The notes under the pieces are model-generated. The model was given only the letters and a program-made list of their open reading frames with translations, did not search any database and was not told the DNA's origin. Of a DNA stretch of 64,000 bases, positions 1-64,000 are shown in pieces. The DNA comes from Rhodospirillaceae bacterium. GTDB taxonomy: Bacteria; Pseudomonadota; Alphaproteobacteria; Rhodospirillales; Rhodospirillaceae. The DNA lies in assembly GCA_963678075.2 (NCBI GenBank), contig CAXXPK010000005.1, forward strand, positions 148,764 to 212,763, given 5' to 3'. How positions within the stretch are numbered: the stretch's first letter is position 1; each line of letters starts with the position of its first letter. The position numbers were made by a program, and so were the translations under genes.

Positions 1-1200
1 GCATCGTCATCGTCGGGGCGGGGCCGCCGGGCTTTCCGCCGCGTCGCGCCTGTCGCGGATGCTGGATGGCGCGTCGATCACCGTGATCGACGGCAGAAAG
101 ACGCATTTTTATCAGCCCGGCTTTACCCTGATTGCCGCCGGTTTGGTACCCAAGGAGTATTCGGTTACCGCCACCCGCGACTATCTGCCGTCGGGGGCGA
201 CCCTGATCGAGGAAGCGGTGGCGGAGTTCGATCCGGACGGCAACAAGGTGGTCACCGCGTCGGGCAAGGCGGTATCCCATGATTTCCTGATTGTCGCCGC
301 TGGGTTGTCCCTGGAGTACGGCGAGATTGCGGGGATGGAAGGTTTCGGCTATCGGCAAGGACGGCCTGGGCAGTGTCTATGCCGGGCCAGAGGCCGCCGC
401 CGCCACCTGGACGGCGATGTCGCATTTCGCCGAAACCGGTGGAAAGGGTCTGTTCTTCCGTCCGGCGACGGAGATGAAGTGCGCCGGCGCGCCTTTGAAA
501 TACACCTTCCTGACCGACGACGCGCTGCGCAAGAAGGGCGCTCGCGGCAAGACGGAACTGACCTTCGCCACGCAGAACAAGACTCTGTTCAGCGTGCCGA
601 TCGTGTCGGAAAAGGTGCGCATGCTGTTTTAAGGGCCGCAGCGTCAAGGTGGCCTATGACTATGTGCTAACCGCCATCGATATCGGGCGCAAGGTCGCCA
701 CCTTCTCCACTCCGAACGGCGCGGCGGAAAGCCCCTATGACTTCGTCAACGTGGTGCCGCCGATGCGTGCGCCCCAGGCCGTGCGCAACAGCCCGCTGCC
801 TTGGCGTACCGGTCCCTGGGCGTCCGAGGGCTGGGTCGAGGTTGACAAGGCGACGCTGCGGCACGTCCGCTTCCCCAACGTCTTCGCGGTGGGCGACATC
901 GCTGGAGTACCCAAGGGCAAAACCGCAGCCTCGGTCAAGTGGCAGGTGCCGGTGGCTCTTGACCATTTGGTCGCCGACATCGCGGGGGGCAAGTCCGTGT
1001 CGGTCTATGACGGCTATACCTCGTGTCCGCTGATCACCCAGTACGGCCGGGCGATGCTGGTGGAGTTCGATTACGGCAACAATCTGACGCCGTCGTTTCC
1101 CGGCGTCATCGCTCTCCTGGAGGAGCTGTGGATCACCTGGGTGGTGAAGACCATCGCCCTTAAACCCACCCACATCGCCATGCTGCGCGGTCGGGCCTGA
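1..1200 (+). pseudogene. Type II sulfide:quinone oxidoreductase-like FAD-dependent oxidoreductase, 5' end outside window, split over several frames
   Basis: Rossmann motif IVIVGAGPPG (nt 3-32, frame 3). Then LSAASRLSRMLDGASITVIDGRKTHFYQPGFTLIAAG (ORF 59..670). Then GKDGLGSVYAGP..KCAGAPLKYTF..VRMLF (ORF 291..632). Then KGRSVKVAYDYV..GDIAGVPKGKTAA..YDGYTSCPLIT (ORF 649..1200). Shifts lie at a G-run near nt 18-22, near nt 345 and at the T4 run 627-630. Confidence 0.8.
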
Positions 1201-1213
1201 AGGAGACGCGATC

Positions 1214-1564
1214 ATGAAGAACTTGGATCCGATGGTGTTCCTGGCGGTGTTACAGGAAATGATGGGCCCTCTGTTGTGGTTGCTGATCGCCTTGGCGGTG
1301 GCGGGCTTGGCCGGTCTGGCCATGGTGTTGGCGCGCGAACGCCGCATCGACAGCCACCGTCTGGTGTGGGCCGAGGCGGTGGGGCTTTTGGGTGGTGTCG
1401 CCTCCCTGATGCTGATGGCCAAGGTCACCTTTACCGACGCGGGTGGACCGGTGGATTGGCTGCTGATCGGCGTGATCTTCGGCATGGGCGCGGCGGGGGT
1501 CACGGTTCTGGCCTATGTTGCGATGGGGTGCATCAAGCATCGTTGCGGCTGCTGCGGCGGTTGA
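1214..1564 (+). CDS. Hypothetical small membrane protein
   Basis: 116-aa ORF with hydrophobic helices (LLWLLIALAVAGLAGLAMVLA, LLGGVASLMLMA, LLIGVIFGMGAAGVTVLAYVAM) and a Cys-rich tail. No family recognised. Confidence 0.5.
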   Translation: MKNLDPMVFLAVLQEMMGPLLWLLIALAVAGLAGLAMVLARERRIDSHRLVWAEAVGLLGGVASLMLMAKVTFTDAGGPVDWLLIGVIFGMGAAGVTVLAYVAMGCIKHRCGCCGG

Positions 1565-1669
1565 CCGGATCGCACGTCTCCGGTTGAGATTGCCGCCACG
1601 ATGGTGGTATAGGGACGGCGCGCCGCCGATGGAAACGAAGATGACGGCGCGGTTCCGGGTGATGAAACC

Positions 1670-2218
1670 ATGCTGACCACCTTCTCCTTGGCGGCGGGGC
1701 TGTCGGTCGATTCGTTGGCCGCGGCGCTGGCCACCGGTTTCGTTTTGCGCCGCCCGCGCGTCCGCGACGCGGCGATGGTCGGTGTCACCTTCGGCCTGTG
1801 TCAGATGGGCATCACCCTGTTTGGTATTCTGGTCGGGGTGGCGTTGCTGCGGACGGCCAGTGTCTGGGACCATTGGATTGCCTTCGTGCTGCTGGCCGTG
1901 GTCGGAGGCCGGATGATTCGCTACGCCCTGTGCGAACCGCCGCCCCACCCGGTCAAGCCGACCTGGGCCGCTTTGTTGGCGATGGGGGTCGGCACCAGCA
2001 TCGATGCTGGAATTGTCGGTATCGGCCTGGGCATGACCGAGGTCAATGCTCCCCTGACCGCGGCCGTGATCGGCGTCGTTACCTGCGCGTTTTCTTTCGG
2101 CGGAGTGATGTTCGGCTGTTGCGTCGGGCGGCGCACCGGAACCGTCGCCCAGGTCCTGGGCGGACTGACTCTGATGGTGATCGGCGCGCGCATTTTGGTG
2201 ACCCATCGGGCCGCCTGA
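1670..2218 (+). CDS. mntP: Manganese efflux pump, MntP family
   Basis: 182 aa. The N-terminus LAAGLSVDSLAAALATG and an overall six-helix repeat pattern are typical of MntP/YebN. Confidence 0.85.
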   Translation: MLTTFSLAAGLSVDSLAAALATGFVLRRPRVRDAAMVGVTFGLCQMGITLFGILVGVALLRTASVWDHWIAFVLLAVVGGRMIRYALCEPPPHPVKPTWAALLAMGVGTSIDAGIVGIGLGMTEVNAPLTAAVIGVVTCAFSFGGVMFGCCVGRRTGTVAQVLGGLTLMVIGARILVTHRAA

Positions 2219-2311
2219 ATTTTTCGGAGAACGCGGCAAGGGACTTGCGGAGTGCATCGCGATGCCTCAACTCTATAAGAGCTCCTCGTTTCCCGCCGCC
2301 GGATCGCCGCG

Positions 2312-4057
2312 ATGCCCCATGTCTCTCCCCTGATTTTCACCATTGTCGTCGGCATCGGCTTCGCCTTTGTCTTTGGCGCCATCGCGGTACGGCTGAAGGT
2401 GTCGCCACTGGTCGGGTACCTGCTGGCCGGAATCGTCGTCGGTCCTCACACGCCGGGTTTTGTCGCCGATCTGGAACTGGTGCCGCAGTTGGCGGAAATC
2501 GGCGTCGTTCTGCTGATGTTCGGTGTCGGGTTGCATTTTTCGTGGCGTGACCTGTTAAGCGTTGCCGGGGTTTCGGTTCCCGGCGCGTTGGCGCAGATGG
2601 TGGTGGCGACCGCATTGGGCACGACGTTGGCCTGGGCGATGGGCTGGCCGTTGGGGCAGGGGCTGGTGTTCGGCCTCGCCCTTTCGGTGGCCAGCACCGT
2701 GGTGCTGCTGCGCGCCTTGCAGGAACGTCACGTTCTTGACAGCGAACGCGGACGCATCGCGGTCGGTTGGCTGGTGGTCGAGGATATCGCCATGGTGCTG
2801 GTGCTGGTGTTGCTGCCCCCCCTGACCGGGATGCTGGGCGGGATCGCGCCGCCCACCGCCGGGGACTGGCTGGCCGAACACTTCCATCTTGGCCTGGGGG
2901 GCGTTCTGGCCGTGACCTTGGGCAAGGTCGCGGCCTTCGTCGCCCTGATGATGATCGTCGGGCGACGGGTGATTCCCTGGTTGCTGCACATCATCGCCCA
3001 CATGGGCTCGCGCGAGCTGTTTCGTCTGGCGGTGTTGGCGGTCGCGTTGACCGTCGCCTTCGTCGCGGCGATGTTGTTCGGAGTCTCCTTGGCCCTGGGG
3101 GCGTTCTTTGCCGGCATGGTGTTGAGCGAATCGGCGCTGAGCCAGCAGGCGGCGGAGGAGACCCTGCCGTTGCGCGACGCCTTCGCGGTGCTGTTCTTCG
3201 TTTCCGTCGGTATGCTGTTCGATCCGATGACCTTGCTGCGCGATCCCTGGCCGATTCTGGCGGTTTTGACGATTGTCATGGTCGGTAACGCGTTGACCGC
3301 CTTTGCCGTGGTCTCTCGCCTGGGGCATCCGCCGCCGACCGCCTGGATGTTGGCTGCGGGGGTTGGGCAGATCGGCGAGTTCTCGTTCATCCTGGCCGAT
3401 CTGGGGATAAGGCTGAATCTGTTGCCGCCGCGCGCCCGCGATTTGGTGCTGGCCGGGGCGATTTTGTCCATTTTGCTCAATCCCCTGGTCTTCCTGCTGT
3501 GCGAGCGGCGGCTTCTCCGCGCGGGGCCGTCGGCGGATGCCGAGGCGACGCCCGCGCCCGCGCCGCCGCGCCCGGTGATTCCGCCCACCACGCTGTCCGG
3601 TCATGTGGTGGTAGTCGGCGGCGGCGTGGTGGGCAGCCGCGTCATCGCCGAGCTTCGGCAGCGGCGGCTTCCTTTCCTGGTGATCGAGGAAGCGAAAACC
3701 CTGGTCGAGCGCCTGCGCGGCGAAGGGGCGGAAGTCTTCCTCGGCAATGCTGCCGATCATCACCTGCTTGAGGCGGCCAACCTGGAAGGCGCGCGCCAAA
3801 TGGTGGTGGCGATTCCCCAGGCGTTCGAGGCGGGGCAGGTGGTGGAGCAGGCGCGTGCCCTCAATCCGGGGCTGGAGATCGTCGCCCGCGCCTATTCCGG
3901 GCCAGAGACCGAATACCTGGAGGGTCTGGGCGCGGATGCGGTGATCACCGGCACCCACGAGGTGGCGCGGGCCATCGTGCTGCGCTTGGTCTATGCCGAG
4001 GAACCGCCGACCGACGACGGGCGGGCCGAGGCGGGCTTCCACGGCGCGTTCATCTGA
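2312..4057 (+). CDS. CPA2-family cation:proton antiporter with C-terminal TrkA-N/RCK domain (YbaL/KefB-like)
   Basis: 581 aa. Na_H exchanger-type membrane domain (LLAGIVVGPHTPGF, LLMFGVGLHFS) followed by an NAD-binding fold (GHVVVVGGGVVGSRV). Confidence 0.9.
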   Translation: MPHVSPLIFTIVVGIGFAFVFGAIAVRLKVSPLVGYLLAGIVVGPHTPGFVADLELVPQLAEIGVVLLMFGVGLHFSWRDLLSVAGVSVPGALAQMVVATALGTTLAWAMGWPLGQGLVFGLALSVASTVVLLRALQERHVLDSERGRIAVGWLVVEDIAMVLVLVLLPPLTGMLGGIAPPTAGDWLAEHFHLGLGGVLAVTLGKVAAFVALMMIVGRRVIPWLLHIIAHMGSRELFRLAVLAVALTVAFVAAMLFGVSLALGAFFAGMVLSESALSQQAAEETLPLRDAFAVLFFVSVGMLFDPMTLLRDPWPILAVLTIVMVGNALTAFAVVSRLGHPPPTAWMLAAGVGQIGEFSFILADLGIRLNLLPPRARDLVLAGAILSILLNPLVFLLCERRLLRAGPSADAEATPAPAPPRPVIPPTTLSGHVVVVGGGVVGSRVIAELRQRRLPFLVIEEAKTLVERLRGEGAEVFLGNAADHHLLEAANLEGARQMVVAIPQAFEAGQVVEQARALNPGLEIVARAYSGPETEYLEGLGADAVITGTHEVARAIVLRLVYAEEPPTDDGRAEAGFHGAFI

Positions 4058-4133
4058 TCGGCGGCATGGCGGCGGGGAAAAATTAAAGGGCGCCGTCACG
4101 AAAACGTAAGCCCTTGGGTGGTCTTTAGAAAAA

Positions 4134-4210
4134 TGGTGCGCCCGGGGGGACTCGAACCTCCAGCCTTCTGATTCGTAGTCAGATGCTCTATCCAATTGAG
4201 CTACGGGCGC
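4134..4210 (-). tRNA. tRNA-Arg (anticodon ACG)
   Basis: The reverse complement reads GCGCCCGTAGCTCAATTGGATAGAGCATCTGACTACGAATCAGAAGGCTGGAGGTTCGAGTCCCCCCGGGCGCACCA. It has a cloverleaf, anticodon loop CTACGAA and an encoded CCA. Confidence 0.93.
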
Positions 4211-4284
4211 TTAACCCTTGCCCGGCGGTGCCGAGCAAGGGCGTCTGAATACTCAATTCCCGAGGGCCGCGCAAGACAAAAATC

Positions 4285-5193
4285 TTAAAGATTGGAGGCG
4301 GTGGTGCGACCGAAGGCGGCCAGCCGTTCGCGGCGGCGCGCCCGCAGCCATCCGCCCTCGACATGACGCAGGGTTTCCAGGCGGGCCAGCAATGCGGCGC
4401 CGATCTCGCGTGCCGCGATGCGGGGGTGACGGTGGGCGCCGCCGGGCGGTTCGGGAATCACCGCGTCGATCACGCCGTGCGCTTTCAGGGCGGCGGCGGT
4501 CAGCCCCAGGGATTCGGCGGCGGCGGCCAGCGCCCGCGCCGGGTCCGTGGTTTCCGGCCAAAGGGCGGCGACGGCGGCTTCCGGGGGAAGTGGCGAAAGG
4601 ACGGCGTGTTCCAGCATCATCGTTGCGTCGGCGCTGACGTAAAGGGCGGCGGCCGGTCCGGCCAGCGCGCCTGAAATCACCGTCAGCAGCGGCACGCGGA
4701 TATCCAGCGCCGCGTCCAGGCAGCGGTTGAGGGAGAGACCGATATTGCCGTCATCCGCCGCTGCGGCGGCGATGATGACCACCGGCAGACGGAAACGGTC
4801 GGCCAGACGCAGAAGTCGCTCGGTCTTGCACAAGCCACCCGTTTTCGGCGGATCGTCCGGGTGGGTACGGTCGTGGCCGATCAGAACCACGCCGTGGTCC
4901 TTGATTCGGGCGATGCCGCCGACGGCGCGCGGGTCGTCGCCGTTGGCGCGGTCGCCATGCAGTTCGATGAAGTCGCGGCTGATCGCGTGGATGATTTCGC
5001 GCGCGCCGGGGCGATCGGGGTGGCGGGCCACTTGCACCGTTTGCCATGGGGCGAGGCGGCCGTAGAGGCTTTCCAACTGTCGGTCGATGCGGGATTGCAG
5101 GCGCGTCTCGTCCTCGCCGCCGCCATCGTGGCGGAGTTCGGCAAGTTCGGCCTCGAGCGCCGCGATCGCATCTTCGAAATCGAGAAACAGCAT
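4285..5193 (-). CDS. AccA-like carboxyltransferase alpha-subunit paralog with degenerate active-site motifs
   Basis: 302 aa, colinear with AccA (LDFE..IA.LE, ARHP.RP, GDR..GDD.A.VGGIARI, IPEP.GGAHR). The AccA blocks FIDTPGAYPG and GEGGSGGALA are replaced by IIAAAAADDG and SGALAGPAAALY. Confidence 0.7.
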   Translation of the reverse strand: MLFLDFEDAIAALEAELAELRHDGGGEDETRLQSRIDRQLESLYGRLAPWQTVQVARHPDRPGAREIIHAISRDFIELHGDRANGDDPRAVGGIARIKDHGVVLIGHDRTHPDDPPKTGGLCKTERLLRLADRFRLPVVIIAAAAADDGNIGLSLNRCLDAALDIRVPLLTVISGALAGPAAALYVSADATMMLEHAVLSPLPPEAAVAALWPETTDPARALAAAAESLGLTAAALKAHGVIDAVIPEPPGGAHRHPRIAAREIGAALLARLETLRHVEGGWLRARRRERLAAFGRTTASNL

Positions 5194-5354
5194 GAAAAAC
5201 TCGTCGGTGACCGGTCAGGCCGACAGCATACGCGTTTTTATGCGTCCGTCACCGCCCCAATGGGCAGGGGGACGGGAAGGGGCCGCGCCGAAGGGTAGTT
5301 TGACGCGGGCCGATGGGGTTGTGAAGAGGGGCCGCAAAAAAGCCTTAGGTTCCG

Positions 5355-5382
5355 TAGACAGGCCTGTCTTTTCGGGTATAAT
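5355..5382 (+). promoter_or_regulatory. Candidate sigma70-type promoter for scpA
   Basis: TAGACA (5355-5360), a 16-bp spacer, then a perfect TATAAT (5377-5382), about 75 nt upstream of the scpA ATG. Confidence 0.35.
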
Positions 5383-5454
5383 GCCGCCGCTTGCGAACGA
5401 CCAAAAAGCTGGAAAACCGGCGTGGCGTTCGACCTTCAATAGGGGAAATTCACA

Positions 5455-7611
5455 ATGGCCGTTAAATTCGAACAGTCCCGGGCTGCCTGGGAATCCGCCG
5501 TCTCGAAAGACCTGAAGGGGAAGGCCTGGGAATCCCTGGTCCGCGAAACCCCCGAAGGGATCAAGGTTAAACCGTTGTATACGGCTGAAGATCTGGAAGG
5601 CCTGGAACACCTCAACACGTTCCCGGGCCAGCCGCCGTTCGTGCGCGGCCCGCGCGCGACCATGTATACCGGTCGCCCGTGGACGATCCGTCAGTATGCC
5701 GGTTTCTCCACCGCCGAAGAATCCAACCGCTTCTACCGTGCCAACTTGGCCGCCGGTCAGCAAGGCGTGTCGGTGGCTTTCGACTTGGCGACCCACCGCG
5801 GGTATGACTCCGATCATCCGCGCGTCGTCGGCGATGTCGGCAAGGCTGGCGTGGCGATCGATTCCATCGAAGACATGAAGATCCTGTTCGACGGTATTCC
5901 GTTGGACAAGATGTCCGTTTCGATGACCATGAACGGCGCGGTGGTTCCGATTCTCGCGGGCTACATCGTCGCTGGCGAAGAAAGCGGCGTGAAGCCGGCC
6001 GACATGGCCGGTACGATCCAGAACGACATTCTCAAGGAGTTCATGGTTCGTAACACCTACATTTACCCGCCGGCTCCGTCGATGCGGATCATCTCCGACA
6101 TCATCGCCTATACCTCGGCGAACATGCCGCGCTTCAATTCCATCTCCATCTCCGGCTACCACATCCAGGAAGCTGGCGCCACCGCAGTGCAGGAACTCGC
6201 CTTCACCCTGGCCGATGGTCTGGAATACGCCAAGGCCGCGATCGCGACCGGCCTGAATGTTGATGCTTTCGCGCCGCGCCTGTCGTTCTTCTTCGGCATC
6301 GGCATGAACTTCTTCATGGAAATCGCGAAGCTTCGCGCCGCTCGTTTCCTGTGGGCGAACCTGGTGAGCCAGTTCAACCCGAAGAAGATGGATTCGCTCG
6401 CTCTGCGCACCCATTGCCAGACCTCGGGTTGGTCGTTGGCGGAAAAGGATCCGTACAACAACGTCATCCGCACCACCATCGAATGCATGGCGGCGGTTCT
6501 GGGCGGCACGCAGTCCCTGCACACCAACGCTCTGGACGAAGCGATTGCGCTGCCGACCCCGTTCTCGGCTCGTATCGCCCGTAACACCCAGATCGTCGTG
6601 CAGGAAGAGTCTCGGGTCACCCAGACCGTCGATCCGATGGCCGGTTCCTACTACGTCGAGTCCCTGACCGGTTCCCTGATCGTCGAAGCTCAGAAGCTGA
6701 TGGACGAGATCGCCGAATTGGGCGGCATGGCCAAGGCTATCGAATCCGGCATGCCGAAGCTGAAGATCGAGGAGGCCGCGGCTCGCCGTCAGGCCGCTAT
6801 CGATCGTGGCACCGAAGTCATCGTCGGCGTCAACAAGTACAAGCAGAAAGAAGAAGCCCCGATCGACATCCTGGATGTCGATAACTCCGCCGTTCGCGAC
6901 TCGCAGATCGCCCGCTTGAAGCAGATCCGCGCCACTCGCGACGAGAAGACCTGCCAGGCTGCCCTCGACGCCATTACCAAGGCGACCGAGTCCGGCGAAG
7001 GCAACATTCTCGATCTGGCCGTGGCCGCTACCCGCGCCCGTGCCACCGTCGGTGAAATCTCGATGTCCATCGAAAAGGTGGTCGGCCGTTACAACGCCCA
7101 GATCCGTACGGTCTCCGGCGTGTATGGCGCGGCTTTCGAAGGCGATGCCGACTTCGAAGCCCTGAAGAAGGAGATCGATGCCTTCGCCGAGAAGGAAGGC
7201 CGTCGTCCGCGTATGCTGATCGCCAAGATCGGTCAGGATGGCCATGATCGTGGCCAGAAGGTGGTGGCTTCGGCCTTCGCCGATCTGGGCTTCGACGTGG
7301 ATGTCGGTCCGTTGTTCCAGACCCCGGAAGAAGCCGCCAAGATGGCCGTCGAAAACGACGTTCATGTGGTTGGTTTCTCGTCGCTAGCCGCCGGTCACAA
7401 GACCCTGGCTCCGACGCTGATCAACGAGATGAAGAAGCTCGGCGTTAAGAACCCGGTCGTGTTCGTGGGCGGCGTTATCCCGGCCCAGGATTACGACTTC
7501 CTGTTCAAGGCGGGCGTCAAGGCCGTGTTCGGCCCCGGCACCCATCTGCCGACCTGCGCCCGCAAGGTGCTGGAAATCCTGAATGGCGCTCCGGCCGCCG
7601 CCGCCGAGTAA
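5455..7611 (+). CDS. scpA: Methylmalonyl-CoA mutase, single-chain large form with C-terminal B12-binding domain
   Basis: 718 aa. Motifs include [48 protein letters not shown] and [13 protein letters not shown]. Confidence 0.97.
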
Positions 7612-7635
7612 TCGGTTTCGGTAACGGACTGCGAA

Positions 7636-7668
7636 AGAGCACCGGGCTTCGGCCCGGTGCTCTTTTTA
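7636..7668 (+). terminator. Rho-independent terminator after scpA
   Basis: 12-bp perfect stem AGAGCACCGGGC / GCCCGGTGCTCT with a TTCG loop, followed by TTTTA. Confidence 0.8.
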
Positions 7669-7741
7669 TGGCGTGACCCGCGTCACTGCGATTCGCTCGC
7701 CAAGGTGGGAGGATAAAGCGGTATCCGGAGTGGGAGACGCC

Positions 7742-8404
7742 ATGCAACGCATCCTGGGCGAGATTGTGGTTCTGGTGATGGCCGCCGTGGTCTCCGTCGC
7801 GGTCTTGAGCCCTGGCGTCCAGGTCGTTATCGCCGGGGTTCGCCCCAGCCCCGGCGATACCGCTTTTCTGATCCTAGGCATGGTTTATGGCATGGTGGCG
7901 CCGATCGGCTATTTTCTGGCCGAGACATGGTGGCGCCGGGCCCTGGTCTTGATGCTTGCCACCGTCGCCGCCGCGACCATCGTCGCGGCTTCCTACCTGT
8001 TCGAGACCCGCCAACCGTTGCCTGCGTTGGCGGGTTCTGGCGTCGCTTCTGGCCGTCTTTCCGTCGTCGTCGAGGTGGCGCGTGGCGCGCGCGTCGCCGT
8101 CGGCTCGGGCTCGGATTTTGCACAAGCGGCGCTGTTGGCGGAACGCTTGGCCTTGGCGTCGGCCTGGGTTGCCGCGCGCGAGGCCGGCGGCGGCGGCGAT
8201 GCGATCGGTCGTGTCGATCGGGCGTGGTCGGCCCTTGAAGGCGATCTCCGCGCCAACCCGGTGATCGCGGCGGCGCCTTTCGTGGCGCGTTTGGTTGGCG
8301 AGATGCGCACCCGACTTCGCCCCGCCGCGCGGAGGTCGAGGGAGGGGTGGGGCGAAACCACCCTTCCGTCCTCCCTGCGCCCACCCCTTTATCAGGCACC
8401 CTGA
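7742..8404 (+). CDS. Hypothetical membrane protein
   Basis: ORF 7673..8404. ATG at 7742, followed by three hydrophobic helices and an Ala/Arg-rich tail. No family recognised, and the start is uncertain. Confidence 0.4.
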   Translation: MQRILGEIVVLVMAAVVSVAVLSPGVQVVIAGVRPSPGDTAFLILGMVYGMVAPIGYFLAETWWRRALVLMLATVAAATIVAASYLFETRQPLPALAGSGVASGRLSVVVEVARGARVAVGSGSDFAQAALLAERLALASAWVAAREAGGGGDAIGRVDRAWSALEGDLRANPVIAAAPFVARLVGEMRTRLRPAARRSREGWGETTLPSSLRPPLYQAP

Positions 8405-8511
8405 GCGCGGTTTTCCTGCGTTTTACTGCTGTTTCCGGCCAAGGAAAAGGGTTGGCCGGGCGGGCGAACGTGCTACACTCGCACTGCCCGTTTAAGAGCG
8501 CATGACGTCAG

Positions 8512-8913
8512 TTGCGGATAATGAGTTGGCTCCGAAATGGCTTTCTTCGGCTATTCATGTCGAAGGAAGCGCGCGAGAAGATGGATGCCTATCACTCGGT
8601 GGTGCGGCGGGGGCCGCAGCTTAGGGAGGCCTTGGCTTCTTCGCCCGAGCCGATGTCCGAACAAGAGAGGACCGAGGCAGTGGACGCTGCGGTGGCGCGC
8701 ATCGCTTTGGCGGAGGGGATCGACCGGACGGAGGTGCGCACGCAGGGGGCGGAGCGCGTTCATCCTTCGACCGGACGGGCCGAATTGATCCGGCGAGCCA
8801 TGGCACTTCATAAGGAAAAACAAACCGTTTTGGCCGGACTCGACGATCAGACGCGGCAGAAGCTTGCTGCCGCCGCGATGCAGGCGTTTTTCAACGAGAG
8901 GCCCAAGACATAA
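8512..8913 (+). CDS. Hypothetical protein directly upstream of meaB
   Basis: 133-aa ORF (TTG start in the track; ATG alternatives at 8521 and 8557). It ends 12 nt before meaB. No family recognised. Confidence 0.45.
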   Translation: MRIMSWLRNGFLRLFMSKEAREKMDAYHSVVRRGPQLREALASSPEPMSEQERTEAVDAAVARIALAEGIDRTEVRTQGAERVHPSTGRAELIRRAMALHKEKQTVLAGLDDQTRQKLAAAAMQAFFNERPKT

Positions 8914-8925
8914 GGGGAAGTAGCC

Positions 8926-9963
8926 GTGACGACGCTGAATATGACGCAAATGGTGACACGACCGACCGGACCGCAATACGACGTCGATGAACTTTACGAG
9001 GGGGTTCTGGCCGCGAACACGCTGTCGTTGGCGCGCGCGATCACCTTGATCGAATCGCAGCGCCACGATCACCGTGAAGTTGCCGATCAATTGTTGACCA
9101 AGCTTCTGCCGCATACGGGAAAATCCTTGCGGATCGGTCTGTCCGGGGTCCCTGGCGCGGGTAAGTCCACCTTTACCGAAGCCTTTGGTAACTATGTCAC
9201 CGGACAGGGCCATCGCATCGCGGTGTTGGCGATCGATCCCTCCAGTCCAAAGACCAAGGGCTCGATCCTGGGCGACAAGACCCGCATGGAGCACCTGGCG
9301 ACCAATCCCAACGCCTACATCCGCCCGTCTCCGTCGGGCTGCACCCTGGGCGGCGTGGCGCGACGGACCCGCGAGGCAATGCTGATCTGCGAGGCGGCGG
9401 GTTACGACATCATTCTGGTGGAAACCGTCGGAGTCGGTCAGTCGGAAATCGCGGTGGCGCGGATGACTGATGTCTTCGTGCTGGTTTTGGTTCCCGGTGG
9501 CGGCGACGAATTGCAGGGCATCAAGAAGGGCATCGTCGAGTTGGCCGATGTGCTGGTCGTGAACAAGGCCGACGGCGATTTGGAACGGGCGGCGGATCGT
9601 GCCAAGGGGTCCTATCAGAATGCCCTGCAACTGTTGTATCCTTCGACGTCGAAGTGGATTCCGCCGGTTCTGAAGGTGTCGTCCGTGGAAAACCGGGGTG
9701 TCGATACCACGTGGGAGACGCTGAACGACTTCAAGGACGTGATGATCGAAACCGGGAACTTTGAAAAGCGGCGGATGTCGCAGGCCCGGGATTGGATGTG
9801 GTCCGAGGTCGGCGACAATCTGATGGAGGCCTTGCGCGCGCACCCGGCGGTGAACGCGATGGTCGGCAGTCTTGAGGGCGAGGTCGCCCATTCGCGGGCG
9901 ACGCCGTCGTCGGCCGCCAAGGCGATGATGGAAGCCTTCGTGAGGGGCAGCTACCGGCCGTAA
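8926..9963 (+). CDS. meaB: Methylmalonyl-CoA mutase-associated GTPase MeaB (ArgK family)
   Basis: 345 aa. P-loop GVPGAGKSTF, then DPSSPKTKGSILGDKTRM and VVNKADGD. Confidence 0.95.
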   Translation: MTTLNMTQMVTRPTGPQYDVDELYEGVLAANTLSLARAITLIESQRHDHREVADQLLTKLLPHTGKSLRIGLSGVPGAGKSTFTEAFGNYVTGQGHRIAVLAIDPSSPKTKGSILGDKTRMEHLATNPNAYIRPSPSGCTLGGVARRTREAMLICEAAGYDIILVETVGVGQSEIAVARMTDVFVLVLVPGGGDELQGIKKGIVELADVLVVNKADGDLERAADRAKGSYQNALQLLYPSTSKWIPPVLKVSSVENRGVDTTWETLNDFKDVMIETGNFEKRRMSQARDWMWSEVGDNLMEALRAHPAVNAMVGSLEGEVAHSRATPSSAAKAMMEAFVRGSYRP

Positions 9964-10008
9964 TCCGGCAGCGGTGGCCCGGTGATCTGGTAAGGGACGG
10001 ATAAGACG

Positions 10009-10614
10009 ATGGCACAGGCTCCTGGCGACAAGGACATGGATGTCCTGAAATGCGAACTGTTGGGTTTGTTCGAGCACATCCAGAAGATTCGGCGTGAAAT
10101 CGCGGCGATTCGTCGTCCCGGCGAGAATCAAGATCGTTTCGACCAGATGAGCGATGAGCTGGATGCCATCGTCGAGCACACCGAGACCGCCACCAACACG
10201 ATCATGGAAAACGTCGAGGCGATTTCCGATCTGGTGGCCACGGTATGTGCCAAGACCGACGATGCCGAGATCGTCGGCGTTCTGGGCAAGGCCAACGAGC
10301 ATGCGGGCGAGATTTTTACCGCGTGTTCGTTCCAGGATATCACCGGCCAGCGCATCACCAAGGTGGTGCGATCGTTGAAGTTCGTCGAGGAGCGGGTCAA
10401 CGCCCTGATCGGCATGTGGGGCTGCGACGCGGTCGCATCGACCGCCGCCGACGATGCCCCGATCGATGCCGACAAGGCGCTGCTGAACGGCCCGCAATTG
10501 GCCGGGCAGGGGGTATCCCAAGACGATGTCGATCGCCTGCTCAAGGGGACCGACATGACGGTGGCGCCGGTCTCTGGCGTCAGCCAAAGCGACATCGACA
10601 AACTGTTCGGGTGA
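10009..10614 (+). CDS. CheZ-like protein phosphatase family protein (orphan)
   Basis: 201 aa with the CheZ-type catalytic block CSFQDITGQRITKV. No other che genes are in the window. Confidence 0.7.
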   Translation: MAQAPGDKDMDVLKCELLGLFEHIQKIRREIAAIRRPGENQDRFDQMSDELDAIVEHTETATNTIMENVEAISDLVATVCAKTDDAEIVGVLGKANEHAGEIFTACSFQDITGQRITKVVRSLKFVEERVNALIGMWGCDAVASTAADDAPIDADKALLNGPQLAGQGVSQDDVDRLLKGTDMTVAPVSGVSQSDIDKLFG

Positions 10615-10710
10615 TCGTCGCCGAGGCGTTGTTTTCTCTTGACGCGTTCCGGATCGCCCTGTAGAACCACGCCTCTTGTAGGCGTTATATTTTCGGAAGG
10701 AATTGCTGTC

Positions 10711-11013
10711 ATGGCTCGTCGTTGCGCCATCACGGGTAAGGGTGTGCAGACCGGCAACAATGTCAGTCACGCCAACAACAGGACCCGTCGTCGCTTTCTG
10801 CCCAATCTTCAGGAAACCGCGCTGCTCAGCGAAGGTCTGGGGGTGTCGGTGCGTTTGCGGCTCTCCGTCAACGGTTTGCGTACGGTCGAGCACAATGGGG
10901 GCCTGGATGCCTTCCTGCTCGGCACCTCGGACGTCAAGCTGCCGATCGAGGCTCTGCGCTTGAAGCGCTGCCTGAAGAAGGCCCTGGCCGCCAAGGAAGA
11001 GCAGGCCGCGTAG
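10711..11013 (+). CDS. rpmB: 50S ribosomal protein L28
   Basis: [34 protein letters not shown] is the canonical L28 N-terminus. The ATG at 10711 lies inside the longer ORF 10639..11013. Confidence 0.95.
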
Positions 11014-11038
11014 GCTTCGGCTTTCCGGCAAGAAAATC

Positions 11039-11067
11039 AAACGGGCGTCCCTTTGGGGCGCCCGTTT
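11039..11067. terminator. Bidirectional hairpin terminator between rpmB and cobT
   Basis: 13-bp stem AAACGGGCGTCCC / GGGGCGCCCGTTT (one G-U pair) with a TTT loop. T-rich flanks occur on both strands. Confidence 0.65.
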
Positions 11068-11102
11068 CGTTCGTGAGGAGAACAGGTCCGGGCGAAGCCA
11101 GC

Positions 11103-12980
11103 CTAGAACACCCGACCGGCGCAGGCGGGGGCATCCTCGTCGAGGAAGAGGTTGGTGAGTTCCTTCAGCATGATGCCGCCCAGTTCCTCGGCGTCGACGA
11201 TGGTCACCGCGCGGCGGTAATAGCGGGTGACGTCGTGGCCGATGCCGATGGCGGTCAGCTGCACCGGCGAGGTCGCCTCGATCCAGGCAATGACGTCGCG
11301 CAGGTGGCGTTCCAGATAGATGCCGGAGTTCGCGGACAACGTCGAGTCATCGACCGGCGCGCCGTCGGAAATCACCATCAGGACGCGGCGGCGCTCGGTC
11401 CGGCCGAGCAAGCGGCGGTGCGCCCACAGCAGGGCCTCGCCGTCGATGTTCTCCTTCAGGATGCCTTCGCGCAGCATCAGGGCCAGCGCTTTCTTGGCGC
11501 GGCGATAAGGGGTGGCGGCTCCCTTGAAGACGATGTGCCGCAGATCGTTCAACCGCCCGGGATTGGGCGGTCGTCCGGCCTTGTCCCACTGCTCACGGGA
11601 CTTGCCGCCCTTCCAGGCACGGGTGGTGAAGCCCAGAATCTCGACCTTGACGCCGCAGCGTTCCAGGGTGCGCGCCAGGATGTCGGCGGACAGCGCGGCG
11701 ACGGTGATCGGGCGACCGCGCATCGACCCGGAATTGTCGATCAGAAGCGTCACCACGGTGTCGCGGAAGTCGGTTTCGCGTTCGATCTTGAACGACAGGC
11801 TGTGGGTTGGCGTGGCGACGATCCGCGCCAGACGCCCGGCGTCGAGGATGCCTTCCTCCTGGTCGAATTCCCAAGTCCGCAACTGGCGGGCCATCAGGCG
11901 GCGTTGCAGTCGGTTGGCCAGGCGCGAGATCACCCCCTGCAGGGGCAACAGCTGACGGTCCAGCGTCTGTCGCAGGCGGGTCAGCTCGGCTTCATCCCCC
12001 AGTTCTGCGGCGGCGATCACTTCGTCGAAGGCTGTGGTGTAGGCGACGTAGGAGCACGCCATGCCGGGGGGGGCGAAGGGGTCCTCGCGGCGGGGTTGTT
12101 CGCTGGGGCCCCCGGCCTCGTCGGCGCCTTCGGCGTCCATTGACAGGGAGTCCTCGTCGTCCTCGATCAGGACGCTTTCCGCATCCGCCTTCATGGCCGA
12201 GGCCGAGGCGGTTTCCAGCGTCGAATCGCCTTCCTCGCCGCTGCCGTTCTGGCTGTCCGGGGTTTCGCCGGAGTCGTCGTCGGAGTCCGCGTCGGCGGAA
12301 TCCTGGGAGGTCGGTTCGATTTCCGGTTCGATGTCCATTTCCGCCAGCAGGCGACGGGCGGCGCGGGCGAAGGCCGATTGATCGGTCAGGGCGTGCGTCA
12401 GATCATCTAGAATGCCCTTGATCTCGTCGTCCGCCGCGTCTTCCCACAGTGCCGCGATGTGCCGCGCGGCGGGGGGAACCTCGCCTTTCAGGAAGCGGGT
12501 CAGCGCCACGCAGTGCAGGGCCTCGGCCAGGGGCAGTTGCTCGGCGGTCAGGCAGGTTTGCAGTCCCTGGGCGCGCAGGGTGCCGTCCAGGGCGGCGCAC
12601 AGGTTGTCGTGCACGCCGGTCAGGGCCAGGCCGCCCAGGGCCTTGGTGCGGGCGCTCTCCAGCGCGCCGAAGGCGCGGATCGCGTCGGGGGAGAGGGGGG
12701 CGAAGCGGCGGTGGGTGCGTTCGTCGTGAAAACGTATCCGCAGCGCCATGGCGTCGGCAAGGCCCCGCAGGCGCGGCACCTGAGCGGGGTCCAGGGCGCC
12801 GACCGGTGCCGGCAGTTGCACCCGCTCGGGCGTGGCCGAGGCGGCGCCCGGAGCGAAGCTGACCTCAAGCTCCGGTTTTTCCGAGAGGGCGCGGACGCAG
12901 CTGACGGTGGCGCGCTTGAAGTCCTCGGTGGCATCCGCGTCGTCGAGCGGGCGTGCCGCCGATGCGTTCACCGCCGTCAT
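11103..12980 (-). CDS. cobT: CobT-type protein (vWA domain; aerobic cobaltochelatase CobT family)
   Basis: 625 aa with an acidic central linker ([15 protein letters not shown]) and a C-terminal vWA/MIDAS domain ([16 protein letters not shown]). It is adjacent to cobS. Confidence 0.9.
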
Positions 12981-12983
12981 CGC

Positions 12984-13991
12984 CTAGACCCGACGCGAGG
13001 ACAGGCCGAGGGAGGCGGCGGATTCCGGCAGATCCTTGCCAAAGCAGCGCTGGTAGTATTCCGCCACCAGGGGTCGCTCCGCTTCGTCGCACTTATTGAG
13101 GAAGGTCAACCGGAAGCTCAAGCCGGTATCGCCGCCGAAGATGTCGGCGTTTTCCGCCCAGGTCAGCACGGTGCGCGGGCTCATCACCGTCGAAACGTCG
13201 CCGTTGATGAAACCGGCCCGTGTCAATCCGGCGACCGCCACCATCGCGGCCAGGGTCTTCTGGCCTTCCTCGGTGGCGTAGCCGCCAAGCTTGCGCAGGA
13301 CGATCTCTTCTTCCCGTGCCGGGTCCAGGTAGTTCAGGGTGGCGACGATGTTCCAGCGGTCCATCTGGCCCTGGTTGATCTGTTGCGTGCCGTGGTAAAG
13401 GCCGGTGGCATCGCCCAGGCCGATGGTGTTGGTGGTGGAAAACAGGCGGAAGCACGGATGCGGGTGGATCACCGCGTTCTGGTCCAGCAGGGTCAGGCGG
13501 CCCTCGACCTCCAGCACGCGCTGGATCACGAACATCACATCGGGGCGGCCCGCGTCGTACTCGTCGAAGACCAGGGCCATTGGCCGCTGCAAGGCCCAGG
13601 GCAGGATACCTTCGCGGAATTCGGTGATCTGCTTGCCGTCTTTCAGGACGATCGCATCCTTACCGATCAGATCGATGCGCGAGACGTGGCTGTCCAGATT
13701 GATGCGGATGCAGGGCCAGTTCAGGCGGGCGGCGACCTGTTCGATGTGGGTCGATTTGCCGGTGCCGTGATAGCCCTGGATCATGACCCGACGGTTGTGG
13801 GCGAATCCCGCCAGAATGGCCCGCGTCGTGGTCTGATCGAAGCAATAGGTGTCGTCGATCTCGGGGACGTGCTCGGTGGCGTGGCTGAAGGCCGGAACCG
13901 TCATGTCGCTGTCGATGGCGAAGGCGTCGCGCACCGAGATCGTGGTGTCGGGCAGGGCGGGGAAATCGTCTTGCAGTTGGTCTTGGGTCAT
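12984..13991 (-). CDS. cobS: CobS-type AAA+ ATPase (aerobic cobaltochelatase CobS family)
   Basis: 335 aa. Walker [10 protein letters not shown], Walker B LVFDEYD, then [12 protein letters not shown]. Confidence 0.93.
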
Positions 13992-14036
13992 TTGTCCGTC
14001 ACAGTTTGCGTCGATGGCGTGTTGTCGGGGCGGGGG

Positions 14037-14627
14037 TCAGACCGCCCTTTTCCGTGTGCCCGCGTTCAGGTAGCGCAGCAGGATGGTATGGGCCTCGTTG
14101 ATGGTTTTCAGACGTTCCTCGGCGGCTTTGTCGCCGCCGTGTCGGTCCGGGTGGTGCTTCTTGACCAGTTCATGGTATCGCATTTTCAGGGCTTGTCGTG
14201 TCAAAGGAAAGTCCAAACCCAGAATTCCCACGGCGTATTCCGGAGATCCCGGCGCGGCTTTCGGTTTTGGAGCGTTCTTGGTGGTTCCTTCGGCGTTGGT
14301 TTCGAACACAGTGAAGGGGTCGTGGATGTGCGGCGTGAACGGTTTCCCGGCGGCGGCCTTGTCGCCCAGGCGCCAGGTCGGGCGCTGCCACACGGTGTCG
14401 CGGCAGATTTCCTGTTCGATCTCGGACTGGGTCAAGCCCGCATAGAAATCCCACGACTGGTTGTAGTCGCGGACATGGTCCAGGCACAGCCACAAATAGT
14501 CGCGCAGCATACGGTCGCGCGGCGCGCGATAGACGCCGGGACGGGTGCATCCCGGATGCTCGCAACGGGGCGCCGTGCTTTCCGGGCGGTCGCCGAGGTA
14601 CCGTTTGCTGGGTTTGGTCGGTTTCAT
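14037..14627 (-). CDS. J-domain protein (C-terminal DnaJ domain, Cys-rich N-terminus)
   Basis: LKMRYHELVKKHHPDRHGGDKAAEERLKTINEAHTIL is a J domain carrying HPD. The ORF extends to 14687, but MKPTKPSKRYL at 14627 is the more likely start. Confidence 0.8.
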   Translation of the reverse strand: MKPTKPSKRYLGDRPESTAPRCEHPGCTRPGVYRAPRDRMLRDYLWLCLDHVRDYNQSWDFYAGLTQSEIEQEICRDTVWQRPTWRLGDKAAAGKPFTPHIHDPFTVFETNAEGTTKNAPKPKAAPGSPEYAVGILGLDFPLTRQALKMRYHELVKKHHPDRHGGDKAAEERLKTINEAHTILLRYLNAGTRKRAV

Positions 14628-14988
14628 CCGCACACTATGCGCATTCAGCCCCGACCGCGCAAGGCGGGGCGAGAAATTCAGGGCCATCCGCCGCCGTTGG
14701 TTGTGGTTGCATCGCCCGAATGGCTGGCGGTATTAGAGGGGTAGTCAGCCGAGTCGCCGTAGGGGATGACGGTGGGGTGACGGAGCCGAAGAAGGTCTTG
14801 GAACGACCTTCAAGGCGAAGACGGAGGGGATTCGCCTGGCCGCGACATCGGTTGGCGGGTGGGTGGGCCTTACGTTGCCACGACAATCAAAACTCGTCGT
14901 TTTGCCCCTTGTTAAACTATATGGCTGCAAAGAGGCGGCGCATTATGATTATCTGTCTACGCGGATGAAACGTTAAGAATGACGAATC

Positions 14989-15339
14989 ATGAACACGCTA
15001 TCCAATCGCAACGTCACCGTGAACGGCCACCGTACCAGCATGCGTCTTGAGCAAGAGATGTGGAAGGCCCTGCGGGAAATTTGTCGCCGGGAAGAGAAGG
15101 CCCTGCGGGAAATTTGTCGCCGGGAAGACATGACGGTGCACGAATTGTGCTCCCTGATCGACGATCGCTGCGGCCTGTCCAGTCTGACCGCCGCGACTCG
15201 AGTGTTTATCCTGATGTGTTATCGTGCGGCCGCCACCGACGAAGGCCATGCCACTGCGGGGCATGGCAAGCGGGTTGATCTGCATTTGATGGATCGCCTG
15301 GGGATTGATCTTGCGAACCGGGGCGCCTCCTCCCACTGA
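14989..15339 (+). CDS. Ribbon-helix-helix domain protein (COG4321-like), carrying an internal 11-codon duplication
   Basis: HRTSMRLEQEMWKALREICRREE is a typical RHH N-terminus for this family. KALREICRREE/D occurs twice in tandem. Confidence 0.75.
   Translation: MNTLSNRNVTVNGHRTSMRLEQEMWKALREICRREEKALREICRREDMTVHELCSLIDDRCGLSSLTAATRVFILMCYRAAATDEGHATAGHGKRVDLHLMDRLGIDLANRGASSH
15064..15129 (+). repeat. 33-bp tandem duplication (32/33 identical), in frame inside the RHH gene
   Basis: AAGGCCCTGCGGGAAATTTGTCGCCGGGAAGAG (15064-15096) is followed directly by the same 33-mer ending in C (15097-15129). Confidence 0.97.
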
Positions 15340-15369
15340 ATCGGTGTAGCCCCCATTGGCGCTCGCCGG

Positions 15370-15945
15370 TTAGGTGTCGCCCGGCTGTGGCGGCTCCGCG
15401 AAGACCGGCCATTTTTGACGGACCACCGGCCCATCGGCGCGTAGTGCGTGACAGGTGTCGATGATTGGTGGGCGCTTTGGCGGTTCGCCGCGTTTCCGGC
15501 GCGCCGTCGCTTCGTCCTTGTGGGCATCGTGCAGGGTTTGGAACGCGGTTGCCGCCACCTCTCCCAGCAACTCCAGAAGATGGGTGCACCCCTTGGCGCC
15601 GCCCATGATGCGCCGGGCTTCGGCCATGAAGCCCCGACCAATCGTCCGTCCGATCAGGAGGTCCGCCAGAGGCGCGGCCAACGGGCAAATCGCGAAGGGG
15701 GCATGATCGATCGCCGCCGTCGCCTCGTGAATTTTCAAGGCGGCGTCGAAGGTGACGCGCAGGCAAAGGCCATGCAGCGGCACCCCGGCCGGGATCGCCT
15801 GCCCGTCTCCTTCGCGATAGGTGGTGGTCTTGTGGTCGGTGAAGACGCCCTCGACATCCCACAAACCGTCTTGGCGCAGGCAGCCACGGCAGACGATGAC
15901 GCGCTCGTGGATAAGGCCGCGGGGTTTCGGTAGCGGCAGACTCAT
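15370..15945 (-). CDS. DUF2889 family protein
   Basis: 191 aa. The GAKGCTHLLELLGEVA block and overall layout match my recollection of DUF2889. Confidence 0.7.
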   Translation of the reverse strand: MSLPLPKPRGLIHERVIVCRGCLRQDGLWDVEGVFTDHKTTTYREGDGQAIPAGVPLHGLCLRVTFDAALKIHEATAAIDHAPFAICPLAAPLADLLIGRTIGRGFMAEARRIMGGAKGCTHLLELLGEVAATAFQTLHDAHKDEATARRKRGEPPKRPPIIDTCHALRADGPVVRQKWPVFAEPPQPGDT

Positions 15946-16379
15946 TACAGCGGCATGCCGAAGATCATCGCCTCGCGCGCGGTGAGGTCGTGTTCCAGTT
16001 CGGCCTTCATCGCCGCGAACAGATCGCGCACCGAGATCATGCCGACCAGGGCCTCTTCGTCCATCACTGGCAGGTGGCGGAAATTGCGGTCGCGCATCTC
16101 TCCCAGTGCATGGGACAGGGACTCCGCCGCCTGAACTGTGACCGGGTTGCGGGTCATGATGTCGGCGACGCGGGTGGCGTCGGCGTCGGTGCCGCCGGCG
16201 ATGATGCGAAACACCAGATCGCGTTCGGACAGAACCCCCATCAGCGCGCCGTCATCGACGATGGCGACCGCGCCGACGTCCTTGTCCGCCAAGTAACGGG
16301 CGGCTTCGCGGGCGGTGGCGGTGGCGGGCAGGGTATAGAGGGTCCGTTCTGCGATCACGCTGGCAATGGAGCGAGGCAT
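15945..16379 (-). CDS. CBS domain pair protein
   Basis: 144 aa from the ATG at 16379 (MPRSIASVIAERTLYTL), with two CBS motifs (VGAVAIVDDGALMGVLSERDL and HLPVMDEEALVGMISVRDL). The ORF track extends to 16685. Confidence 0.85.
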   Translation of the reverse strand: MPRSIASVIAERTLYTLPATATAREAARYLADKDVGAVAIVDDGALMGVLSERDLVFRIIAGGTDADATRVADIMTRNPVTVQAAESLSHALGEMRDRNFRHLPVMDEEALVGMISVRDLFAAMKAELEHDLTAREAMIFGMPL

Positions 16380-16504
16380 GGCGTGGGTCTCCCAATTGAT
16401 GACGCCCCGGGTTGTTTTTCTCCCGGTCGTGTTTATTGAACCTAAGGGCCGCGCGGGGGAGGTCTCGACCCGCATCCCCGCACCGTCTTGCGCGGGGGCC
16501 TCCG

Positions 16505-17763
16505 TCAGCGCCCACCGGTTTCCGGGGGCGTGACTCGCAGACTGATCAGGCGGTTTTGTTGCCGCCGAAGGACTTCGAAACGGAAGCTGTGGAAGCGGAA
16601 GACTTGCCCCGGCGCGGGAATGCGCTGGCTTTCGTGAATGACCAGACCGGCGATGGTGGTCGCTTCCTCGTCGGGAAGCGCCCACTCGAACTCGCGGTTC
16701 AGGTCGCGGATGGTGACGTCGCCCGTGACGATGAAGGAACCGTCGGCCTGGGTGCGTACACCCGCGATCACGATATCATGCTCGTCGTCGATGTTGCCGA
16801 CGATTTCTTCCAAAATATCCTCGAGGGTGACGATCCCCAACAGCGAGCCGTATTCATCGACGACGATCGCGAAGTGCTCGCGTCGGGTGCGGAAGGACTG
16901 CAACTGGTCCAACAGCGAGGTGGTGTCGGGAATGAACCAGGGCCTTGTCGCCAGCGCCCCGATGTCCAGGGTCTCGGGCGGTCCCTGATGGGCTTGCACG
17001 GCGCGGAACAGCGCCTTGGCGTGCAGCACGCCGACGATGTTGTCGGAATTGTCGCGGTACAGCGGGATGCGGGTGAAGGGGCTGGACAGAACGCCCGCGA
17101 CGATGTCGGCGACCGGTTGACCCAGGTCGATCGTCACCAGATCCCGACGGTGCATCATCACCTCGCCAACCTCGACGTCGGCGAGTTCCAGAATGCTTTT
17201 CAGCATCGCGCGTTCGTGGCGGACCTCGGCCTGTTCCTCGGTGTGCAGTTCGATCGCGCCGCGCAGCTCGGTCAGGTGCTGCGCCAGGGATTTCTCCGTT
17301 TCCTTGACCCCGAACAGGTGCAGCATGCCGCTGATCATCGCGTTCAGGGCGAACATCACCGGCGCCAGCACGGTGGTCAGGAAGCGCATCGTCGGGGCGA
17401 CCCACAGCGCCGTCGTGTTGGCGTTGCGGATGGCGTAGGTCTTCGGCAGAATTTCCGAGAAAATCAGAACCAGAAGGGTCATACCCAGGGTGGCGAAGGC
17501 AATTCCAGCCTCGCCGAACCAGGTGATCAGTAGACTGGTGGCCAGGGCCGAGGCGCTGATGTTCGCCGCGTTGTTGCCCAGCAGGATGGTGCCGATCAGG
17601 CGGTCGCGGTGACGGTCCATGTGGTTGACCATGGTGGCGCGTCGGTCGCCTTGTTTCTGCAATTCGCGCATCAGCGGGCGCGAGGCTGCGGTCAACGCGG
17701 TCTCCGCCCCCGAAAAGAACGCGGACAGCAGCAGCAGGACGACGATCGCGGCCAGGCTGAGGA

Positions 17764-17767
<4 letters not shown>
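16505..17767 (-). CDS. HlyC/CorC (TlyC) family transporter: DUF21, CBS pair and CorC_HlyC domains
   Basis: 420 aa. Motifs include FFSGAETALTA, EILPKTYA, HFAIVVDEYGSLLGIVTLEDILEEIVG. Confidence 0.9.
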
Positions 17768-18899
<1,132 letters not shown>

Positions 18900-18903
<4 letters not shown>

Positions 18904-19469
18904 CGGTCCATTGTGGTTTGGGTCAGCCAATAGGCGTCGATCGCCGCCAGCACCCGCGCCGTGGTGATCTCGGAGGGTTCGTCGCGGGTTTCGACGGTGA
19001 TGTGCGCCTCGGCATACAAAGGATACCGCTTTTCCATCAGTTCCCCTAGAATGACGCGCGGGTCGCCCTGCATCAATAGCGGACGAGTGGTGCGTCCGGC
19101 GGTGCGGAAGACCAGCAGGTCAAGGTCGGCCTTCAACCAGACGCACACCGACCGGGCCAACAGGGCCGCGCGGGTCTCGGCGGAGACGAAGGCGCCGCCG
19201 CCGGTCGCCAGCACGCACGGCGGGCCGTTGATCAGGCGGGTCAGGACCTTGCGCTCGCCGTCGCGAAAGGCGGCCTCGCCCAAGGTGGCGAAGATGTCGC
19301 GGACGGATTGGCCGGCGGCGCGTTCAACCTCGGCGTCGGAATCGTGGAAGGGACGATCCAGCAAGGCGGCAACTCGGCGGCCGATGTGGCTTTTTCCCGC
19401 GCCCATCAGCCCGACCAGGGTGATGGTGCGGGGCAGGGCGGCGACACGGGCGGTGGCGAGGTCTGACAT
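18900..19469 (-). CDS. aroK: Shikimate kinase
   Basis: ITLVGLMGAGKSHIGRRVA is the P-loop. MSDLATARV at 19469 is the likely start; the ORF track extends to 19589. Confidence 0.92.
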
Positions 19470-19607
19470 GACCGGCTGGGCATCCAGGGAAAACGGGTTC
19501 GCCCCGAGGGGCGCGTTGAATGCGCGAGGGCAAGAGGATAAACTGCCCGGCGCGCGTCGTAAATGTAGCGGAAAACGCGCCCTTGTCACGTCCCGTCGTC
19601 CCCTGCG

Positions 19608-19796
19608 ATGGGCGGAGGGGGCGGCGCGGAAAACAATTTTGTGAAGGAGGCGGTCGTCGTGAGGGTGATAACGCGCTTGGTTCTGTCGATCTGCGTGCTG
19701 GCGGTGGTGGGGGGCGCGGTTCTTTTGGCGAAGAGGGACCTGCCGGCGCCGACGGCGCGGGTGGAAAAGGTGATTCCCGCGGATCGGTTCAAATAA
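19608..19796 (+). CDS. Possible small single-TM protein
   Basis: 62-aa ORF with one helix (VLSICVLAVVGGAVLLA). It could be chance in high-GC DNA. Confidence 0.3.
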   Translation: MGGGGGAENNFVKEAVVVRVITRLVLSICVLAVVGGAVLLAKRDLPAPTARVEKVIPADRFK

Positions 19797-19839
19797 TCAA
19801 AAACGGAACGCGCAGCTGCGCAATGGGGGAGGACGGCCA

Positions 19840-21615
19840 ATGACGATGCGGAAAGCGGGGCGCTGGGCGCTGGCTTTGGGCCTGTTGGGCGGGGCATCCG
19901 CTCCGGCTTTGGCGCAGACCTTCGCCGAGGCGCCGTTGTCGTTGTTTCCCAGCGCCGCTGCTTCCAGCGCCGCGCCGGTCGAGGCAGTGAAGCCAGACAG
20001 CGCGCCCTTTGGCATCAGCATGGGCGGTCTTGCCGACGTCGATCTCGAGGCGGTGGGGGTTCTGAGCCATGGCGCGAAGGAACCCTGGGACCGGGATCTC
20101 GGCACCCAGGTTTGGTTTTCGCTGAACCGAGTCACCGCGTTGGAGCGTCTGCGCGCCTTGCCGGTCGGCGCGGCCTCGCCCACGGTGCGCGGCATGGTCC
20201 GCCAATTGCTGCTGACCGCCGCCGCGCCGTTGGCGGTGCCGGGCGCCTCCGCGTCGCCCGGGCAGTTGACTGCGGCGCGGTTGGAGGCGTTGCTGGCCTC
20301 CGCCTGGGCGGAAGACGCGCAGTCCCTGGCGGCGGTGGCGCCCCGCGCGGTGTGGAGCGAGGCAGTGGTCTTGGCGGCGGCGCGCGCCGGATGGCTGGCG
20401 GGCGACGTCAAGGCCGCCTGTGCCCAGGTCGATGACGGCTTGCAACGCTTCGATGCGCCGATCTGGGGCAAGATGAACGCGGCGTGCAAGGCGGTGACGG
20501 GGGATGCCGACAAGGCGCGGCTGAATGTAAGCCTGCTGGAGGAGGTGGGCGCGGTTGACGATGCGTTCCGTCCGCTGGCGGATCGCATCCAGGATCGCGG
20601 CAAGCTGTCGTTGGCGGAACTGCCCGCGGGCATGGGCATTTTTGAGACGTCGGCGCTGCGGGAATTGGGGGGCAAGCTGCCCGAGGATCTGCCGCTGGAT
20701 GCAATGCCCTGGTTGGCGCGGCTGGCGATCCCCGCCGAAGGTCCGGTCAGCAACGGCCATCTGGCGACCGTCGAAATCGGCCTGCGGCATGGCACCATCC
20801 CCGCCGCCGAGGCCGCGAAGGTTCTGGAACGGGTGAAATTCGGCAAGGCCGATCTGGTGGCGGCGAAGGAATTGAAGGCCGATGCCGCCGCGCCGCGCGG
20901 GCGCGCCCTCTACTGGCAGATTCTGAAGGACACCAACTCCGCCCCGGCGCGGGCCGAGGTCATCGCGCGGATGTTCGCGGCGGCGCGGAACGACCGCGCC
21001 GGGGCGGCGGCGCTGGCGGTGTTGCTGGCGAAGCCCTTGGCCGATCTGTCCGCCGATTCGGCGGCGGCGTGGCTGGCGGGCGATGCGGCGCGCGCCGCCC
21101 TGTGGATCGGCGATTGGACGATGGCGCGACGCTGGGCGGACCTAGCGGCGGGCAATGCCGGGGCGTCGGAAGATGCGCGCCGGGTCGCCGTCGCCTTGAA
21201 GCCGCTGTTCCATCTGGCCGATGCCCCCGCCGCCGCGCAGGACCGCGCCACCCAGGCCGCACCGGCGATGCCGGAAGATTTGTCCCCGGCGGTGCGTGAC
21301 CGTCTGTTTGGGCTTTGTCGCGTTCTTTCCCTGCCGGTGGCCGACGCCGATTGGCGGGCCGCGCTGGCGGCTCCGTCCCCGGCGGAGGACAATGCCTCGC
21401 CGTCGCCGCTGCTGTTGGCGACCGCCGACAATGCGGCGGCAAGGGGGGCGTTGGGGTTGACCCTTGCCCTGTCCGCGCAGGCGCTGGATACGAGCGGCGA
21501 TAAGCCGGTCGCGGCGGCGGCGGTGGAGCGGACGGTGGCTTCCCTGCTGAAAATCGGCGCGGTGGACTGGGCGAAACGGGTCGCGGTGGAAAGTCTGCTT
21601 GCCGCCGGATACTGA
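19840..21615 (+). CDS. Hypothetical exported Ala-rich protein
   Basis: 591 aa with a signal peptide (MTMRKAGRWALALGLLGGASAPALAQ). It sits upstream of xerD. No domain recognised. Confidence 0.65.
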   Translation: MTMRKAGRWALALGLLGGASAPALAQTFAEAPLSLFPSAAASSAAPVEAVKPDSAPFGISMGGLADVDLEAVGVLSHGAKEPWDRDLGTQVWFSLNRVTALERLRALPVGAASPTVRGMVRQLLLTAAAPLAVPGASASPGQLTAARLEALLASAWAEDAQSLAAVAPRAVWSEAVVLAAARAGWLAGDVKAACAQVDDGLQRFDAPIWGKMNAACKAVTGDADKARLNVSLLEEVGAVDDAFRPLADRIQDRGKLSLAELPAGMGIFETSALRELGGKLPEDLPLDAMPWLARLAIPAEGPVSNGHLATVEIGLRHGTIPAAEAAKVLERVKFGKADLVAAKELKADAAAPRGRALYWQILKDTNSAPARAEVIARMFAAARNDRAGAAALAVLLAKPLADLSADSAAAWLAGDAARAALWIGDWTMARRWADLAAGNAGASEDARRVAVALKPLFHLADAPAAAQDRATQAAPAMPEDLSPAVRDRLFGLCRVLSLPVADADWRAALAAPSPAEDNASPSPLLLATADNAAARGALGLTLALSAQALDTSGDKPVAAAAVERTVASLLKIGAVDWAKRVAVESLLAAGY

Positions 21616-21629
21616 ACGGACGGCGGAGC

Positions 21630-22529
21630 ATGGCGCACGAGGTCGATCGCTTTCTCGAAATGATGCGCGCCGAACGCGGGGCTTCGCCACGCACCATCGA
21701 CGCCTATCGCCGCGACCTCGACGATTTGGCCGATTGCCTGGGGGCGAATCCGGCGAGTGTCGGCGCCGCCGAACTCAAATCCTATCTGCGGGGCCTGCTG
21801 GACCGGGGCTTTTCATCACGCACCCAGGCGCGGCGGCTATCCGCGATCCGGCAGTTCTTTCTGTTCCTGCGGGCCGAGGGCGAACGGTGCGATGATCCGG
21901 CGCATCTTCTGGACTCCCCACGCATCGGTCGCCCTTTGCCGAAGTACCTATCGGAGGACGAGGTCGCCCGCCTGTTGGCCGCCGCGCGCGAATTGCCGGG
22001 ACTGTCCGGCTTGCGGATGGTCGCCCTGCTGGAGGTGATCTATGCCACCGGCTTGCGGGTTTCGGAATTGGTCGGGCTGCCCTATGCGGCGGTCGCCCGC
22101 GAGCCCGAGGTCCTGCTGGTGATGGGCAAGGGCGGCAAGGAACGCGCGGTGCCGTTGACCCTTGCCGCCCGCGTCGCCCTTGCCGCTTATCTGGCGCGCC
22201 GCGAACAGGCGACGCGGGGCATCCGGGGCGGGGCGCGGTGGGCTTTTCCCGGCCCCGGACGCGGCGGTCACATCACCCGCGATGGATTCTACAAGGCCCT
22301 GAAGACGCTGGCGGTTCGTGCCGGAGTTTCCTCCGCTAAGGTGTCGCCGCATGTGATGCGGCATTCCTTTGCCTCGCACCTTTTGGCGCACGGCGCCGAC
22401 CTGCGGGCGGTGCAAAGCATGCTGGGTCACGCCGACATCGCGACCACGCAAATCTATACCCACGTCTTGGAAGACCGCCTGCGTAGCCTAGTCGAATCCG
22501 GCCACCCCCTGGCCAAGTTGGGGCTGTAG
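21630..22529 (+). CDS. xerD: Site-specific tyrosine recombinase XerD
   Basis: 299 aa. Motifs include ATGLRVSELVGL, HVMRHSFASHLL, GADLRAVQSMLGHADIATTQIYTHV. Confidence 0.95.
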   Translation: MAHEVDRFLEMMRAERGASPRTIDAYRRDLDDLADCLGANPASVGAAELKSYLRGLLDRGFSSRTQARRLSAIRQFFLFLRAEGERCDDPAHLLDSPRIGRPLPKYLSEDEVARLLAAARELPGLSGLRMVALLEVIYATGLRVSELVGLPYAAVAREPEVLLVMGKGGKERAVPLTLAARVALAAYLARREQATRGIRGGARWAFPGPGRGGHITRDGFYKALKTLAVRAGVSSAKVSPHVMRHSFASHLLAHGADLRAVQSMLGHADIATTQIYTHVLEDRLRSLVESGHPLAKLGL

Positions 22530-22544
22530 GGGAAGGAGAACTGG

Positions 22545-22725
22545 GCCGGGGGCCGCCCGGCCCCGCAAAGGGGCGCGGCTCCTTTGATCCCATGATTTGT
22601 TTTTCGCCGCATAGCGGCAATCATTTCTCATGCGGCGCGAAGGTTTCATGGCGCTTCGCGCGAAAAACAAAATAATGGGTACGCAGGGTCCTCGCCCCTT
22701 TGCGGGGTTCGGGGCGGAGCCCCGG
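22545..22725. repeat. Intergenic palindromic element: two inverted copies of a ~75-bp structured repeat
   Basis: The left arm (22545-22617) is the reverse complement of the right-arm pattern (22647-22725: CATGGCGCTTCGCGCGAAAAACAAAATAATGGGTACGCAGGG..CCCCTTTGCGGGGTTCGGGGCGGAGCCCCGG). A third copy lies at 59596-59674. Confidence 0.8.
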
Positions 22726-22733
22726 TCCGGTTC

Positions 22734-23591
22734 TTATTCCCACCCGATTCTCGCCTTGACCTCGTCCGGCGTTGCGCCAGCGTCACGCAAGGCGGCGAGG
22801 GTGGGGGCACCGTTGCGTTTGGCGAGGCGTTTGCCGTCGGTATCGGCGATCAGTCGATGATGCCGCCAGTCGGGCACCGGCAGGTGCAGCAGGTGTTGCA
22901 GCAGGCGGTGCAGGTGGCTGGCGGTAAATAGATCCTCGCCCCGGGTGACGCAGGTGATGCCCTGTGCCGCGTCGTCAATGACGACCGCCAAGTGGTAGCT
23001 GGCCGGGGTGTCGCGGCGGGCCAGCACGACGTCACCGAACAGTTCCGGCGTGGCGTTCCGGCCGCCGCGATCGCGGTCGGTCCAGGTCAGTGGCGGCAGC
23101 CCGGTCAGGGCCTTCGCGATGTCGAGCCTCCATGCGTGCGGTGCGCCCGCCGCGATGCGGGCGGCGGCGGCGTCGGTGGAAAGGGCGCGGCAGGTTCCGG
23201 GATAAAGGGCGCCGTCCGGGCCGTGCGGCGCGCTGCCCGAGGCGGCGATCTCGCGGGCGATGTCGGCGCGGGAACAGAAGCAGGGGTAAAGCAGCCCGGC
23301 GGCTTTCAGGGCATCGAGGGCGCGGCCGTAGATCGCCATGCGCGCCGACTGCCGCGGTGCCGGTTCCGGCCAGGAGAGGCCGAGCCAGCGCAGGTCGTCG
23401 CGGATCGCCGCGATGAAGGATTCGCGGCAGCGCGTCGCGTCGATATCCTCGATCCGCAGCAGGAAGGTTCCGTCCGGCCCGGTCTCGCGCGCCGCGAACA
23501 GGGCGGAGAAGGCATGCCCCAGGTGCAGCCGCCCGGTCGGGCCGGGGGCGAAGCGGGTGATTTCGGTGCGGACGTGAACGGCGGCGGTCAT
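22734..23591 (-). CDS. gluQRS: tRNA glutamyl-Q(34) synthetase
   Basis: Motifs include TRFAPGPTGRLHLGHAFSAL and LLRIEDIDATRC. An alternative upstream ATG is at 23636. Confidence 0.9.
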   Translation of the reverse strand: MTAAVHVRTEITRFAPGPTGRLHLGHAFSALFAARETGPDGTFLLRIEDIDATRCRESFIAAIRDDLRWLGLSWPEPAPRQSARMAIYGRALDALKAAGLLYPCFCSRADIAREIAASGSAPHGPDGALYPGTCRALSTDAAAARIAAGAPHAWRLDIAKALTGLPPLTWTDRDRGGRNATPELFGDVVLARRDTPASYHLAVVIDDAAQGITCVTRGEDLFTASHLHRLLQHLLHLPVPDWRHHRLIADTDGKRLAKRNGAPTLAALRDAGATPDEVKARIGWE

Positions 23592-23747
23592 GGCTCCGGC
23601 ATAGCCGATTTCCGTCGCGTCCCGCAATCCCGGCAAGCGTCACAATCCTGTGATGCAACATGGTGGGTCTTCTGCTATACAGGGTACTATATGTCGTGTC
23701 TCGTGCGGGCGCCGCGAGGCACTGGCTTCCGTCTACGGGAGGTTCCG

Positions 23748-24308
23748 GTGACCTTCGAAGGGGATTTCGCCCCGGTTCTGGTTCTCAACGCGGATTATCG
23801 TCCGCTCAGCTACTTCCCGCTGTTGCTTTGGTCCTGGCAGGAAGCGATCAAGGCCGTGGTTTCCGAACGCGTGCAGGTTCTGTCGGAATACGATACGGTG
23901 ATCCGCTCCCCCAGTTTGTCGCTGCGGCTGCCCAGCGTGATTGCCTTGAAGGACTATGTTCCGGCGACGCGCCGTCCGGCCTTTACCCGTTTCAACGTCT
24001 TTTTGCGCGATCGTTTTTTCTGCCAGTATTGCGGTCGGCGGTTTCCGACCCAGGACCTGACCTTCGATCATATGATGCCGCGGTCGCGCGGCGGGCGCAC
24101 CAACTGGGAGAACGTGGTCACCGCCTGTCAGGTCTGCAACCTGGAAAAGGCTGACCATTTGCCGACCCGTTTCGGCTTTCGTCCGATTCGCGCGCCGGAG
24201 ATGCCGACCTCCCACGAATTGTTGGAGATTGGGCGCGCCTTTCCGCCGCACTATCTGCACAAAAGTTGGCGCGATTATCTCTATTGGGACACCGAACTGG
24301 AAGAGTAG
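23748..24308 (+). CDS. HNH endonuclease family protein
   Basis: Motifs CQYCGRRF..LTFDHMMPRSRGGRTNWENVVTACQVCNLEKA. GTG at 23748 follows GGGAGG; an alternative ATG is at 23691. Confidence 0.85.
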   Translation: MTFEGDFAPVLVLNADYRPLSYFPLLLWSWQEAIKAVVSERVQVLSEYDTVIRSPSLSLRLPSVIALKDYVPATRRPAFTRFNVFLRDRFFCQYCGRRFPTQDLTFDHMMPRSRGGRTNWENVVTACQVCNLEKADHLPTRFGFRPIRAPEMPTSHELLEIGRAFPPHYLHKSWRDYLYWDTELEE

Positions 24309-24813
24309 TCTCCGTGCTCAGCCACAGGCGGCGTTCCGACACCAGCCCCAGGCAGATCAGCGCGAAGGCCGACGAGGCGGCGAAGTTCCATTCGCTCAAG
24401 GAAAACCCGAACAGAGTCCACGGCACGTCGTCGCAGTGCGCCACCGGTTTGGTGGACAATGCCGTGGTGACGTCGGACAGGTTCATCGGGTGGGATAGGT
24501 CCTCGCCGGTGCAGCCCCGGGTTCCCGTCCACCAGCCATGTTCGACGCCCGCGTGGTAGAACGCGATGGCGGCCCCAACCGCAAGGATCGCCGCCACGAT
24601 CATCGCCACCCGCCGTCGCCGCGCCGGGTGCCGCAGCATGGCGGTGCCGAACAGGCCAAACCCGGCGGTAAGGACGAAGGGGACCCGCTGATAGGTGCAC
24701 AGGACGCAAGGGGCGATGCCGAAGACATGCTCCATCACCAGGGCGAAGCCGAGAACGGCCAGGCTCAGGACGGTGATCGACAGGCAGATGCGCAGATCAG
24801 GGGAGTGTGACAT
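24118..24813 (-). CDS. DsbB-like disulfide bond formation protein with an unusually long C-terminal tail
   Basis: GIAPCVLCTYQRVPF (CxxC) plus four TM helices and a second Cys pair. The last ~65 codons overlap the 3' end of the HNH gene by 191 bp. Confidence 0.7.
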   Translation of the reverse strand: MSHSPDLRICLSITVLSLAVLGFALVMEHVFGIAPCVLCTYQRVPFVLTAGFGLFGTAMLRHPARRRRVAMIVAAILAVGAAIAFYHAGVEHGWWTGTRGCTGEDLSHPMNLSDVTTALSTKPVAHCDDVPWTLFGFSLSEWNFAASSAFALICLGLVSERRLWLSTETTLPVRCPNRDNRANFCADSAAERRAQSPTIRGRSASPARESDESRNGSANGQPFPGCRPDRR

Positions 24814-24830
24814 CGGGTCCGCATCAAAAA

Positions 24831-25406
24831 TCAGTTCGCCAAATACTTAAGCGCGACGAAGCCGCCGATCAACAGTGCAAAGAACGCGGTGGCGAGTTTG
24901 CCCAGGTGCGCCTCGATAAAGGCGCGGATCGGTTCCCCGAATTTCCACAGCAGACCGGCGACCAGGAAGAAGCGTATCCCCCGCGACAGGACCGAGGCGG
25001 TGCCGAAGATCACAGGGTTGAGGCCGGTCAGGCCGCTGGCGATGGTGATCACCTTGTAGGGGAAGGGGGTGATCCCGGCACCGAACACGATCCATGTCCC
25101 CCATTCGTTGTAGAGGTTCTGGAAGGTCTCGAACTTTTGCATGTAGCCATAGAAGCCGAGAATCGGCGTCGCCACCTGATCGAACAGGAACAGGCCGATG
25201 GCATATCCGCCGAAGCCGCCGATGACGCTGGAGACGGCGGCGATGCGCCAAGCCTTGGCCCGTGCCGCCAGGACCATCGGAATGATCAGGACGTCGGGGG
25301 GGATCGGAAAGATCGAGCTTTCGATGAAGGAGACGATGGCCAGCGTCCACATCGCATGCGGCGTGACGGTCTGTGCCATGGTCCAGTCGTAAAGGCGTCT
25401 CAGCAC
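24831..25406 (-). CDS. YqaA/DedA-type membrane protein
   Basis: 191 aa. Motifs FIESSIFPIPPDVLIIPM and GITPFPYKVITIASG. Confidence 0.85.
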   Translation of the reverse strand: MLRRLYDWTMAQTVTPHAMWTLAIVSFIESSIFPIPPDVLIIPMVLAARAKAWRIAAVSSVIGGFGGYAIGLFLFDQVATPILGFYGYMQKFETFQNLYNEWGTWIVFGAGITPFPYKVITIASGLTGLNPVIFGTASVLSRGIRFFLVAGLLWKFGEPIRAFIEAHLGKLATAFFALLIGGFVALKYLAN

Positions 25407-25475
25407 GGTGGTGCCTCGGAAACAGCGGAAGGGCGAGGCTGTGTGTAGCAGCCGTTTGACGCGGCGGCAACAGGA

Positions 25476-25949
25476 TCAGAAGACGACGCGGCGGATCATG
25501 TTCAGGCCGATCAGCAACAGCATGACGCCGACCAAGGTCATGAAGTGCTTTTGCGGAATGCGGTCGCGCAGGCGGTTGCCCAGGGACATGGACAGGCCGA
25601 CCACCACCCACCCGGCGGCGGACAGGGCCAGAATCCCCGGCGGCGCGAAGCCCTTGATCGCCAATCCGGCGAACAGCGGCAATTGGCCCAGCAGGAAAAG
25701 CACACCCATGATGTGCACGAAGGCGGTTTTCTCCAGGCCAAGGGTGATCAGATAGGGGACGAGGGTCGGCGCGAGAAAGCTGCTCATCCCGCCGACCAGG
25801 CCGGAAACCAACCCCACCAAGGGGCGCAGACGGCGGTCGATGCCGGTGGGGAGGCTGGGGCGCCAGCCGGCCAGGGTGGAGACCGCGAACACGCTGACCA
25901 GACCGACCAGGATCAGGGCGGGAGCGAGGGTGGCCCGCGCGAAGGCGAT
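25476..25949 (-). pseudogene. C-terminal half of a TauE/SafE-family anion exporter (N-terminal half missing)
   Basis: LVGLVSGLVGGMSSFLAPTLVPYLITLGLEK..LLLIGLNMI corresponds to the second repeat of TauE. Upstream, the same ORF (25476..26246) runs into peptidase-like sequence. Confidence 0.7.
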
Positions 25950-26283
25950 GGCGTCGGCCAGGACCAGCCGCCCCTCGGCGTCGGTATCAGACGATTTCGA
26001 CGGTGCTGCCGTCGAAACCCCGCGCCACGTCGCCGGGGATCGGCCTGCCGCCGCCGTCGCGACCGCGCCCAGGAAGCCGCAACCCGGCACCGGCCCGTCC
26101 GTCGTGGGGGCAAGGGCGCAGGCCGGAGTTCCGTCGATGCTCAGCGTCTTCGTCAGCCGCTTCCAGTTCGGCCGCAGTGGGTGGCTGCCGGGGCGGACCC
26201 CGGTGATCCAGGCATCAGCGGCGCCGAGGGGAATGTCCCCCCCCACGGCGTCCGGTCGTCGCGGTCGGCGAAGCGCAGGCGGA
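25950..26283 (-). pseudogene. Remnant of a second M17 leucyl aminopeptidase gene directly downstream of pepA
   Basis: DTDAEGRLVLADA (25950-25988) is the M17 NTDAEGRL signature. One frame over, just upstream, is GRPIPGDVARGFDGSTVEIV followed by a stop (compare pepA RPGDVVASMSGQTIEVINTDAEGRL). By eye the DNA is only about 70 percent identical to pepA. Confidence 0.65.
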
Positions 26284-27801
26284 TCATCGATCGGCCTTCG
26301 GCGCGGGTTGTGCCTCGTAGCGGGTGGCGATCAGGCGTTCCAGCAGGCGGACCCCGAAGCCCGAGGCGCCCTTCGGCGCGGTCGGCAGCGCCTTTTTCAT
26401 CCAGGCGACGCCCGCGATGTCCAGGTGCGCCCAGGCGACGTCGGGCTTGATGAAACGCTTCAGGAACTGCGCGGCGGAGATCGAACCGGCCTCGCGTCCG
26501 CCGGTGTTTTTCATGTCGGCGATGTCGGACTTGATCAGTTCGTCATAGGCGTCGCCCATCGGCAGCCGCCACAGCGCCTCGCCGACCTCGGCCCCGGCTT
26601 CGGTCAGCGCCGTGCTCAAGGCGTCGTCGTTGGAGAGCAACCCGGCGTGGTCGGACCCCAGGGCGATGACGATTGCCCCGGTCAGGGTGGCCAGATCGAT
26701 CACCTCCCTTGGCTGGAAGGTTTCCTGCGCGTACCATAGGGCGTCGGCCAGGACCAAGCGGCCCTCGGCATCGGTGTTGATCACTTCGATGGTCTGTCCC
26801 GACATCGAGGCCACCACGTCGCCGGGGCGCTGCGCCATGCCCGAGGGCATGTTCTCGACCAGGCCCAGGATGCCGACCACGTTCACCTTGGCCTTGCGGC
26901 GCGCCAGAATGCGCATCAGCCCGGTGGTGACCGCCGCGCCGCTCATGTCGGTTTTCATTTCCTCCATGCCGGCGGCGGGTTTAATCGAGATGCCGCCGGA
27001 GTCGAAGCACACCCCCTTGCCGACGATGGCGACCGGCGCGTCGCCCTTGGCGCCGCCCATCCAGCGCAGGACCACCAGTTGCGATTCGCGGTCCGACCCC
27101 TGGCCGACCGCCAACAGCGACTCCATGCCCAGCTTCGCCATTTCCTTTTCGCCCAGGATCTCGACCTCGACGCCGTCCTTTTCCAGGCCCTTGGCGATCT
27201 TCGCGAAGGCGGCGGGGAATAGCACGTTGGCGGGCTCGGAAACCAGATCGCGGGTCAAGAAGACGCCGTCGGCGACGATCGCCAGGGGCGCCCAGGCGTC
27301 CTTGGCCGCCTTTTCGTCGGCGACCGCGAGGGTCAGGGTCTTCAGGGCGGTTTTGTCCTCGGGCTTCTGTTTGGTGCGGTAGGTGTCGAAGCGATAGGAC
27401 TTCAGCTTCGCCCCCAGCGCCGCATGGGCGGCCTGCCGGGCGGTCGAGGCCTTGGACTCGGCGATGGCGTCGATGGCCAGGGTCAGTTCCGTGCTTTTGC
27501 CCTTGTCCGCCGCGATCATCGCCGCGCCGCCGAAGGCTTCCATGCGGCGGCAATCGATCTCCGCCGCCTTGCCCAGGCCGACCAGGATCAACTGGTCGAT
27601 GGCGAGCCCGGCGGGGGCGACGATCGCCAGCGTCTGCTCGGCCTTGCCGGTGAAGCGCGATGTCGCGATGGCGCGGGCGACGGCGCCGACGGTGGCAACA
27701 TCGGCCGCCTTGGCGCTGGGGGTGAGGACGCCGGCTTCCAGGACGCCAACGGCAAGGCACCCGGATTTCGGAAAACCGGGCTGAGCGAAAGCGACTTTCA
27801 T
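26284..27801 (-). CDS. pepA: Leucyl aminopeptidase (M17)
   Basis: 505 aa. Motifs VGKGVCFDSGGISIKP, NTDAEGRLVLADA, ATLTGA. Confidence 0.95.
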   Translation of the reverse strand: MKVAFAQPGFPKSGCLAVGVLEAGVLTPSAKAADVATVGAVARAIATSRFTGKAEQTLAIVAPAGLAIDQLILVGLGKAAEIDCRRMEAFGGAAMIAADKGKSTELTLAIDAIAESKASTARQAAHAALGAKLKSYRFDTYRTKQKPEDKTALKTLTLAVADEKAAKDAWAPLAIVADGVFLTRDLVSEPANVLFPAAFAKIAKGLEKDGVEVEILGEKEMAKLGMESLLAVGQGSDRESQLVVLRWMGGAKGDAPVAIVGKGVCFDSGGISIKPAAGMEEMKTDMSGAAVTTGLMRILARRKAKVNVVGILGLVENMPSGMAQRPGDVVASMSGQTIEVINTDAEGRLVLADALWYAQETFQPREVIDLATLTGAIVIALGSDHAGLLSNDDALSTALTEAGAEVGEALWRLPMGDAYDELIKSDIADMKNTGGREAGSISAAQFLKRFIKPDVAWAHLDIAGVAWMKKALPTAPKGASGFGVRLLERLIATRYEAQPAPKADR

Positions 27802-27919
27802 GTGGGGATATCCTTACATACGGGTAACGAGTGGGCGCGACGCGGCGCCGTAAGCGGGCAAGATCATGGTTCCGATATTGCCAGGACTTCAACGCGGTGC
27901 AAGACGCGAATCGGCTTTT

Positions 27920-28962
27920 TCAGCATGAGGCGGGAAAAATCGGCGGGTTCAGCGGTTCACGTCGTCGCCCCCAGACGCCGGGTTTGCCGTCGAACACCCC
28001 GGGAATGCGGGTGCCGCAGGCGGTGCAGTACCCCTGGGAGTCGAGCGCGCAGTTTCTGATCTCGTACCAGCTGCGGTGGATCGCGGCGGCGCCGCAACCG
28101 GGGCAAAAGGTGGTGCCGCCCGCGATGTCGTGGACATTGCCGGTATAGACGAAGCGCAATCCCTCGGCCATCGTCAGCCCGCGCGCGCGGGTCAGGGTTT
28201 CGGGCGGGGTCGGCGGGACCCGCAACATTTTGTGGGCGGGGCGGAAGGCGGAAAAATGCAACGGCACGTCGGGGGACAGCTCGGTCGCGATGAAGCGCGA
28301 CAGGGCCGCGATCTCGGCATCGGAGTCGTTCAGGCCTGGAATCAGTAGGGCGGTGACCTCCAGCCAGGTCTTGGTTTCGCGTGCGACGAAGCGCAGGGGG
28401 TAGAGAACCGGCTCCAGGCGGGTGCCGCAGACGTCGCGGTAGAAGTCGTCGGAAAAGGCCTTGAGGTCGATGTTGACCGCGTCGAAGCCGGTGAAGAATT
28501 CGGCTCGCGCCTCCGCCGCGATGTATCCCGCCGTCACCTCGACCGCGCATTCCAGGGCGATGATCTGCTCGTTGTAGGTCACGGCGACGGAGCGGCAGCC
28601 CTTGATGGCGGTGGCGTGGGCGATTTCCTCGGGCGGAATTTCCTGGCTTAGGCGGCCGTCGTTGCGTTCGCGCGAGATTTGCCAGTTCTGACAGTAGGCA
28701 CAGGTCAGGTTGCACCCGATCGATCCGAACGACAGAACCGGCGACCCCGGCAGGAAGTGATTCAGGGGTTTCTTTTCCACCGGGTCGATGCAAAAGCCGC
28801 TGCTTCGCCCCCAGGAGGCCGCCCGCATCGTGCCGTCCCGGTTGACGCGGGCGTGACCAGACGCCGGACTGGCCGGGGGCGCAAACGACAGTTGCGCGGG
28901 CACAAGGTGCACACGATATCGCCCAAATCATCGACGGGGTGCCAATATCTGGCCACCGACAT
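27920..28962 (-). pseudogene. amrS: AmmeMemoRadiSam system radical SAM enzyme (AmrS), frameshifted
   Basis: The start MSVARYWHPVDDLGDIVCTLCPRNCRLRP (ATG 28962, RBS GGAGAG) is in the frame of ORF 28762..29052. GQSGV is in a second frame. HARVNRDGTM..DPVEKKPLNHF..GCNLTCAYCQNW continues in ORF 27920..28912. The sequence implies an extra C in a C5 run and an extra G within ~25 nt near 28865-28890. The stretch between YNE and TAGYI is also ~14 aa shorter than remembered homologs. Confidence 0.75.
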
Positions 28963-29075
28963 GTTTCCCTCTCCGCCGACGTGATGATACATTCGATGGA
29001 ACAGTGTAGAACCGTTCGTTTCCCTTGGGAACCGGCGGTCACCCCCGCTCACCGCATCGGAGGACGATACAAGGG

Positions 29076-30410
29076 ATGAACGACACCACCCAGCGGGTCC
29101 GGCCCGCCGCCGTTGCCGGCATGTTCTATCCCATGGACCCCGCCGATTTACGGGCCGAGGTCGCGGCGCATCTTGCCGGCGGCGGCTCCGACGCGGATGA
29201 AGTGCCGAAGGCGGTGGTGGTGCCGCACGCCGGCTATCGGTACTCCGCCCCGGTCGCGGCGAAAGCCTACGCGCGGGCGATCCCGGGGCGTGGACGGATT
29301 TCCCGCGTGGTGCTGCTCGGTCCGACCCACCGCGTCGCGGTGGCGGGTTTCGCGCTCAGCAATGCCGAGGTCTTCGACACGCCGCTGGGGCCGGTGGCGG
29401 TGGACGTGGCGGCGGTGGAGCGTTTGAAGGCGCGGCCCGACGCGGTGGCGATGGACTTGGCGCATGCGCAGGAACACTGCCTTGAGGTGCAGCTACCGTT
29501 CCTGAAGGAGATCCTGGGCGACGTCGAGATCGTGCCGGTGCTGGCCGGACAGGTTACCCCCGAGGCGGTGGCCGGGCTTCTGGACTCCCTGTGGGGCGGA
29601 CCGGAAACCCTGATCGTGGTCAGTTCGGATTTGTCGCACTATTTGTCCTATGACGATTGCGTCACCTTGGACGCGGTCACCCAGCACGCCATCGAAACCC
29701 TGTCGCCGGAAAAGATTGATCGGCCGCAGGCGTGCGGGCGGCTGCCGATCGCGGGGTTGTTGCTGACCGCGAAGGCGCGCGGCATGGCGGTGGAGACCCT
29801 GGACGTTCGCAATTCCGGCGATACCGCCGGGCCGCGCGGTCAGGTGGTCGGCTACGGCGCGTGGGCGTTCTTCGAGGATGAGGCGCCGCCCCCGGTCACC
29901 CAGACCTATGGCGCCGAATTGTTGGCTCTGGCCGAGGCGTCGATTCGTCATGGGCTGGAACACGGCGTGCCGATGTCGATCGATTACGAAACGGTTTTCC
30001 CCGATCTGGTCGATCTGGGGGCGGCTTTCGTCACCTTGACCCGAGGGGGACGGCTGCGCGGCTGTATCGGTTCGCTGCGGGCGACCCGCTCGCTGGCCGA
30101 GGATGTCGCCGCCAACGCCTGTGCCGCCGCTTTTGGCGATTCGCGGTTCGGTCCGTTGGACGCGGAGGAAATGGAGGGGGTGACGATTTCGGTGTCGGTC
30201 CTGGGGCCGATGTCGCCGATCGATTTTGCCGACGAACATGATCTTCTGGCGCAGTTGAACATCGGCGAGGATGGTCTGGCGATCGCCGACCATGGCCGGC
30301 GCGCCCTGTTCCTGCCGCAGTTGAAGGTCAAGGCCGGGTTGCCGCTGTCCGAAAGTCCGGCCCTGCAGGCGTGGCGTTTCCGCGTCGATGTGGTGGGCGG
30401 CGAGGCATGA
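29076..30410 (+). CDS. Fused AmmeMemoRadiSam system protein B (MEMO-like) and protein A (AMMECR1 domain)
   Basis: AGMFYP, VVPHAGYRYSAP and SSDLSHY (MEMO1 family) are followed by LRGCIGSL..FGDSRFGPL..ISVSVL (AMMECR1). ATG at 29076 lies inside ORF 29025..30410. Confidence 0.85.
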   Translation: MNDTTQRVRPAAVAGMFYPMDPADLRAEVAAHLAGGGSDADEVPKAVVVPHAGYRYSAPVAAKAYARAIPGRGRISRVVLLGPTHRVAVAGFALSNAEVFDTPLGPVAVDVAAVERLKARPDAVAMDLAHAQEHCLEVQLPFLKEILGDVEIVPVLAGQVTPEAVAGLLDSLWGGPETLIVVSSDLSHYLSYDDCVTLDAVTQHAIETLSPEKIDRPQACGRLPIAGLLLTAKARGMAVETLDVRNSGDTAGPRGQVVGYGAWAFFEDEAPPPVTQTYGAELLALAEASIRHGLEHGVPMSIDYETVFPDLVDLGAAFVTLTRGGRLRGCIGSLRATRSLAEDVAANACAAAFGDSRFGPLDAEEMEGVTISVSVLGPMSPIDFADEHDLLAQLNIGEDGLAIADHGRRALFLPQLKVKAGLPLSESPALQAWRFRVDVVGGEA

Positions 30411-32872
30411 CCACGCCGGTGGTTGCCGCCGACGATGCCGCCTGTCGCACGGCGGGGGCGTTGCTGAGACGGGGTGAACTGGTCGCCTTTCCCACCGAGA
30501 CCGTCTATGGCCTGGGCGGCAACGCCCTGGATGGCCGTGCCGTCGCCGCGATCTTCGCGGCGAAGGGGCGACCGTCCTTCAATCCCCTGATCGTTCATGT
30601 CGCGGACCCGGCGGATGCCCTGCCCCTGGCGGATTTCGGCGATGCCGCGCGGGCGTTGGCGCGGCGTTTCTGGCCGGGGCCGCTGACTCTGGTGCTGCCG
30701 CGCCGCGATGGTTGCGGGTTGTCCGATCTGGTCTCCGCCGGATTGCCCAGCGTCGCCATCCGCATGCCCGCTCATCCAGTGGCGCGGGCGATCATCGCCG
30801 CCGCCGGGTGTCCGGTGGCGGCGCCGTCGGCCAATCCCTCGGGGCGGGTCAGTCCGACCCGCGCCGCGCATGTGCGGGACGGGTTGGACGGTAAGATCGC
30901 GATGATCGTCGATGGCGGTCCCTGCGCGGTCGGCATTGAAAGCACGGTGTTGGATCTGACCGGCGACGCGCCTCGCGTGTTGCGTCCCGGCGGGGTGACG
31001 GCGGACCAGATTTCCGCGATCCTGGGGCGACCGGTGGCGATGGCGACGGTGGCGGACGGCCCGCTGTTGTCCCCCGGCATGCTGCGAAGCCACTACGCGC
31101 CGTCGCGGCCGGTGCGGCTGAACGCGGCCACGGCGGCGGTGGACGAGGCGCTGCTGGGGTTCGGCGATGCCCCGGACGCGGCTCTGAACCTGAGTCCGAC
31201 GGGCGATCTGGCGGAAGCGGCGGCCAATCTGTTCGCGATGCTGCGGGGGTTGGACGACGGGCCGCATCGGGGTATTGCGGTCTCTCCGATTCCCGAGCAT
31301 GGTCTGGGCATTGCGATCAACGACCGGCTGCGCCGCGCAGCGGCGCCGCGCGAGGTCGGTTTTTCACCTGCGTCGAGGAATATGATGAGCCAAGCGGACG
31401 GTTTCGTGGAGAGGTTGAAGGCCATCCTCGGGGGGGCCTTTGTCCTTACCGACGACCGCGACATGGACACCTATATGAACGAGGAACGCGGCCTGTTTCA
31501 TGGCCGCGCCCTGGCGGTGGTGCGCCCGGGATCGACGTCCGAGGTGGCGGCGACGGTCGCGGCCTGCGCCGCGGCGGGGGTCGGGGTGGTGCCGCAGGGC
31601 GGCAACACCGGTCTGGTCGGTGGCGCGGTCGCGGACGAACGCGCGGTGATCGTGTCGATGGGGCGGATGAACCGTATCCGTGGCGTCAACGCCGACGACT
31701 TCACGATGACGGTCGAGGCCGGGTGCGTGCTGCAGGACATCCGCGACGCAGCCGAGGCGGCGGGCTGTCTGTTCCCCCTAAGCCTGGGGGCGCAGGGGAG
31801 TTGCCAGATCGGCGGCAACCTGGCCACCAATGTCGGCGGCATCAACACCCTGCGTTACGGCACGGCGCGGGACAACGTGCTGGGGCTGGAGGTGGTGCTA
31901 CCCGATGGCCGCGTCTGGAACGGCCTGCGCGCCCTGACCAAGGACAACACCGGTTATTCGCTGCGCAACCTGTTCGTTGGTTCGGAAGGCACGCTGGGGA
32001 TCGTCACCGCCGCAGTTCTGAAGCTCTATCCCAAGCTGCGGGCGGTGGAAACCGCGTTCTGCGGTCTGTCCGACCTTGACGCGGCGTTGCTGCTTCTGGA
32101 TCGGGCGCGCCGCTTCAGCGGAGACTCGGTCTCGGCCTTCGAACTGATCTGCCGTACGGGGGTGGAGATGTCGACCATCCACCTGGCCGGGGTTCCCGAC
32201 CCGTTGGAAGATGCGTACCCGTGGTACGCGTTGATCGAGTTCTCCTCAACCAGCACCGATGGAGCCTTGCGCGAGACCTTCGAGAAGTTTCTGGAGTCCT
32301 CTTTCGAGGACGGCATCATCGTTGATGCGGTTATCGCCGAAAGCCTGGAACAGACGCGCACGCTGTGGCGTATCCGCGAGGAACTGCCCGAGGCACAGAA
32401 GCACGAAGGCGGCTCGATCAAGCACGATATTTCGGTGCCGGTGCGGTTGGTGCCGGATTTTATCCGCCGGGCCTCCGATGCCGTGGTCAAGGCGATGCCG
32501 GGGGTGCGTCCGATGCCGTTCGGCCACATGGGCGACGGCAATATCCATTTCAACGTGTCGCAGCCGGTCGGCGCGGACAAGGACGCCTATCTTGCCCGTT
32601 GGCACGAGATAGGCAGGATCGTCTACGACGTCGTTGACGAACTGGGTGGTTCCTTCTCGGCCGAGCATGGGGTGGGGCGGCTGAAGGTCGAGGATCTGGC
32701 GCGCTATCGCTCGGACGTGGAACTGGATCTTCTGAAGCGGATCAAGGTCGCGTTTGATCCGAACAACATCATGAATCCCGGCGTTTTCTTCGGCTTATCC
32801 GCCGGGGGAGGCGTCACGTTCCCGCGATCATTGCCGCGCCGTCGCCGCCGTTTCCGGGCGGCGGCGGATTGA
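30407..32872 (+). CDS. Single ORF joining L-threonylcarbamoyladenylate synthase (TsaC/Sua5, to ~31350) to an FAD-linked oxidase (GlcD/D-2-hydroxyacid dehydrogenase-like, from ~31382)
   Basis: N-terminal part: FPTETVYGLGGNA, KGRPSFNPLIVH, APSANPSGRVSPT. C-terminal part: VVRPGSTSEVAATVAACAAAGVGVVPQGGNTGLVGG, HGVGRLK. The ATG at 30407 overlaps the amrBA stop (ATGA). There is no stop between the two halves. Confidence 0.8.
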   Translation: MTTPVVAADDAACRTAGALLRRGELVAFPTETVYGLGGNALDGRAVAAIFAAKGRPSFNPLIVHVADPADALPLADFGDAARALARRFWPGPLTLVLPRRDGCGLSDLVSAGLPSVAIRMPAHPVARAIIAAAGCPVAAPSANPSGRVSPTRAAHVRDGLDGKIAMIVDGGPCAVGIESTVLDLTGDAPRVLRPGGVTADQISAILGRPVAMATVADGPLLSPGMLRSHYAPSRPVRLNAATAAVDEALLGFGDAPDAALNLSPTGDLAEAAANLFAMLRGLDDGPHRGIAVSPIPEHGLGIAINDRLRRAAAPREVGFSPASRNMMSQADGFVERLKAILGGAFVLTDDRDMDTYMNEERGLFHGRALAVVRPGSTSEVAATVAACAAAGVGVVPQGGNTGLVGGAVADERAVIVSMGRMNRIRGVNADDFTMTVEAGCVLQDIRDAAEAAGCLFPLSLGAQGSCQIGGNLATNVGGINTLRYGTARDNVLGLEVVLPDGRVWNGLRALTKDNTGYSLRNLFVGSEGTLGIVTAAVLKLYPKLRAVETAFCGLSDLDAALLLLDRARRFSGDSVSAFELICRTGVEMSTIHLAGVPDPLEDAYPWYALIEFSSTSTDGALRETFEKFLESSFEDGIIVDAVIAESLEQTRTLWRIREELPEAQKHEGGSIKHDISVPVRLVPDFIRRASDAVVKAMPGVRPMPFGHMGDGNIHFNVSQPVGADKDAYLARWHEIGRIVYDVVDELGGSFSAEHGVGRLKVEDLARYRSDVELDLLKRIKVAFDPNNIMNPGVFFGLSAGGGVTFPRSLPRRRRRFRAAAD

Positions 32873-32912
32873 TCACCGCCCGGACCCCTTCGCGCAGGGC
32901 CAGGGCCACCGC

Positions 32913-33531
32913 CTAGGTGCGGTTGGTGGCGCCGATCTTACGGAAGACGTTGCGCAGGTGCGATTTGAATAGTGATCTCGGTCAGCCCCAGGATCTTGGC
33001 GATTTCCTTGTTGGAGGCACCGCCCACCAGTTGCGTCAGGATTTCGTATTCGCGCTGGGTCAGCACCGACAGCGGCGACCGCTCGTGCGGCAGCGCGGAT
33101 GACGGTTCACCCCCCATTCGCGGTTCGGTGGCCTCGGCGGTCAGCACTTCCGGCGGGTAATAGGGAACGCCGCACAGGATCAGACGCAGGGCATGCATCA
33201 TCGCGGTGCCGTTCAACGACTTCGGCAAGTATCCGGAAACGCCCAGTCGCATGGCTTCCAGGACATTGCCGCGCGTTACCCAGTCGGTGACGATGACGAT
33301 GCGGCAATCGGGGGAGGCGCGGCGCAAACGCAGCACGCCGTCGATGCCGTCCATTCCGGGCATTTTAAGATCCAGCAAGACCAAATCCGGTCGTTCCGCC
33401 GCCATGATTTCATGTGTCGAAGGGTAGTCAAAGGATTCGAGGATGTTCACATCATCGGCGACTTTGGAGACGAAAGGTTTCAGGCCGTCCCGCAATAGCG
33501 CATGATCATCGGCGATCAAGACTTTCATCAT
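32913..33531 (-). pseudogene. NarL/FixJ-type response regulator (REC and LuxR HTH) with a frameshift and an amber codon in the HTH
   Basis: MMKVLIADDHALLRDGL..DLVLLDLKMPGMDG..LTQREYEILTQLVGGASNKEIAKILGLTEITI is intact. The expected KSHLRNVFRKIGATNRT is in the -1 frame (extra T near 32966-32972). It runs into TAG at 32913-32915, where NRTQAVALALREGV is expected. Confidence 0.8.
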
Positions 33532-33673
33532 GCAGTCTCCTTATCGGCTGGTGCACGGAGCGCGCGTCGAAGGCGACGGACTGTATACCGCACCAGAATG
33601 ATACCTTGCCCGGTTTTGGGCAAGTATCTGCTTCGAAAGAATGATGTGGACAAGTTTTGCGCCGCGCCTTCGA

Positions 33674-34093
33674 TCATGCCAGCGATCGTAGGGTTTTGGC
33701 AAGTTCGCGCAGGGATACCGGTTTGCGCAGGATGACGTCGGCGCCGTTTTCCACCTCCGCCAGCGCGATGCGGTCGTGCAGGGGTTGTCCGGTGATGACG
33801 ATGGTGGCGATGTGCGGGTGCTCGGCGGCGACCTCGGCGATCAGTTGAAAGCCGTCGCCGTCGGGCATCTGAAGATCGGTGATCAGAATATCGATGTGGT
33901 GTCGCAACAGGTGGTCGCGGGCCTTCCGGCCGCTGACGGCGGTCAGAACGACGTATCCGGTCCTCTTCAGAAAGGCGGCGAGTTCACCGACGGCCAGGGT
34001 TTCGTCATCGACCACCAGGATGGATAACGGGTCCGTTGACGGTTGCAGCGGTTCGGTGGTTGTGGTGTTTCCTCGCTCAGGTTCAGGCCCCAT
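33674..34093 (-). CDS. Single-domain CheY-like response regulator; 5' end abuts or is replaced by the IS copy A terminus
   Basis: LSILVVDDETLAVGELAAFL..IDILITDLQMPDGDGF..VILRKPVSLRELA. The only in-frame ATG (34093) lies inside the IS terminal repeat (..CCCCATTAA on the plus strand). Confidence 0.6.
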   Translation of the reverse strand: MGPEPERGNTTTTEPLQPSTDPLSILVVDDETLAVGELAAFLKRTGYVVLTAVSGRKARDHLLRHHIDILITDLQMPDGDGFQLIAEVAAEHPHIATIVITGQPLHDRIALAEVENGADVILRKPVSLRELAKTLRSLA

Positions 34094-34622
34094 TAAATTA
34101 TTGTCAGGCAGATCGGCGGCTGATTCCCTCATGGGAGGGAGGACCCCATCCATGAGTGATCTGTTTTGGTTGTCAGAGAGGCAGCTGGCGAAGATTGAGC
34201 CGCATTTCCCGCTATCGCATGGCGTGCCGCAGGTTGATGATCGATGCAACCCACCTGAAAGCTCATCGGACCGCCGCGAGCCTCCATAAAAAGGGGCTCT
34301 TCCCCGATGTATCGGACGCACAAAAGGCGGGCTGAACTCCAAGCTTCATGCGGTTTGCGACGGACAAGGAAGGCCCCTCATCCTGCTGCTCAGCGAAGGA
34401 TCGCTACATGCATCCCGCCAATGCGTCATCGCAAAACCCAGCACGCTTACGACAAAATCCTCTATCGCCAGCGTCATAGGATCGAGAACCTCTTCGCTCG
34501 CCTCAAGGATTGGCGGCGTATCCAGACCCGATATGACCAATGCGCGGATATCTTCTTTGCCGCCGTCATCATCGCGGTACTCCTCCTCTTCTGGATCGAA
34601 CCTTAATGGGTCCTGAGCCTAG
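34076..34622 (+). mobile_element. IS copy A: internally deleted derivative of the IS5-family (IS427-like) element
   Basis: It has the same termini and ORF sequence as copies B and C. It lacks 185 bp between two GGTTGATGATCG repeats (junction 34232-34243) and 121 bp between two CAGCGAGGG repeats (junction ~34391-34399). Confidence 0.9.
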
Positions 34623-34854
34623 CCGACGTCGCTCGGCCATAGATAAGCGCACCACCCGCCATCCCGGCTATACCGCCTCCATTCGCATCCGCAAGCGGAT
34701 CGAGGAAGCCTTTGGCTGGATCAAGACAGTCGCAGGGATGCGGAAAACCAAACTGCGCGGCCTTGATAAGGTGGATTGGGCCTTCGCCTTCTCGGCAGCC
34801 GCCTACAATCTGCTGCGACCACCCAAACTGCTGGCAGGGGAGATGCCCACATGA
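34623..34854 (+). pseudogene. C-terminal fragment of a different DDE transposase (IS5/IS1182-type)
   Basis: RIRKRIEEAFGWIKTVAGMRKTKLRGLDKVDWAFAFSAAAYNLLR is a typical transposase C-terminus. The upstream part is cut off by IS copy A. Confidence 0.75.
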
Positions 34855-35195
34855 AGCGCCCGCCCGCCTTTGCCAAAGTCTTCGAAGGCCGCTGGAGCAT
34901 CGTCGAGATGGACACTTGGCCAGATGATCATCTCGACCTTCTGGAGCCCGCCCACATTACCTTTGGTGGCGCCTCTGATGGCGAACTGGTGTTCGGCGCG
35001 GTCAAGAGATGGCTCGACGTGCGTTACGGGAGCCGGGATGGTGCCGTCTGCGCCGAATTCTCGTGGGAAGGCCACAACGACGCCGATATTGCTTGCGGGA
35101 GAGGATGGGTCGCCCTCGGCACTGCTGGCCGATTGGTTGGCCACATCTACATCCATAGCAGCGATGAATCAGGCTTCGTCTGCGAGCCACTCTGA
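34851..35195 (+). CDS. Hypothetical protein coupled to the transposase fragment (ATGA overlap)
   Basis: MKRPPAFAKVFEGRWSIVEMDTWPDD..EFSWEGHNDADIACGRGW. It resembles a small conserved family seen near IS elements. Function unknown. Confidence 0.55.
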   Translation: MKRPPAFAKVFEGRWSIVEMDTWPDDHLDLLEPAHITFGGASDGELVFGAVKRWLDVRYGSRDGAVCAEFSWEGHNDADIACGRGWVALGTAGRLVGHIYIHSSDESGFVCEPL

Positions 35196-35538
35196 CTTCT
35201 TCAACACCCTGGTAAGTACGGGACCGATTAAAATCGCCGTGACCCACGTTTCGGGTGCGCTCAGCTACGTGCAGAAGAACTTCGTGAAGACCTTGGTCGG
35301 TTCCGCCCTGCACTGGGGCGTGGTGCAGAAGAATTCGTCGCAGATTCACGCGGTGATTCATGCCGGATTGGAAGCCATGCGCGGCATCACGCCGCTGGTT
35401 GCCGGGGAAAGCCAGTTGAAGATCAAGGTGGCGATCGCCCAGGACAGCAAGTGGCTGGTGGTGGCGGCCTATGGCGAATCGGCCTTTCACCCTGAAACCA
35501 ACCATGAACGGATGGGCTTTGGCATCATGCATCTGTGA
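35164..35538 (+). CDS. HutP-family protein (possibly N-terminally truncated)
   Basis: IHAVIHAGLEAMRGIT and WLVVAAYGESAFHPETNHERMGFGIMHL align with B. subtilis HutP SHALYHATMEALHGVT and WIAVSLYGTIGAPIKGLEHETFGVGINHI (from memory). The start is uncertain, and the frame is open back to 34870. Confidence 0.55.
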   Translation: MNQASSASHSDFFNTLVSTGPIKIAVTHVSGALSYVQKNFVKTLVGSALHWGVVQKNSSQIHAVIHAGLEAMRGITPLVAGESQLKIKVAIAQDSKWLVVAAYGESAFHPETNHERMGFGIMHL

Positions 35539-35678
35539 CGGGCGGGTTTGACCGGAGTGTGTACAGCCGTTACGATGCTCTCCGTCGGCGCGCCCCGTGG
35601 TTGGCGATCGCGCCTCGGACCCGGGGGAAGGCCCTTGCTGCCGTTGCTTCTGGGTGGATTCATCTTAGGACGCATGCA

Positions 35679-36200
35679 ATGCCCGTTTTTCGTAAGTTTC
35701 GCACCCTTGTCGCGGGCGGCGTGATCGCGGCGGCGTTGACCGCGGCGGCGCCGTCCGGCGCGTTGGCCGCTTCAGCCAAGGACGGCGACAAGTTCGGCGA
35801 CTGGACCGCCGCATGTTCCGGCGCGCCGAATGCGGCGGCGCCGGTCTGCCATTTGATGCAGATCGTACCGATCACTTCCAAGGACGGCAAGCCGGCTTCC
35901 GTTCTTAAGGCGGCGGTTTTCCACATGTCCGCGAAGGAATACGTGCTGTTCGGTTATTTGCCGCTGGGCTACACGATCGAGCCGGGCGTGAAGGTTTCCG
36001 TCGATGGCGGCAAGGCCTTCCAGATGTATGCGCAACGCTGCGTCCTACAGGGATGCGAAGTTGCATTGAAGCTTGAAGGCGCCTTCCTTGCCCAGATGAA
36101 AAAGGGCAAGGAGGCGAAGATCGAATTCCACATCGGCGATAAGATCGGCACTATCTCGGTGTCGCTGAAGGGCCTGAACGAGGCGCTGTCCAAGTTCTGA
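35679..36200 (+). CDS. Invasion-associated locus B (IalB) family periplasmic protein
   Basis: Signal peptide MPVFRKFRTLVAGGVIAAALTAAAPSGALA, then FGDWTAACS, CHLMQ, QRCVLQGCEV. Confidence 0.8.
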   Translation: MPVFRKFRTLVAGGVIAAALTAAAPSGALAASAKDGDKFGDWTAACSGAPNAAAPVCHLMQIVPITSKDGKPASVLKAAVFHMSAKEYVLFGYLPLGYTIEPGVKVSVDGGKAFQMYAQRCVLQGCEVALKLEGAFLAQMKKGKEAKIEFHIGDKIGTISVSLKGLNEALSKF

Positions 36201-36221
36201 TCGTGCCGTTTGCGACCGAAA

Positions 36222-36254
36222 AGACAAAGGCCCCGGTTTCGGGGCCTTTGTCTT
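36222..36254. terminator. Hairpin terminator between ialB and tRNA-Leu
   Basis: AGACAAAGGCCCCG / CGGGGCCTTTGTCT is a perfect 14-bp stem with a GTTT loop, followed by TTTGG. Confidence 0.75.
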
Positions 36255-36262
36255 TGGTGGCG

Positions 36263-36351
36263 TGGTGCCCGCTGCCGGAGTCGAACCGGCACGCCCGTTA
36301 CCGAGCTACGGATTTTAAGTCCGTTATGTCTACCAATTCCATCAAGCGGGC
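36263..36351 (-). tRNA. tRNA-Leu (anticodon TAA), long variable arm
   Basis: The reverse complement reads GCCCGCTTGATGGAATTGGTAGACATAACGGACTTAAAATCCGT..GGTTCGACTCCGGCAGCGGGCACCA. The anticodon loop is CTTAAAA. Confidence 0.9.
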
Positions 36352-36466
36352 CCCGCCCGCGACCCTAAACGTTTTGGCGGTATCCTGACAAGAGGCGGAC
36401 GGGTGCTTGCGTCCGCATTCCGGCGGGGTTAGGTTCCCTACGCGCATTCTTTCCGGTGGCGGACCG

Positions 36467-37141
36467 ATGATCGAAATCGACGGCGTTACCCAACGGTTCG
36501 GCGACCTGACCGTTCTTGACCTCTTGACCCTGACCCTGACCGAGCGGCGGATCGCGGTGGTCGGCGCCAATGGCTCCGGCAAAAGCACCTTCGCCCGCCT
36601 GCTCAACGGCCTGATCGTTCCCACCGAGGGCGAGGTTCGCGTTGACGGTCTGTCCACCTCCCGCGAGGCCCGCGCGGTGCGGCGCAAGGTGGGGTTCGTC
36701 TTCCAGAACCCCGACAATCAGATCGTCTATCCCCTGGTCGAAGAAGACATCGCCTTCGGTTTAAAGAATCTGAAGCTGCCGAAGCCGGAGATCGCCGCCC
36801 GCGTCGATGCGGTGCTGGCCCGCTATGGCATGGAGGAGCTGCGCCAGCGCTCGGCGCATTTGCTGTCCGGTGGGCAAAAGCAGATGCTGGCGATTTCCTC
36901 GGTTTTGGTGATGGACCCCGCCTATGTCGTCTTCGACGAGCCGACCACGCTGTTGGATTTGCGCAACAAGCGCCGCGTCGCCCGCGCCATTGCCGAACTG
37001 CCGCAGGTCGCGGTGGTGGTCTCTCACGATCTGGAGTTCCTGGCCGATTTCGATCGCGTTCTGGTGTTCGAGGATGGGCGCGTCGTCTGTGACGCGCCCC
37101 CGGCGGCGGCGGTGCCGTTCTATCGCGATCTGATGGCGTAA
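36467..37141 (+). CDS. bioM: ECF transporter ATPase (BioM-type)
   Basis: Motifs [24 protein letters not shown]. It is followed by T and BioY components. The MIEIDG start at 36467 lies inside ORF 36407..37141. Confidence 0.85.
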
Positions 37142-37145
37142 GCCG

Positions 37146-37745
37146 ATGTTCGAAATCCGCCTGAGCCGCATCACTTGGTTGCACCGGGTTCCCGCCGGGG
37201 TCAAGCTGTTGGTTCTGGCGCTGGCTGGCGCCGTGGTGTTTCTGACCGACGATCCGCGCGTCTTGGGCGGTTTTGTCGGCTTTGCCTTGGCGTTGCCTCT
37301 GCTGGCTTGGCTGCCGTTCGGTCCGGTGCTGCGGCAAATTATTCCGGCGGCAATCCTGATCGCGGCGCTGGCGACGTTTCACGTCGCCCTGGGCGATCCC
37401 GGAACCGCCGCCTTGGTGGCGGCGCGCCTGGGTACGGTGATCCTGTTGGCGGTGGCTCTGACCTTGACCACCCGCGCCTCGGCGATGGTGGAGGCATTGG
37501 AAAGAGGCCTGACACCGCTTAGGTTCGTGGGGGTGTCGCCCGCCAAGGTGGGGTTGATGCTGTCGCTGGCGACCCGCTTCATTCCGGTGCTGTTCGCGCT
37601 GACCGCGGAAATCCGCGAGGCGCAGAAGGCTCGAGGGCTGGAAGGTAACGTGTTCGCGGTAGCGATGCCGCTGTTGGTGCGGACGCTGCGGATGGCCGAC
37701 GATCTGGCCGAGGCGATCGCCGCCCGCGCCTACGACGGCGAGTGA
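37146..37745 (+). CDS. bioN: ECF transporter transmembrane (T) component (BioN/CbiQ family)
   Basis: 199-aa membrane protein with the ARG..G-type motif (EIREAQKARGLEG). Confidence 0.8.
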   Translation: MFEIRLSRITWLHRVPAGVKLLVLALAGAVVFLTDDPRVLGGFVGFALALPLLAWLPFGPVLRQIIPAAILIAALATFHVALGDPGTAALVAARLGTVILLAVALTLTTRASAMVEALERGLTPLRFVGVSPAKVGLMLSLATRFIPVLFALTAEIREAQKARGLEGNVFAVAMPLLVRTLRMADDLAEAIAARAYDGE

Positions 37746-37762
37746 GGGGAAGGGAAAGCCGA

Positions 37763-38305
37763 ATGACGGTCAAGGACATGGTCTATGCCGCGCTGTTCGC
37801 GGCGCTGACGGCGGCCCTGGGGCTGTTGCCGATGGTCGTGGTGCCGGGCATTACCGCGCCGGTCACCGTGCAAAGTCTGGGCGTGATGCTCTCGGGTGGG
37901 GTGCCGGGGGCGAAACGTGGCGCCCTGGCGCAGGCGGTGTTCATGGCCCTGGTCGTCGCCGGTCTGCCGTTGCTGGCGGGCGGGCGCGGCGGTATCGGCA
38001 TTTTCATTGGGCCGACCGGCGGTTTCGCGATCGGCTATGTCCTGGGGGCGTTCGTTACCGGCTGGCTGACCGAGCGCCTGTGGGTCGGGTTGAACCTGCC
38101 GCGCGCCGCCCTTGCCTGTGTCGTCGGTGGCATCGGCATGGTCTATCTGCTGGGGATTCCGTGGATGGGCGCGGTGGCGAGGATCGGGCTGGCCAAGGCG
38201 GCGATGGGGTCTCTGGTCTTTCTGCCCGGAGACTTGGTCAAGGCGGTGTTGGCCGCGATGGTGATCGTGGCGGTGAAAAAGGCGTACCCCATCATCAAGC
38301 GCTAG
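37763..38305 (+). CDS. bioY: Biotin transporter S component BioY
   Basis: Motifs PVTVQSLGVMLSGG and GPTGGFAIGYVLGA. The start MTVKDMVY lies inside ORF 37742..38305. Confidence 0.88.
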   Translation: MTVKDMVYAALFAALTAALGLLPMVVVPGITAPVTVQSLGVMLSGGVPGAKRGALAQAVFMALVVAGLPLLAGGRGGIGIFIGPTGGFAIGYVLGAFVTGWLTERLWVGLNLPRAALACVVGGIGMVYLLGIPWMGAVARIGLAKAAMGSLVFLPGDLVKAVLAAMVIVAVKKAYPIIKR

Positions 38306-38420
38306 ATCCCATTTTCAGGCATCGCGGCGTTGGGTTCCGTTTCCCGCGATCCGATACGCCGTCGGGCCAAGGCGGGGTGCGCCTTGGCCCGATCTATTTT
38401 TGGTCAAGGGTGACGGTGGC

Positions 38421-38957
38421 TTACTTCGGCATCGAGCCGAGCTTGACGCCGTCCGGATAGTATTCCCACCCGTCGCGGATTTTGATCTTGGCGTCCCACG
38501 GCAGCTTGTACTTGCCCTCGGCCAGGTCGCGCACCCAGGTCAGGTAATTGGCGTGTTCGCCACCCGGCTTGCCGACATAGGCACGGCAGCCCAGGTTGAA
38601 AATGTTGTTTTCCAGCGCCCAATTTTCGCGGGCCTTATCGACCAGACGCGGGAACAGCTCGGCGGTGACGCTTTCCCACGGATTGCGGTGGCCCTGCTGG
38701 ATGACGTTGCCGTCGTAATTGCAGATCGTGCCCTCGCTGAAGTAATAGAACACCTCGTCATAGCTGGCCAGGTTGACGGCCAGGGTGTACATCAGGTCCA
38801 GACCGGGATATCCAGCCTTGGTGTTGTCGATGGTTCTGCAGATTTGATCGACCTGAACCTTGATGTCCTCTGGGGCGTGAATGACCGGCACCGGATATTG
38901 AATCAATGCGGTCAGCAAAGATTTTTCCCAAGAGCTTACACTTCCAGTGCTGCCCAT
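38421..38957 (-). pseudogene. amiF: Formamidase AmiF (nitrilase superfamily) with the catalytic core deleted in frame
   Basis: [30 protein letters not shown] is joined directly to [47 protein letters not shown]. Compared with Helicobacter AmiF (from memory), about 170 central residues are absent, including the Glu-Lys-Cys triad. Confidence 0.8.
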
Positions 38958-38971
38958 GTCGGATGCTCCGT

Positions 38972-39825
38972 CTAGGCTCAGGACCCATTAAATTATTGTC
39001 AGGCAGATCGGCGGCTGATTCACTCATGGGAGGGAGGACCCCATCCATGAGTGATCTGTTTTGGTTGTCAGAGAGGCAGTTGGCGAAGATCGAGCCGCAT
39101 TTCCCGCTATCGCATGGCGTGCTGCGGGTTGATGATCGGCGAGTGATCAGCGGCATCGTTCATGTGATCCGCAACGGCTTACGGTGGCGAGATGCACCAC
39201 CCGTCTATGGCCCCCACAAAACCCTCTATAATCGTTTCGTTTGCTGGAGCCGACTTGGGGTGTTCAGCCGGATCTTCGCGGCCTTGACGGGAGAGGCTGG
39301 CCCTCCAGACCGGTTGATGATCGATGCAACCCACCTGAAAGCTCATCGGACCGCCGCGAGCCTCTATAAAAAGGGGCTCTTCCCCGATGTATCGGACGCA
39401 CAAAAGGCGGGCTGAACTCCAAGCTTCATGCGATTTGCGACGAACAAGGAAGGCCCCTCATCCTGCTGCTCAGCGAGGGGTAAATGAGCGATTACAAAGG
39501 CGCGATGCTGTTGCTCGACCTATTTCCCAAGGCCAACGTCCTGATCGCCGACAAGGGCTATGACGGTGATCCCCTTCGAGAGGCTTTGACACAGCGAGGG
39601 ATCGCTACATGCATCCCGCCAATGCGTCATCGCAAAACCCAGTACGCTTACGACAAAACCCTCTATCGCCAGCGTCATAGGATCGAGAACCTCTTCGCTC
39701 GCCTCAAGGATTGGCGGCGTATCCACACCCGATATGACCGATGCGCGGATATCTTCTTTGCCGCCGTCATCATCGCGGTACTCCTCCTCTTCTGGATCGA
39801 ACCTTAATGAGTCCTGGGCCTGGAG
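38972..39825 (+). mobile_element. IS copy B: IS5-family (IS427-like) element, full length but mutated
   Basis: Left end CTAGGCTCAGGACCCATTAA. The right end TTAATGAGTCCTGGGCCTGG has two changes from copy C. About 10 substitutions separate it from copy C, all transitions by eye. Confidence 0.9.
39047..39807 (+). pseudogene. IS copy B transposase (orfA, -1 frameshift, orfB) with an ochre codon
   Basis: orfA is MSDLFWLSERQLAKIEPHF..IDATHLKAHRTAASLYKK. The A5G slip site is at 39368-39373. orfB is GALPRCIGRTKGGLNSKLH..SEG, then TAA (39481-39483) where copy C has CAA, then MSDYKGA..ADKGYD..RHRIENLFARLKDWR. Confidence 0.85.
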
Positions 39826-39996
39826 TGTTTCACAAAGCAAGGCCCCCAAAAACACTTAAACAGGAGAGGCTATAGACCTCGTGACCCCAATGCCGTGTCC
39901 TGATGAGCGCCTTGAACAGGGAACATCCTCTTGGATGCACACCGCATTCTGAATACGTGGTTTAGCGTAGACTCCACCGAGCCCTTCCTTTCGTCC

Positions 39997-40908
39997 TCAA
40001 TGTTCGCCCGGCGCCCGCATCGCGCAGGCGGCGGTGGTCCGGTTTTCCACCCCCAGCTTGGTGTAGATTTGTTCCAGGTGCTTATCGACGGTGCGCGGGC
40101 TCAACCCCAGGATCGCCGCGATGTCGCGGTTGGCCTTGCCGTGGGCCAGCCACAGCAGGACCTAGGATTCGCGGGCGGTCAGCTTCAGCCGATGGCGCAG
40201 GACGTCTTCGTCTCGCGCCATGGCGCCTTCGCACAAACGCAGCAGAAATTCGTTCTCTCCCACGCGCCCGACATAGGATGCACGCAGCTGCATGCCGGCG
40301 GGCGTTTCCGGCAGGGCGACCATCGCCCCGTCGGACTGTCCTTCCCCGACGATCCGCCGCAACACCGTTTCCACCGCATCCGGCAAGATCAAGCCGTCGT
40401 TCCCCGATGGAAAGGCCAGGGCCAAGCGTTCGTTCGCCTGTGGTGTCGCCCAGCGCGGATGCCCGTCGCGATCGACCGCCAGCAAATAGCGACCGGTGGC
40501 ATCCAGCGCCATGCGCGCGCTGCGGGTCATGCGCGCATTCGCCAGATGCACGCGAATCCGCGCCAACAGTTCCTGGGTGACGATCGGCTTGGTGACGTAA
40601 TCGACGCCTCCGGCCTCGAACCCCTGCACCACGTGCTCGGTCTTGCTTAGCCCCGTCATGAACACCACCGGCACGTCGGACATTTGCGGCAGCATCTTGA
40701 TTTGACGGCAGGTTTCGAACCCATCCATTTCCGGCATCACCGCATCCATCAAGACGATGTCCGGGGTGATCCGTTCCGCCGAGGCCAACGCCTGCCGTCC
40801 GTCCAAGGCCACCAGAACGGTCAGGCCCTCGCCCTCCAGGGCGTCGGTCAGCATGCTCAACGAACCCGGCATGTCGTCAACCACCAGCACGATGTCGCGC
40901 GATTTCAC
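39997..40908 (-). pseudogene. Response regulator (REC, linker domain, LuxR HTH) interrupted by an amber codon
   Basis: IVLVVDDMPGSLSML..IVLMDAVMPEMDGF runs to LKLTARES, then TAG (40162-40164), then in the same frame VLLWLAHGKANRDIAAILGLSPRTVDKHLEQIYTKLGVENRT. Confidence 0.85.
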
Positions 40909-43726
40909 GATGCGGTCTCCTCGTTCAACAGGAGCTCCAAAGTCACCCCAAGAGCCTTCAAATCGAAATCATCCGTCAACTTGCGCAGGCGTTTGACGGT
41001 TTGGCCGCAAGCGGGGGTCTCGCGGTCGATGCTGTCCAGTTTGGCGCGAATTCCCCGGACATAGCCGATGTCCACCAACGCGCGCAGTTCCTGCAAGTCA
41101 CCGTGAGCAGGGCAAGGGCCAAAGGATGTGGGCGCTGGCGGATCTTCTTCCTCCGCCGTCCAGTCCAGGCCGAGGTGTAGCCCGATTTTCTCCAGCAGTA
41201 CGGTGATTTCGAACGGCTTGACCACGAAATCGTCGAACGCATCGCCGGGGTGATTGCCGGGGCGGTATTCCTGCGCATTGGCGGAAACCATGATGATCGG
41301 TTCGGCGGGGAAGCCTTGTTCTCGCAGCTGTTTCGCGACCTCCCAGCCATTGCGATCCGGCATCGAGATATCCAACAAGAACAAATCCGGTCGGAGCCGC
41401 CGCGCCAGGGAAAGGCAGATTTCTCCGTCTGGAGCGCAGAGCATGCGAAACCCCAGCGGAGACAGCACTTCGCGCAGCAACGACAGGTGGGTGGGGTCGT
41501 CGTCGGCGGCCAACACCGTCAGCCGCCGTCCGCGATAGCCGGTGATGCGCGATGGTGAAAGTCGCGCCGCCTCGGGGTTGATGGTTTCCGACAGCATCAG
41601 GCAGACCCGGAAACGACTGCCCTTGCCGACCTCGCTGACCACCGAAATCTTGCCGCCCAGAATCTCGGTCAGCAGTTTGGTGATGGTCAGCCCCAGGCCC
41701 ATGCCGGTGACCGCGTGGTTGCGTGCTTGCCGCCCGCGTTCGAAGGGTTCGAAGACCCGGTTGATGTCCTCCGGTCCGATACCGATGCCGGTGTCCGCGA
41801 TGTCGAATTCGACCAACTGACTGCTGCGATAGCGGACGGTGAAGGTAATTCCGCCGGTGTCGGTGAATTTCAGGGCGTTGGACAGCAGATTGATCAGAAT
41901 TTGGCGCAGACGCTTGACGTCCGCGTGAACCACGGCGGGCAGTTCTGTCCGATACGGTGTATTCGAAATCGATGCCTTTTTCCCGCGCCTGCAATCGGAA
42001 CATGCCGACGATCTGATCCAGGAATTCCGGGAAGCGGACGTCCTCGATGTTCAAATGCAGGTGTCCGGCCTCGATTTTCGAGATGTCGAGCAAGCCTTCG
42101 ATCAGCCCGGAAAGATGTTCGGAACTGCGGCGAATGACGCCGACGGCGTTGCCGTATTTCCCAGGGAAAGCGGGGTCTCCCTCCAACAGTTGGGCGTATC
42201 CGAAAATTGCGTTCAACGGTGCCCGCAGCTCGTGGCTGATGCCGACGACATAGCGGGTCTTGGCCAGGTTGGCGGCCTCCGCCACTTCCTTGGCTTTCTG
42301 CAATTTCTCGTCGGTCAGTTTGTGGGCTTCGATCTCTTCCATCAACAGGGCGGTCTGGCGCTGGGTTTCCTCTTCCGCCACCCGGTGGCTTTCCCGCGCC
42401 AGGACCAAAAGCCAGGCAACCACGCCGGTGACGATGACCACCGCAGCGAAGACCTTCAGCAGGACGCCGACCAACACATCCTGGGGAATGCCGGAATGCA
42501 TGGCGGTCTGGAAATAGATCAAATACAGCACCGCCGCGATCACCGAGACCGAAAGCATCACCGTGACGACGAATCCCAAAATCGTGGCCGAGGTCTTTTC
42601 CATGATGCTTTCCGGCACCCGCGCCCAGCGCAGAAGGCTGCGCATCTGATCGGACAGGCGGGCGTTTTCCTTGCAGCCGTCATGGCAGCGGGCGTCCAGG
42701 GAACAGCACAGCGAACAGATGTGTCCGCCGTAGGCAGGGCAATACGCCATGTCTTCCGGTTCGAATTCGTATTCGCAAATGCAGCAGCGCACCAAGTCGT
42801 GTCCATCCGTCGGCATCGCCACCGGTGGACGCGCCAGATAATAGCGGCCGCGCGTTCGCGGTGGCGATCAACGGGGCCATGATCAGCGCGACCCCCAGGG
42901 CCAGAAAAACCGCGAAGCCGCGCGCCGTGTCGCCGAACGTGCCGATATGCGCCAGCGTCGCGGCCACCGTGGAGACCGCCATGCTGCCCAAGCCGACCGG
43001 ATTGATGTCGTACAGATAGGCGCGCCGGAATTCGATTCCGGCGGGGCTGAGGCCCAAGGGCTTGTTGATGACCAGATCAGCGAAGATGATTCCCAGCCAC
43101 GATGTGGCCAGAATCGAAAACAGGGTCAGGATCGGTTCCAGCCCTTCGTAGATGCCGAATTCCATCAACAGCAGGGAAATTCCCACGTTGAAGACCAGCC
43201 AGACGACGCGGCCGGGGGGGCTGTGGGTCAGCCGGGAAAAATTCGACCAGGCGATCGACCCGGCATAGGCATTGGTCACGTTGATCTTCACCTGGGCCAG
43301 GACGATGAACGCCCCGACCGCCAGCATCGCCACGGTCGGCCATGGGAATACCAGACCGAACGCCACCAGATACATGTGCGCGGGGTCTCCGGCCTGTTCG
43401 ATTTGCACGCCGCTGTTGTAGGCCAGGACCGCCAAAAACGGACCCCACCAGCAGCTTGAAACCACCCATGATGCCCAGCGATGCGGCCAGATAGCCGATT
43501 CCGGTTGGAAGCCCGAACAACAGGTTCAGCGCGGCGGCCAGGATCACCGCTTCCAGGGCGAAGAAGATTAAGGTGAACGAGGCATAGATCAAGGAGGTAA
43601 TGGTCGAGCCGATGTAACCGAACCCCGCGCAGCCGTGAAGCGCAGGGCGTAATCTTCCAAGGTTTGGTTCGCGACCCACTGATTGTATTGGCGGCGCACG
43701 CGCACGATGCGTTGTTGAATCGTCAT
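40905..43726 (-). pseudogene. Hybrid sensor histidine kinase with an N-terminal NCS1-like permease domain and a Cys-rich linker, multiply frameshifted
   Basis: Segments in different frames are:
- MTIQQRIVRVRRQYNQWVANQTLEDYALRFTA (from ATG 43726)
- AGFGYIGSTITSLIYASF.. (ORF 43077..43679)
- ..QVKINVTNAYAGSIAWSNF.. (ORF 42680..43465)
- RGRYYLARPPVAMPTDGHDLVRCCICEYE..GISHELRAPLNAIFGYAQLL..FEYTVSDR (ORF 41098..42822)
- LPAVVHADVKRLRQILINLLSNALKFT..DTGIGI..GMGLGL, then REC and an Hpt-like tail (ORF 40905..41933). Confidence 0.85.
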
Positions 43727-44122
43727 CGTGCGCCTTTCCCCATCGGCGAAATGTTACCGGAATCGGTCGGGACAGGGGTCGTCATCGTGAGCGGGGCAGG
43801 GTCAAAGCGCATGCTGTTGTCCTCATGAACCCCTCCCGATGATGTTTTCTTGGCCTGCCGAGATCGGCTCTTTCCCGGCATGCATTTCCCAGGCCGCTTT
43901 CAATCACGGCATGAACGCTCCGCGAACAACGCGAAGGCTGCGCGCGCCCGGATCGAACTGGAAAAGATTAGCGTCAATGGAATTCTGGCGAGATACGGAG
44001 AAATACGTATACGACAAACCGCGTATTTTGAATGTCTTGGCATTCTCCGACGATCCGGGGGAAAGACGGTGCCTCGTCACCGGTTTTCCGTGCTCCCGCC
44101 CTCCACGATCGAAGGAGAAGAC

Positions 44123-45347
44123 ATGATGGACCACCACGCCACGGGTTCGCGCCCGTCGAAAACCTGAAAGAACCTACTGGGGGCCGCCCTGGCCGGTCCG
44201 GCGCTGCCGACCGCTACGGTCAACGGCACCGGCCTTGCCGTCACCGACGACACGGTCACGGTGGGGATTCTGCACTCCGTCACCGGCACCATGGCGATTT
44301 CGGAAACCGGCTCGGTACAGGCGGAAAAGCTTGCGATCGAACAGATCAACGCCAAGGGCGGCATCCTGGGCCGCAAGGTGCAATTCATTCAGGAAGACGG
44401 CGGTAGCGATTGGCCGACCTTTGCCGAGAAGTCCAAGAAGTTGCTGGAAAAGGATAAGGTCGCGGCGGTGTTCGGCTGCTGAACCTCGGCCTCGCGCAAG
44501 GCGGTCTTGCCGGTGTTCGAAAAGGACAACGGTCTGCTTTATTACCCGACCTTTTATGAGGGATTGAAATAATCCCCCAACGTCTATTACACCGGCCAGG
44601 AAGCGACGCAGCAGATTCTTGCCGGTATCGACTGGGGGGTCAAGGAGAAGGGCGCCAAGACCTTCTACCTGCTGGGCTCGGACTATATCTGGCCGCGCAC
44701 CTCGAACAAGATCGCCTGCAAGCACATCGAGAAGAACGGCCTGAAGGTGGTCGGCGAGGAATACTTCCCGCTGGGACACATGCAGTTCAACTCGGTGATC
44801 AACAAGATCAAGCTGAAGAAGCCGGATGTGATCTACGCGATCATCGTCGGCGGCAGCAACGTCGCCTTTTACAAGCAGTTGAAGGCGACGGGCATTGATT
44901 TGACCAAGCAGACCCTGCTGACAATTTCGGTGACCGAGGATGAAATCCGCGGCATCGGCGGCGAGAACATCACCGGCGCCTATGCCGCGATGAAGTGTTT
45001 CCAGTCTCTGGCTAACCCCAACAACAAGGCCTTCGTCGAGGCCTTCAAGGCCAAATGGGGCAAGGACATCGTGATCGGCGACGTCACCCAGGCGGCCTAT
45101 CTGGGGCCCTGGTTGTGGAAGGCCGCGGTGGAAAAGGCCGGCAGCTTCGACGTCGATAAGGTGCGTGCCGCCTCGACCGGAATTGAGCTTCAACACCGCG
45201 CCGGAAGGCCATGTCCGCATCCACAAGAACCATCACCTGTGGAGCAAGACCCGCATCGGTCGCGCCAAGGCCGATGGTCAGTACGAGCTCATCTACGAGA
45301 CCAAGGACCTGATGGAGCCCGATCCCTTCCCCAAGGGCTACCAATAA
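44123..45347 (+). pseudogene. urtA: Urea/short-chain amide ABC transporter substrate-binding protein (UrtA/FmdD-like) with three stops and a frameshift
   Basis: RBS GAAGGAGAAG, then ATG at 44123. In-frame TGA at 44165. [23 protein letters not shown], then TGA at 44480 (family has FGCW), then TSASRKAVLPVFE..YEGLK, then TAA at 44570, then SPNVYYTG..LLGSDYIWPRT. An extra C at 45188 precedes FNTAPEGHVRIHKNHHLW. Confidence 0.88.
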
Positions 45348-45579
45348 CCGCATCCGGGTGGGGGCGGAAAACCGCCTCCGCCTTTAGCAGGGTGCGGAAA
45401 AACCATTGGACGGCTGCACTCGGGGTCTTTTCGTCAAGTCTGCGTCGCTTTTTCGCAAGATAATCCCGCTATCTTGCTTCAAACGTTACTGGTCTTGCCG
45501 AAAACCTCCTATCGTTCACTCGCCCAAGCCTTTTTCCGCGCCCTGTTAGCTCTTCAACGCGCCATCAGGGAGTTTCCCC

Positions 45580-46257
45580 ATGTTCGACGGTTACACGGCG
45601 TCCGAACTTGTTTCGATCCTCGCGATGCAGGGTTTCGCGGGTCTGATCCTGTTTTCGGTGTTTCTGCTCATGGCCGCATCCTCCCGCGTTATTCCCAACC
45701 GTTTGACCTATCTGATGGGAACGCGCCCCGAGCGCGTCGCCCTGCTGGCGTTCGCCGTGCTGATCCTGGTGGCCTTCCCCCTGGCGATGGACAGCTTCCG
45801 CCTGAACATCTTCGGCAAGTACATGACCTATGCCTTCGTCGCCGTCGGCCTGGTCCTGTGCTGGGGGATGAGCGGCATTCTGTCGCTGGGCCAGGGCGTG
45901 TTCTTCGGCCTGGGCGGGCACTGCATGGCGATGTTCCTGAAGTTGGAAGCCCCCGACCCGGTCAGCACCTCTATCCAATCGACGCTGGGCATTCCCGACT
46001 TCATGGACTGGAACCAACTGACCGCCTTGTCCTGGTTCTGGCAGCCCTTTCATAGCCTGACCTTCACCATCGTGGCGGTGGTCGTGGTGCCGACGGTCTT
46101 CGCCTTCGTCCTGGGGACCGCCTTGTTCATCGGCGTGGTGTCGGTCTTCCCCCTGGAATTGGCCGGGCTTTACGAACAGCACGTTCGTCCCCGCCTGAAG
46201 CAACTGTCCTGCTTCAAAAAGCCGCTCGCGGCGCTGTCCCCCACCCCCGGAGCATGA
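45580..46257 (+). pseudogene. urtB-urtC deletion chimera (about 30 codons of UrtB, then the front half and tail of UrtC)
   Basis: MFDGYTASELVSILAMQGFAGLILFSVFLLMA (UrtB N-terminus) is joined to ..FRLNIFGKYMTYAFVAVGLVLCWGMSGILSLGQGVFFGLGG..DFMDWN..WFWQPF (UrtC front). That is joined to VSVFPLELAGLY (UrtC-like tail). The total is 225 aa, versus roughly 900 aa expected for the two permeases. Confidence 0.75.
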
Positions 46258-46264
46258 GGCGGCC

Positions 46265-47008
46265 ATGACCAACACCAATTTCGTTCTGGCGGTCGAGGAT
46301 CTGACCGTTTCCTTCGACGGCTTCCGCGCGGTCGATGAGCTGAGCTTTTACGTCGATAGTAATGAATTGCGGGTCGGCATCGGCCCCAACGGCGCGGGCA
46401 AGACCACCGTGCTCGACCTGATCTGCGGCAAGACCAGGGCGACCGGCGGCTCCATCAAGCTCAAGGGCCAGGAACTGACCCAAATGTCGGAGCACGAAAT
46501 CGTCCGCGCCGGGGTCGGGCGGAAATTTCAGACACCGTCGATCTACGAGGACCTGACGGTGTTCGAGAATCTGGAGGTTTCCCTGCCGCGCGGGCGCTCG
46601 GTCCTGGGGGCCTTGGCCTTCCGCCGCGACGCCGACGTGGTGGCGCGGATCGAACGGATCGCCGAGGAGATTTTCCTGGCCGACCACCTGGATCAGCGGG
46701 CGGCGGTCCTCAGCCATGGCCAGAAGCAATGGCTGGAAATCGGCATGCTGCTGATCCAAGAGCCGGAACTGCTGATGCTGGACGAACCGGTAGCGGGAAT
46801 GAGCCTCAGCGAACGGGAAAAGACCGCCGAACTGCTGAAGCGCATCACCTCCGGACGTTCGGTGATCGTGATCGAGCACGACATGCGGTTCGTCAAGCAC
46901 ATCGCTCAGAAGGTCACGGTCCTGCACCAAGGCAAGATCCTGTCCGAGGGTTCCCTGACCAAGGTGCAAAACGATCCACGCGTCATCGAGGTCTATCTTG
47001 GACATTGA
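46265..47008 (+). CDS. urtD: Urea ABC transporter ATP-binding protein UrtD (reads intact)
   Basis: 247 aa. Motifs GPNGAGKTT, GRKFQTPSIYEDLTVFENLE, LSHGQKQWLEIGMLL, LMLDEPVAGM, VIEHDM. Confidence 0.88.
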   Translation: MTNTNFVLAVEDLTVSFDGFRAVDELSFYVDSNELRVGIGPNGAGKTTVLDLICGKTRATGGSIKLKGQELTQMSEHEIVRAGVGRKFQTPSIYEDLTVFENLEVSLPRGRSVLGALAFRRDADVVARIERIAEEIFLADHLDQRAAVLSHGQKQWLEIGMLLIQEPELLMLDEPVAGMSLSEREKTAELLKRITSGRSVIVIEHDMRFVKHIAQKVTVLHQGKILSEGSLTKVQNDPRVIEVYLGH

Positions 47009-47024
47009 GGAAAGGACAGACGCC

Positions 47025-47402
47025 ATGCTTCAGGTCAACGCCCTGTCCGTCGCCTACGGGGAAAGCGACGTCCTGCACGGAGTCGGGTTCTCGGCCGCCG
47101 AGGGCGAGATCGTCGCCATTATGGGACGCAACGGCATGGGGAAAAGCACCCTGATGAAGTCGCTGATCGGCATGATTCCCCATCGCGGCGGCACCATCCA
47201 CCTGGGCGGCGCCGATCTGTCCGCCCTGCCCAGCCACAAACGGGTGGAAAATGGGCTGACCATCGTTGTCTCGGAACGGGTCTTGACCTTCGCCATGAAC
47301 GTGGCCGACCGTTTTCTGGTCATGGAAAACGGCCAGTTCGTCGATGAAGTCACGGCGGCGGAAACCGACGAGGGCCGGGTCGCCGCGTTTCTGTCGGTCT
47401 AG
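47025..47402 (+). pseudogene. urtE: UrtE ATPase with an in-frame internal deletion
   Basis: MLQVNALSVAYGESDVL..GRNGMGKSTL..HKRVENG is joined to LTIVVSERVLTFAMNVADRFLVMENG. The Q-loop, LSGG signature and Walker B are absent (125 aa versus about 230 expected). Confidence 0.75.
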
Positions 47403-47431
47403 AGCACAGCCCGGATGGCTCGGCGGCGGCG

Positions 47432-48109
47432 CTATTCCTGCGCCGCCATCGGGTCGATGTCGCTGGGGGCGTGGCCGAGGTTGCGGAACATCGCCGTGAC
47501 CTTGTCCATGGCCGCGTCCAGGTCGGCGCGGTCGGTGGAGCGGCCGACGATGCAGGTGCCGATGCGTTCTCCCAGTCCGAAGGGATAGCTGCCGATATCG
47601 ACGCCGGGGCGGGTCTTCTGGATCGCGGCCAGGGGTTCGGCGATGTTGCCTTCCCGCGCCTCGGCGGTGACCGCGCGCGACAGCACCGCCGGTCCGCCGC
47701 CTAAGGTATGGGCGATGCCGTCGAACATTGCTTGCATGATGCGCGGCACCCCGGCCATGCGTAAGCGGGCGGGGTTGAGGGTCTCGCCGTAATAGGCGCC
47801 GAGCAGACGCTCGGCGTCCGGGGGGCGGACCAGCGGCACACCGAAGGCGGCGGCGATGCTGGCGGCGGTGATGTCGTCGTGGGTGGGGCCGATGCCGCCG
47901 GTGGTGAAGACATAGGTGAACCGTTCGCGGGCGGCGTTGACGGTGGCGACGATGTCCTCGGTCAGGTCGGGGATGACGTGCGCCTCCCGCACCGGAATGC
48001 CGATCTTGGCCAGCGCCTTGCCGAGGTAGGGAAGGTTTTCGTCCTTGATCCGGCCGGAGAGGATTTCATTGCCGATGACGATGACGCAGGCGGTGGATTG
48101 AACGGTCAT
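47432..48109 (-). CDS. CinA-like molybdopterin-binding (MoCF_biosynth) domain protein, shorter than family norm
   Basis: Motifs VIVIGNEILSGRIKDEN and FTTGGIGPTHDDIT. RLRMA is followed at once by GVPRIMQAMFDG; remembered homologs carry about 27 residues between them. Confidence 0.8.
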   Translation of the reverse strand: MTVQSTACVIVIGNEILSGRIKDENLPYLGKALAKIGIPVREAHVIPDLTEDIVATVNAARERFTYVFTTGGIGPTHDDITAASIAAAFGVPLVRPPDAERLLGAYYGETLNPARLRMAGVPRIMQAMFDGIAHTLGGGPAVLSRAVTAEAREGNIAEPLAAIQKTRPGVDIGSYPFGLGERIGTCIVGRSTDRADLDAAMDKVTAMFRNLGHAPSDIDPMAAQE

Positions 48110-48130
48110 GGCGGGAGCCTTCCTTTCTGT

Positions 48131-48643
48131 TCACAGCGCGTCCTGGATCGTGGTGATCAGCGGCACATCAGCGGGCGGCATCGGGTAGTCCCGCAGCCGG
48201 TTGGGGGCCACCCAGACGAGGTCCTGGCCCTCGCGACCGTGCGGCGTGCCGCGCCAGGATCGGATCATGAACACCGGCATCAGCAGGTGGAATTTCGCAT
48301 AGGCGTGGGAGGCAAAGGACAGCGGTCGCAGACAGCCGGGCCGGGTTTCGATGCCCAGTTCCTCGTCGAGTTTGCGGATCAGGGCCAGTTCCGGCGGTTC
48401 GCCGTCGTTCATCTTGCCGCCCGGGAACTCCCACAGGCCCGCCATCGACTTGCCCTCCGGCCGTTGCGCCAAAAGGACGCGGCGGTCGGGGCCGACCAGG
48501 ACCCCGGCCACCACCAGAACGATGGGCAGGCCGGGGATCAGGGTCGGGCCGTGGGCGTTCCAGCAATCGCGGGGGTCGCCGTCGATGCCTTTCGCCGCGC
48601 TCGCGTCAGGTACGGTAGTCGGCGTTGATGTTGATGTACTCAT
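48131..48643 (-). CDS. mutT: NUDIX hydrolase, MutT-type (8-oxo-dGTP diphosphatase)
   Basis: Nudix box [24 protein letters not shown], preceded by [20 protein letters not shown]. The start is uncertain; the ATG at 48643 overlaps the argJ 3' end by 38 bp. Confidence 0.8.
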
Positions 48644-49841
48644 GGGTCAGATCGCAGGTCCACACGGTTGCCTTGCCCTTGCCGACCCCGACATCCACCG
48701 CGATGTCGATGGAACGGCCCTTGAAGTGCTTGGCCACCGGGGTTTCGTCGTAGCCCGGCACCACCTGCCCGGCGGCGGCGACCGGGATGCCGCCGATCGT
48801 GATCGAGAGCTTGTCGCGGTCGGCTTTTTCCCCCGATTTGCCGACCGCCATCACGACGCGGCCCCAGTTGGCGTCCTCGCCCGCGATCGCGGTCTTGACC
48901 AGCGGCGAGTTGGCGATCGCCAGTCCGATGGTGCGCGCCGCCTTGGCCCCCGCCGCGCCGGTGACGGTGATCGCGACGAACTTGCCGGCGCCCTCGCCGT
49001 CCTTGACGATCTGTTGCGCCAAATCGATCAGCGCCGCGTTCAGGGCCTTCTTAAAGCCCTTCAGTCGCTTGTCGGCGGCGGTCTTGACCGTTTTGTGGGG
49101 GGCGGCGCGGGTGGCGAACAGCAGCAGGGTGTCGGAGGTCGAGGTGTCGCTGTCCACGGTGATGCTGTTGAAGGATTTGTCCGTGCCGTCCTTCAGCAGG
49201 GACTGCAACACCTCGGACGGCAGGTTGGCGTCGGTGAAGACGAAGGCTAACATCGTCGCCATGTCGGGGGCGATCATGCCCGAGCCCTTGGCAAAGCCGG
49301 AAATCGTCACCGGCACGCCGTCGATTTCGACGGTGGCGGTGGCGGCCTTGGCGAAGGTGTCGGTGGTCATCACGGCGCGGGCCGCCGCTTCCCAGGCGTT
49401 GGCGGTCAGGTCTTTTTGCGCCTGCGGCAGAATGGCGGTGATCTTGGAGGCATCCAGCGGCACGCCGATGGTGCCGGTGGAAGCGATGAAGACCTCCGAC
49501 GCCTTGCAGCCGAACAGCTTCGCGGCGGCGGCGGCGGTTTCCTCGACCGCGGAGACGCCCAGTTTCCCGGTGAAGGCGTTGGCGTTGCCGGAATTCACCA
49601 CGACGACACGGGCGCTGCCGCCGGTCAGCGCGTCGCGGCACCAATCGACCGGCGCGGAACATGTCTTGGAGCGGGTGAAGACGCCCGCCACCGTGCTTTT
49701 CGGGGGCAGTTTGGCGACCATCAGGTCGGGCCGCCCGGCATAGCGTAGCCCGGTGTTGCCGGTGGCGAAACGCACCCCGGCGACCGGGGAAAGCGCCGGG
49801 AACTCAGCGGGAGCGAAGGGGGAAACGTAGACTTTGGTCAT
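48606..49841 (-). CDS. argJ: Bifunctional glutamate N-acetyltransferase / amino-acid acetyltransferase ArgJ
   Basis: Motifs [45 protein letters not shown]. The start [11 protein letters not shown] at 49841 lies inside ORF 48606..49895. Confidence 0.95.
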
Positions 49842-49907
49842 CGAGGCTCTCCTCGGGCAGGTGGCGGAAGCGGCCTTCGGAAACGGCGTTTCCAAAGGCC
49901 GGGTCGG

Positions 49908-50753
49908 TCAGGGTTTTGCCGGCAATCCGTCCAGCGCGAAACGTTTGATTTGCGCGCCTTGGCGCAGGCCCTTGACGATTTCCATGGCGACTTCGCCGGC
50001 GGCCTTGTCATGCAGTTGCGGCTTCAGGTCCTCGAAACTGGGGGCCTTGGCGGGGCGCCGGCCCTCGACCTTGATGACGTGCCAGCCGAACTGGGTCTTC
50101 ACCGGTTCGGTGCTGAAGGCGTCGATCTTCAGGGCGAAGGCGGCGTCGGCGAAGGGCTTCACCATGTCCGCCTGCTTGAAGTAGCCCAGATCGCCGCCGC
50201 CGCTTGCCGAGGGGCCGGTGGACTTTTCCTTGGCCAGGGCCGCGAAGTCCTTGCCCGATTTCAAGGCCTCGATCACCGCGCGGGCATCCTTTTCGGTTTC
50301 AAGAAGGATGTGGCGGGCGTGGATTTCCTCCTGCGGCGGGTTTTCCTTCAGCCAAGCGCTGTAATCGGCCCTCAACTGCGCCTTGGTGATCTTTTTGTCG
50401 ATCTCGCGGGTCAGATAGACGGTGCGCAGGATCTGCCGCTCCGCCGCCTTGATGTTGCGCTGCACCATCGGGTCCGTATCCAGGCCGGACTTGCGGGCTT
50501 GCGCGGCGACCAGGGCCAGATCGATGACGTTGTCGAGAAGCGCGTCGTAGACATGCTCCAACGGCACATCCTTCAAATAGGGGACGGCGGCGCGAATCTG
50601 CTCCAGCGCGGAGCGGTGGATATCCTCGCCGTTGACGGTGGCGACCACCGGGTCGTCGTCGGCTCGGGCCGACGGCGCGGCGGCAAGGCAAAGGGCGGCA
50701 ACGACCGCGAAACCGGCGGCCCGGATGGTGAAGGCGGAAAAAAGGGCGCTCAT
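49908..50753 (-). CDS. Periplasmic parvulin-type peptidyl-prolyl isomerase (SurA/PrsA-like)
   Basis: Signal peptide MSALFSAFTIRAAGFAVVAALCLAAAPSARA. The rotamase block is HARHILL..GGDLGYF..MVKPFADAAF..QFGWHVIKVE. Confidence 0.88.
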   Translation of the reverse strand: MSALFSAFTIRAAGFAVVAALCLAAAPSARADDDPVVATVNGEDIHRSALEQIRAAVPYLKDVPLEHVYDALLDNVIDLALVAAQARKSGLDTDPMVQRNIKAAERQILRTVYLTREIDKKITKAQLRADYSAWLKENPPQEEIHARHILLETEKDARAVIEALKSGKDFAALAKEKSTGPSASGGGDLGYFKQADMVKPFADAAFALKIDAFSTEPVKTQFGWHVIKVEGRRPAKAPSFEDLKPQLHDKAAGEVAMEIVKGLRQGAQIKRFALDGLPAKP

Positions 50754-50950
50754 GGATGGACAACCTGAGGGGGATGAAACGATCGAGCCCGATCCGGCGG
50801 AGCAAAACCCTGCCACGCACGCGGGCCTTCGCATATATCCGACGCTTTTGGATCGCGCACAAGGGGCCGCCTGCGCGCTTCATCGGGAATTTTCGATAAC
50901 GCGCGCAGGAACCGCCGACAAGGGGCGTTTTCACCCCTGGTTCGGCGGTG

Positions 50951-51889
50951 TCACTTGATGGTGTCGCGTCGCTGTGGGCGCGACGGCGTCGCTTCCGAGG
51001 CTCGCACCGCGATCGGCACCGCGATGTCAGCGACGAACTGGGCGATGCCGGGTTCCGCTTGGCGTTCCTGTCGTGGATTACCGCGCACCACCATCACCGC
51101 GCCGCGGTCGGAGTCGTTGCGCGCGCCGTCCTGATTGATGTCGGGCAGGGCCGAGGCCCGGGCCGCCTGTCGGTCGGCCTAGGCAGCGGCGTCCTGTGGC
51201 GACAGCCGTCCCGAGAAACGGTCAAGGGCACTGGCGCCGTTCGTACCCGTGGTGGTGGCGGCGCCGGAACCGGTGAAGAACAGGCCACTGTTGACCGCCG
51301 ACAAGTCGATGGCATTGCCCGCCGCGTCGGTTCCCAGACTGCCCGGGTCCGACAAAAGCGCGCCGACCGGGTCGGAGGCGGCGCCGTATTCCAGCGAGGC
51401 GGAGCCGAAATCGACCGAAACGTCGTCCGGGCTTTCCACGTCTTCCTTGATCGCCATCTTCACTTCCATCTGGCGGACAATGAAGTTGAGCTCTTGGCGG
51501 ACCTGGGTGTCGATGGCCGGCGGCTCGACGGTTCCGGCCAGTCGCCGGACCTCATTACGCAGAACCTCGATCACCTTGTGACCGGAGATGTTGGTCTGGG
51601 TGTTGTTGAGGCCATAGACCGACATCAGGCGGTTCAGCCTGGTCGTCACCTCGGAGATGGTGTCGTCGGCGGACGACGCGACCGCCTGCTGGAAACGAGA
51701 GAGCGAATCGCCGGTTTCCAGGGCGGCTCCCGCCATCAATTCCTGGGCGGCATCGGACAATACGACATTGTCACCGGGGAACACCGCTTGCGGCGTTTGC
51801 GCGGCGGCGCCGGCATGAGCCTGCAAAACCCGAGCCTGGGTTCACTCGGTGATTTCCTGGGCGCGTAGCGAAGTCGTGACATCGGACAT
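50951..51889 (-). pseudogene. Unknown 313-codon gene with a strong RBS, interrupted by TGA and TAG
   Basis: AGGAGGAAACC, then ATG at 51889. [15 protein letters not shown], then TGA (51842-51844), then TQARVLQAHAG..RLSPQDAAA, then TAG (51179-51181), then ADRQAARASALPDINQDGARNDSD.. to TGA at 50951. All segments are in one frame. Confidence 0.6.
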
Positions 51890-52183
51890 GGTTTCCTCCT
51901 TCTGGGAGCGCATCCATCCACATACGCGGCGTGGTCATCAGGCCACGCCGATCACAAATCTCTCATTCTGAGAGCATTCGCTAATTCTAAAGTACCAGAG
52001 GTCTTCCAGCAAGAGAGAAGGACTCATCGCTTGGTCCGGCACGGCGCTTCGATTGACAGGGGGCGCATCGGGCTCTACATCTTTTGCCGCGTGGTGCCGC
52101 TGCGAAGGGGCGCCCAGGTGTTTTCATCCGATGCGGTGCCGGGGGTTTGTCGGGCGCCGTGCCGCCAAAAACCGGGGTTTTCG

Positions 52184-54808
52184 ATGTTCGGTGCCATAGC
52201 TAGGCGCGTTTTCGGCAGTGCCAATGATCGAATCGTCAAGGGCATGAAAAAGACGGTCATGGCGATCAACGCGCTGGAGCCGGAGGTCGTGACTCTGGAC
52301 GACGCGGGCTTGCGCGCCCGCACCGACGCCTTCCGCGCGCGTCTTGCTGCGGGCGAAAGCCTCGACTCCTTGCTTCCCGAGGCCTTCGCCACGGTGCGTG
52401 AGGCGGCCAAGCGCACCCTCGGCCAGCGTCACTTCGACGTCCAACTGATGGGCGGTATCGTGCTGCATCAGGGCCGCATCACCGAAATGAAGACCGGCGA
52501 AGGCAAGACCCTGGTCGCCACCCTGGCGGTGTATCTGAACGCGCTGACCGGCAAGGGCGTTCACGTGGTCACCGTCAACGACTACCTCGCCAAGCGCGAT
52601 GCCGCCTGGATGGGGCAAGTTTACGAGTTCCTGGGGCTGACGGTGGGGTGCATCGTGCATGGCCTGGATGACGAGGAACGCCGCGTCGCCTATGCCGCCG
52701 ACGTCACCTACGGCACCAACAACGAGTTTGGTTTCGACTATCTGCGCGACAACATGAAGTTCGGCCTGGAAGAGATGACCCAGCGTCCCTTCAATTTCGC
52801 CATCGTCGATGAAGTGGACTCGATCCTGGTTGACGAGGCGCGGACGCCGTTGATTATCTCCGGTCCCGCCGAGGATTCGTCCGAGATGTATGTCAAGGCC
52901 GATGCCCTCATTCCGGCGCTGGCCCCCGAACACTTCGAAAAAGACGAAAAGCAGCGCGCAGTGACCCTGACCGACGACGGCGTCGAGTTCATCGAGGCGA
53001 TGCTGCGCGAAACCGGCGAGATCGCCGAGGGTGGCAGCCTTTACGATATCGAGCACGTCAGCCTGGTGCATCACGTCAACCAGGCGCTTCGCGCGCACAA
53101 GCTGTTCGCTCGCGACACCGACTATATCGTCAAGGACAACCAGGTCATCATCATCGACGAATTCACCGGTCGCATGATGGAAGGCCGTCGCTATTCCGAA
53201 GGTCTGCATCAGGCTCTTGAAGCCAAGGAAAAGGTGAAGATCCAGAAGGAAAACCAGACGCTGGCCTCGGTTACCTTCCAAAATTATTTCCGTTTGTACC
53301 CGAAGGTGGCCGGGATGACCGGTACCGCCCAGACCGAGGCGCAGGAATTCGAGGAAATCTATCGCCTGTCGGTGGTCGAGATTCCGACCAACATGCCGGT
53401 GACGCGCAAGGACTTCGACGACGAGGTCTATCGCAGCGCGCGCGAGAAGTTCGAGGCGATTTTGTTGCTGATCGAGGACTGCCACAAACGTGGCCAGCCG
53501 ATTCTGGTCGGCACCACCTCGATCGAGAAGTCGGAAATGCTGGCCGACATGCTGCGCAAGAAGGGACGGATCGAGCTGCGGGTGTTGAACGCGCGCTATC
53601 ACGAGCAGGAAGCCTTCATCATCGCCCAGGCCGGGGTGCCCGGCGCGGTGACCATCGCCACCAACATGGCGGGTCGCGGTACCGACATCCAATTGGGTGG
53701 AAACGTCGATATGCGGGTCGCCGCCGAACTGGCCGAGATCGCCGATCCCGCCGCCCATGCCGCGCGCGAGGCCGAAATCCGGGCCGAGGTCGAAGTCCTG
53801 CGGCAGCAGGCGCTGGCGGCGGGTGGCTTGTACGTGGTCGGCACCGAACGCCATGAAAGCCGCCGTATCGACAACCAATTGCGCGGCCGTTCCGGTCGCC
53901 AGGGCGACCCCGGCGCGTCGAAGTTCTTCCTGTCGTTGGAAGACGATCTGATGCGGATTTTCGGCTCCGAACGCATGGACGGCATGCTGCAGAAGCTGGG
54001 CCTGCAGGAAGGCGAGGCGATCACCCACCCCTGGATCAACAAGGCCCTGGAAAAGGCGCAGCAGAAGGTCGAGGTGCGCAACTTCGAAATCCGCAAGAAC
54101 CTGCTGCGCTTCGACGACGTCATGAACGATCAGCGCAAGGCGATCTATGGCCAGCGCCGCGATCTGATGTTGGCCGAGGACGTGGCCGAGATGGTCGCCG
54201 ACATGCGCCACGAGGTGATCGAGGACTTCGTCATCGCGCGCATCCCCGAACGCGTCATGCCCGAGCAGTGGGACGCCGAGGGTCTGGCCCAGGACGTCCG
54301 CCGGGTGATGGGGCGCGATTTGCTGATCTCCGACTGGGCGGCCGAGGAAGGCATCACCGACAAGGAAATCCTGGACCGTTTGCTGCGCGAAGGCGACCGC
54401 CTGATGGCGGAAAAGGCCGCCAACTTCGGCCCGGCGACGATGCGGGTGATCGAAAAGTCCCTGGTCCTGCAAATCCTCGACCAGACATGGAAGGAACATC
54501 TGCTGGGGCTTGACCACTTGCGTCAGGGAATCGGTTTGCGCGCCTATGGCCAGCGCGATCCCTTGAACGAATACAAGCAGGAAGCCTTCGATATGTTCCA
54601 GAGGATGCTGGCGCTTTACCGCGAGCGGGTGACCACCATGCTCTGCCGCATCGAACTGCGCTTCGACGACGAGCCGTCGGCCCCGGCCCCGGCGGCGGCC
54701 GAAGCGGTCGATCCGGCCGATCCCTCGACCTGGGGGCGGGTGCAGCGCAACGCGCCGTGTCCCTGCGGTTCGGGCAAGAAGTACAAGCACTGCCACGGCA
54801 AGATGTAA
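52184..54808 (+). CDS. secA: Preprotein translocase ATPase SecA
   Basis: 874 aa from [16 protein letters not shown] (ATG 52184 inside ORF 52031..54808). Motifs [24 protein letters not shown]. The C-terminal zinc motif is [14 protein letters not shown]. Confidence 0.97.
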
Positions 54809-54829
54809 GCGACGGCGGCGGGGGGGGGC

Positions 54830-55515
54830 GGCGGCTGCGCGATATCGCTGCTGCCGCGCAGGTAGGTCTCGATGTCGTCGCGGATAACCCGCAACTGGGC
54901 GACAGTGGTGCGGTATTCGACGCCGATCGTCCAGTTGATGCGGCGGCAGGTCATTTGCGTGAAGTTGGTCACCGCGTGGTCGGAAAGGGCGGTGTTCGGC
55001 ACATAGACCGGCGCCTTGTCGAAGCGCCGGATCAGGGTGGATCGGAAGCCGATGGTTTCCACCACGCCCTCCACCACGCCATCGACGCGCACCCAGTCGC
55101 CGGGGTTGAAGCGTTTCTCGGCGATGGATTAGCCGGCCGGAGATCAGGTTCTTGAACAGGTCCTGCGCGCCCGGCGCGACGGCGACGCCGAATAGGCTGA
55201 AACCGGCCAGGATCGGCCCCACCTTGACCCCCCACAGGTCCAGGATAGTGGCGGCGCCGATCGTCATGATCAGCAGCTTGACCGCCTTGATCGTCCAGGT
55301 CATCAGCGACACCGAAAAGATGTGCTGCAGCCGGTTGAAGACGAAAGATAGCGGTTCGACCAGGACGTAAAGGAACCAGAACAGGTCGAAGACCACGAGC
55401 GACCGGACGACCGTCATGTGAATGGCGGCGATGTCCTTGGAGAAATGCATGTGTTGCCCGGCCAACAGCAGGCCGATGATGAAGGGGATCGTCCGCACCG
55501 GGCCGCGCAGGGCCT
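54830..55515 (-). pseudogene. MscS-family mechanosensitive channel fragment, truncated at both ends and frameshifted
   Basis: ..GPILAGFSLFGVAVAPGAQDLFKNLISG (frame of ORF 52124..55498) shifts near 55125-55140. It continues as SIAEKRFNPGDWVRVDGVVEGVVETIGFRSTLIRRFDKAPVYVPNTAL (ORF 54616..55092). The 5' end is cut by IS copy C. The 3' end stops at a G9 run (54820-54828) just after secA. Confidence 0.75.
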
Positions 55516-56367
55516 CTAGGCTCAGGACCCATTAAATTATTGTCAGGCAGATCGGCGGCTGATTCACTCATGGGAGGGAGGACCCCATCCATGAGTGATC
55601 TGTTTTGGTTGTCAGAGAGGCAGTTGGCGAAGATCGAGCCGCATTTCCCGCTATCGCATGGCGTGCTGCGGGTTGATGATCGGCGAGTGATCAGCGGCAT
55701 CGTTCATGTGATCCGCAACGGCTTACGGTGGCGAGATGCACCACCCGTCTATGGCCCCCACAAAACCCTCTATAATCGTTTCGTTCGCTGGAGCCGACTT
55801 GGGGCGTTCAGCCGGATCTTCGCGGCCTTGACGGGAGAGGCTGGCCCTCCAGACCGGTTGATGATCGATGCAACCCACCTGAAAGCTCATCGGACCGCCG
55901 CGAGCCTCTATAAAAAGGGGCTCTTCCCCGATGTATCGGACGCACAAAAGGCGGGCTGAACTCCAAGCTTCATGCGGTTTGCGACGGACAAGGAAGGCCC
56001 CTCATCCTGCTGCTCAGCGAGGGGCAAATGAGCGATTACAAAGGCGCGATGCTGTTGCTCGACCTATTTCCCAAGGCCAACGTCCTGATCGCCGACAAGG
56101 GCTATGACGGTGATCCCCTTCGAGAGGCTTTGACACAGCGAGGGATCGCTACATGCATCCCGCCAATGCGTCATCGCAAAACCCAGTACGCTTACGACAA
56201 AACCCTCTATCGCCAGCGTCATAGGATCGAGAACCTCTTCGCTCGCCTCAAGGATTGGCGGCATATCCACACCCGATATGACCGATGTACGGATATCTTC
56301 TTTGCCGCCGTCATCATCGCGGTACTCCTCCTCTTCTGGATCGAACCTTAATGAGTCCTGAGCCTAG
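55516..56367 (+). mobile_element. IS copy C: apparently intact IS5-family (IS427-like) element
   Basis: CTAG, then GCTCAGGACCCATTAA.. at the left; ..TTAATGAGTCCTGAGC, then CTAG at the right. The ~20-bp imperfect terminal inverted repeats are bracketed by CTAG on both sides. The two-ORF transposase has no internal stop. Confidence 0.92.
55591..56351 (+). CDS. IS5-family transposase, orfA-orfB joined by a predicted -1 ribosomal frameshift
   Basis: orfA runs 55591..55959 (MSDLFWLSERQL..). The A5G motif is at 55912-55917. The -1 frame reads KKGALPRCIGRTKGGLNSKLHAVCDGQGRPL..SEGQMSDYKGA..ADKGYD..YRQRHRIENLFARLKDWR and ends at 56351. DDE residues are present. Confidence 0.85.
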
Positions 56368-56403
56368 GCCCCGGCGGGTCCCCGGGCAGTGCTGGGCCTG
56401 ACT

Positions 56404-57351
56404 TCACGCGTCTGGCGGTAGGCCGAGAAGACCGCGGGCATAGTCCTGGGCGGCGAATGGGCGGAGGTCCTCGGTTGCCTCGCCGACGCCGATGAAGTGC
56501 ACCGGCAAGCCGTGTTTTTCCGCCAACGCGACGACGACGCCGCCCTTGGCCGTCCCATCCAGCTTGGTTAGGGCCAGGCCATCGACCCGGACCATCTGGA
56601 GGAAGATATCGACCTGCTGGTGGGCGTTCTGGCCGGTGGTGGCGTCCAGCACCAACAGCGTGGTGTGCGGCGCGTCGGGCACCAGTTTTTTCAGGACGCG
56701 GGAAATCTTTTCCAGCTCAGCCATCAGTTCGGAGCGATTGTGCAACCGTCCGGCGGTGTCGATCAGAAGCACGTCGTCCTTTCGCGCGGTGGCCAGCTTC
56801 AGGGCGTCGAAGGCGACTCCCGTCGCGTCCGCCCCGGTTTCGCGCGCCATCACCGGGCATCCGGTGCGTTGCCCCCAGACCTGTAGCTGTTCCACCGCCG
56901 CGGCGCGGAAGGTATCGCCCGCTGCCATCACCACGCCCTTGCCCTGATCCTTTAGTTGCTTGGCGATCTTGCCGATGGTGGTGGTCTTGCCGGCGCCGTT
57001 GACGCCGACCACCAGCACCACGTGGGGTTTCCGGGTCGTGTCGAAAATCAGCGGCTTCGCCACCGGCTCCAGGATTTTTTCGATCTCTCCGGCCAGAGTG
57101 GCGCGGACCTCGTCGGCGGTGACGTCCTTACCCAGACGCGCGGCGCGCAACGATGCGGTCAGTCGTGTCGCGGTGGCGACCCCGATGTCGGCGGCGATCA
57201 GGATCTCTTCCAGTTCCTCCAGCGCCGCGTCGTCAAGAACGCGGTGGCCGAAAAGGGCGCCGATCCCCTGCCCCAGGCGCGACGAGGACCGTGCCAGCCC
57301 CGCTCGCAGCCGGGCCAGCCAGCCGGACTGGTTTTGCCGTTCTTCGCTCAT
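56404..57351 (-). CDS. ftsY: Signal recognition particle receptor FtsY
   Basis: 315 aa. Motifs GVNGAGKTTTIGK, DTAGRL, TKLDGTAKGG. Confidence 0.96.
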   Translation of the reverse strand: MSEERQNQSGWLARLRAGLARSSSRLGQGIGALFGHRVLDDAALEELEEILIAADIGVATATRLTASLRAARLGKDVTADEVRATLAGEIEKILEPVAKPLIFDTTRKPHVVLVVGVNGAGKTTTIGKIAKQLKDQGKGVVMAAGDTFRAAAVEQLQVWGQRTGCPVMARETGADATGVAFDALKLATARKDDVLLIDTAGRLHNRSELMAELEKISRVLKKLVPDAPHTTLLVLDATTGQNAHQQVDIFLQMVRVDGLALTKLDGTAKGGVVVALAEKHGLPVHFIGVGEATEDLRPFAAQDYARGLLGLPPDA

Positions 57352-58625
57352 GCCAGGATCCCGTGCAAAGTGGTGCCATCGTGGCCGGTGACGGCGACGC
57401 CCGCGACCGTGCCAATCGCGGGCGGCGGCGTCAAGCCCGGATCGTCGATCTTGATCGGCAGGTAATGGTCGGTGTGGCCCTGTCCCTGGTTTTCGATCAC
57501 CGCCGTCGCGGTGCGTCCGACCCAGGTGTCCAGCAGTGCCGCCATCCGGCGGTGTCCGGCATTGCGCAGGCGCCGCGCGCGATCCTTGACCACGTCGCCC
57601 TTGACCTGCGGCATCTTCGCCGCCGGGGTGCCGGGGCGCGGCGAGAAGGGAAAGACGTGCAGGTGGGTGACGTCGGCCTCGTCGATCAGGGCTAGGCCGT
57701 TTGCGAACATTTCCTCGGTCTCGGTGGGGAAGCCCGCGATGATGTCGGCGCCGATCGCTATTTCCGGCCGTTCGGCGCGCAGGGCGCGGGTCAGGGCGAT
57801 CACATCGGCGCGGGCATGGTGGCGTTTCATTCGCTTCAGGATCATGTCGTCGCCCGCCTGCACCGACAGGTGCACGTGCGGCAACAGCCGGGGTTCGGTG
57901 ACCAGAAGGCGGAACAAGGTATCGTCGATTTCGACGGGATCGAGCGAGGTCAGGCGCAGGCGGGTCATTTCCGGCACCGCGTCCAGCAGGTGGCGGACCA
58001 GTCCGCCCAGGTCCGGGGTTCCGGGCAAATCCGCGCCATAGGCGGTGATGTCCACTCCGGTCAGCACGATTTCGGGGATGCCGGCGGCGATCAGGCCCCG
58101 GATCTCGCGGGCGATGCGGTCCGGCGTCTGACTGCGGTTGGGGCCGCGCGCGAAGGGGATGATGCAGAAGGTGCAGCGGTGATCGCAGCCCTGCTGCACC
58201 TGGACGAAGGCGCGGCAGCGGCCCTCAAATCCTTCCAGTAAATGGGTCGCGGTCTCCCGCGCGGTCATGATGTCGGTGACGCGGATCGATGGCCCCTGGT
58301 CGCCGGCGGCATAGGCGGCGGGGTCCATCTTTTCCCGGTTGCCGAGAACGCGGGAGACTCCCTCCATCTCGGCATAGCGGTTCGGGGTCAACTGCGCGGC
58401 GCAACCGGTGACGATGATCTTGGCGTCGGGGTGTTCGCGATGCAGGCGGCGGATCGTCTGGCGTACCTGACGTTCGGCCTCCGCCGTCACCGCGCAGGTG
58501 TTGACGACGATAGTGTCGGAAAGCCCCGCGCCTTCGGCGTGCCCGCGCATCAATTCCGATTCATAGGCGTTCATGCGGCAGCCGAAGGTGACGACGCGCA
58601 CCGGAGCCGGGGCCTCGTCGCTCAT
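57348..58625 (-). CDS. mtaB: MiaB-like radical SAM methylthiotransferase, MtaB type
   Basis: 425 aa. Motifs FGCRMNAYE, VNTCAVT, QQGCDHRCTFCIIP. Position between dapF and ftsY. Confidence 0.9.
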   Translation of the reverse strand: MSDEAPAPVRVVTFGCRMNAYESELMRGHAEGAGLSDTIVVNTCAVTAEAERQVRQTIRRLHREHPDAKIIVTGCAAQLTPNRYAEMEGVSRVLGNREKMDPAAYAAGDQGPSIRVTDIMTARETATHLLEGFEGRCRAFVQVQQGCDHRCTFCIIPFARGPNRSQTPDRIAREIRGLIAAGIPEIVLTGVDITAYGADLPGTPDLGGLVRHLLDAVPEMTRLRLTSLDPVEIDDTLFRLLVTEPRLLPHVHLSVQAGDDMILKRMKRHHARADVIALTRALRAERPEIAIGADIIAGFPTETEEMFANGLALIDEADVTHLHVFPFSPRPGTPAAKMPQVKGDVVKDRARRLRNAGHRRMAALLDTWVGRTATAVIENQGQGHTDHYLPIKIDDPGLTPPPAIGTVAGVAVTGHDGTTLHGILA

Positions 58626-59482
58626 GCGGTTTCGTCCAGGTCGCCGATTACGCCGTCGAAGGACAGGCTGGCCGGGCCGGTCATCAGGACGTGGCCGTTG
58701 TCCGCCCAGGTGATGCGCAAATCGCCGCCGTCCAGCACCACGGTGCCGGTGCGACCGGTGATCCCCCGCCGCGCCGCTGCCACTAGGGTGGCGCAGGCGC
58801 CGGTGCCGCAGGCCTGGGTGATGCCGATGCAGCGTTCCCAGACCCGCATCCGCAGGGTGTTGGGGGCGATCAGGTGAACCACTTCGACATTGGTCTTTTC
58901 CGGGAACAGCGGATGGGCTTCGATCAGGGGGCCGACCTTGGTCAGGGCGATCGCCTCGGCGTCGGGAACGAAGAAGACCGCGTGCGGGTTGCCCATCGAT
59001 ACCCCGACCGGAGTTTCCAGTCCGCCGACGGAGATCGGCAGGGACAGGGTGTCGTGCGCCTCGGCCAGGGGAATTTCATCCCACCTCAGCCAAGCCTCCC
59101 CCATGTCGGCGGTGATCGCGTCGCCGCCCGCGGCGATGGCGCGGATCAAACCGGCGCGGGTCCGCAACGTGGTTTCGCCGCGTCCGCTCTCTTCCATCAG
59201 CAGACGGGCGACGCAGCGGGTGGCGTTGCCGCAGGCGGAGACTTGACCGCCGTCGGCGTTGAAAATCCGCATGAAGGCCTCTGCCTCGGCGTCGCCGGGC
59301 TCGATCACGATCAACTGGTCGCAGCCGATGCCCCGCCGCCGGTCGGCCAATCGGGCGATTTGCGCCGGTGACGGGGCCAGGGGCCGGACGCGCGCGTCCA
59401 GGATCACGAAATCGTTGCCGAGCCCGTGCATCTTGCGAAAGGACCGTCCGTTCAGGACGGCGGGGGTGTCGCTGTTGTTCAT
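58622..59482 (-). CDS. dapF: Diaminopimelate epimerase
   Basis: MHGLGNDFVILD, with catalytic Cys motifs ACGNATRC and ACGTGACA. ATG at 59482 lies inside ORF 58622..59620. Confidence 0.95.
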   Translation of the reverse strand: MNNSDTPAVLNGRSFRKMHGLGNDFVILDARVRPLAPSPAQIARLADRRRGIGCDQLIVIEPGDAEAEAFMRIFNADGGQVSACGNATRCVARLLMEESGRGETTLRTRAGLIRAIAAGGDAITADMGEAWLRWDEIPLAEAHDTLSLPISVGGLETPVGVSMGNPHAVFFVPDAEAIALTKVGPLIEAHPLFPEKTNVEVVHLIAPNTLRMRVWERCIGITQACGTGACATLVAAARRGITGRTGTVVLDGGDLRITWADNGHVLMTGPASLSFDGVIGDLDETA

Positions 59483-59595
59483 GATCTTGCTATTAAGGTA
59501 CGCCGCGCCGCGAAGTCCAGGGGAAAACCAGGGGAGGCGAAATAGGGAAAACCCTTGCGAGGGGCCATGGACCCCTCGCGCTCCGCACCATGGTT

Positions 59596-59674
59596 CCATG
59601 GCGCTTCGCGCGAAAACCAAAATGAAGGGTACACAGGGGCCGGGACCCTGTGCGGGGTTCGGGGCGGAGTCCTG
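59596..59674 (+). repeat. Third copy of the structured intergenic repeat seen at 22545-22725
   Basis: CATGGCGCTTCGCGCGAAAACCAAAATGAAGGGTACACAGGGGCCGGGACCCTGTGCGGGGTTCGGGGCGGAGTCCTG is near-identical in its first ~45 nt and last ~25 nt to 22647-22725. Confidence 0.8.
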
Positions 59675-59689
59675 ACTTGGTTTTTCCCG

Positions 59690-60407
59690 TTATGCGTTGA
59701 GGATCAGCGGACCGAAGGTCTCGACGAAGGCGCGCATATGAAATTCCGCCTGCGCCTGGCCATAGGCGTAATCCCGGCCGACCGGGCTTGCATGGCGGGC
59801 GCGGCAGCCATTTTTCAGGCAGGTGATGCCCGCCGTGCTTTGCAGGCGTTTGATGCAGCAGGCCGCGTCGTATCCGCCGTCGGTCAACGCGCCGCAGATG
59901 CAGGCGGAGACGCAGGGGCGATCGATGCAGGCATCGCAGGGATTGGCGGCCATCGGCGTGGGCGCCGGGGCAGGGTGGGGCGACAGAAGAGCGGCGCGTA
60001 GCCCGAACCATGTGCCGTAGCGCGGGTGAATGGCGGGCGTCATCGGCGACTCGAAAAAAGCCCCGGCCCTTGCCCCCCAGGCGAGAAAGGAAAGGAACGG
60101 TGGGCCGGTGAAGGGAAACACCGCCTCCATCCCGAAATCTTTCATGATGGGGGGTCAGGACCCGCCGCGTCCAGGAATCCAGGGGGTGCGGCTCGTCCCG
60201 CCGTTTCGCCTGGAATGCCTGCCACATCTCTGGCCCGGCGTTGCCGACCAGGGTAATGGAGCGTGTCGCCAGTCCTGCGGACAGGGACGGCACCGCATCG
60301 TCGGGGGTGGGGGCAAAGGCGTCCAGTACGATCAACCCATGCTCCGCCAGTTGGAGCTCAAGGGCGGAAGAGCAGACGGCCTCGGTGGCGGCGATATCGA
60401 CGATCAT
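59690..60407 (-). pseudogene. Conserved Cys-rich (ferredoxin-like) alphaproteobacterial protein, frameshifted in a C6 run
   Basis: MIVDIAATE..LVGNAGPEMWQAF..PLDSWTRRVLTP (frame of ORF 59493..60488) is followed by IMKDFGMEAVFPFTGPPFLSF..NPCDACIDRPCVSACICGAL..GCRARHASPVG (ORF 59690..60145). Removing one C from CCCCCC (plus-strand G6 at 60150-60155) restores one frame. Confidence 0.7.
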
Positions 60408-60707
60408 GGATTTTTTGTGTGTCCTGGACACGGCGCGTGCCTTTCTGGGAAAGCCTAGCGACGAAGTTCTTGGTTGCGGATCGCGCACCGTTTCTCAATG
60501 TAGGATGTCCGTCGCGCCCAACCAAAGGGGGGTTGGGTATTGACTCGCGTCGCCGGATTGCGTATGTCTGCCGCTCTTCCAGAGTCGGTATGGTGCTTTT
60601 GCGTCCGACGCTTCCAAGGAGGTCCGTTCGTCCGCGAGGGTTCGCGCACGGGCGCGTTCGATATTTGGGTTATTGCCGCGCTTGGGCGCGGCGCCACGGG
60701 TGGGCCG

Positions 60708-62111
60708 ATGTTCGAGTCATTAAGCGATCGTCTGGGCGGGATTTTCGATAAGCTGAAGCGTCGCGCGACGCTGTCGGCGTCGGATGTCGATGCCGCGATG
60801 CGCGAAATTCGCATCGCGCTGCTGGAGGCCGACGTCGCCCTGCCGGTGGTCAAGGATTTCGTCGCCCGCGTGCGCGAGGAAGCCCTGGGGCAGGAGGTCA
60901 TCCGTTCGGTGACCCCCGGTCAGATGGTGGTCAAGATCGTCCACGATGCCCTGGTCGAAACCTTGGGCTCGGACGCCACCGAACTTAGCCTGCAGGCGGT
61001 GCCGCCAGTGCCGATTCTGATGGTCGGTTTGCAGGGTTCGGGGAAGACCACCACCTCGGGCAAGATCGCGCTGCGTCTGAAGGACAAGGAACGCAAGAAG
61101 GTTCTGCTGGCGTCGTTGGACGTCTATCGCCCTGCCGCGCAGGAGCAATTGGCCCAGTTGGCGACGCAGGCGGGGGTTGCCTCGCTGCCGGTTATCGTCG
61201 GCGAAATGCCGGTGGCGATCGCCAAACGCGCCATGGAGGTCGGCCGTAAGGAAGGCTTCGATGTCGTCATTCTGGACACCGCCGGACGGTTGCACATCGA
61301 CGCCGAGTTGATGGACGAGGTGGCGAAGGTCAAGGCCATCGCCAAGCCGCACGAAACCCTGCTGGTGGTCGATGCGATGACCGGCCAGGACGCGGTGGCC
61401 CTGGCCCGCGAATTCCACGACAAGGTGGGCATCACCGGCATCGTCCTGACCCGTATCGACGGCGATGCGCGGGGCGGCGGCGCGCTGTCGATGCGCGCGG
61501 TTACCGGGTGCCCGATCAAGTTCCTGGGCGCGGGCGAAAAACTCGACAAGCTGGAAGTCTTCCACCCAGACCGCATCGCCGGTCGCATTCTGGGCATGGG
61601 CGACGTGGTGTCGCTGGTGGAAAAGGCCGCCGAGACCTTCCAGCAGGACGAGGCCGAGAAACTTGCCAAGAAAATGATGTCGGGCAAGTTCGACCTCGAG
61701 GATCTGCTGGGCCAGTTGAAGCAACTGCGCAAGATGGGCGATCTGAAGGGCCTGATGGGCATGCTGCCCGGCATCAACAAGATGAAGAAGCAGCTGGACG
61801 CGGCCAAGGTCGATGACGGCATGCTGAAGCGCCAGGAAGCGATCATCCTGTCGATGACGGTCAAGGAACGTCGGCTTCTCGATGTCATCAAGGCGTCGCG
61901 CAAGAAGCGCATTGCCGCCGGGTCCGGCACCACGGTGCAAGAGGTCAACAAGCTCCTGAAGCAGTTCGAGCAGATGGCGCTGATGATGAAACAGATGAAG
62001 AAGCTTGGCCAAAAGGGGGGCATGCCCCCCGATTTCGGCGGTGGCGGCCTTGGCGGTTTTGGCGGCGGTCTTCCCCCGGGCGGTTTTCCGGGCGGGTTCA
62101 AGTTCAAGTAG
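60708..62111 (+). CDS. ffh: Signal recognition particle protein Ffh
   Basis: 467 aa from MFESLSDRLGGIFDKL (ATG 60708 inside ORF 60540..62111). Motifs GLQGSGKTTT, DTAGRL, TRIDGDARGG, and a Met-rich M domain. Confidence 0.96.
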   Translation: MFESLSDRLGGIFDKLKRRATLSASDVDAAMREIRIALLEADVALPVVKDFVARVREEALGQEVIRSVTPGQMVVKIVHDALVETLGSDATELSLQAVPPVPILMVGLQGSGKTTTSGKIALRLKDKERKKVLLASLDVYRPAAQEQLAQLATQAGVASLPVIVGEMPVAIAKRAMEVGRKEGFDVVILDTAGRLHIDAELMDEVAKVKAIAKPHETLLVVDAMTGQDAVALAREFHDKVGITGIVLTRIDGDARGGGALSMRAVTGCPIKFLGAGEKLDKLEVFHPDRIAGRILGMGDVVSLVEKAAETFQQDEAEKLAKKMMSGKFDLEDLLGQLKQLRKMGDLKGLMGMLPGINKMKKQLDAAKVDDGMLKRQEAIILSMTVKERRLLDVIKASRKKRIAAGSGTTVQEVNKLLKQFEQMALMMKQMKKLGQKGGMPPDFGGGGLGGFGGGLPPGGFPGGFKFK

Positions 62112-62223
62112 GCCGGAGTTTCCGGTCAAGATTAGGGGCGGCGGGTTCGCCGTTCTTCGGGTTCGTTCCGGTACTTTTGCCGGGGCGGAAGGTACACACA
62201 AGAACGAAGGGTAAAACCACACC

Positions 62224-62595
62224 ATGCTTCGTATTCGTTTGACTCGCGGCGGCGCCAAGCAGCACCCTTTCTACCGCATCGTCGTCGCCGATTCTCGCGC
62301 GCCGCGTGACGGTCGTTTCATCGAAAAGCTCGGTTTCTACAATCCGATGCTGCCGAAGGAACATGCCGATCGCCTGGTGATCAAGGAAGAGCGCGTGAAG
62401 TATTGGCTGGGCGTTGGCGCGCAGCCGTCCGATCGTGTCGCGCGTTTCCTTGGCCTGTCCGGCATCATCGCGATGCCCGCCGTGCCGGAAAACCAGACCA
62501 AGCAGCCCGCGCCGAAGAAGAAGGCCCAGGACCGCGCCGCCGAGAAGGCGAAGGCCGCCGAGGCCGCCGCAGCTGCTGCTCCCGCCGAGGCCTGA
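62224..62595 (+). CDS. rpsP: 30S ribosomal protein S16
   Basis: [41 protein letters not shown] with an Ala/Lys-rich tail. Confidence 0.95.
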
Positions 62596-62614
62596 GGTCC
62601 GAGGGCGTGGCGCA

Positions 62615-63169
62615 GTGAACGCGACAACGGGTTCGGATAACGACCGGGTGTGTCTGGGGGTCATCGTAGGCGCCCAGGGCATCAAGGGCGAGGTTCGGAT
62701 CAAGCCGTTCACTGCGGAGCCCGAGGATGTCGGCGCCTATGGCCCGCTATCCGACGAACCGGGGACGAACAGTTTTCGTCTGGCGGTGCGCGGCATGGCC
62801 AAGGGCGCGGTGGTGGCGAAGATCAAGGGCGTCGAGGATCGTAACGCGGCGGAGGCCTTGAAAGGCACCAAGCTGTTCGTGAGCCGCGACCGCCTGCCGG
62901 AGCCGGAGGACGAGGACACCTTCTACCACGCCGATCTGATCGGGCTTTCCGCGGAGGCCCCGGACGGCGCCCCACTGGGGCGAGTGGCGGCGGTGTTCGA
63001 TCACGGCGCCGGGGACATTCTGGACATCTGGGGATTGGATGGCCGGGTGATATCGGTACCGTTCACCAAGGCGGTGGCGCCGCTGGTGGACGTCTCGGGC
63101 GGTCGCGTTGTCGTTGCAATCCCGGCGGGGTTGATCGGCGGCGACGAACCGGCGGGAGACGAAGGATGA
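62615..63169 (+). CDS. rimM: 16S rRNA processing protein RimM
   Basis: [34 protein letters not shown] at 62615 lies inside ORF 62414..63169. Confidence 0.88.
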
Positions 63170-63945
63170 CGGCGGACCGCGCGGGCGCGGCGGACATGCG
63201 GAACGAGGACGGGGCGACCGGACCGGCTTGGCTGGCGACGGTCTTGACCATCTTCCCCGATATGTTTCCCGGCGCCTTGGGGTTTTCGCTGGCGGGGCGC
63301 GCTCTTGAGCGCGGCATCTGGGACTTGGTCGCGGTCAATTTGCGCGATTATGCCCTGGATCGCCACGGCACCGTGGACGATACGCCGTTTGGCGGCGGGC
63401 CGGGCATGGTGATGCGCCCCGATGTGTTGGATCGGGCGACCGGCGCGGCGCGCGAAACCGCAGGCGGTCGCGCCGGGCCGCTGATTTACTTTACGCCGCG
63501 CGGGCGGCGCCTGGACCAGGATCGGGTTCGGGAACTGGCTGCGGGGCCGGGCGCGACCTTGTTGTGCGGCCGGTTCGAAGGCGTTGACCAACGGCTGCTG
63601 GAGGCCCACGAGATCGAGGAAATCAGCCTCGGGGATTTCGTGCTCTCCGGTGGGGAATTGCCGGCGACCGTGCTGCTGGATGCGGTGGTGCGGCTGTTGC
63701 CCGGGGTGCTGGGCGCGGCGGGGTCGCTGGATGAGGAGAGTTTCGAGCGTGGATTGCTGGAATATCCCCAGTATACGCGCCCGCAGGTTTGGGCCGGAAG
63801 GCCCGTGCCGGATGTGCTGAATTCCGGTCATCACGCCGAGATCGCGGCGTGGCGGCGGATGCAGGCGGAAGAAGTCACACGGATCAGGCGACCCGATCTT
63901 TGGGAAGCCTACCAGGCGTCCCAGGGACGGAAGGAAGAGGAATAG
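63166..63945 (+). CDS. trmD: tRNA (guanine37-N1)-methyltransferase TrmD
   Basis: Motifs [44 protein letters not shown]. The ATG overlaps the rimM stop. Confidence 0.95.
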
Positions 63946-63948
63946 GTC

Positions 63949-64000
63949 ATGAACATCATCGAAACCCTCGAAGCGGAACAGATGGCGAAGCTTCTGGAAA
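63949..64000 (+). CDS. rplS: 50S ribosomal protein L19, 5' fragment (continues beyond the window)
   Basis: MNIIETLEAEQMAKLLE matches the L19 N-terminus, in the expected position after trmD. Confidence 0.85.
   Translation, partial: MNIIETLEAEQMAKLLE

Follow-up and report, generated by a model that had tools for sequence, protein, structure and literature searches.

Broken genes and insertion sequences in the window

In the 64-kb stretch of DNA analysed here (the window), three minus-strand genes are each interrupted by a premature, in-frame TAG that lies inside a CCTAGG hexamer: the response-regulator genes RR1 and RR2 and a conserved hypothetical gene upstream of secA (Table 1). An original prediction had reported all three stops correctly and ascribed them to deamination of 5-methylcytosine at Dcm-type CCAGG sites, which calls for CAG as the ancestral codon in each case. 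In DNA this rich in GC, an automatic GC3-based search for premature in-frame stops gave too much noise, and lesions were instead located by homology. Reassignment of TAG to sense was rejected, given that TAG terminates ordinary genes in the window, for example, cobT (11103) and cobS (12984).

Table 1 Features of the window discussed in the text
Feature	Coordinates	Strand	Evidence and remarks
RR1, NarL/FixJ-type response regulator pseudogene	32820–33531	-	Convergent with glcD; 1-bp insertion and amber
Amber 1, CAG>TAG	32913–32915	-	ACC CAG GCG in the sister genome and both outgroups
IS copy A	34079–34622		Internally deleted; right end at CTAG
IS copy B, 851-bp IS5-family-like element	38971–39821		TAA at 39481 (CAA in copy C)
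RR2, response regulator with LuxR-type HTH, pseudogene	39997–40908	-	Homologues; intact arrangement in a relative
Amber 2, GAG>TAG	40162–40164	-	G>T transversion in CCGAGG; not CCWGG
Hybrid histidine kinase pseudogene	40908–43726	-	tblastn with homologues from two relatives; Pfam
UrtA/FmdD-like periplasmic binding protein pseudogene	44123–45463	+	Three stops and a C-terminal frameshift
Conserved hypothetical gene upstream of secA, pseudogene	50954–51889	-	Syntenic with O. naphthae
Amber 3	51179–51181	-	Probable ancestor GCC CAG GCC; variable Ala/Gln-rich linker
IS copy C	55515–56365		Flanked by CTAG target duplication; right end forms the sixth CCTAGG (56363–56368)

Each of these genes is damaged in more than one place. 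In RR1 the amber falls in the frame NRT-stop-AVALALREGV, and besides the amber the gene carries five changes at conserved residues and an extra T at 32969 (1-bp insertion) upstream of the TAG, a second lesion that is absent from the original prediction. RR2, with the frame LTARES-stop-VLLWLA, belongs to a degraded cluster of hybrid-kinase and regulator genes with an amide/urea ABC transporter, and an intact version of this arrangement is seen in one relative with an RR2 homologue of 79–83% identity. As tblastx of the degraded region against the relatives' loci was uninformative, with all six frames matching, we used tblastn with the homologue proteins, which reveals that the hybrid kinase gene has changed frame at least four times and lost two internal segments, with no nonsense codons within its retained pieces. 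Compared with homologue codons, the stops in the binding-protein gene are TGG>TGA at 44165, TGG>TGA at 44480 and GAA>TAA at 44570, and the permease and ATPase genes downstream of it are degraded up to ~47.4 kb. In the gene upstream of secA the amber (QDAAA-stop-ADRQ) is followed by a conserved C-terminal domain that resumes in frame past the stop, and a TGA at 51842–51844 (CGA>TGA at a CpG) also interrupts the reading frame. All of the further stops in the original prediction (TGA at 44165, 44480 and 51842, TAA at 44570, and TAA at 39481) are thus present, and the claim that each is a single G:C>A:T change holds for 44165, 44480, 51842 and 39481 but not for 44570, which is a G>T transversion.

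The ends of IS copy C, GCTCAGGAC...GTCCTGAGC, are terminal inverted repeats with CTAG on both flanks, and the element thereby shows both the inverted repeats and the CTAG (YTAR) target duplication of the IS5 family. A Pfam scan of the window ORFs gave no confirmation of the transposase family for copies A to C; the sister genome has a DUF772 transposase gene at the position that corresponds to the IS.

Ancestral codons at the three ambers

The genome used for close comparison (ENA ERZ25042269; the sister genome), of which ~37 kb were covered, is ~97% identical to the window, and it is able to polarise most of the lesions in the window. It holds an intact RR1 orthologue of 238 aa, reached through protein search, cluster look-up and contig retrieval; a scan of species-representative genomes gave only matches of ≤37% identity to RR1. 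The CAG predicted for site 1 is found in this orthologue and in both outgroups, and these alignments show that CCCAGG changed to CCTAGG in the window lineage, by C>T at exactly the inner C of the CCAGG site. Six of the seven polarised RR1 substitutions of that lineage are G:C>A:T, and five of these six lie outside CCWGG.

At site 2 the prediction of CAG was wrong. All 74 homologues of 55–61% identity have a Glu codon (GAG or GAA) at this position, and the three closer homologues (79–83% identity) all have GAG, reading GCG/TCC GAG GTC/GTG. With GAG as the ancestor, CCGAGG underwent a G>T transversion, which is beyond the reach of 5-methylcytosine deamination.

For site 3 the prediction is borne out in part. 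Nucleotide alignment places CAG opposite the amber in three of four relatives, although the alignment is uncertain in this low-complexity, indel-prone linker, which the sister genome has lost by deletion, and BLAST sets the TAG in a gap relative to O. naphthae. The ancestor was probably CAG, judging from the aligned relatives. In the sister genome the gene upstream of secA has been inactivated independently.

CCTAGG and CCWGG as mutational contexts

The original estimate of about six CCTAGG hexamers was accurate: there are exactly six (7873, 18134, 32912, 40161, 51178 and 56363), an unremarkable number against the 4.5 expected from dinucleotide shuffles. Those at 7873 and 18134 are read C-CTA-GG, as Leu-Gly within long ORFs, and neither these nor the one that includes the right-hand CTAG of IS copy C creates a stop. 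Six hexamers are no proper denominator for the three ambers, since CTAG is all but excluded from working genes by codon usage. As in enterobacteria, where the scarcity of CTAG is ascribed to very-short-patch repair, CTAG is rare in the window (22 in 64 kb, four of them at IS ends), but here synonymous-codon shuffles reproduce the count within genes (8 observed against 10.2 expected), so codon usage suffices and very-short-patch repair is not needed. The same kind of shuffle showed a 2-fold enrichment of CCWGG to be a codon-usage effect. Among codons one step from TAG in the window's coding sequence, CC_G is the commonest context (8.8%). The probability that three of three ambers fall in CC_G is ~7 × 10⁻⁴, and that three share any one context ~1.5 × 10⁻³; the coincidence is nominally unusual, yet the pattern was picked post hoc, after the data had been seen.

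The amber hotspots of Escherichia coli lacI arise by 5-methylcytosine deamination at Dcm sites (CCAGG), and a CCWGG-specific cytosine-5 methyltransferase is usually accompanied by vsr. A Dcm-like enzyme could have made sites 1 and 3, leaving site 2 as an unrelated transversion that arrived at the same hexamer by chance. We consider this unlikely, but it is the most serious competitor. Site 1, and probably site 3, resemble the lacI hotspots in that CCAGG>CTAGG makes CAG into TAG. If site 3 was CAG, both CAG>TAG changes of the window lineage lie in C_CAG_G, which is home to 15% of CAG codons (p ~0.02 for two of two), and a further difference of CTAGG against CCAGG separates window and sister at 58784. 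However, CCWGG is not hypermutable in the comparison with the sister genome. Transitions make up 403 of the 508 differences, with G<>T/C<>A as the largest transversion class, and the transition rate at the inner C/G of CCWGG (5/284, 1.8%) does not exceed that at other C/G positions (403/17,841, 2.3%), nor is there an excess in any codon-position class. A hotspot of at least fivefold in the window lineage predicts ~10 CCWGG events, of which at most three are seen, although the comparison has low power for a weak (<2-fold) hotspot and pools two lineages that possibly differ in methyltransferase content. Both of the sister's own ambers are CAG>TAG outside CCWGG (contexts GCC_T and CTT_A). CCWGG is slightly below its codon-aware null, less so than control motifs, and thus shows no motif-specific depletion; CTAG is not depleted either. 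No DNA methylase domain, C5-methyltransferases included, and no Vsr domain was found among the scanned window ORFs or the gene calls of two fetched loci, including that of the sister. Furthermore, a model that fails on site 2 does not explain the shared hexamer, and the Dcm mechanism covers CTAGG, whereas the additional 5' C of CCTAGG is no part of it. Hence, the base change at site 1, and probably at site 3, is of the kind that was predicted, but the shared hexamer is no signature of one mechanism, given that at least two mutation types yield it.

A process that acts on context rather than on the original base would cover all three sites. A motif-directed lesion, modification or repair error in this lineage might turn the third base of CCNAGG into T whatever its origin, be it the C of site 1 or the G of site 2, for example, through a lesion or abasic-site hotspot with 'A rule' bypass, or the variants might be long-read consensus errors at a modified CCNNGG-type motif. 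Such a process would account for one product hexamer from two ancestral bases and for the 3/3 coincidence, but we judge it very improbable. The CCTAGG count leaves no room for bulk production, and all three ambers lie in genes that have other, independent lesions. Housekeeping genes, among them secA, ffh, pepA and that for methylmalonyl-CoA mutase, are intact and indels relative to the sister are few, which is evidence against an error-rich assembly. An origin by template switching at quasi-palindromes was likewise rejected, as an extended palindrome is absent at all three sites and the inverted repeats stop at the hexamer, except at site 3, where they reach one G·C pair further. That the CTAGs of the ambers are footprints of the IS5-like element, which targets CTAG and whose ends supply four of the window's CTAGs and one CCTAGG, can practically be dismissed, as sites 1 and 2 each differ by a single base from homologues of the same length, with no duplicated or extra bases.

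Ordinary decay as the probable origin of the ambers

Eight nonsense codons were traced to their origin with differing certainty: five are G:C>A:T (CAG>TAG, CGA>TGA, two TGG>TGA and CAA>TAA), two are G>T (GAG>TAG and GAA>TAA), and amber 3 is only probably CAG>TAG. Amber 1 is the one proven event of the eight at the inner C of CCWGG. The stop-creating changes track the background mutation spectrum and follow no single motif. The broken genes have intact orthologues elsewhere, and each carries multiple independent lesions.

We therefore favour ordinary pseudogene decay, dominated by G:C>A:T substitutions and accompanied by frameshifts and deletions, over a methylation signature, and assign this reading, drawn from 64 kb of the source genome, a probability of roughly 78%. 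The host would be a relative of Oleispirillum naphthae within the Rhodospirillales, with decay both in its accessory region and in some core genes. Mutations would be supplied mainly by G:C>A:T transitions, with fewer G:C>T:A transversions, indels and IS activity, and the three TAGs would be separate, ordinary inactivating substitutions in genes already freed from selection: CAG>TAG at amber 1, as polarised by the sister genome, GAG>TAG at amber 2, as the homologues show, and probably CAG>TAG at amber 3. The common hexamer may simply reflect the commonest context of this GC-rich coding sequence: an NCC codon (Ala GCC, Thr ACC or Ser TCC) followed by an amber-prone codon and a codon starting with G (Ala, Val or Gly). 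The ambers call for no methylation-specific process.

Generic pseudogene decay is matched by the several independent lesions per gene, the transition-dominated and GC>AT-skewed spectrum, the IS copies, the sister's own loss of the gene upstream of secA, and a second-position change between window and sister that is high relative to the third. Nothing notable departs from it; the sole oddity is the placement of all three ambers in one hexamer, which counts against decay at its nominal probability, as does the C_CAG_G placement of both CAG>TAG changes if site 3 was CAG.

Had the methylation reading been right, an active CCWGG methylome could have been read from the sequence of three pseudogenes alone, in a lineage of Rhodospirillales that is unstudied. 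What remains is routine pseudogene decay, a process of an already known kind, which in itself matters little; the useful by-product is methodological, namely the sister genome ENA ERZ25042269 as a means of polarising lesions.

The CCTAGG hexamers and their ancestral codons

CCTAGG occurs exactly six times in the window (7873, 18134, 32912, 40161, 51178 and 56363), an ordinary count against the 4.5 expected from dinucleotide-preserving shuffles. Three of the six hold in-frame premature TAG codons in minus-strand genes, as the original prediction accurately described: a NarL/FixJ-type response regulator pseudogene (RR1, site 1), a response regulator pseudogene with a LuxR-type HTH (RR2, site 2) and a gene upstream of secA (site 3). 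Two others are read as C-CTA-GG (Leu-Gly) within long ORFs, and the hexamer at 56363 is an insertion sequence end plus its target duplication, not a stop. RR1 carries a further lesion, previously overlooked: one extra base (T at 32969) shifts its frame upstream of the TAG.

Premature stop codons in the window and their probable origins
Position	Strand	Gene or reading	Codon change	Mutation	Source of ancestral codon
32913	minus	RR1, NRT*AVALALREGV, in frame	CAG>TAG	C>T, in CCAGG	sister genome and two outgroups
40162	minus	RR2, LTARES*VLLWLA, in frame	GAG>TAG	G>T	homologue codons
51179	minus	gene upstream of secA, QDAAA*ADRQ; conserved C-terminal domain runs on in frame past stop	probably CAG>TAG		five-sequence alignment
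51842			CGA>TGA	C>T at CpG	CGA in sister genome
44165			TGG>TGA	G>A	one ~90% identical homologue
44480			TGG>TGA	G>A	the same homologue
44570			GAA>TAA	G>T	the same homologue
39481		IS copy B	CAA>TAA	C>T	IS copy C

All three ambers had been attributed to 5mC deamination at Dcm-type CCAGG (CCWGG) sites, with CAG expected as the orthologous codon; this is proven at site 1, refuted at site 2 and probable at site 3. RR1 is intact (238 aa) in a sister genome, a relative of about 97% identity, and there and in two outgroup orthologues (protein 86–87% identical, also neighbouring glcD) ACC CAG GCG stands against ACC TAG GCG in the window; the orthologues identify the stop as a C>T change that arose in the window lineage, at the inner cytosine of CCAGG. 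At site 2 the residue is Glu in 74 of 74 homologues from species-representative genomes at 55–61% identity (57 GAG, 17 GAA), and the three closest homologues (79–83% identity) have TCC GAG GTG or GCG GAG GTC. The homologue locus L246 reads CGC GAA TCC GAG GTG CTG CTG TGG and the window CGC GAA TCC TAG GTC CTG CTG TGG, a nearly base-for-base match; the stop is a G>T transversion in CCGAGG, which rules out cytosine deamination as its cause. Site 3 is covered by a ~260-bp deletion in the sister genome, its TAG falls in a gap against Oleispirillum naphthae (BLAST), and the residue lies within a variable Ala/Gln-rich linker. Under the TAG, a nucleotide alignment of five sequences has CAG for three relatives and CCG for the fourth (GCG CAG GCC GAC in the relative locus L249 versus GCC TAG GCC GAC in the window), and from this indel-prone region the ancestor is most likely CAG.

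CCWGG tested as a mutational hotspot

Sister contigs L241 and L244 (ENA assembly ERZ25042269) match 27.2 kb of the window at 96.3–98.6% identity, a much closer relative than O. naphthae Y-M2, the nearest named genome (SecA identity 86%). Window and sister differ at 508 of 27,244 aligned positions, in 403 cases by a transition. No excess is seen at CCWGG: counting both Dcm-target positions of each site found in either genome, 5 of 284 show transitions (1.8%, versus 2.3% at all C/G positions), and none emerged in any codon-position class or in non-coding DNA. At most three of these five are window-derived, where a fivefold hotspot would give about 10. RR1 has seven window-derived substitutions; six are of the G:C>A:T type, and the amber is the sole one inside CCWGG. 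The sister's own two ambers are CAG>TAG changes in GCC-TAG-TTC and CTT-TAG-ATG, neither a CCWGG site. Transition rates of 1.75%, 1.37% and 2.48% at codon positions 1, 2 and 3 suggest that purifying selection has been weak in at least one of the two lineages. Separately, transitions are strongly asymmetric (23.5–38.4 kb against L244, 48.2–63.4 kb against L241), with window C/G facing sister T/A 271 times and the reverse 132 times.

CCWGG is twofold commoner than dinucleotide shuffles predict, which is a codon-usage effect. Against synonymous-codon shuffles inside genes, CCWGG (179 observed, 202 ± 10 expected) and CTAG (8 observed, 10.2 expected) leave no compositional trace of Dcm or very-short-patch repair activity. 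The window ORFs scanned and the sister-locus gene calls contained neither a DNA methyltransferase nor a Vsr domain.

Gene decay in the window and its sister genome

The window comes from the chromosome of a Rhodospirillales bacterium and encodes SecA, Ffh, FtsY, methylmalonyl-CoA mutase with MeaB, CobS/CobT, AroB/AroK, PepA and Sua5. A tyrosine recombinase (XerC/D-like, 21504–22529, plus) and a stand-alone HNH endonuclease gene (23748–24305, plus), the latter kept in the sister genome, lie amid the housekeeping genes. O. naphthae gene order is kept across 47.4–61.6 kb, and the stretch at ~33–47.4 kb has lower GC (0.61), no synteny to O. naphthae, IS5-like copies and a degraded operon cluster. 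The 851-bp IS5-like element, with ends GCTCAGGAC...GTCCTGAGC and CTAG target duplications, is present three times (38971–39821, 55515–56365 and 34079–34622), as two full copies 98.9% identical and a third internally deleted, and its ends supply 4 of the window's 22 CTAGs. The repeat occupies other places in the sister genome, for example within a MutT-like NUDIX_4 gene that is intact in the window (48131–48646); its counterpart (L241 12986–13705) gives way to an IS end past residue ~134, with rpoD coming next instead of the window's neighbours.

RR2, a hybrid histidine kinase, a UrtA/FmdD-like binding protein, permeases and two ATPases of an amide/urea-type ABC transporter form a cluster degraded in place (39997–47402); L246, a JGI metagenome contig, holds an intact homologous cluster followed by a CN_hydrolase (amidase/nitrilase-type) gene. 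The kinase pseudogene lacks nonsense codons; its frame changes at least four times, and two stretches inside it are deleted. The genes listed in the table and the kinase are old pseudogenes, hit repeatedly. That the non-amber stops all lie one G:C>A:T step away is formally true, although the homologue indicates a transversion at 44570.

The secA-upstream gene, a conserved hypothetical (50954–51889; L241 10001–10900), was inactivated independently in the two near-identical genomes, by TGA and TAG in the window and, in the sister, by the deletion together with a CAG>TAG of its own. O. naphthae and about 15 metagenomic relatives retain an intact copy. The two losses are parallel ones and affect a gene that the family conserves but whose function is unknown. 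A second receiver-domain gene adjoining RR1 (33674–34342, minus; L244 9400–9858), whose N-terminal half overlaps degenerate IS copy A, runs unbroken for 222 codons in the window; in the sister a CAG>TAG change divides it.

Among codons one substitution from TAG in the window genes, the top context is CC before and G after (8.8% when weighted by a rough mutation spectrum; 6.7% of CAG and 13.9% of GAG). For a pattern picked after inspection, the chance of three of three ambers falling in it is small, ~7e-4, and of sharing any context ~1.5e-3. Because two different mutation types yield CCTAGG ambers, the hexamer cannot be one mechanism's signature. Nor is 'three of only six' informative, since codon usage nearly bars CTAG from working genes and surviving CCTAGG is therefore enriched in new stops and IS ends. 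5mC deamination may have contributed modestly at sites 1 and 3, to which its support is confined; ordinary pseudogene decay with a G:C>A:T bias accounts best for the data.

Follow-up and report, generated by a model that had tools for sequence, protein, structure and literature searches.

In Methylophilus methylotrophus, a Urt-like transporter cluster (fmdA/fmdDEF) is linked to formamidase. A comparable Urt-like ABC transporter cluster is linked to a formamidase/amidase gene in Bradyrhizobium (blr0968-0973; PMC3098086), and amidase genes accompany another in Pseudomonas veronii (amiE-fmdA-fmdB-urtABCDE; PMC13209695). In such clusters a five-gene Urt-type importer lies beside a short-chain amidase, with predicted import of formamide, acetamide or urea, and the same plan can be recognized at positions 38421..47402 of the 64,000-nucleotide stretch of DNA analysed here (the window). 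In the known clusters, however, the enzyme encoded downstream of urtE is AmiE or a member of the FmdA/AmdA family (PF03069), whereas the enzyme gene in the window encodes a nitrilase-superfamily AmiF and lies downstream of the regulator; unlike the known clusters, this one appears to be dead.

Many metagenomic loci link AmiF to a two-component system of this kind and a urt cluster, and in many related loci an FmdA-type formamidase, not AmiF, adjoins urtE (for example, in L001, L002 and L026 FmdA follows urtE and a matching pair of response-regulator and hybrid-kinase genes lies upstream). The AmiF arrangement of the window is one of two locus variants. An intact metagenomic locus of the AmiF type, L163 (JGI 3300027985, Ga0259481_10000045; also present in NCBI), spans 10,695 bp, with amiF, a LuxR-type response-regulator gene and a hybrid-kinase gene on one strand and urtABCDE divergent; L089 (Ga0316197_10002994) has an identical architecture. 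The window locus shares all genes, their order and their strands with L163 and is colinear with it at the DNA level (78–90% identity, spacers included), and the remnants of urtA-B-C-D-E, which follow one another on one strand, are colinear with L163, L002 and L089. Amino-acid identity to L163 is 90% for UrtD, 93% for the AmiF C terminus, 86% for UrtA and 80% for the response regulator (over residues 3–305). The genomic neighbourhood of the L163 island is unlike that of the window, and GC3 is 0.88–0.94 in L163 but 0.76–0.87 in the window.

Compared with the fully intact L163, the window locus has lost 2,779 bp and gained an 846-bp insertion sequence (IS) and a 165-bp spacer segment. We found eight deletions (36–840 bp each, 2,779 bp in total) and eight point-type lesions, namely four +1 frameshifts and four nonsense codons (TGG>TGA twice, GAA>TAA and GAG>TAG), as well as one clean insertion of an IS5-family element. 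We count 16 disabling lesions in 38421..47402, in genes whose orthologues are intact elsewhere. The density of 16 lesions in the island of ~8 kb against none in ~7.4 kb of flanking genes (bioMNY, nudix, argJ, PPIase and secA) excludes chance. We interpret the region, with a probability of roughly 0.85, as a unitary pseudogene cluster, the inactive and neutrally decaying remains of an island for the utilization of amides (formamide-type). The ancestral island would have carried a sensor kinase, a LuxR regulator and amiF on one strand and a divergent UrtABCDE/FmdDEF-like ABC importer; from the locus as it now stands we would expect neither transport nor hydrolysis of amides. The initial annotation, made from the window alone, had proposed that a once complete amide-utilization locus became non-functional through several classes of mutation after selection was lost. 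The intact loci of the same gene order (L163 and L089) and the accelerated, AT-biased substitution on the window branch bear this out, and each lesion that it had listed was recovered in place or within a few bases.

The amiF remnant (38421..38957, minus strand), from a nitrilase-superfamily formamidase gene, is a 178-amino-acid ORF that keeps its start and stop codons. It had been described as the first and last parts of the gene joined in frame without the catalytic core; relative to L163, the join is a 471-bp in-frame deletion (junction 38791–38797; L163 positions 1132–1602 missing) with the 7-bp repeat ATCAGGT at both ends. The N-terminal 55 and C-terminal ~120 residues of the Helicobacter pylori and Bacillus cereus AmiF proteins (PDB 2DYU, 2E2K and 5G3O) align well with the remnant (its residues 1–55 with AmiF 1–55 and 54–168 with AmiF 211–326 of 5G3O/2DYU), whereas the catalytic core present in those enzymes is deleted in the window. 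AmiF residues ~56–212 are absent relative to 5G3O/2DYU, L089, L085 and L163, and the region of the CICHDG cysteine is missing in the alignment; in the numbering of the H. pylori structure, the Glu-Lys-Cys catalytic residues presumably fall in this deleted segment. Against the AmiF model NF009803 the remnant scores 238.6 bits (cutoff 406), matching only profile positions 210–330 and the N terminus, and Pfam CN_hydrolase has no match in it. IS copy B (38975..39820, plus strand; 846 bp) lies, as first noted, in the spacer between the response-regulator gene and amiF, 17 bp upstream of the amiF ATG; L163 is continuous over the insertion site (positions 1777/1781).

The LuxR/GerE-type response-regulator pseudogene (39997..40908, minus strand) carries a single GAG>TAG change at 40162–40164, the amber codon previously seen at 40162 ahead of the helix–turn–helix (HTH). 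The stop falls within the LTARE(S)E motif, where the GerE/LuxR HTH begins; a REC domain is recognized, and the GerE region follows the TAG. The hybrid sensor kinase pseudogene (40905..43726, minus strand) has three +1 insertions, at 41943, ~42853 and ~43440 by comparison with L163 (frame changes had been called near 41943, 42850 and 43450), and two deletions, one of 330 bp in frame at 43468–43470 and one of 223 bp at 43624–43633, directly after ...ALRFTA, where a deletion had been suspected near 43630. In an intact kinase of this type, a large membrane domain at the N terminus is accompanied by a Cys-rich motif and by HisKA, HATPase and REC. In the window, blastx against L002 and L163 yields five frame segments, and the Pfam domains are scattered over separate ORFs by four frame changes and two deletions; no one ORF combines HisKA, HATPase_c and REC, nor does one combine REC with the GerE HTH. 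The initial annotation took the N-terminal sensor for a permease domain, a tentative label: the sequence of the N-terminal 620 residues of the intact L002 kinase is evidently membrane-like, but nothing in Pfam matches it, nor does any sequence of the PDB.

The gene for the UrtA/FmdD-type periplasmic amide/urea-binding protein is a pseudogene (44123..45347, plus strand) with five lesions: TGG>TGA at 44165, TGG>TGA at 44480 and GAA>TAA at 44570 (original codons from L163), a 36-bp in-frame deletion at ~44189 in the signal-peptide region, and a +1 insertion at 45188/9 (first read as an extra C at 45188). With TIGR03407 (cutoff 492.75), its fragments reach 118.8 and 191.8 bits. The next ORF (45580..46257, plus strand) joins UrtB codons 1–32 in frame to UrtC codon 2, matching an earlier description of urtB as cut to about 30 codons and fused to pieces of urtC. 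An in-frame 840-bp deletion at 45674–45683 made this fusion, and an in-frame 567-bp deletion at 46105–46128 removed an internal part of urtC; the junctions show microhomology (ATG.C and CTGTTC). UrtB, of which 32 codons are left, has no TIGRFAM match, and the UrtC remnant scores 142.7 bits against TIGR03408 (cutoff 296.2), covering positions 1–111 of the 313 in the profile. In the urtE remnant (47025..47402, plus strand), the previously reported absence of the Q-loop, ABC signature and Walker B results from a 312-bp in-frame deletion at 47248–47256; what is left aligns to residues 1–95 and 177–229 of L163 UrtE, and also to L002, with only a partial match to Pfam ABC_tran. UrtD alone among the five subunits is intact and passes its own TIGRFAM equivalog (TIGR03411, 374.5 bits; cutoff 304.1): its gene, which encodes the ABC ATPase (46265..47008, plus strand), is, as had been recognized, the only intact one of the cluster, and the protein has no mismatches at 79–108 highly conserved columns. 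The 330-bp kinase deletion and the 36-bp urtA deletion were absent from the earlier list of lesions.

In a three-taxon comparison, we separated changes unique to the window branch from those unique to the L163 branch. Unique substitutions number 609 in the window and 438 in L163 (p = 1e-7), and the ratio of GC>AT to AT>GC changes is 328:82 in the window, a 4:1 bias, against 122:109 in L163. Nonsynonymous changes in amiF, urtA, urtC and urtE are in excess on the window branch (72 versus 37; p = 8e-4), whereas those in the regulator, kinase and urtD genes are not (150 versus 144). Mismatches at conserved columns are well above those of orthologues for AmiF (8 of 129), UrtA (6 of 112) and UrtC (6 of 60), and are nil for the response regulator (0 of 49) and UrtD (0 of 79). 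Constraint was probably lost first in the genes for the transporter and the enzyme, and later in those for the regulator and the kinase and in urtD; for the regulator and the kinase the loss may be recent, and likewise for urtD if it occurred at all. Raw N/S on the window branch is 0.57, far under the neutral value, which implies that most of the branch was under selection and that the dead period has been short. Part of the GC>AT excess could stem not from decay but from a transferred high-GC island ameliorating toward the composition of its host.

Were the lesions produced by sequencing, consensus or assembly errors, the true locus would be intact. The four island frameshifts and that of mscS are all +1 changes that mostly copy the neighbouring base, an error type that arises in some long-read chemistries. 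Errors would be expected at random, yet none falls in the ~7.4 kb of essential genes alongside, and each frameshift falls in a gene with independent stops or deletions. Nor can sequencing error yield deletions of 36–840 bp bounded by direct repeats, substitutions that create stops, the clean entry of an IS, a GC>AT bias of 4:1 or an excess of changes at conserved residues confined to particular genes; the lesions look real, although any single +1 insertion taken by itself is less certain, and we regard this explanation as extremely unlikely. The remnants might instead still function, as an orphan ATPase (UrtD), a REC-only regulator and short forms of AmiF, UrtB–C and UrtE, which would explain the open ORFs. 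In keeping with this, urtD is intact, the conserved columns of UrtD and the regulator are clean, and of the eight deletions in coding sequence seven preserve the frame (p = 0.0026 where 1/3 is expected), but such a frame bias is mechanically expected because short repeats in GC3-rich coding DNA mostly share codon phase (the in-phase fraction of 5–10-bp repeats in these genes is 0.65–0.95). Direct repeats lie at the breakpoints in amiF (7 bp), cinA (7 bp) and IS copy A (12 and ~9 bp), and we read the in-frame joins as a side effect of deletion between such repeats under strong codon periodicity, not as evidence of surviving function. The survival of urtD by chance would also be unsurprising (with 15 disabling hits over ~10.7 kb, a stretch of 744 bp would escape with P ~0.4). 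The short AmiF lacks the catalytic core and the short UrtE the signature and Walker B, and upstream stops and frameshifts in urtA should lower expression of the downstream genes. A search of 5.8 billion protein clusters yielded no second protein across the amiF junction, nor did any other sequence bridge the junctions of the short forms, and the truncated AmiF of L084 has a different junction. We consider surviving or newly gained function very unlikely.

The decay could also be a local matter, affecting a horizontally acquired island that was never needed in an otherwise healthy genome; the initial annotation implied that a single pathway had lost selection, and called the locus a rare snapshot. 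The closest host relative (L081/L082) has a bioY–cinA gap of 535 bp with neither the island nor remnants of it, the island sits in a different context in L163, and its GC content is 0.57–0.63 against ~0.66 in the flanks. Horizontal origin is consistent with the pseudogene-cluster reading too; it is the healthy genome that is contradicted. Outside the island, the cinA-like flanking gene (47432..48109, minus strand; nearest named CinA from Oleispirillum naphthae, 67% identity) has an 84-bp in-frame deletion, which leaves 28 residues missing in an alignment with six relatives and removes a segment that in L081 is flanked by the 7-bp direct repeat ATGGCCG. A hypothetical gene has two stops, mscS is truncated and carries both an IS and a +1 insertion, and a second LuxR-type regulator has a frameshift and a stop; one gene with such lesions is syntenic with L081, and two (A and B) of the three IS copies in 64 kb are degraded. 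Judged from sequence, the decay is not specific to the amide locus and a purely local loss is unlikely. ‘Rare snapshot’ was too strong: the pseudogene cluster is genuine, and it is a case of ordinary gene decay that is unusually well documented.

Genomes rich in pseudogenes and IS elements mark early reductive evolution in Mycobacterium leprae, Sodalis glossinidius, Bordetella pertussis and Burkholderia mallei, in which the damage falls on non-essential genes for sensing, transport and catabolism, housekeeping genes stay intact and substitution is AT-biased. Over its 64 kb, the window resembles these genomes in its nonsense codons, frameshifts, direct-repeat deletions, IS insertions, intact housekeeping genes and AT-biased substitution. 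Because neighbouring non-essential genes bear similar types of lesion, we hypothesize that amide scavenging ceased to be selected for as the lineage generally shed non-essential sensing and transport genes, with IS5 expansion; genome-wide decay would be an extrapolation from one 64-kb window. The deletions would have arisen by slipped-strand or illegitimate recombination between direct repeats of 3–12 bp, the +1 insertions by single-base slippage and the nonsense codons by G/C>A/T point mutation. We tentatively suggest, as a possible but doubtful combination, an undescribed Rhodospirillales-like lineage at an early stage of genome reduction, in which IS5 has bloomed and genes for sensing, transport and scavenging are being lost. 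The island would then still record the sequence in which its genes died (the importer and the enzyme before the regulators and urtD), and its direct-repeat deletions would have produced in-frame mini-ORFs. On this reading, direct-repeat deletion in GC3-rich genes would leave mostly such mini-ORFs, and annotation pipelines would take them for genes.

IS copy B is ~99% identical to copy C (55519–56364), and its transposase gene has a CAA>TAA nonsense codon at 39481. At the DNA level the copies match, at 75%, elements on plasmids that are annotated ‘IS5 family transposase’, and the inverted repeats of the window copies are GGCTCAGGAC...GTCCTGAGCC. Copy C is flanked by TA within CTAG. The inverted repeats, short target duplication and related transposase point to membership of the IS5 family, and the transposase is split over two ORFs with an A-rich slippery site.

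Across positions 38421–47402 of the window, eight genes are present in recognisable pieces together with one insertion sequence. Sequence comparisons indicate that this is a pseudogene cluster, genuine but of an ordinary kind, in which an amide-utilisation locus of a type known from computational prediction survives as a dead copy. A family scan scored the 178-amino-acid open reading frame at 38421..38957 (minus strand) below threshold as an AmiF formamidase (NF009803, 238.6 bits; cutoff, 406), found minus-strand REC, HisKA, HATPase_c and REC domains split among several reading frames, and detected UrtA pieces, a UrtC piece and, for UrtE, an incomplete ABC_tran match. A complete UrtD is also present (TIGR03411, 374.5 bits; cutoff, 304.1). 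As the initial annotation had proposed, blastx against intact loci retrieved with UrtD from Ancylobacter (L002), Bradyrhizobium (L026), Aurantimonas (L005) and Methylobacterium (L006) recovered their conserved order, with the response regulator (RR) and hybrid sensor kinase (HK) on the minus strand and urtA–E on the plus strand, but in broken frames: the kinase occupies five successive frames and urtA two, and urtB is missing.

Urt-like transporters beside formamidase or amidase genes have been inferred to import short amides, instead of or besides urea (PMC3098086), and other comparative work has likewise inferred short-amide import by transporters adjoining such genes (PMC13209695). A UrtD scan of genome contigs, in which the best identity among the matches listed was 79%, was informative on architecture but did not supply a close reference. 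In L001, L002 and L026, urtE is followed by a gene for an FmdA-type formamidase (NF045496) rather than for AmiF. When metagenomes were scanned with the AmiF remnant, AmiF proved to be very often linked to the same two-component system and urt cluster, and one metagenomic locus (L089) has exactly the arrangement of the window. A protein search yielded UrtD relatives at 90–91% identity, and one of these lies on a contig (L163) with an intact amiF(−) RR(−) HK(−) / urtABCDE(+) locus. Window and L163 DNA are colinear at 78–90% identity, including the RR–amiF spacer and the divergent region between HK and urtA; the ancestor of the window sequence was therefore a complete L163-type locus, as had been claimed from the sequence alone. 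A look-up in public assemblies returned no exact match to the UrtD or the short AmiF of the window, a literature search found nothing specific on the RR/HK pair of this locus type, and Rfam and tRNA scans returned two tRNAs only, both outside the locus.

Relative to L163 as the intact reference, the island carries 16 lesions and has lost 2,779 bp. The initial observation is thus confirmed and extended: every lesion it listed was correct, and two deletions (330 bp in HK and 36 bp in urtA) had been left out. In amiF, a 471-bp in-frame deletion (junction 38791–38797) removes approximately residues 56–212, including the catalytic core, and an 846-bp IS5-family element (copy B, 38975–39820), which has its own nonsense codon (CAA>TAA, 39481), is cleanly inserted into the RR–amiF spacer 17 bp upstream of the amiF ATG. 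RR has a GAG>TAG change at 40162. HK has +1 frameshifts at 41943, ~42853 and ~43440, a 330-bp in-frame deletion (43468–43470) and a 223-bp deletion (43624–43633). Lesions in urtA comprise TGG>TGA at 44165 and 44480, GAA>TAA at 44570, a 36-bp deletion at about 44189 and a +1 at 45188/9. An 840-bp deletion fuses UrtB codons 1–32 to UrtC codon 2, and further in-frame deletions remove 567 bp from urtC and 312 bp from urtE. The lengths balance: the 10,695 bp of L163, minus the deletions and plus the insertion sequence and 165 bp of extra spacer, come to about the 8,982 bp of the window. This extra sequence, in the urtA–urtB spacer (45350–45514), is without counterpart in L163, has a lower GC content and holds a GGCGG...CCGCC hairpin followed by a T run; no repeat of it occurs elsewhere in the window.

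Several independent lines argue that the lesions are real; sequencing or assembly error yields none of the observed patterns. Full-length alignments of the flanking bioM, bioN, bioY, nudix, argJ, PPIase and secA genes (~7.4 kb) to L081, the closest host relative, reveal neither a stop nor a frameshift. L163 has the 7-bp repeat ATCAGGT at both amiF deletion breakpoints, L085 has a related repeat (ATCTGAT) at the same breakpoints, and the remaining deletion junctions show direct repeats of 3–12 bp, some imperfect. When the window and L163 were compared with an outgroup (L165/L166/L085), the window branch had 609 unique changes versus 438 on the L163 branch (p=1e-7), and the ratio of GC>AT to AT>GC changes was 328:82 in the window versus 122:109 in L163. 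Nonsynonymous changes in amiF, urtA, urtC and urtE are in excess on the window branch (72 versus 37, p=8e-4). Where columns reach at least 95% conservation across 55–110 orthologues, mismatches number 8/129 in AmiF, 6/112 in UrtA and 6/60 in UrtC, far above those of their orthologues. A reassigned code in which TGA encodes Trp (code 4), prompted by FGC-TGA at a conserved Trp, was rejected: most of the intact genes themselves terminate with TGA, and the stops other than TGA are TAA and TAG replacing Glu codons. A short AmiF shared among relatives, which the initial annotation had set against decay, is not supported either, as no protein was found to span the amiF junction of the window and a truncated AmiF on a marine metagenome contig (L084, 2.6x coverage) has a different junction. 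In that gene (2279–2890), ~12 N-terminal AmiF residues are joined in frame to sequence immediately preceding the catalytic Cys motif; either this gene decayed independently or the truncation arose in assembly.

Of the eight deletions that hit coding genes, cinA included, seven are multiples of three (p=0.0026 versus the expected 1/3). We examined direct repeats 30–1,000 bp apart in the intact L163 genes and the window housekeeping genes, and found that the fraction in the same codon phase was 65% for 5-bp repeats, 79% for 7-bp repeats and 91–95% for 9–10-bp repeats. The three-base periodicity is strong because GC3 is 0.8–0.9; with repeats so often in phase, direct-repeat deletion is expected to be in frame about three-quarters of the time. 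In-frame joins therefore do not imply selection for the products, and more generally, since most short repeats in codon-periodic DNA share the same phase, selection is not needed to produce in-frame truncations.

Constraint appears to have been lost unevenly. Conserved-column mismatches show no excess in RR (0/49), UrtD (0/79) or HK (5/194, an ordinary level), nor is there a nonsynonymous excess in RR, HK and urtD (150 versus 144); Fisher's test on the mismatches (0/128 versus 21/324) gave p=0.001. The simplest reading of these substitutions is that the importer and enzyme were the first to lose constraint, that the regulators would have been disabled more recently, and that urtD may simply not have been hit yet. 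We estimate the probability that a 744-bp gene escapes 15 hits over ~10.7 kb at about 0.4. On the window branch the raw N/S ratio reaches only 0.57, and the neutral phase was therefore short relative to the divergence from L163.

The core of the initial interpretation, a dead amide locus, is supported, but decay extends beyond the island: cinA, a hypothetical gene, mscS and a second regulator have lesions of the same classes, so that the dead cluster lies in a part of the genome where further dispensable genes are decaying as well. Compared with six relatives, the cinA-like gene (47432–48109, minus strand) lacks 84 bp (28 codons) without loss of frame and is still open at 225 amino acids; in L081 the segment missing from the window is bounded by the 7-bp direct repeat ATGGCCG. 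A hypothetical gene between the PPIase gene and secA (50960..51925, minus strand), 66% identical to L081_6237_7199, contains two in-frame nonsense codons where L081 has Arg and Gln. The mscS-type channel gene (54805..55519, minus strand) has its 5′ end cut by IS5 copy C (55519–56364) and a +1 (C) frameshift near 55110; a deletion that extends as far as the secA stop codon has removed its 3′ end along with a downstream small reading frame and a methyltransferase gene, both found in L081. The second REC–GerE (LuxR-type) regulator (32938..33531, minus strand) is broken within its HTH by a frameshift and a stop, and a lone REC domain (33689–34021, minus strand) adjoins IS5 copy A (34080–34619), itself missing two internal segments (185 and 121 bp) that were deleted between direct repeats of 12 bp and ~9 bp. 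With three IS copies in 64 kb, the decay of dispensable genes in this one window would be typical of relaxed selection or a small effective population size, and is a hint of ongoing loss of environmental-response genes in the source organism.

In L081/L082, whose CinA and SecA are 75% and 87% identical to those of the window, bioY and cinA are convergent, 535 bp apart, and the island is absent; no island remnants were found in the L081 spacer. As the L163 island also sits in a different genomic neighbourhood, the locus was either acquired horizontally here or lost cleanly in L081. The island has a GC content of 0.57–0.63, lower than the value of about 0.66 in the flanks, which is compatible with AT-biased decay and with amelioration alike.

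Although the locus leaves the current understanding of pseudogene evolution unchanged, it has modest value as an annotation caution, a clean lesion catalogue and a mechanical account of in-frame truncations. Pipelines would probably annotate the 178-amino-acid ‘formamidase’, the UrtB–C fusion, the short UrtE and the 225-amino-acid CinA as ordinary genes, and amide/urea uptake would be wrongly inferred where it is almost certainly absent. For a high-GC operon set against a close intact reference, the catalogue shows DNA loss dominated by direct-repeat deletions, alongside G/C>A/T point lesions and IS insertion.

The kinase family has a distinctive N-terminus, in which a multi-pass membrane region of ~500 residues precedes a Cys-rich CCICE...CPxYxGxICSLCCSLDARCHD segment (L002 2579–6019 and L163 2856–6233, both minus strand; window remnants 42857–43726). 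Searches of Pfam and PDB sequences found no match for this N-terminus and so gave no sequence evidence for the permease nature proposed in the initial annotation; we regard it as a putative, uncharacterised sensor module that is widespread beside amide transporters. Elsewhere in the window, a ~100-bp intergenic repeat (22635–22735 and 59585–59685, 80% identity) that also matches part of the L081 bioY–cinA spacer (10766–11299) may be a REP- or MITE-like element of the lineage. The reading frame at 25479–26330 (minus strand) matches TauE/SafE over the C-terminal 60% of that profile only (positions 93–237 of 237), with a weak 28-residue Peptidase_M17 match upstream, and may be a further truncated or fused gene.
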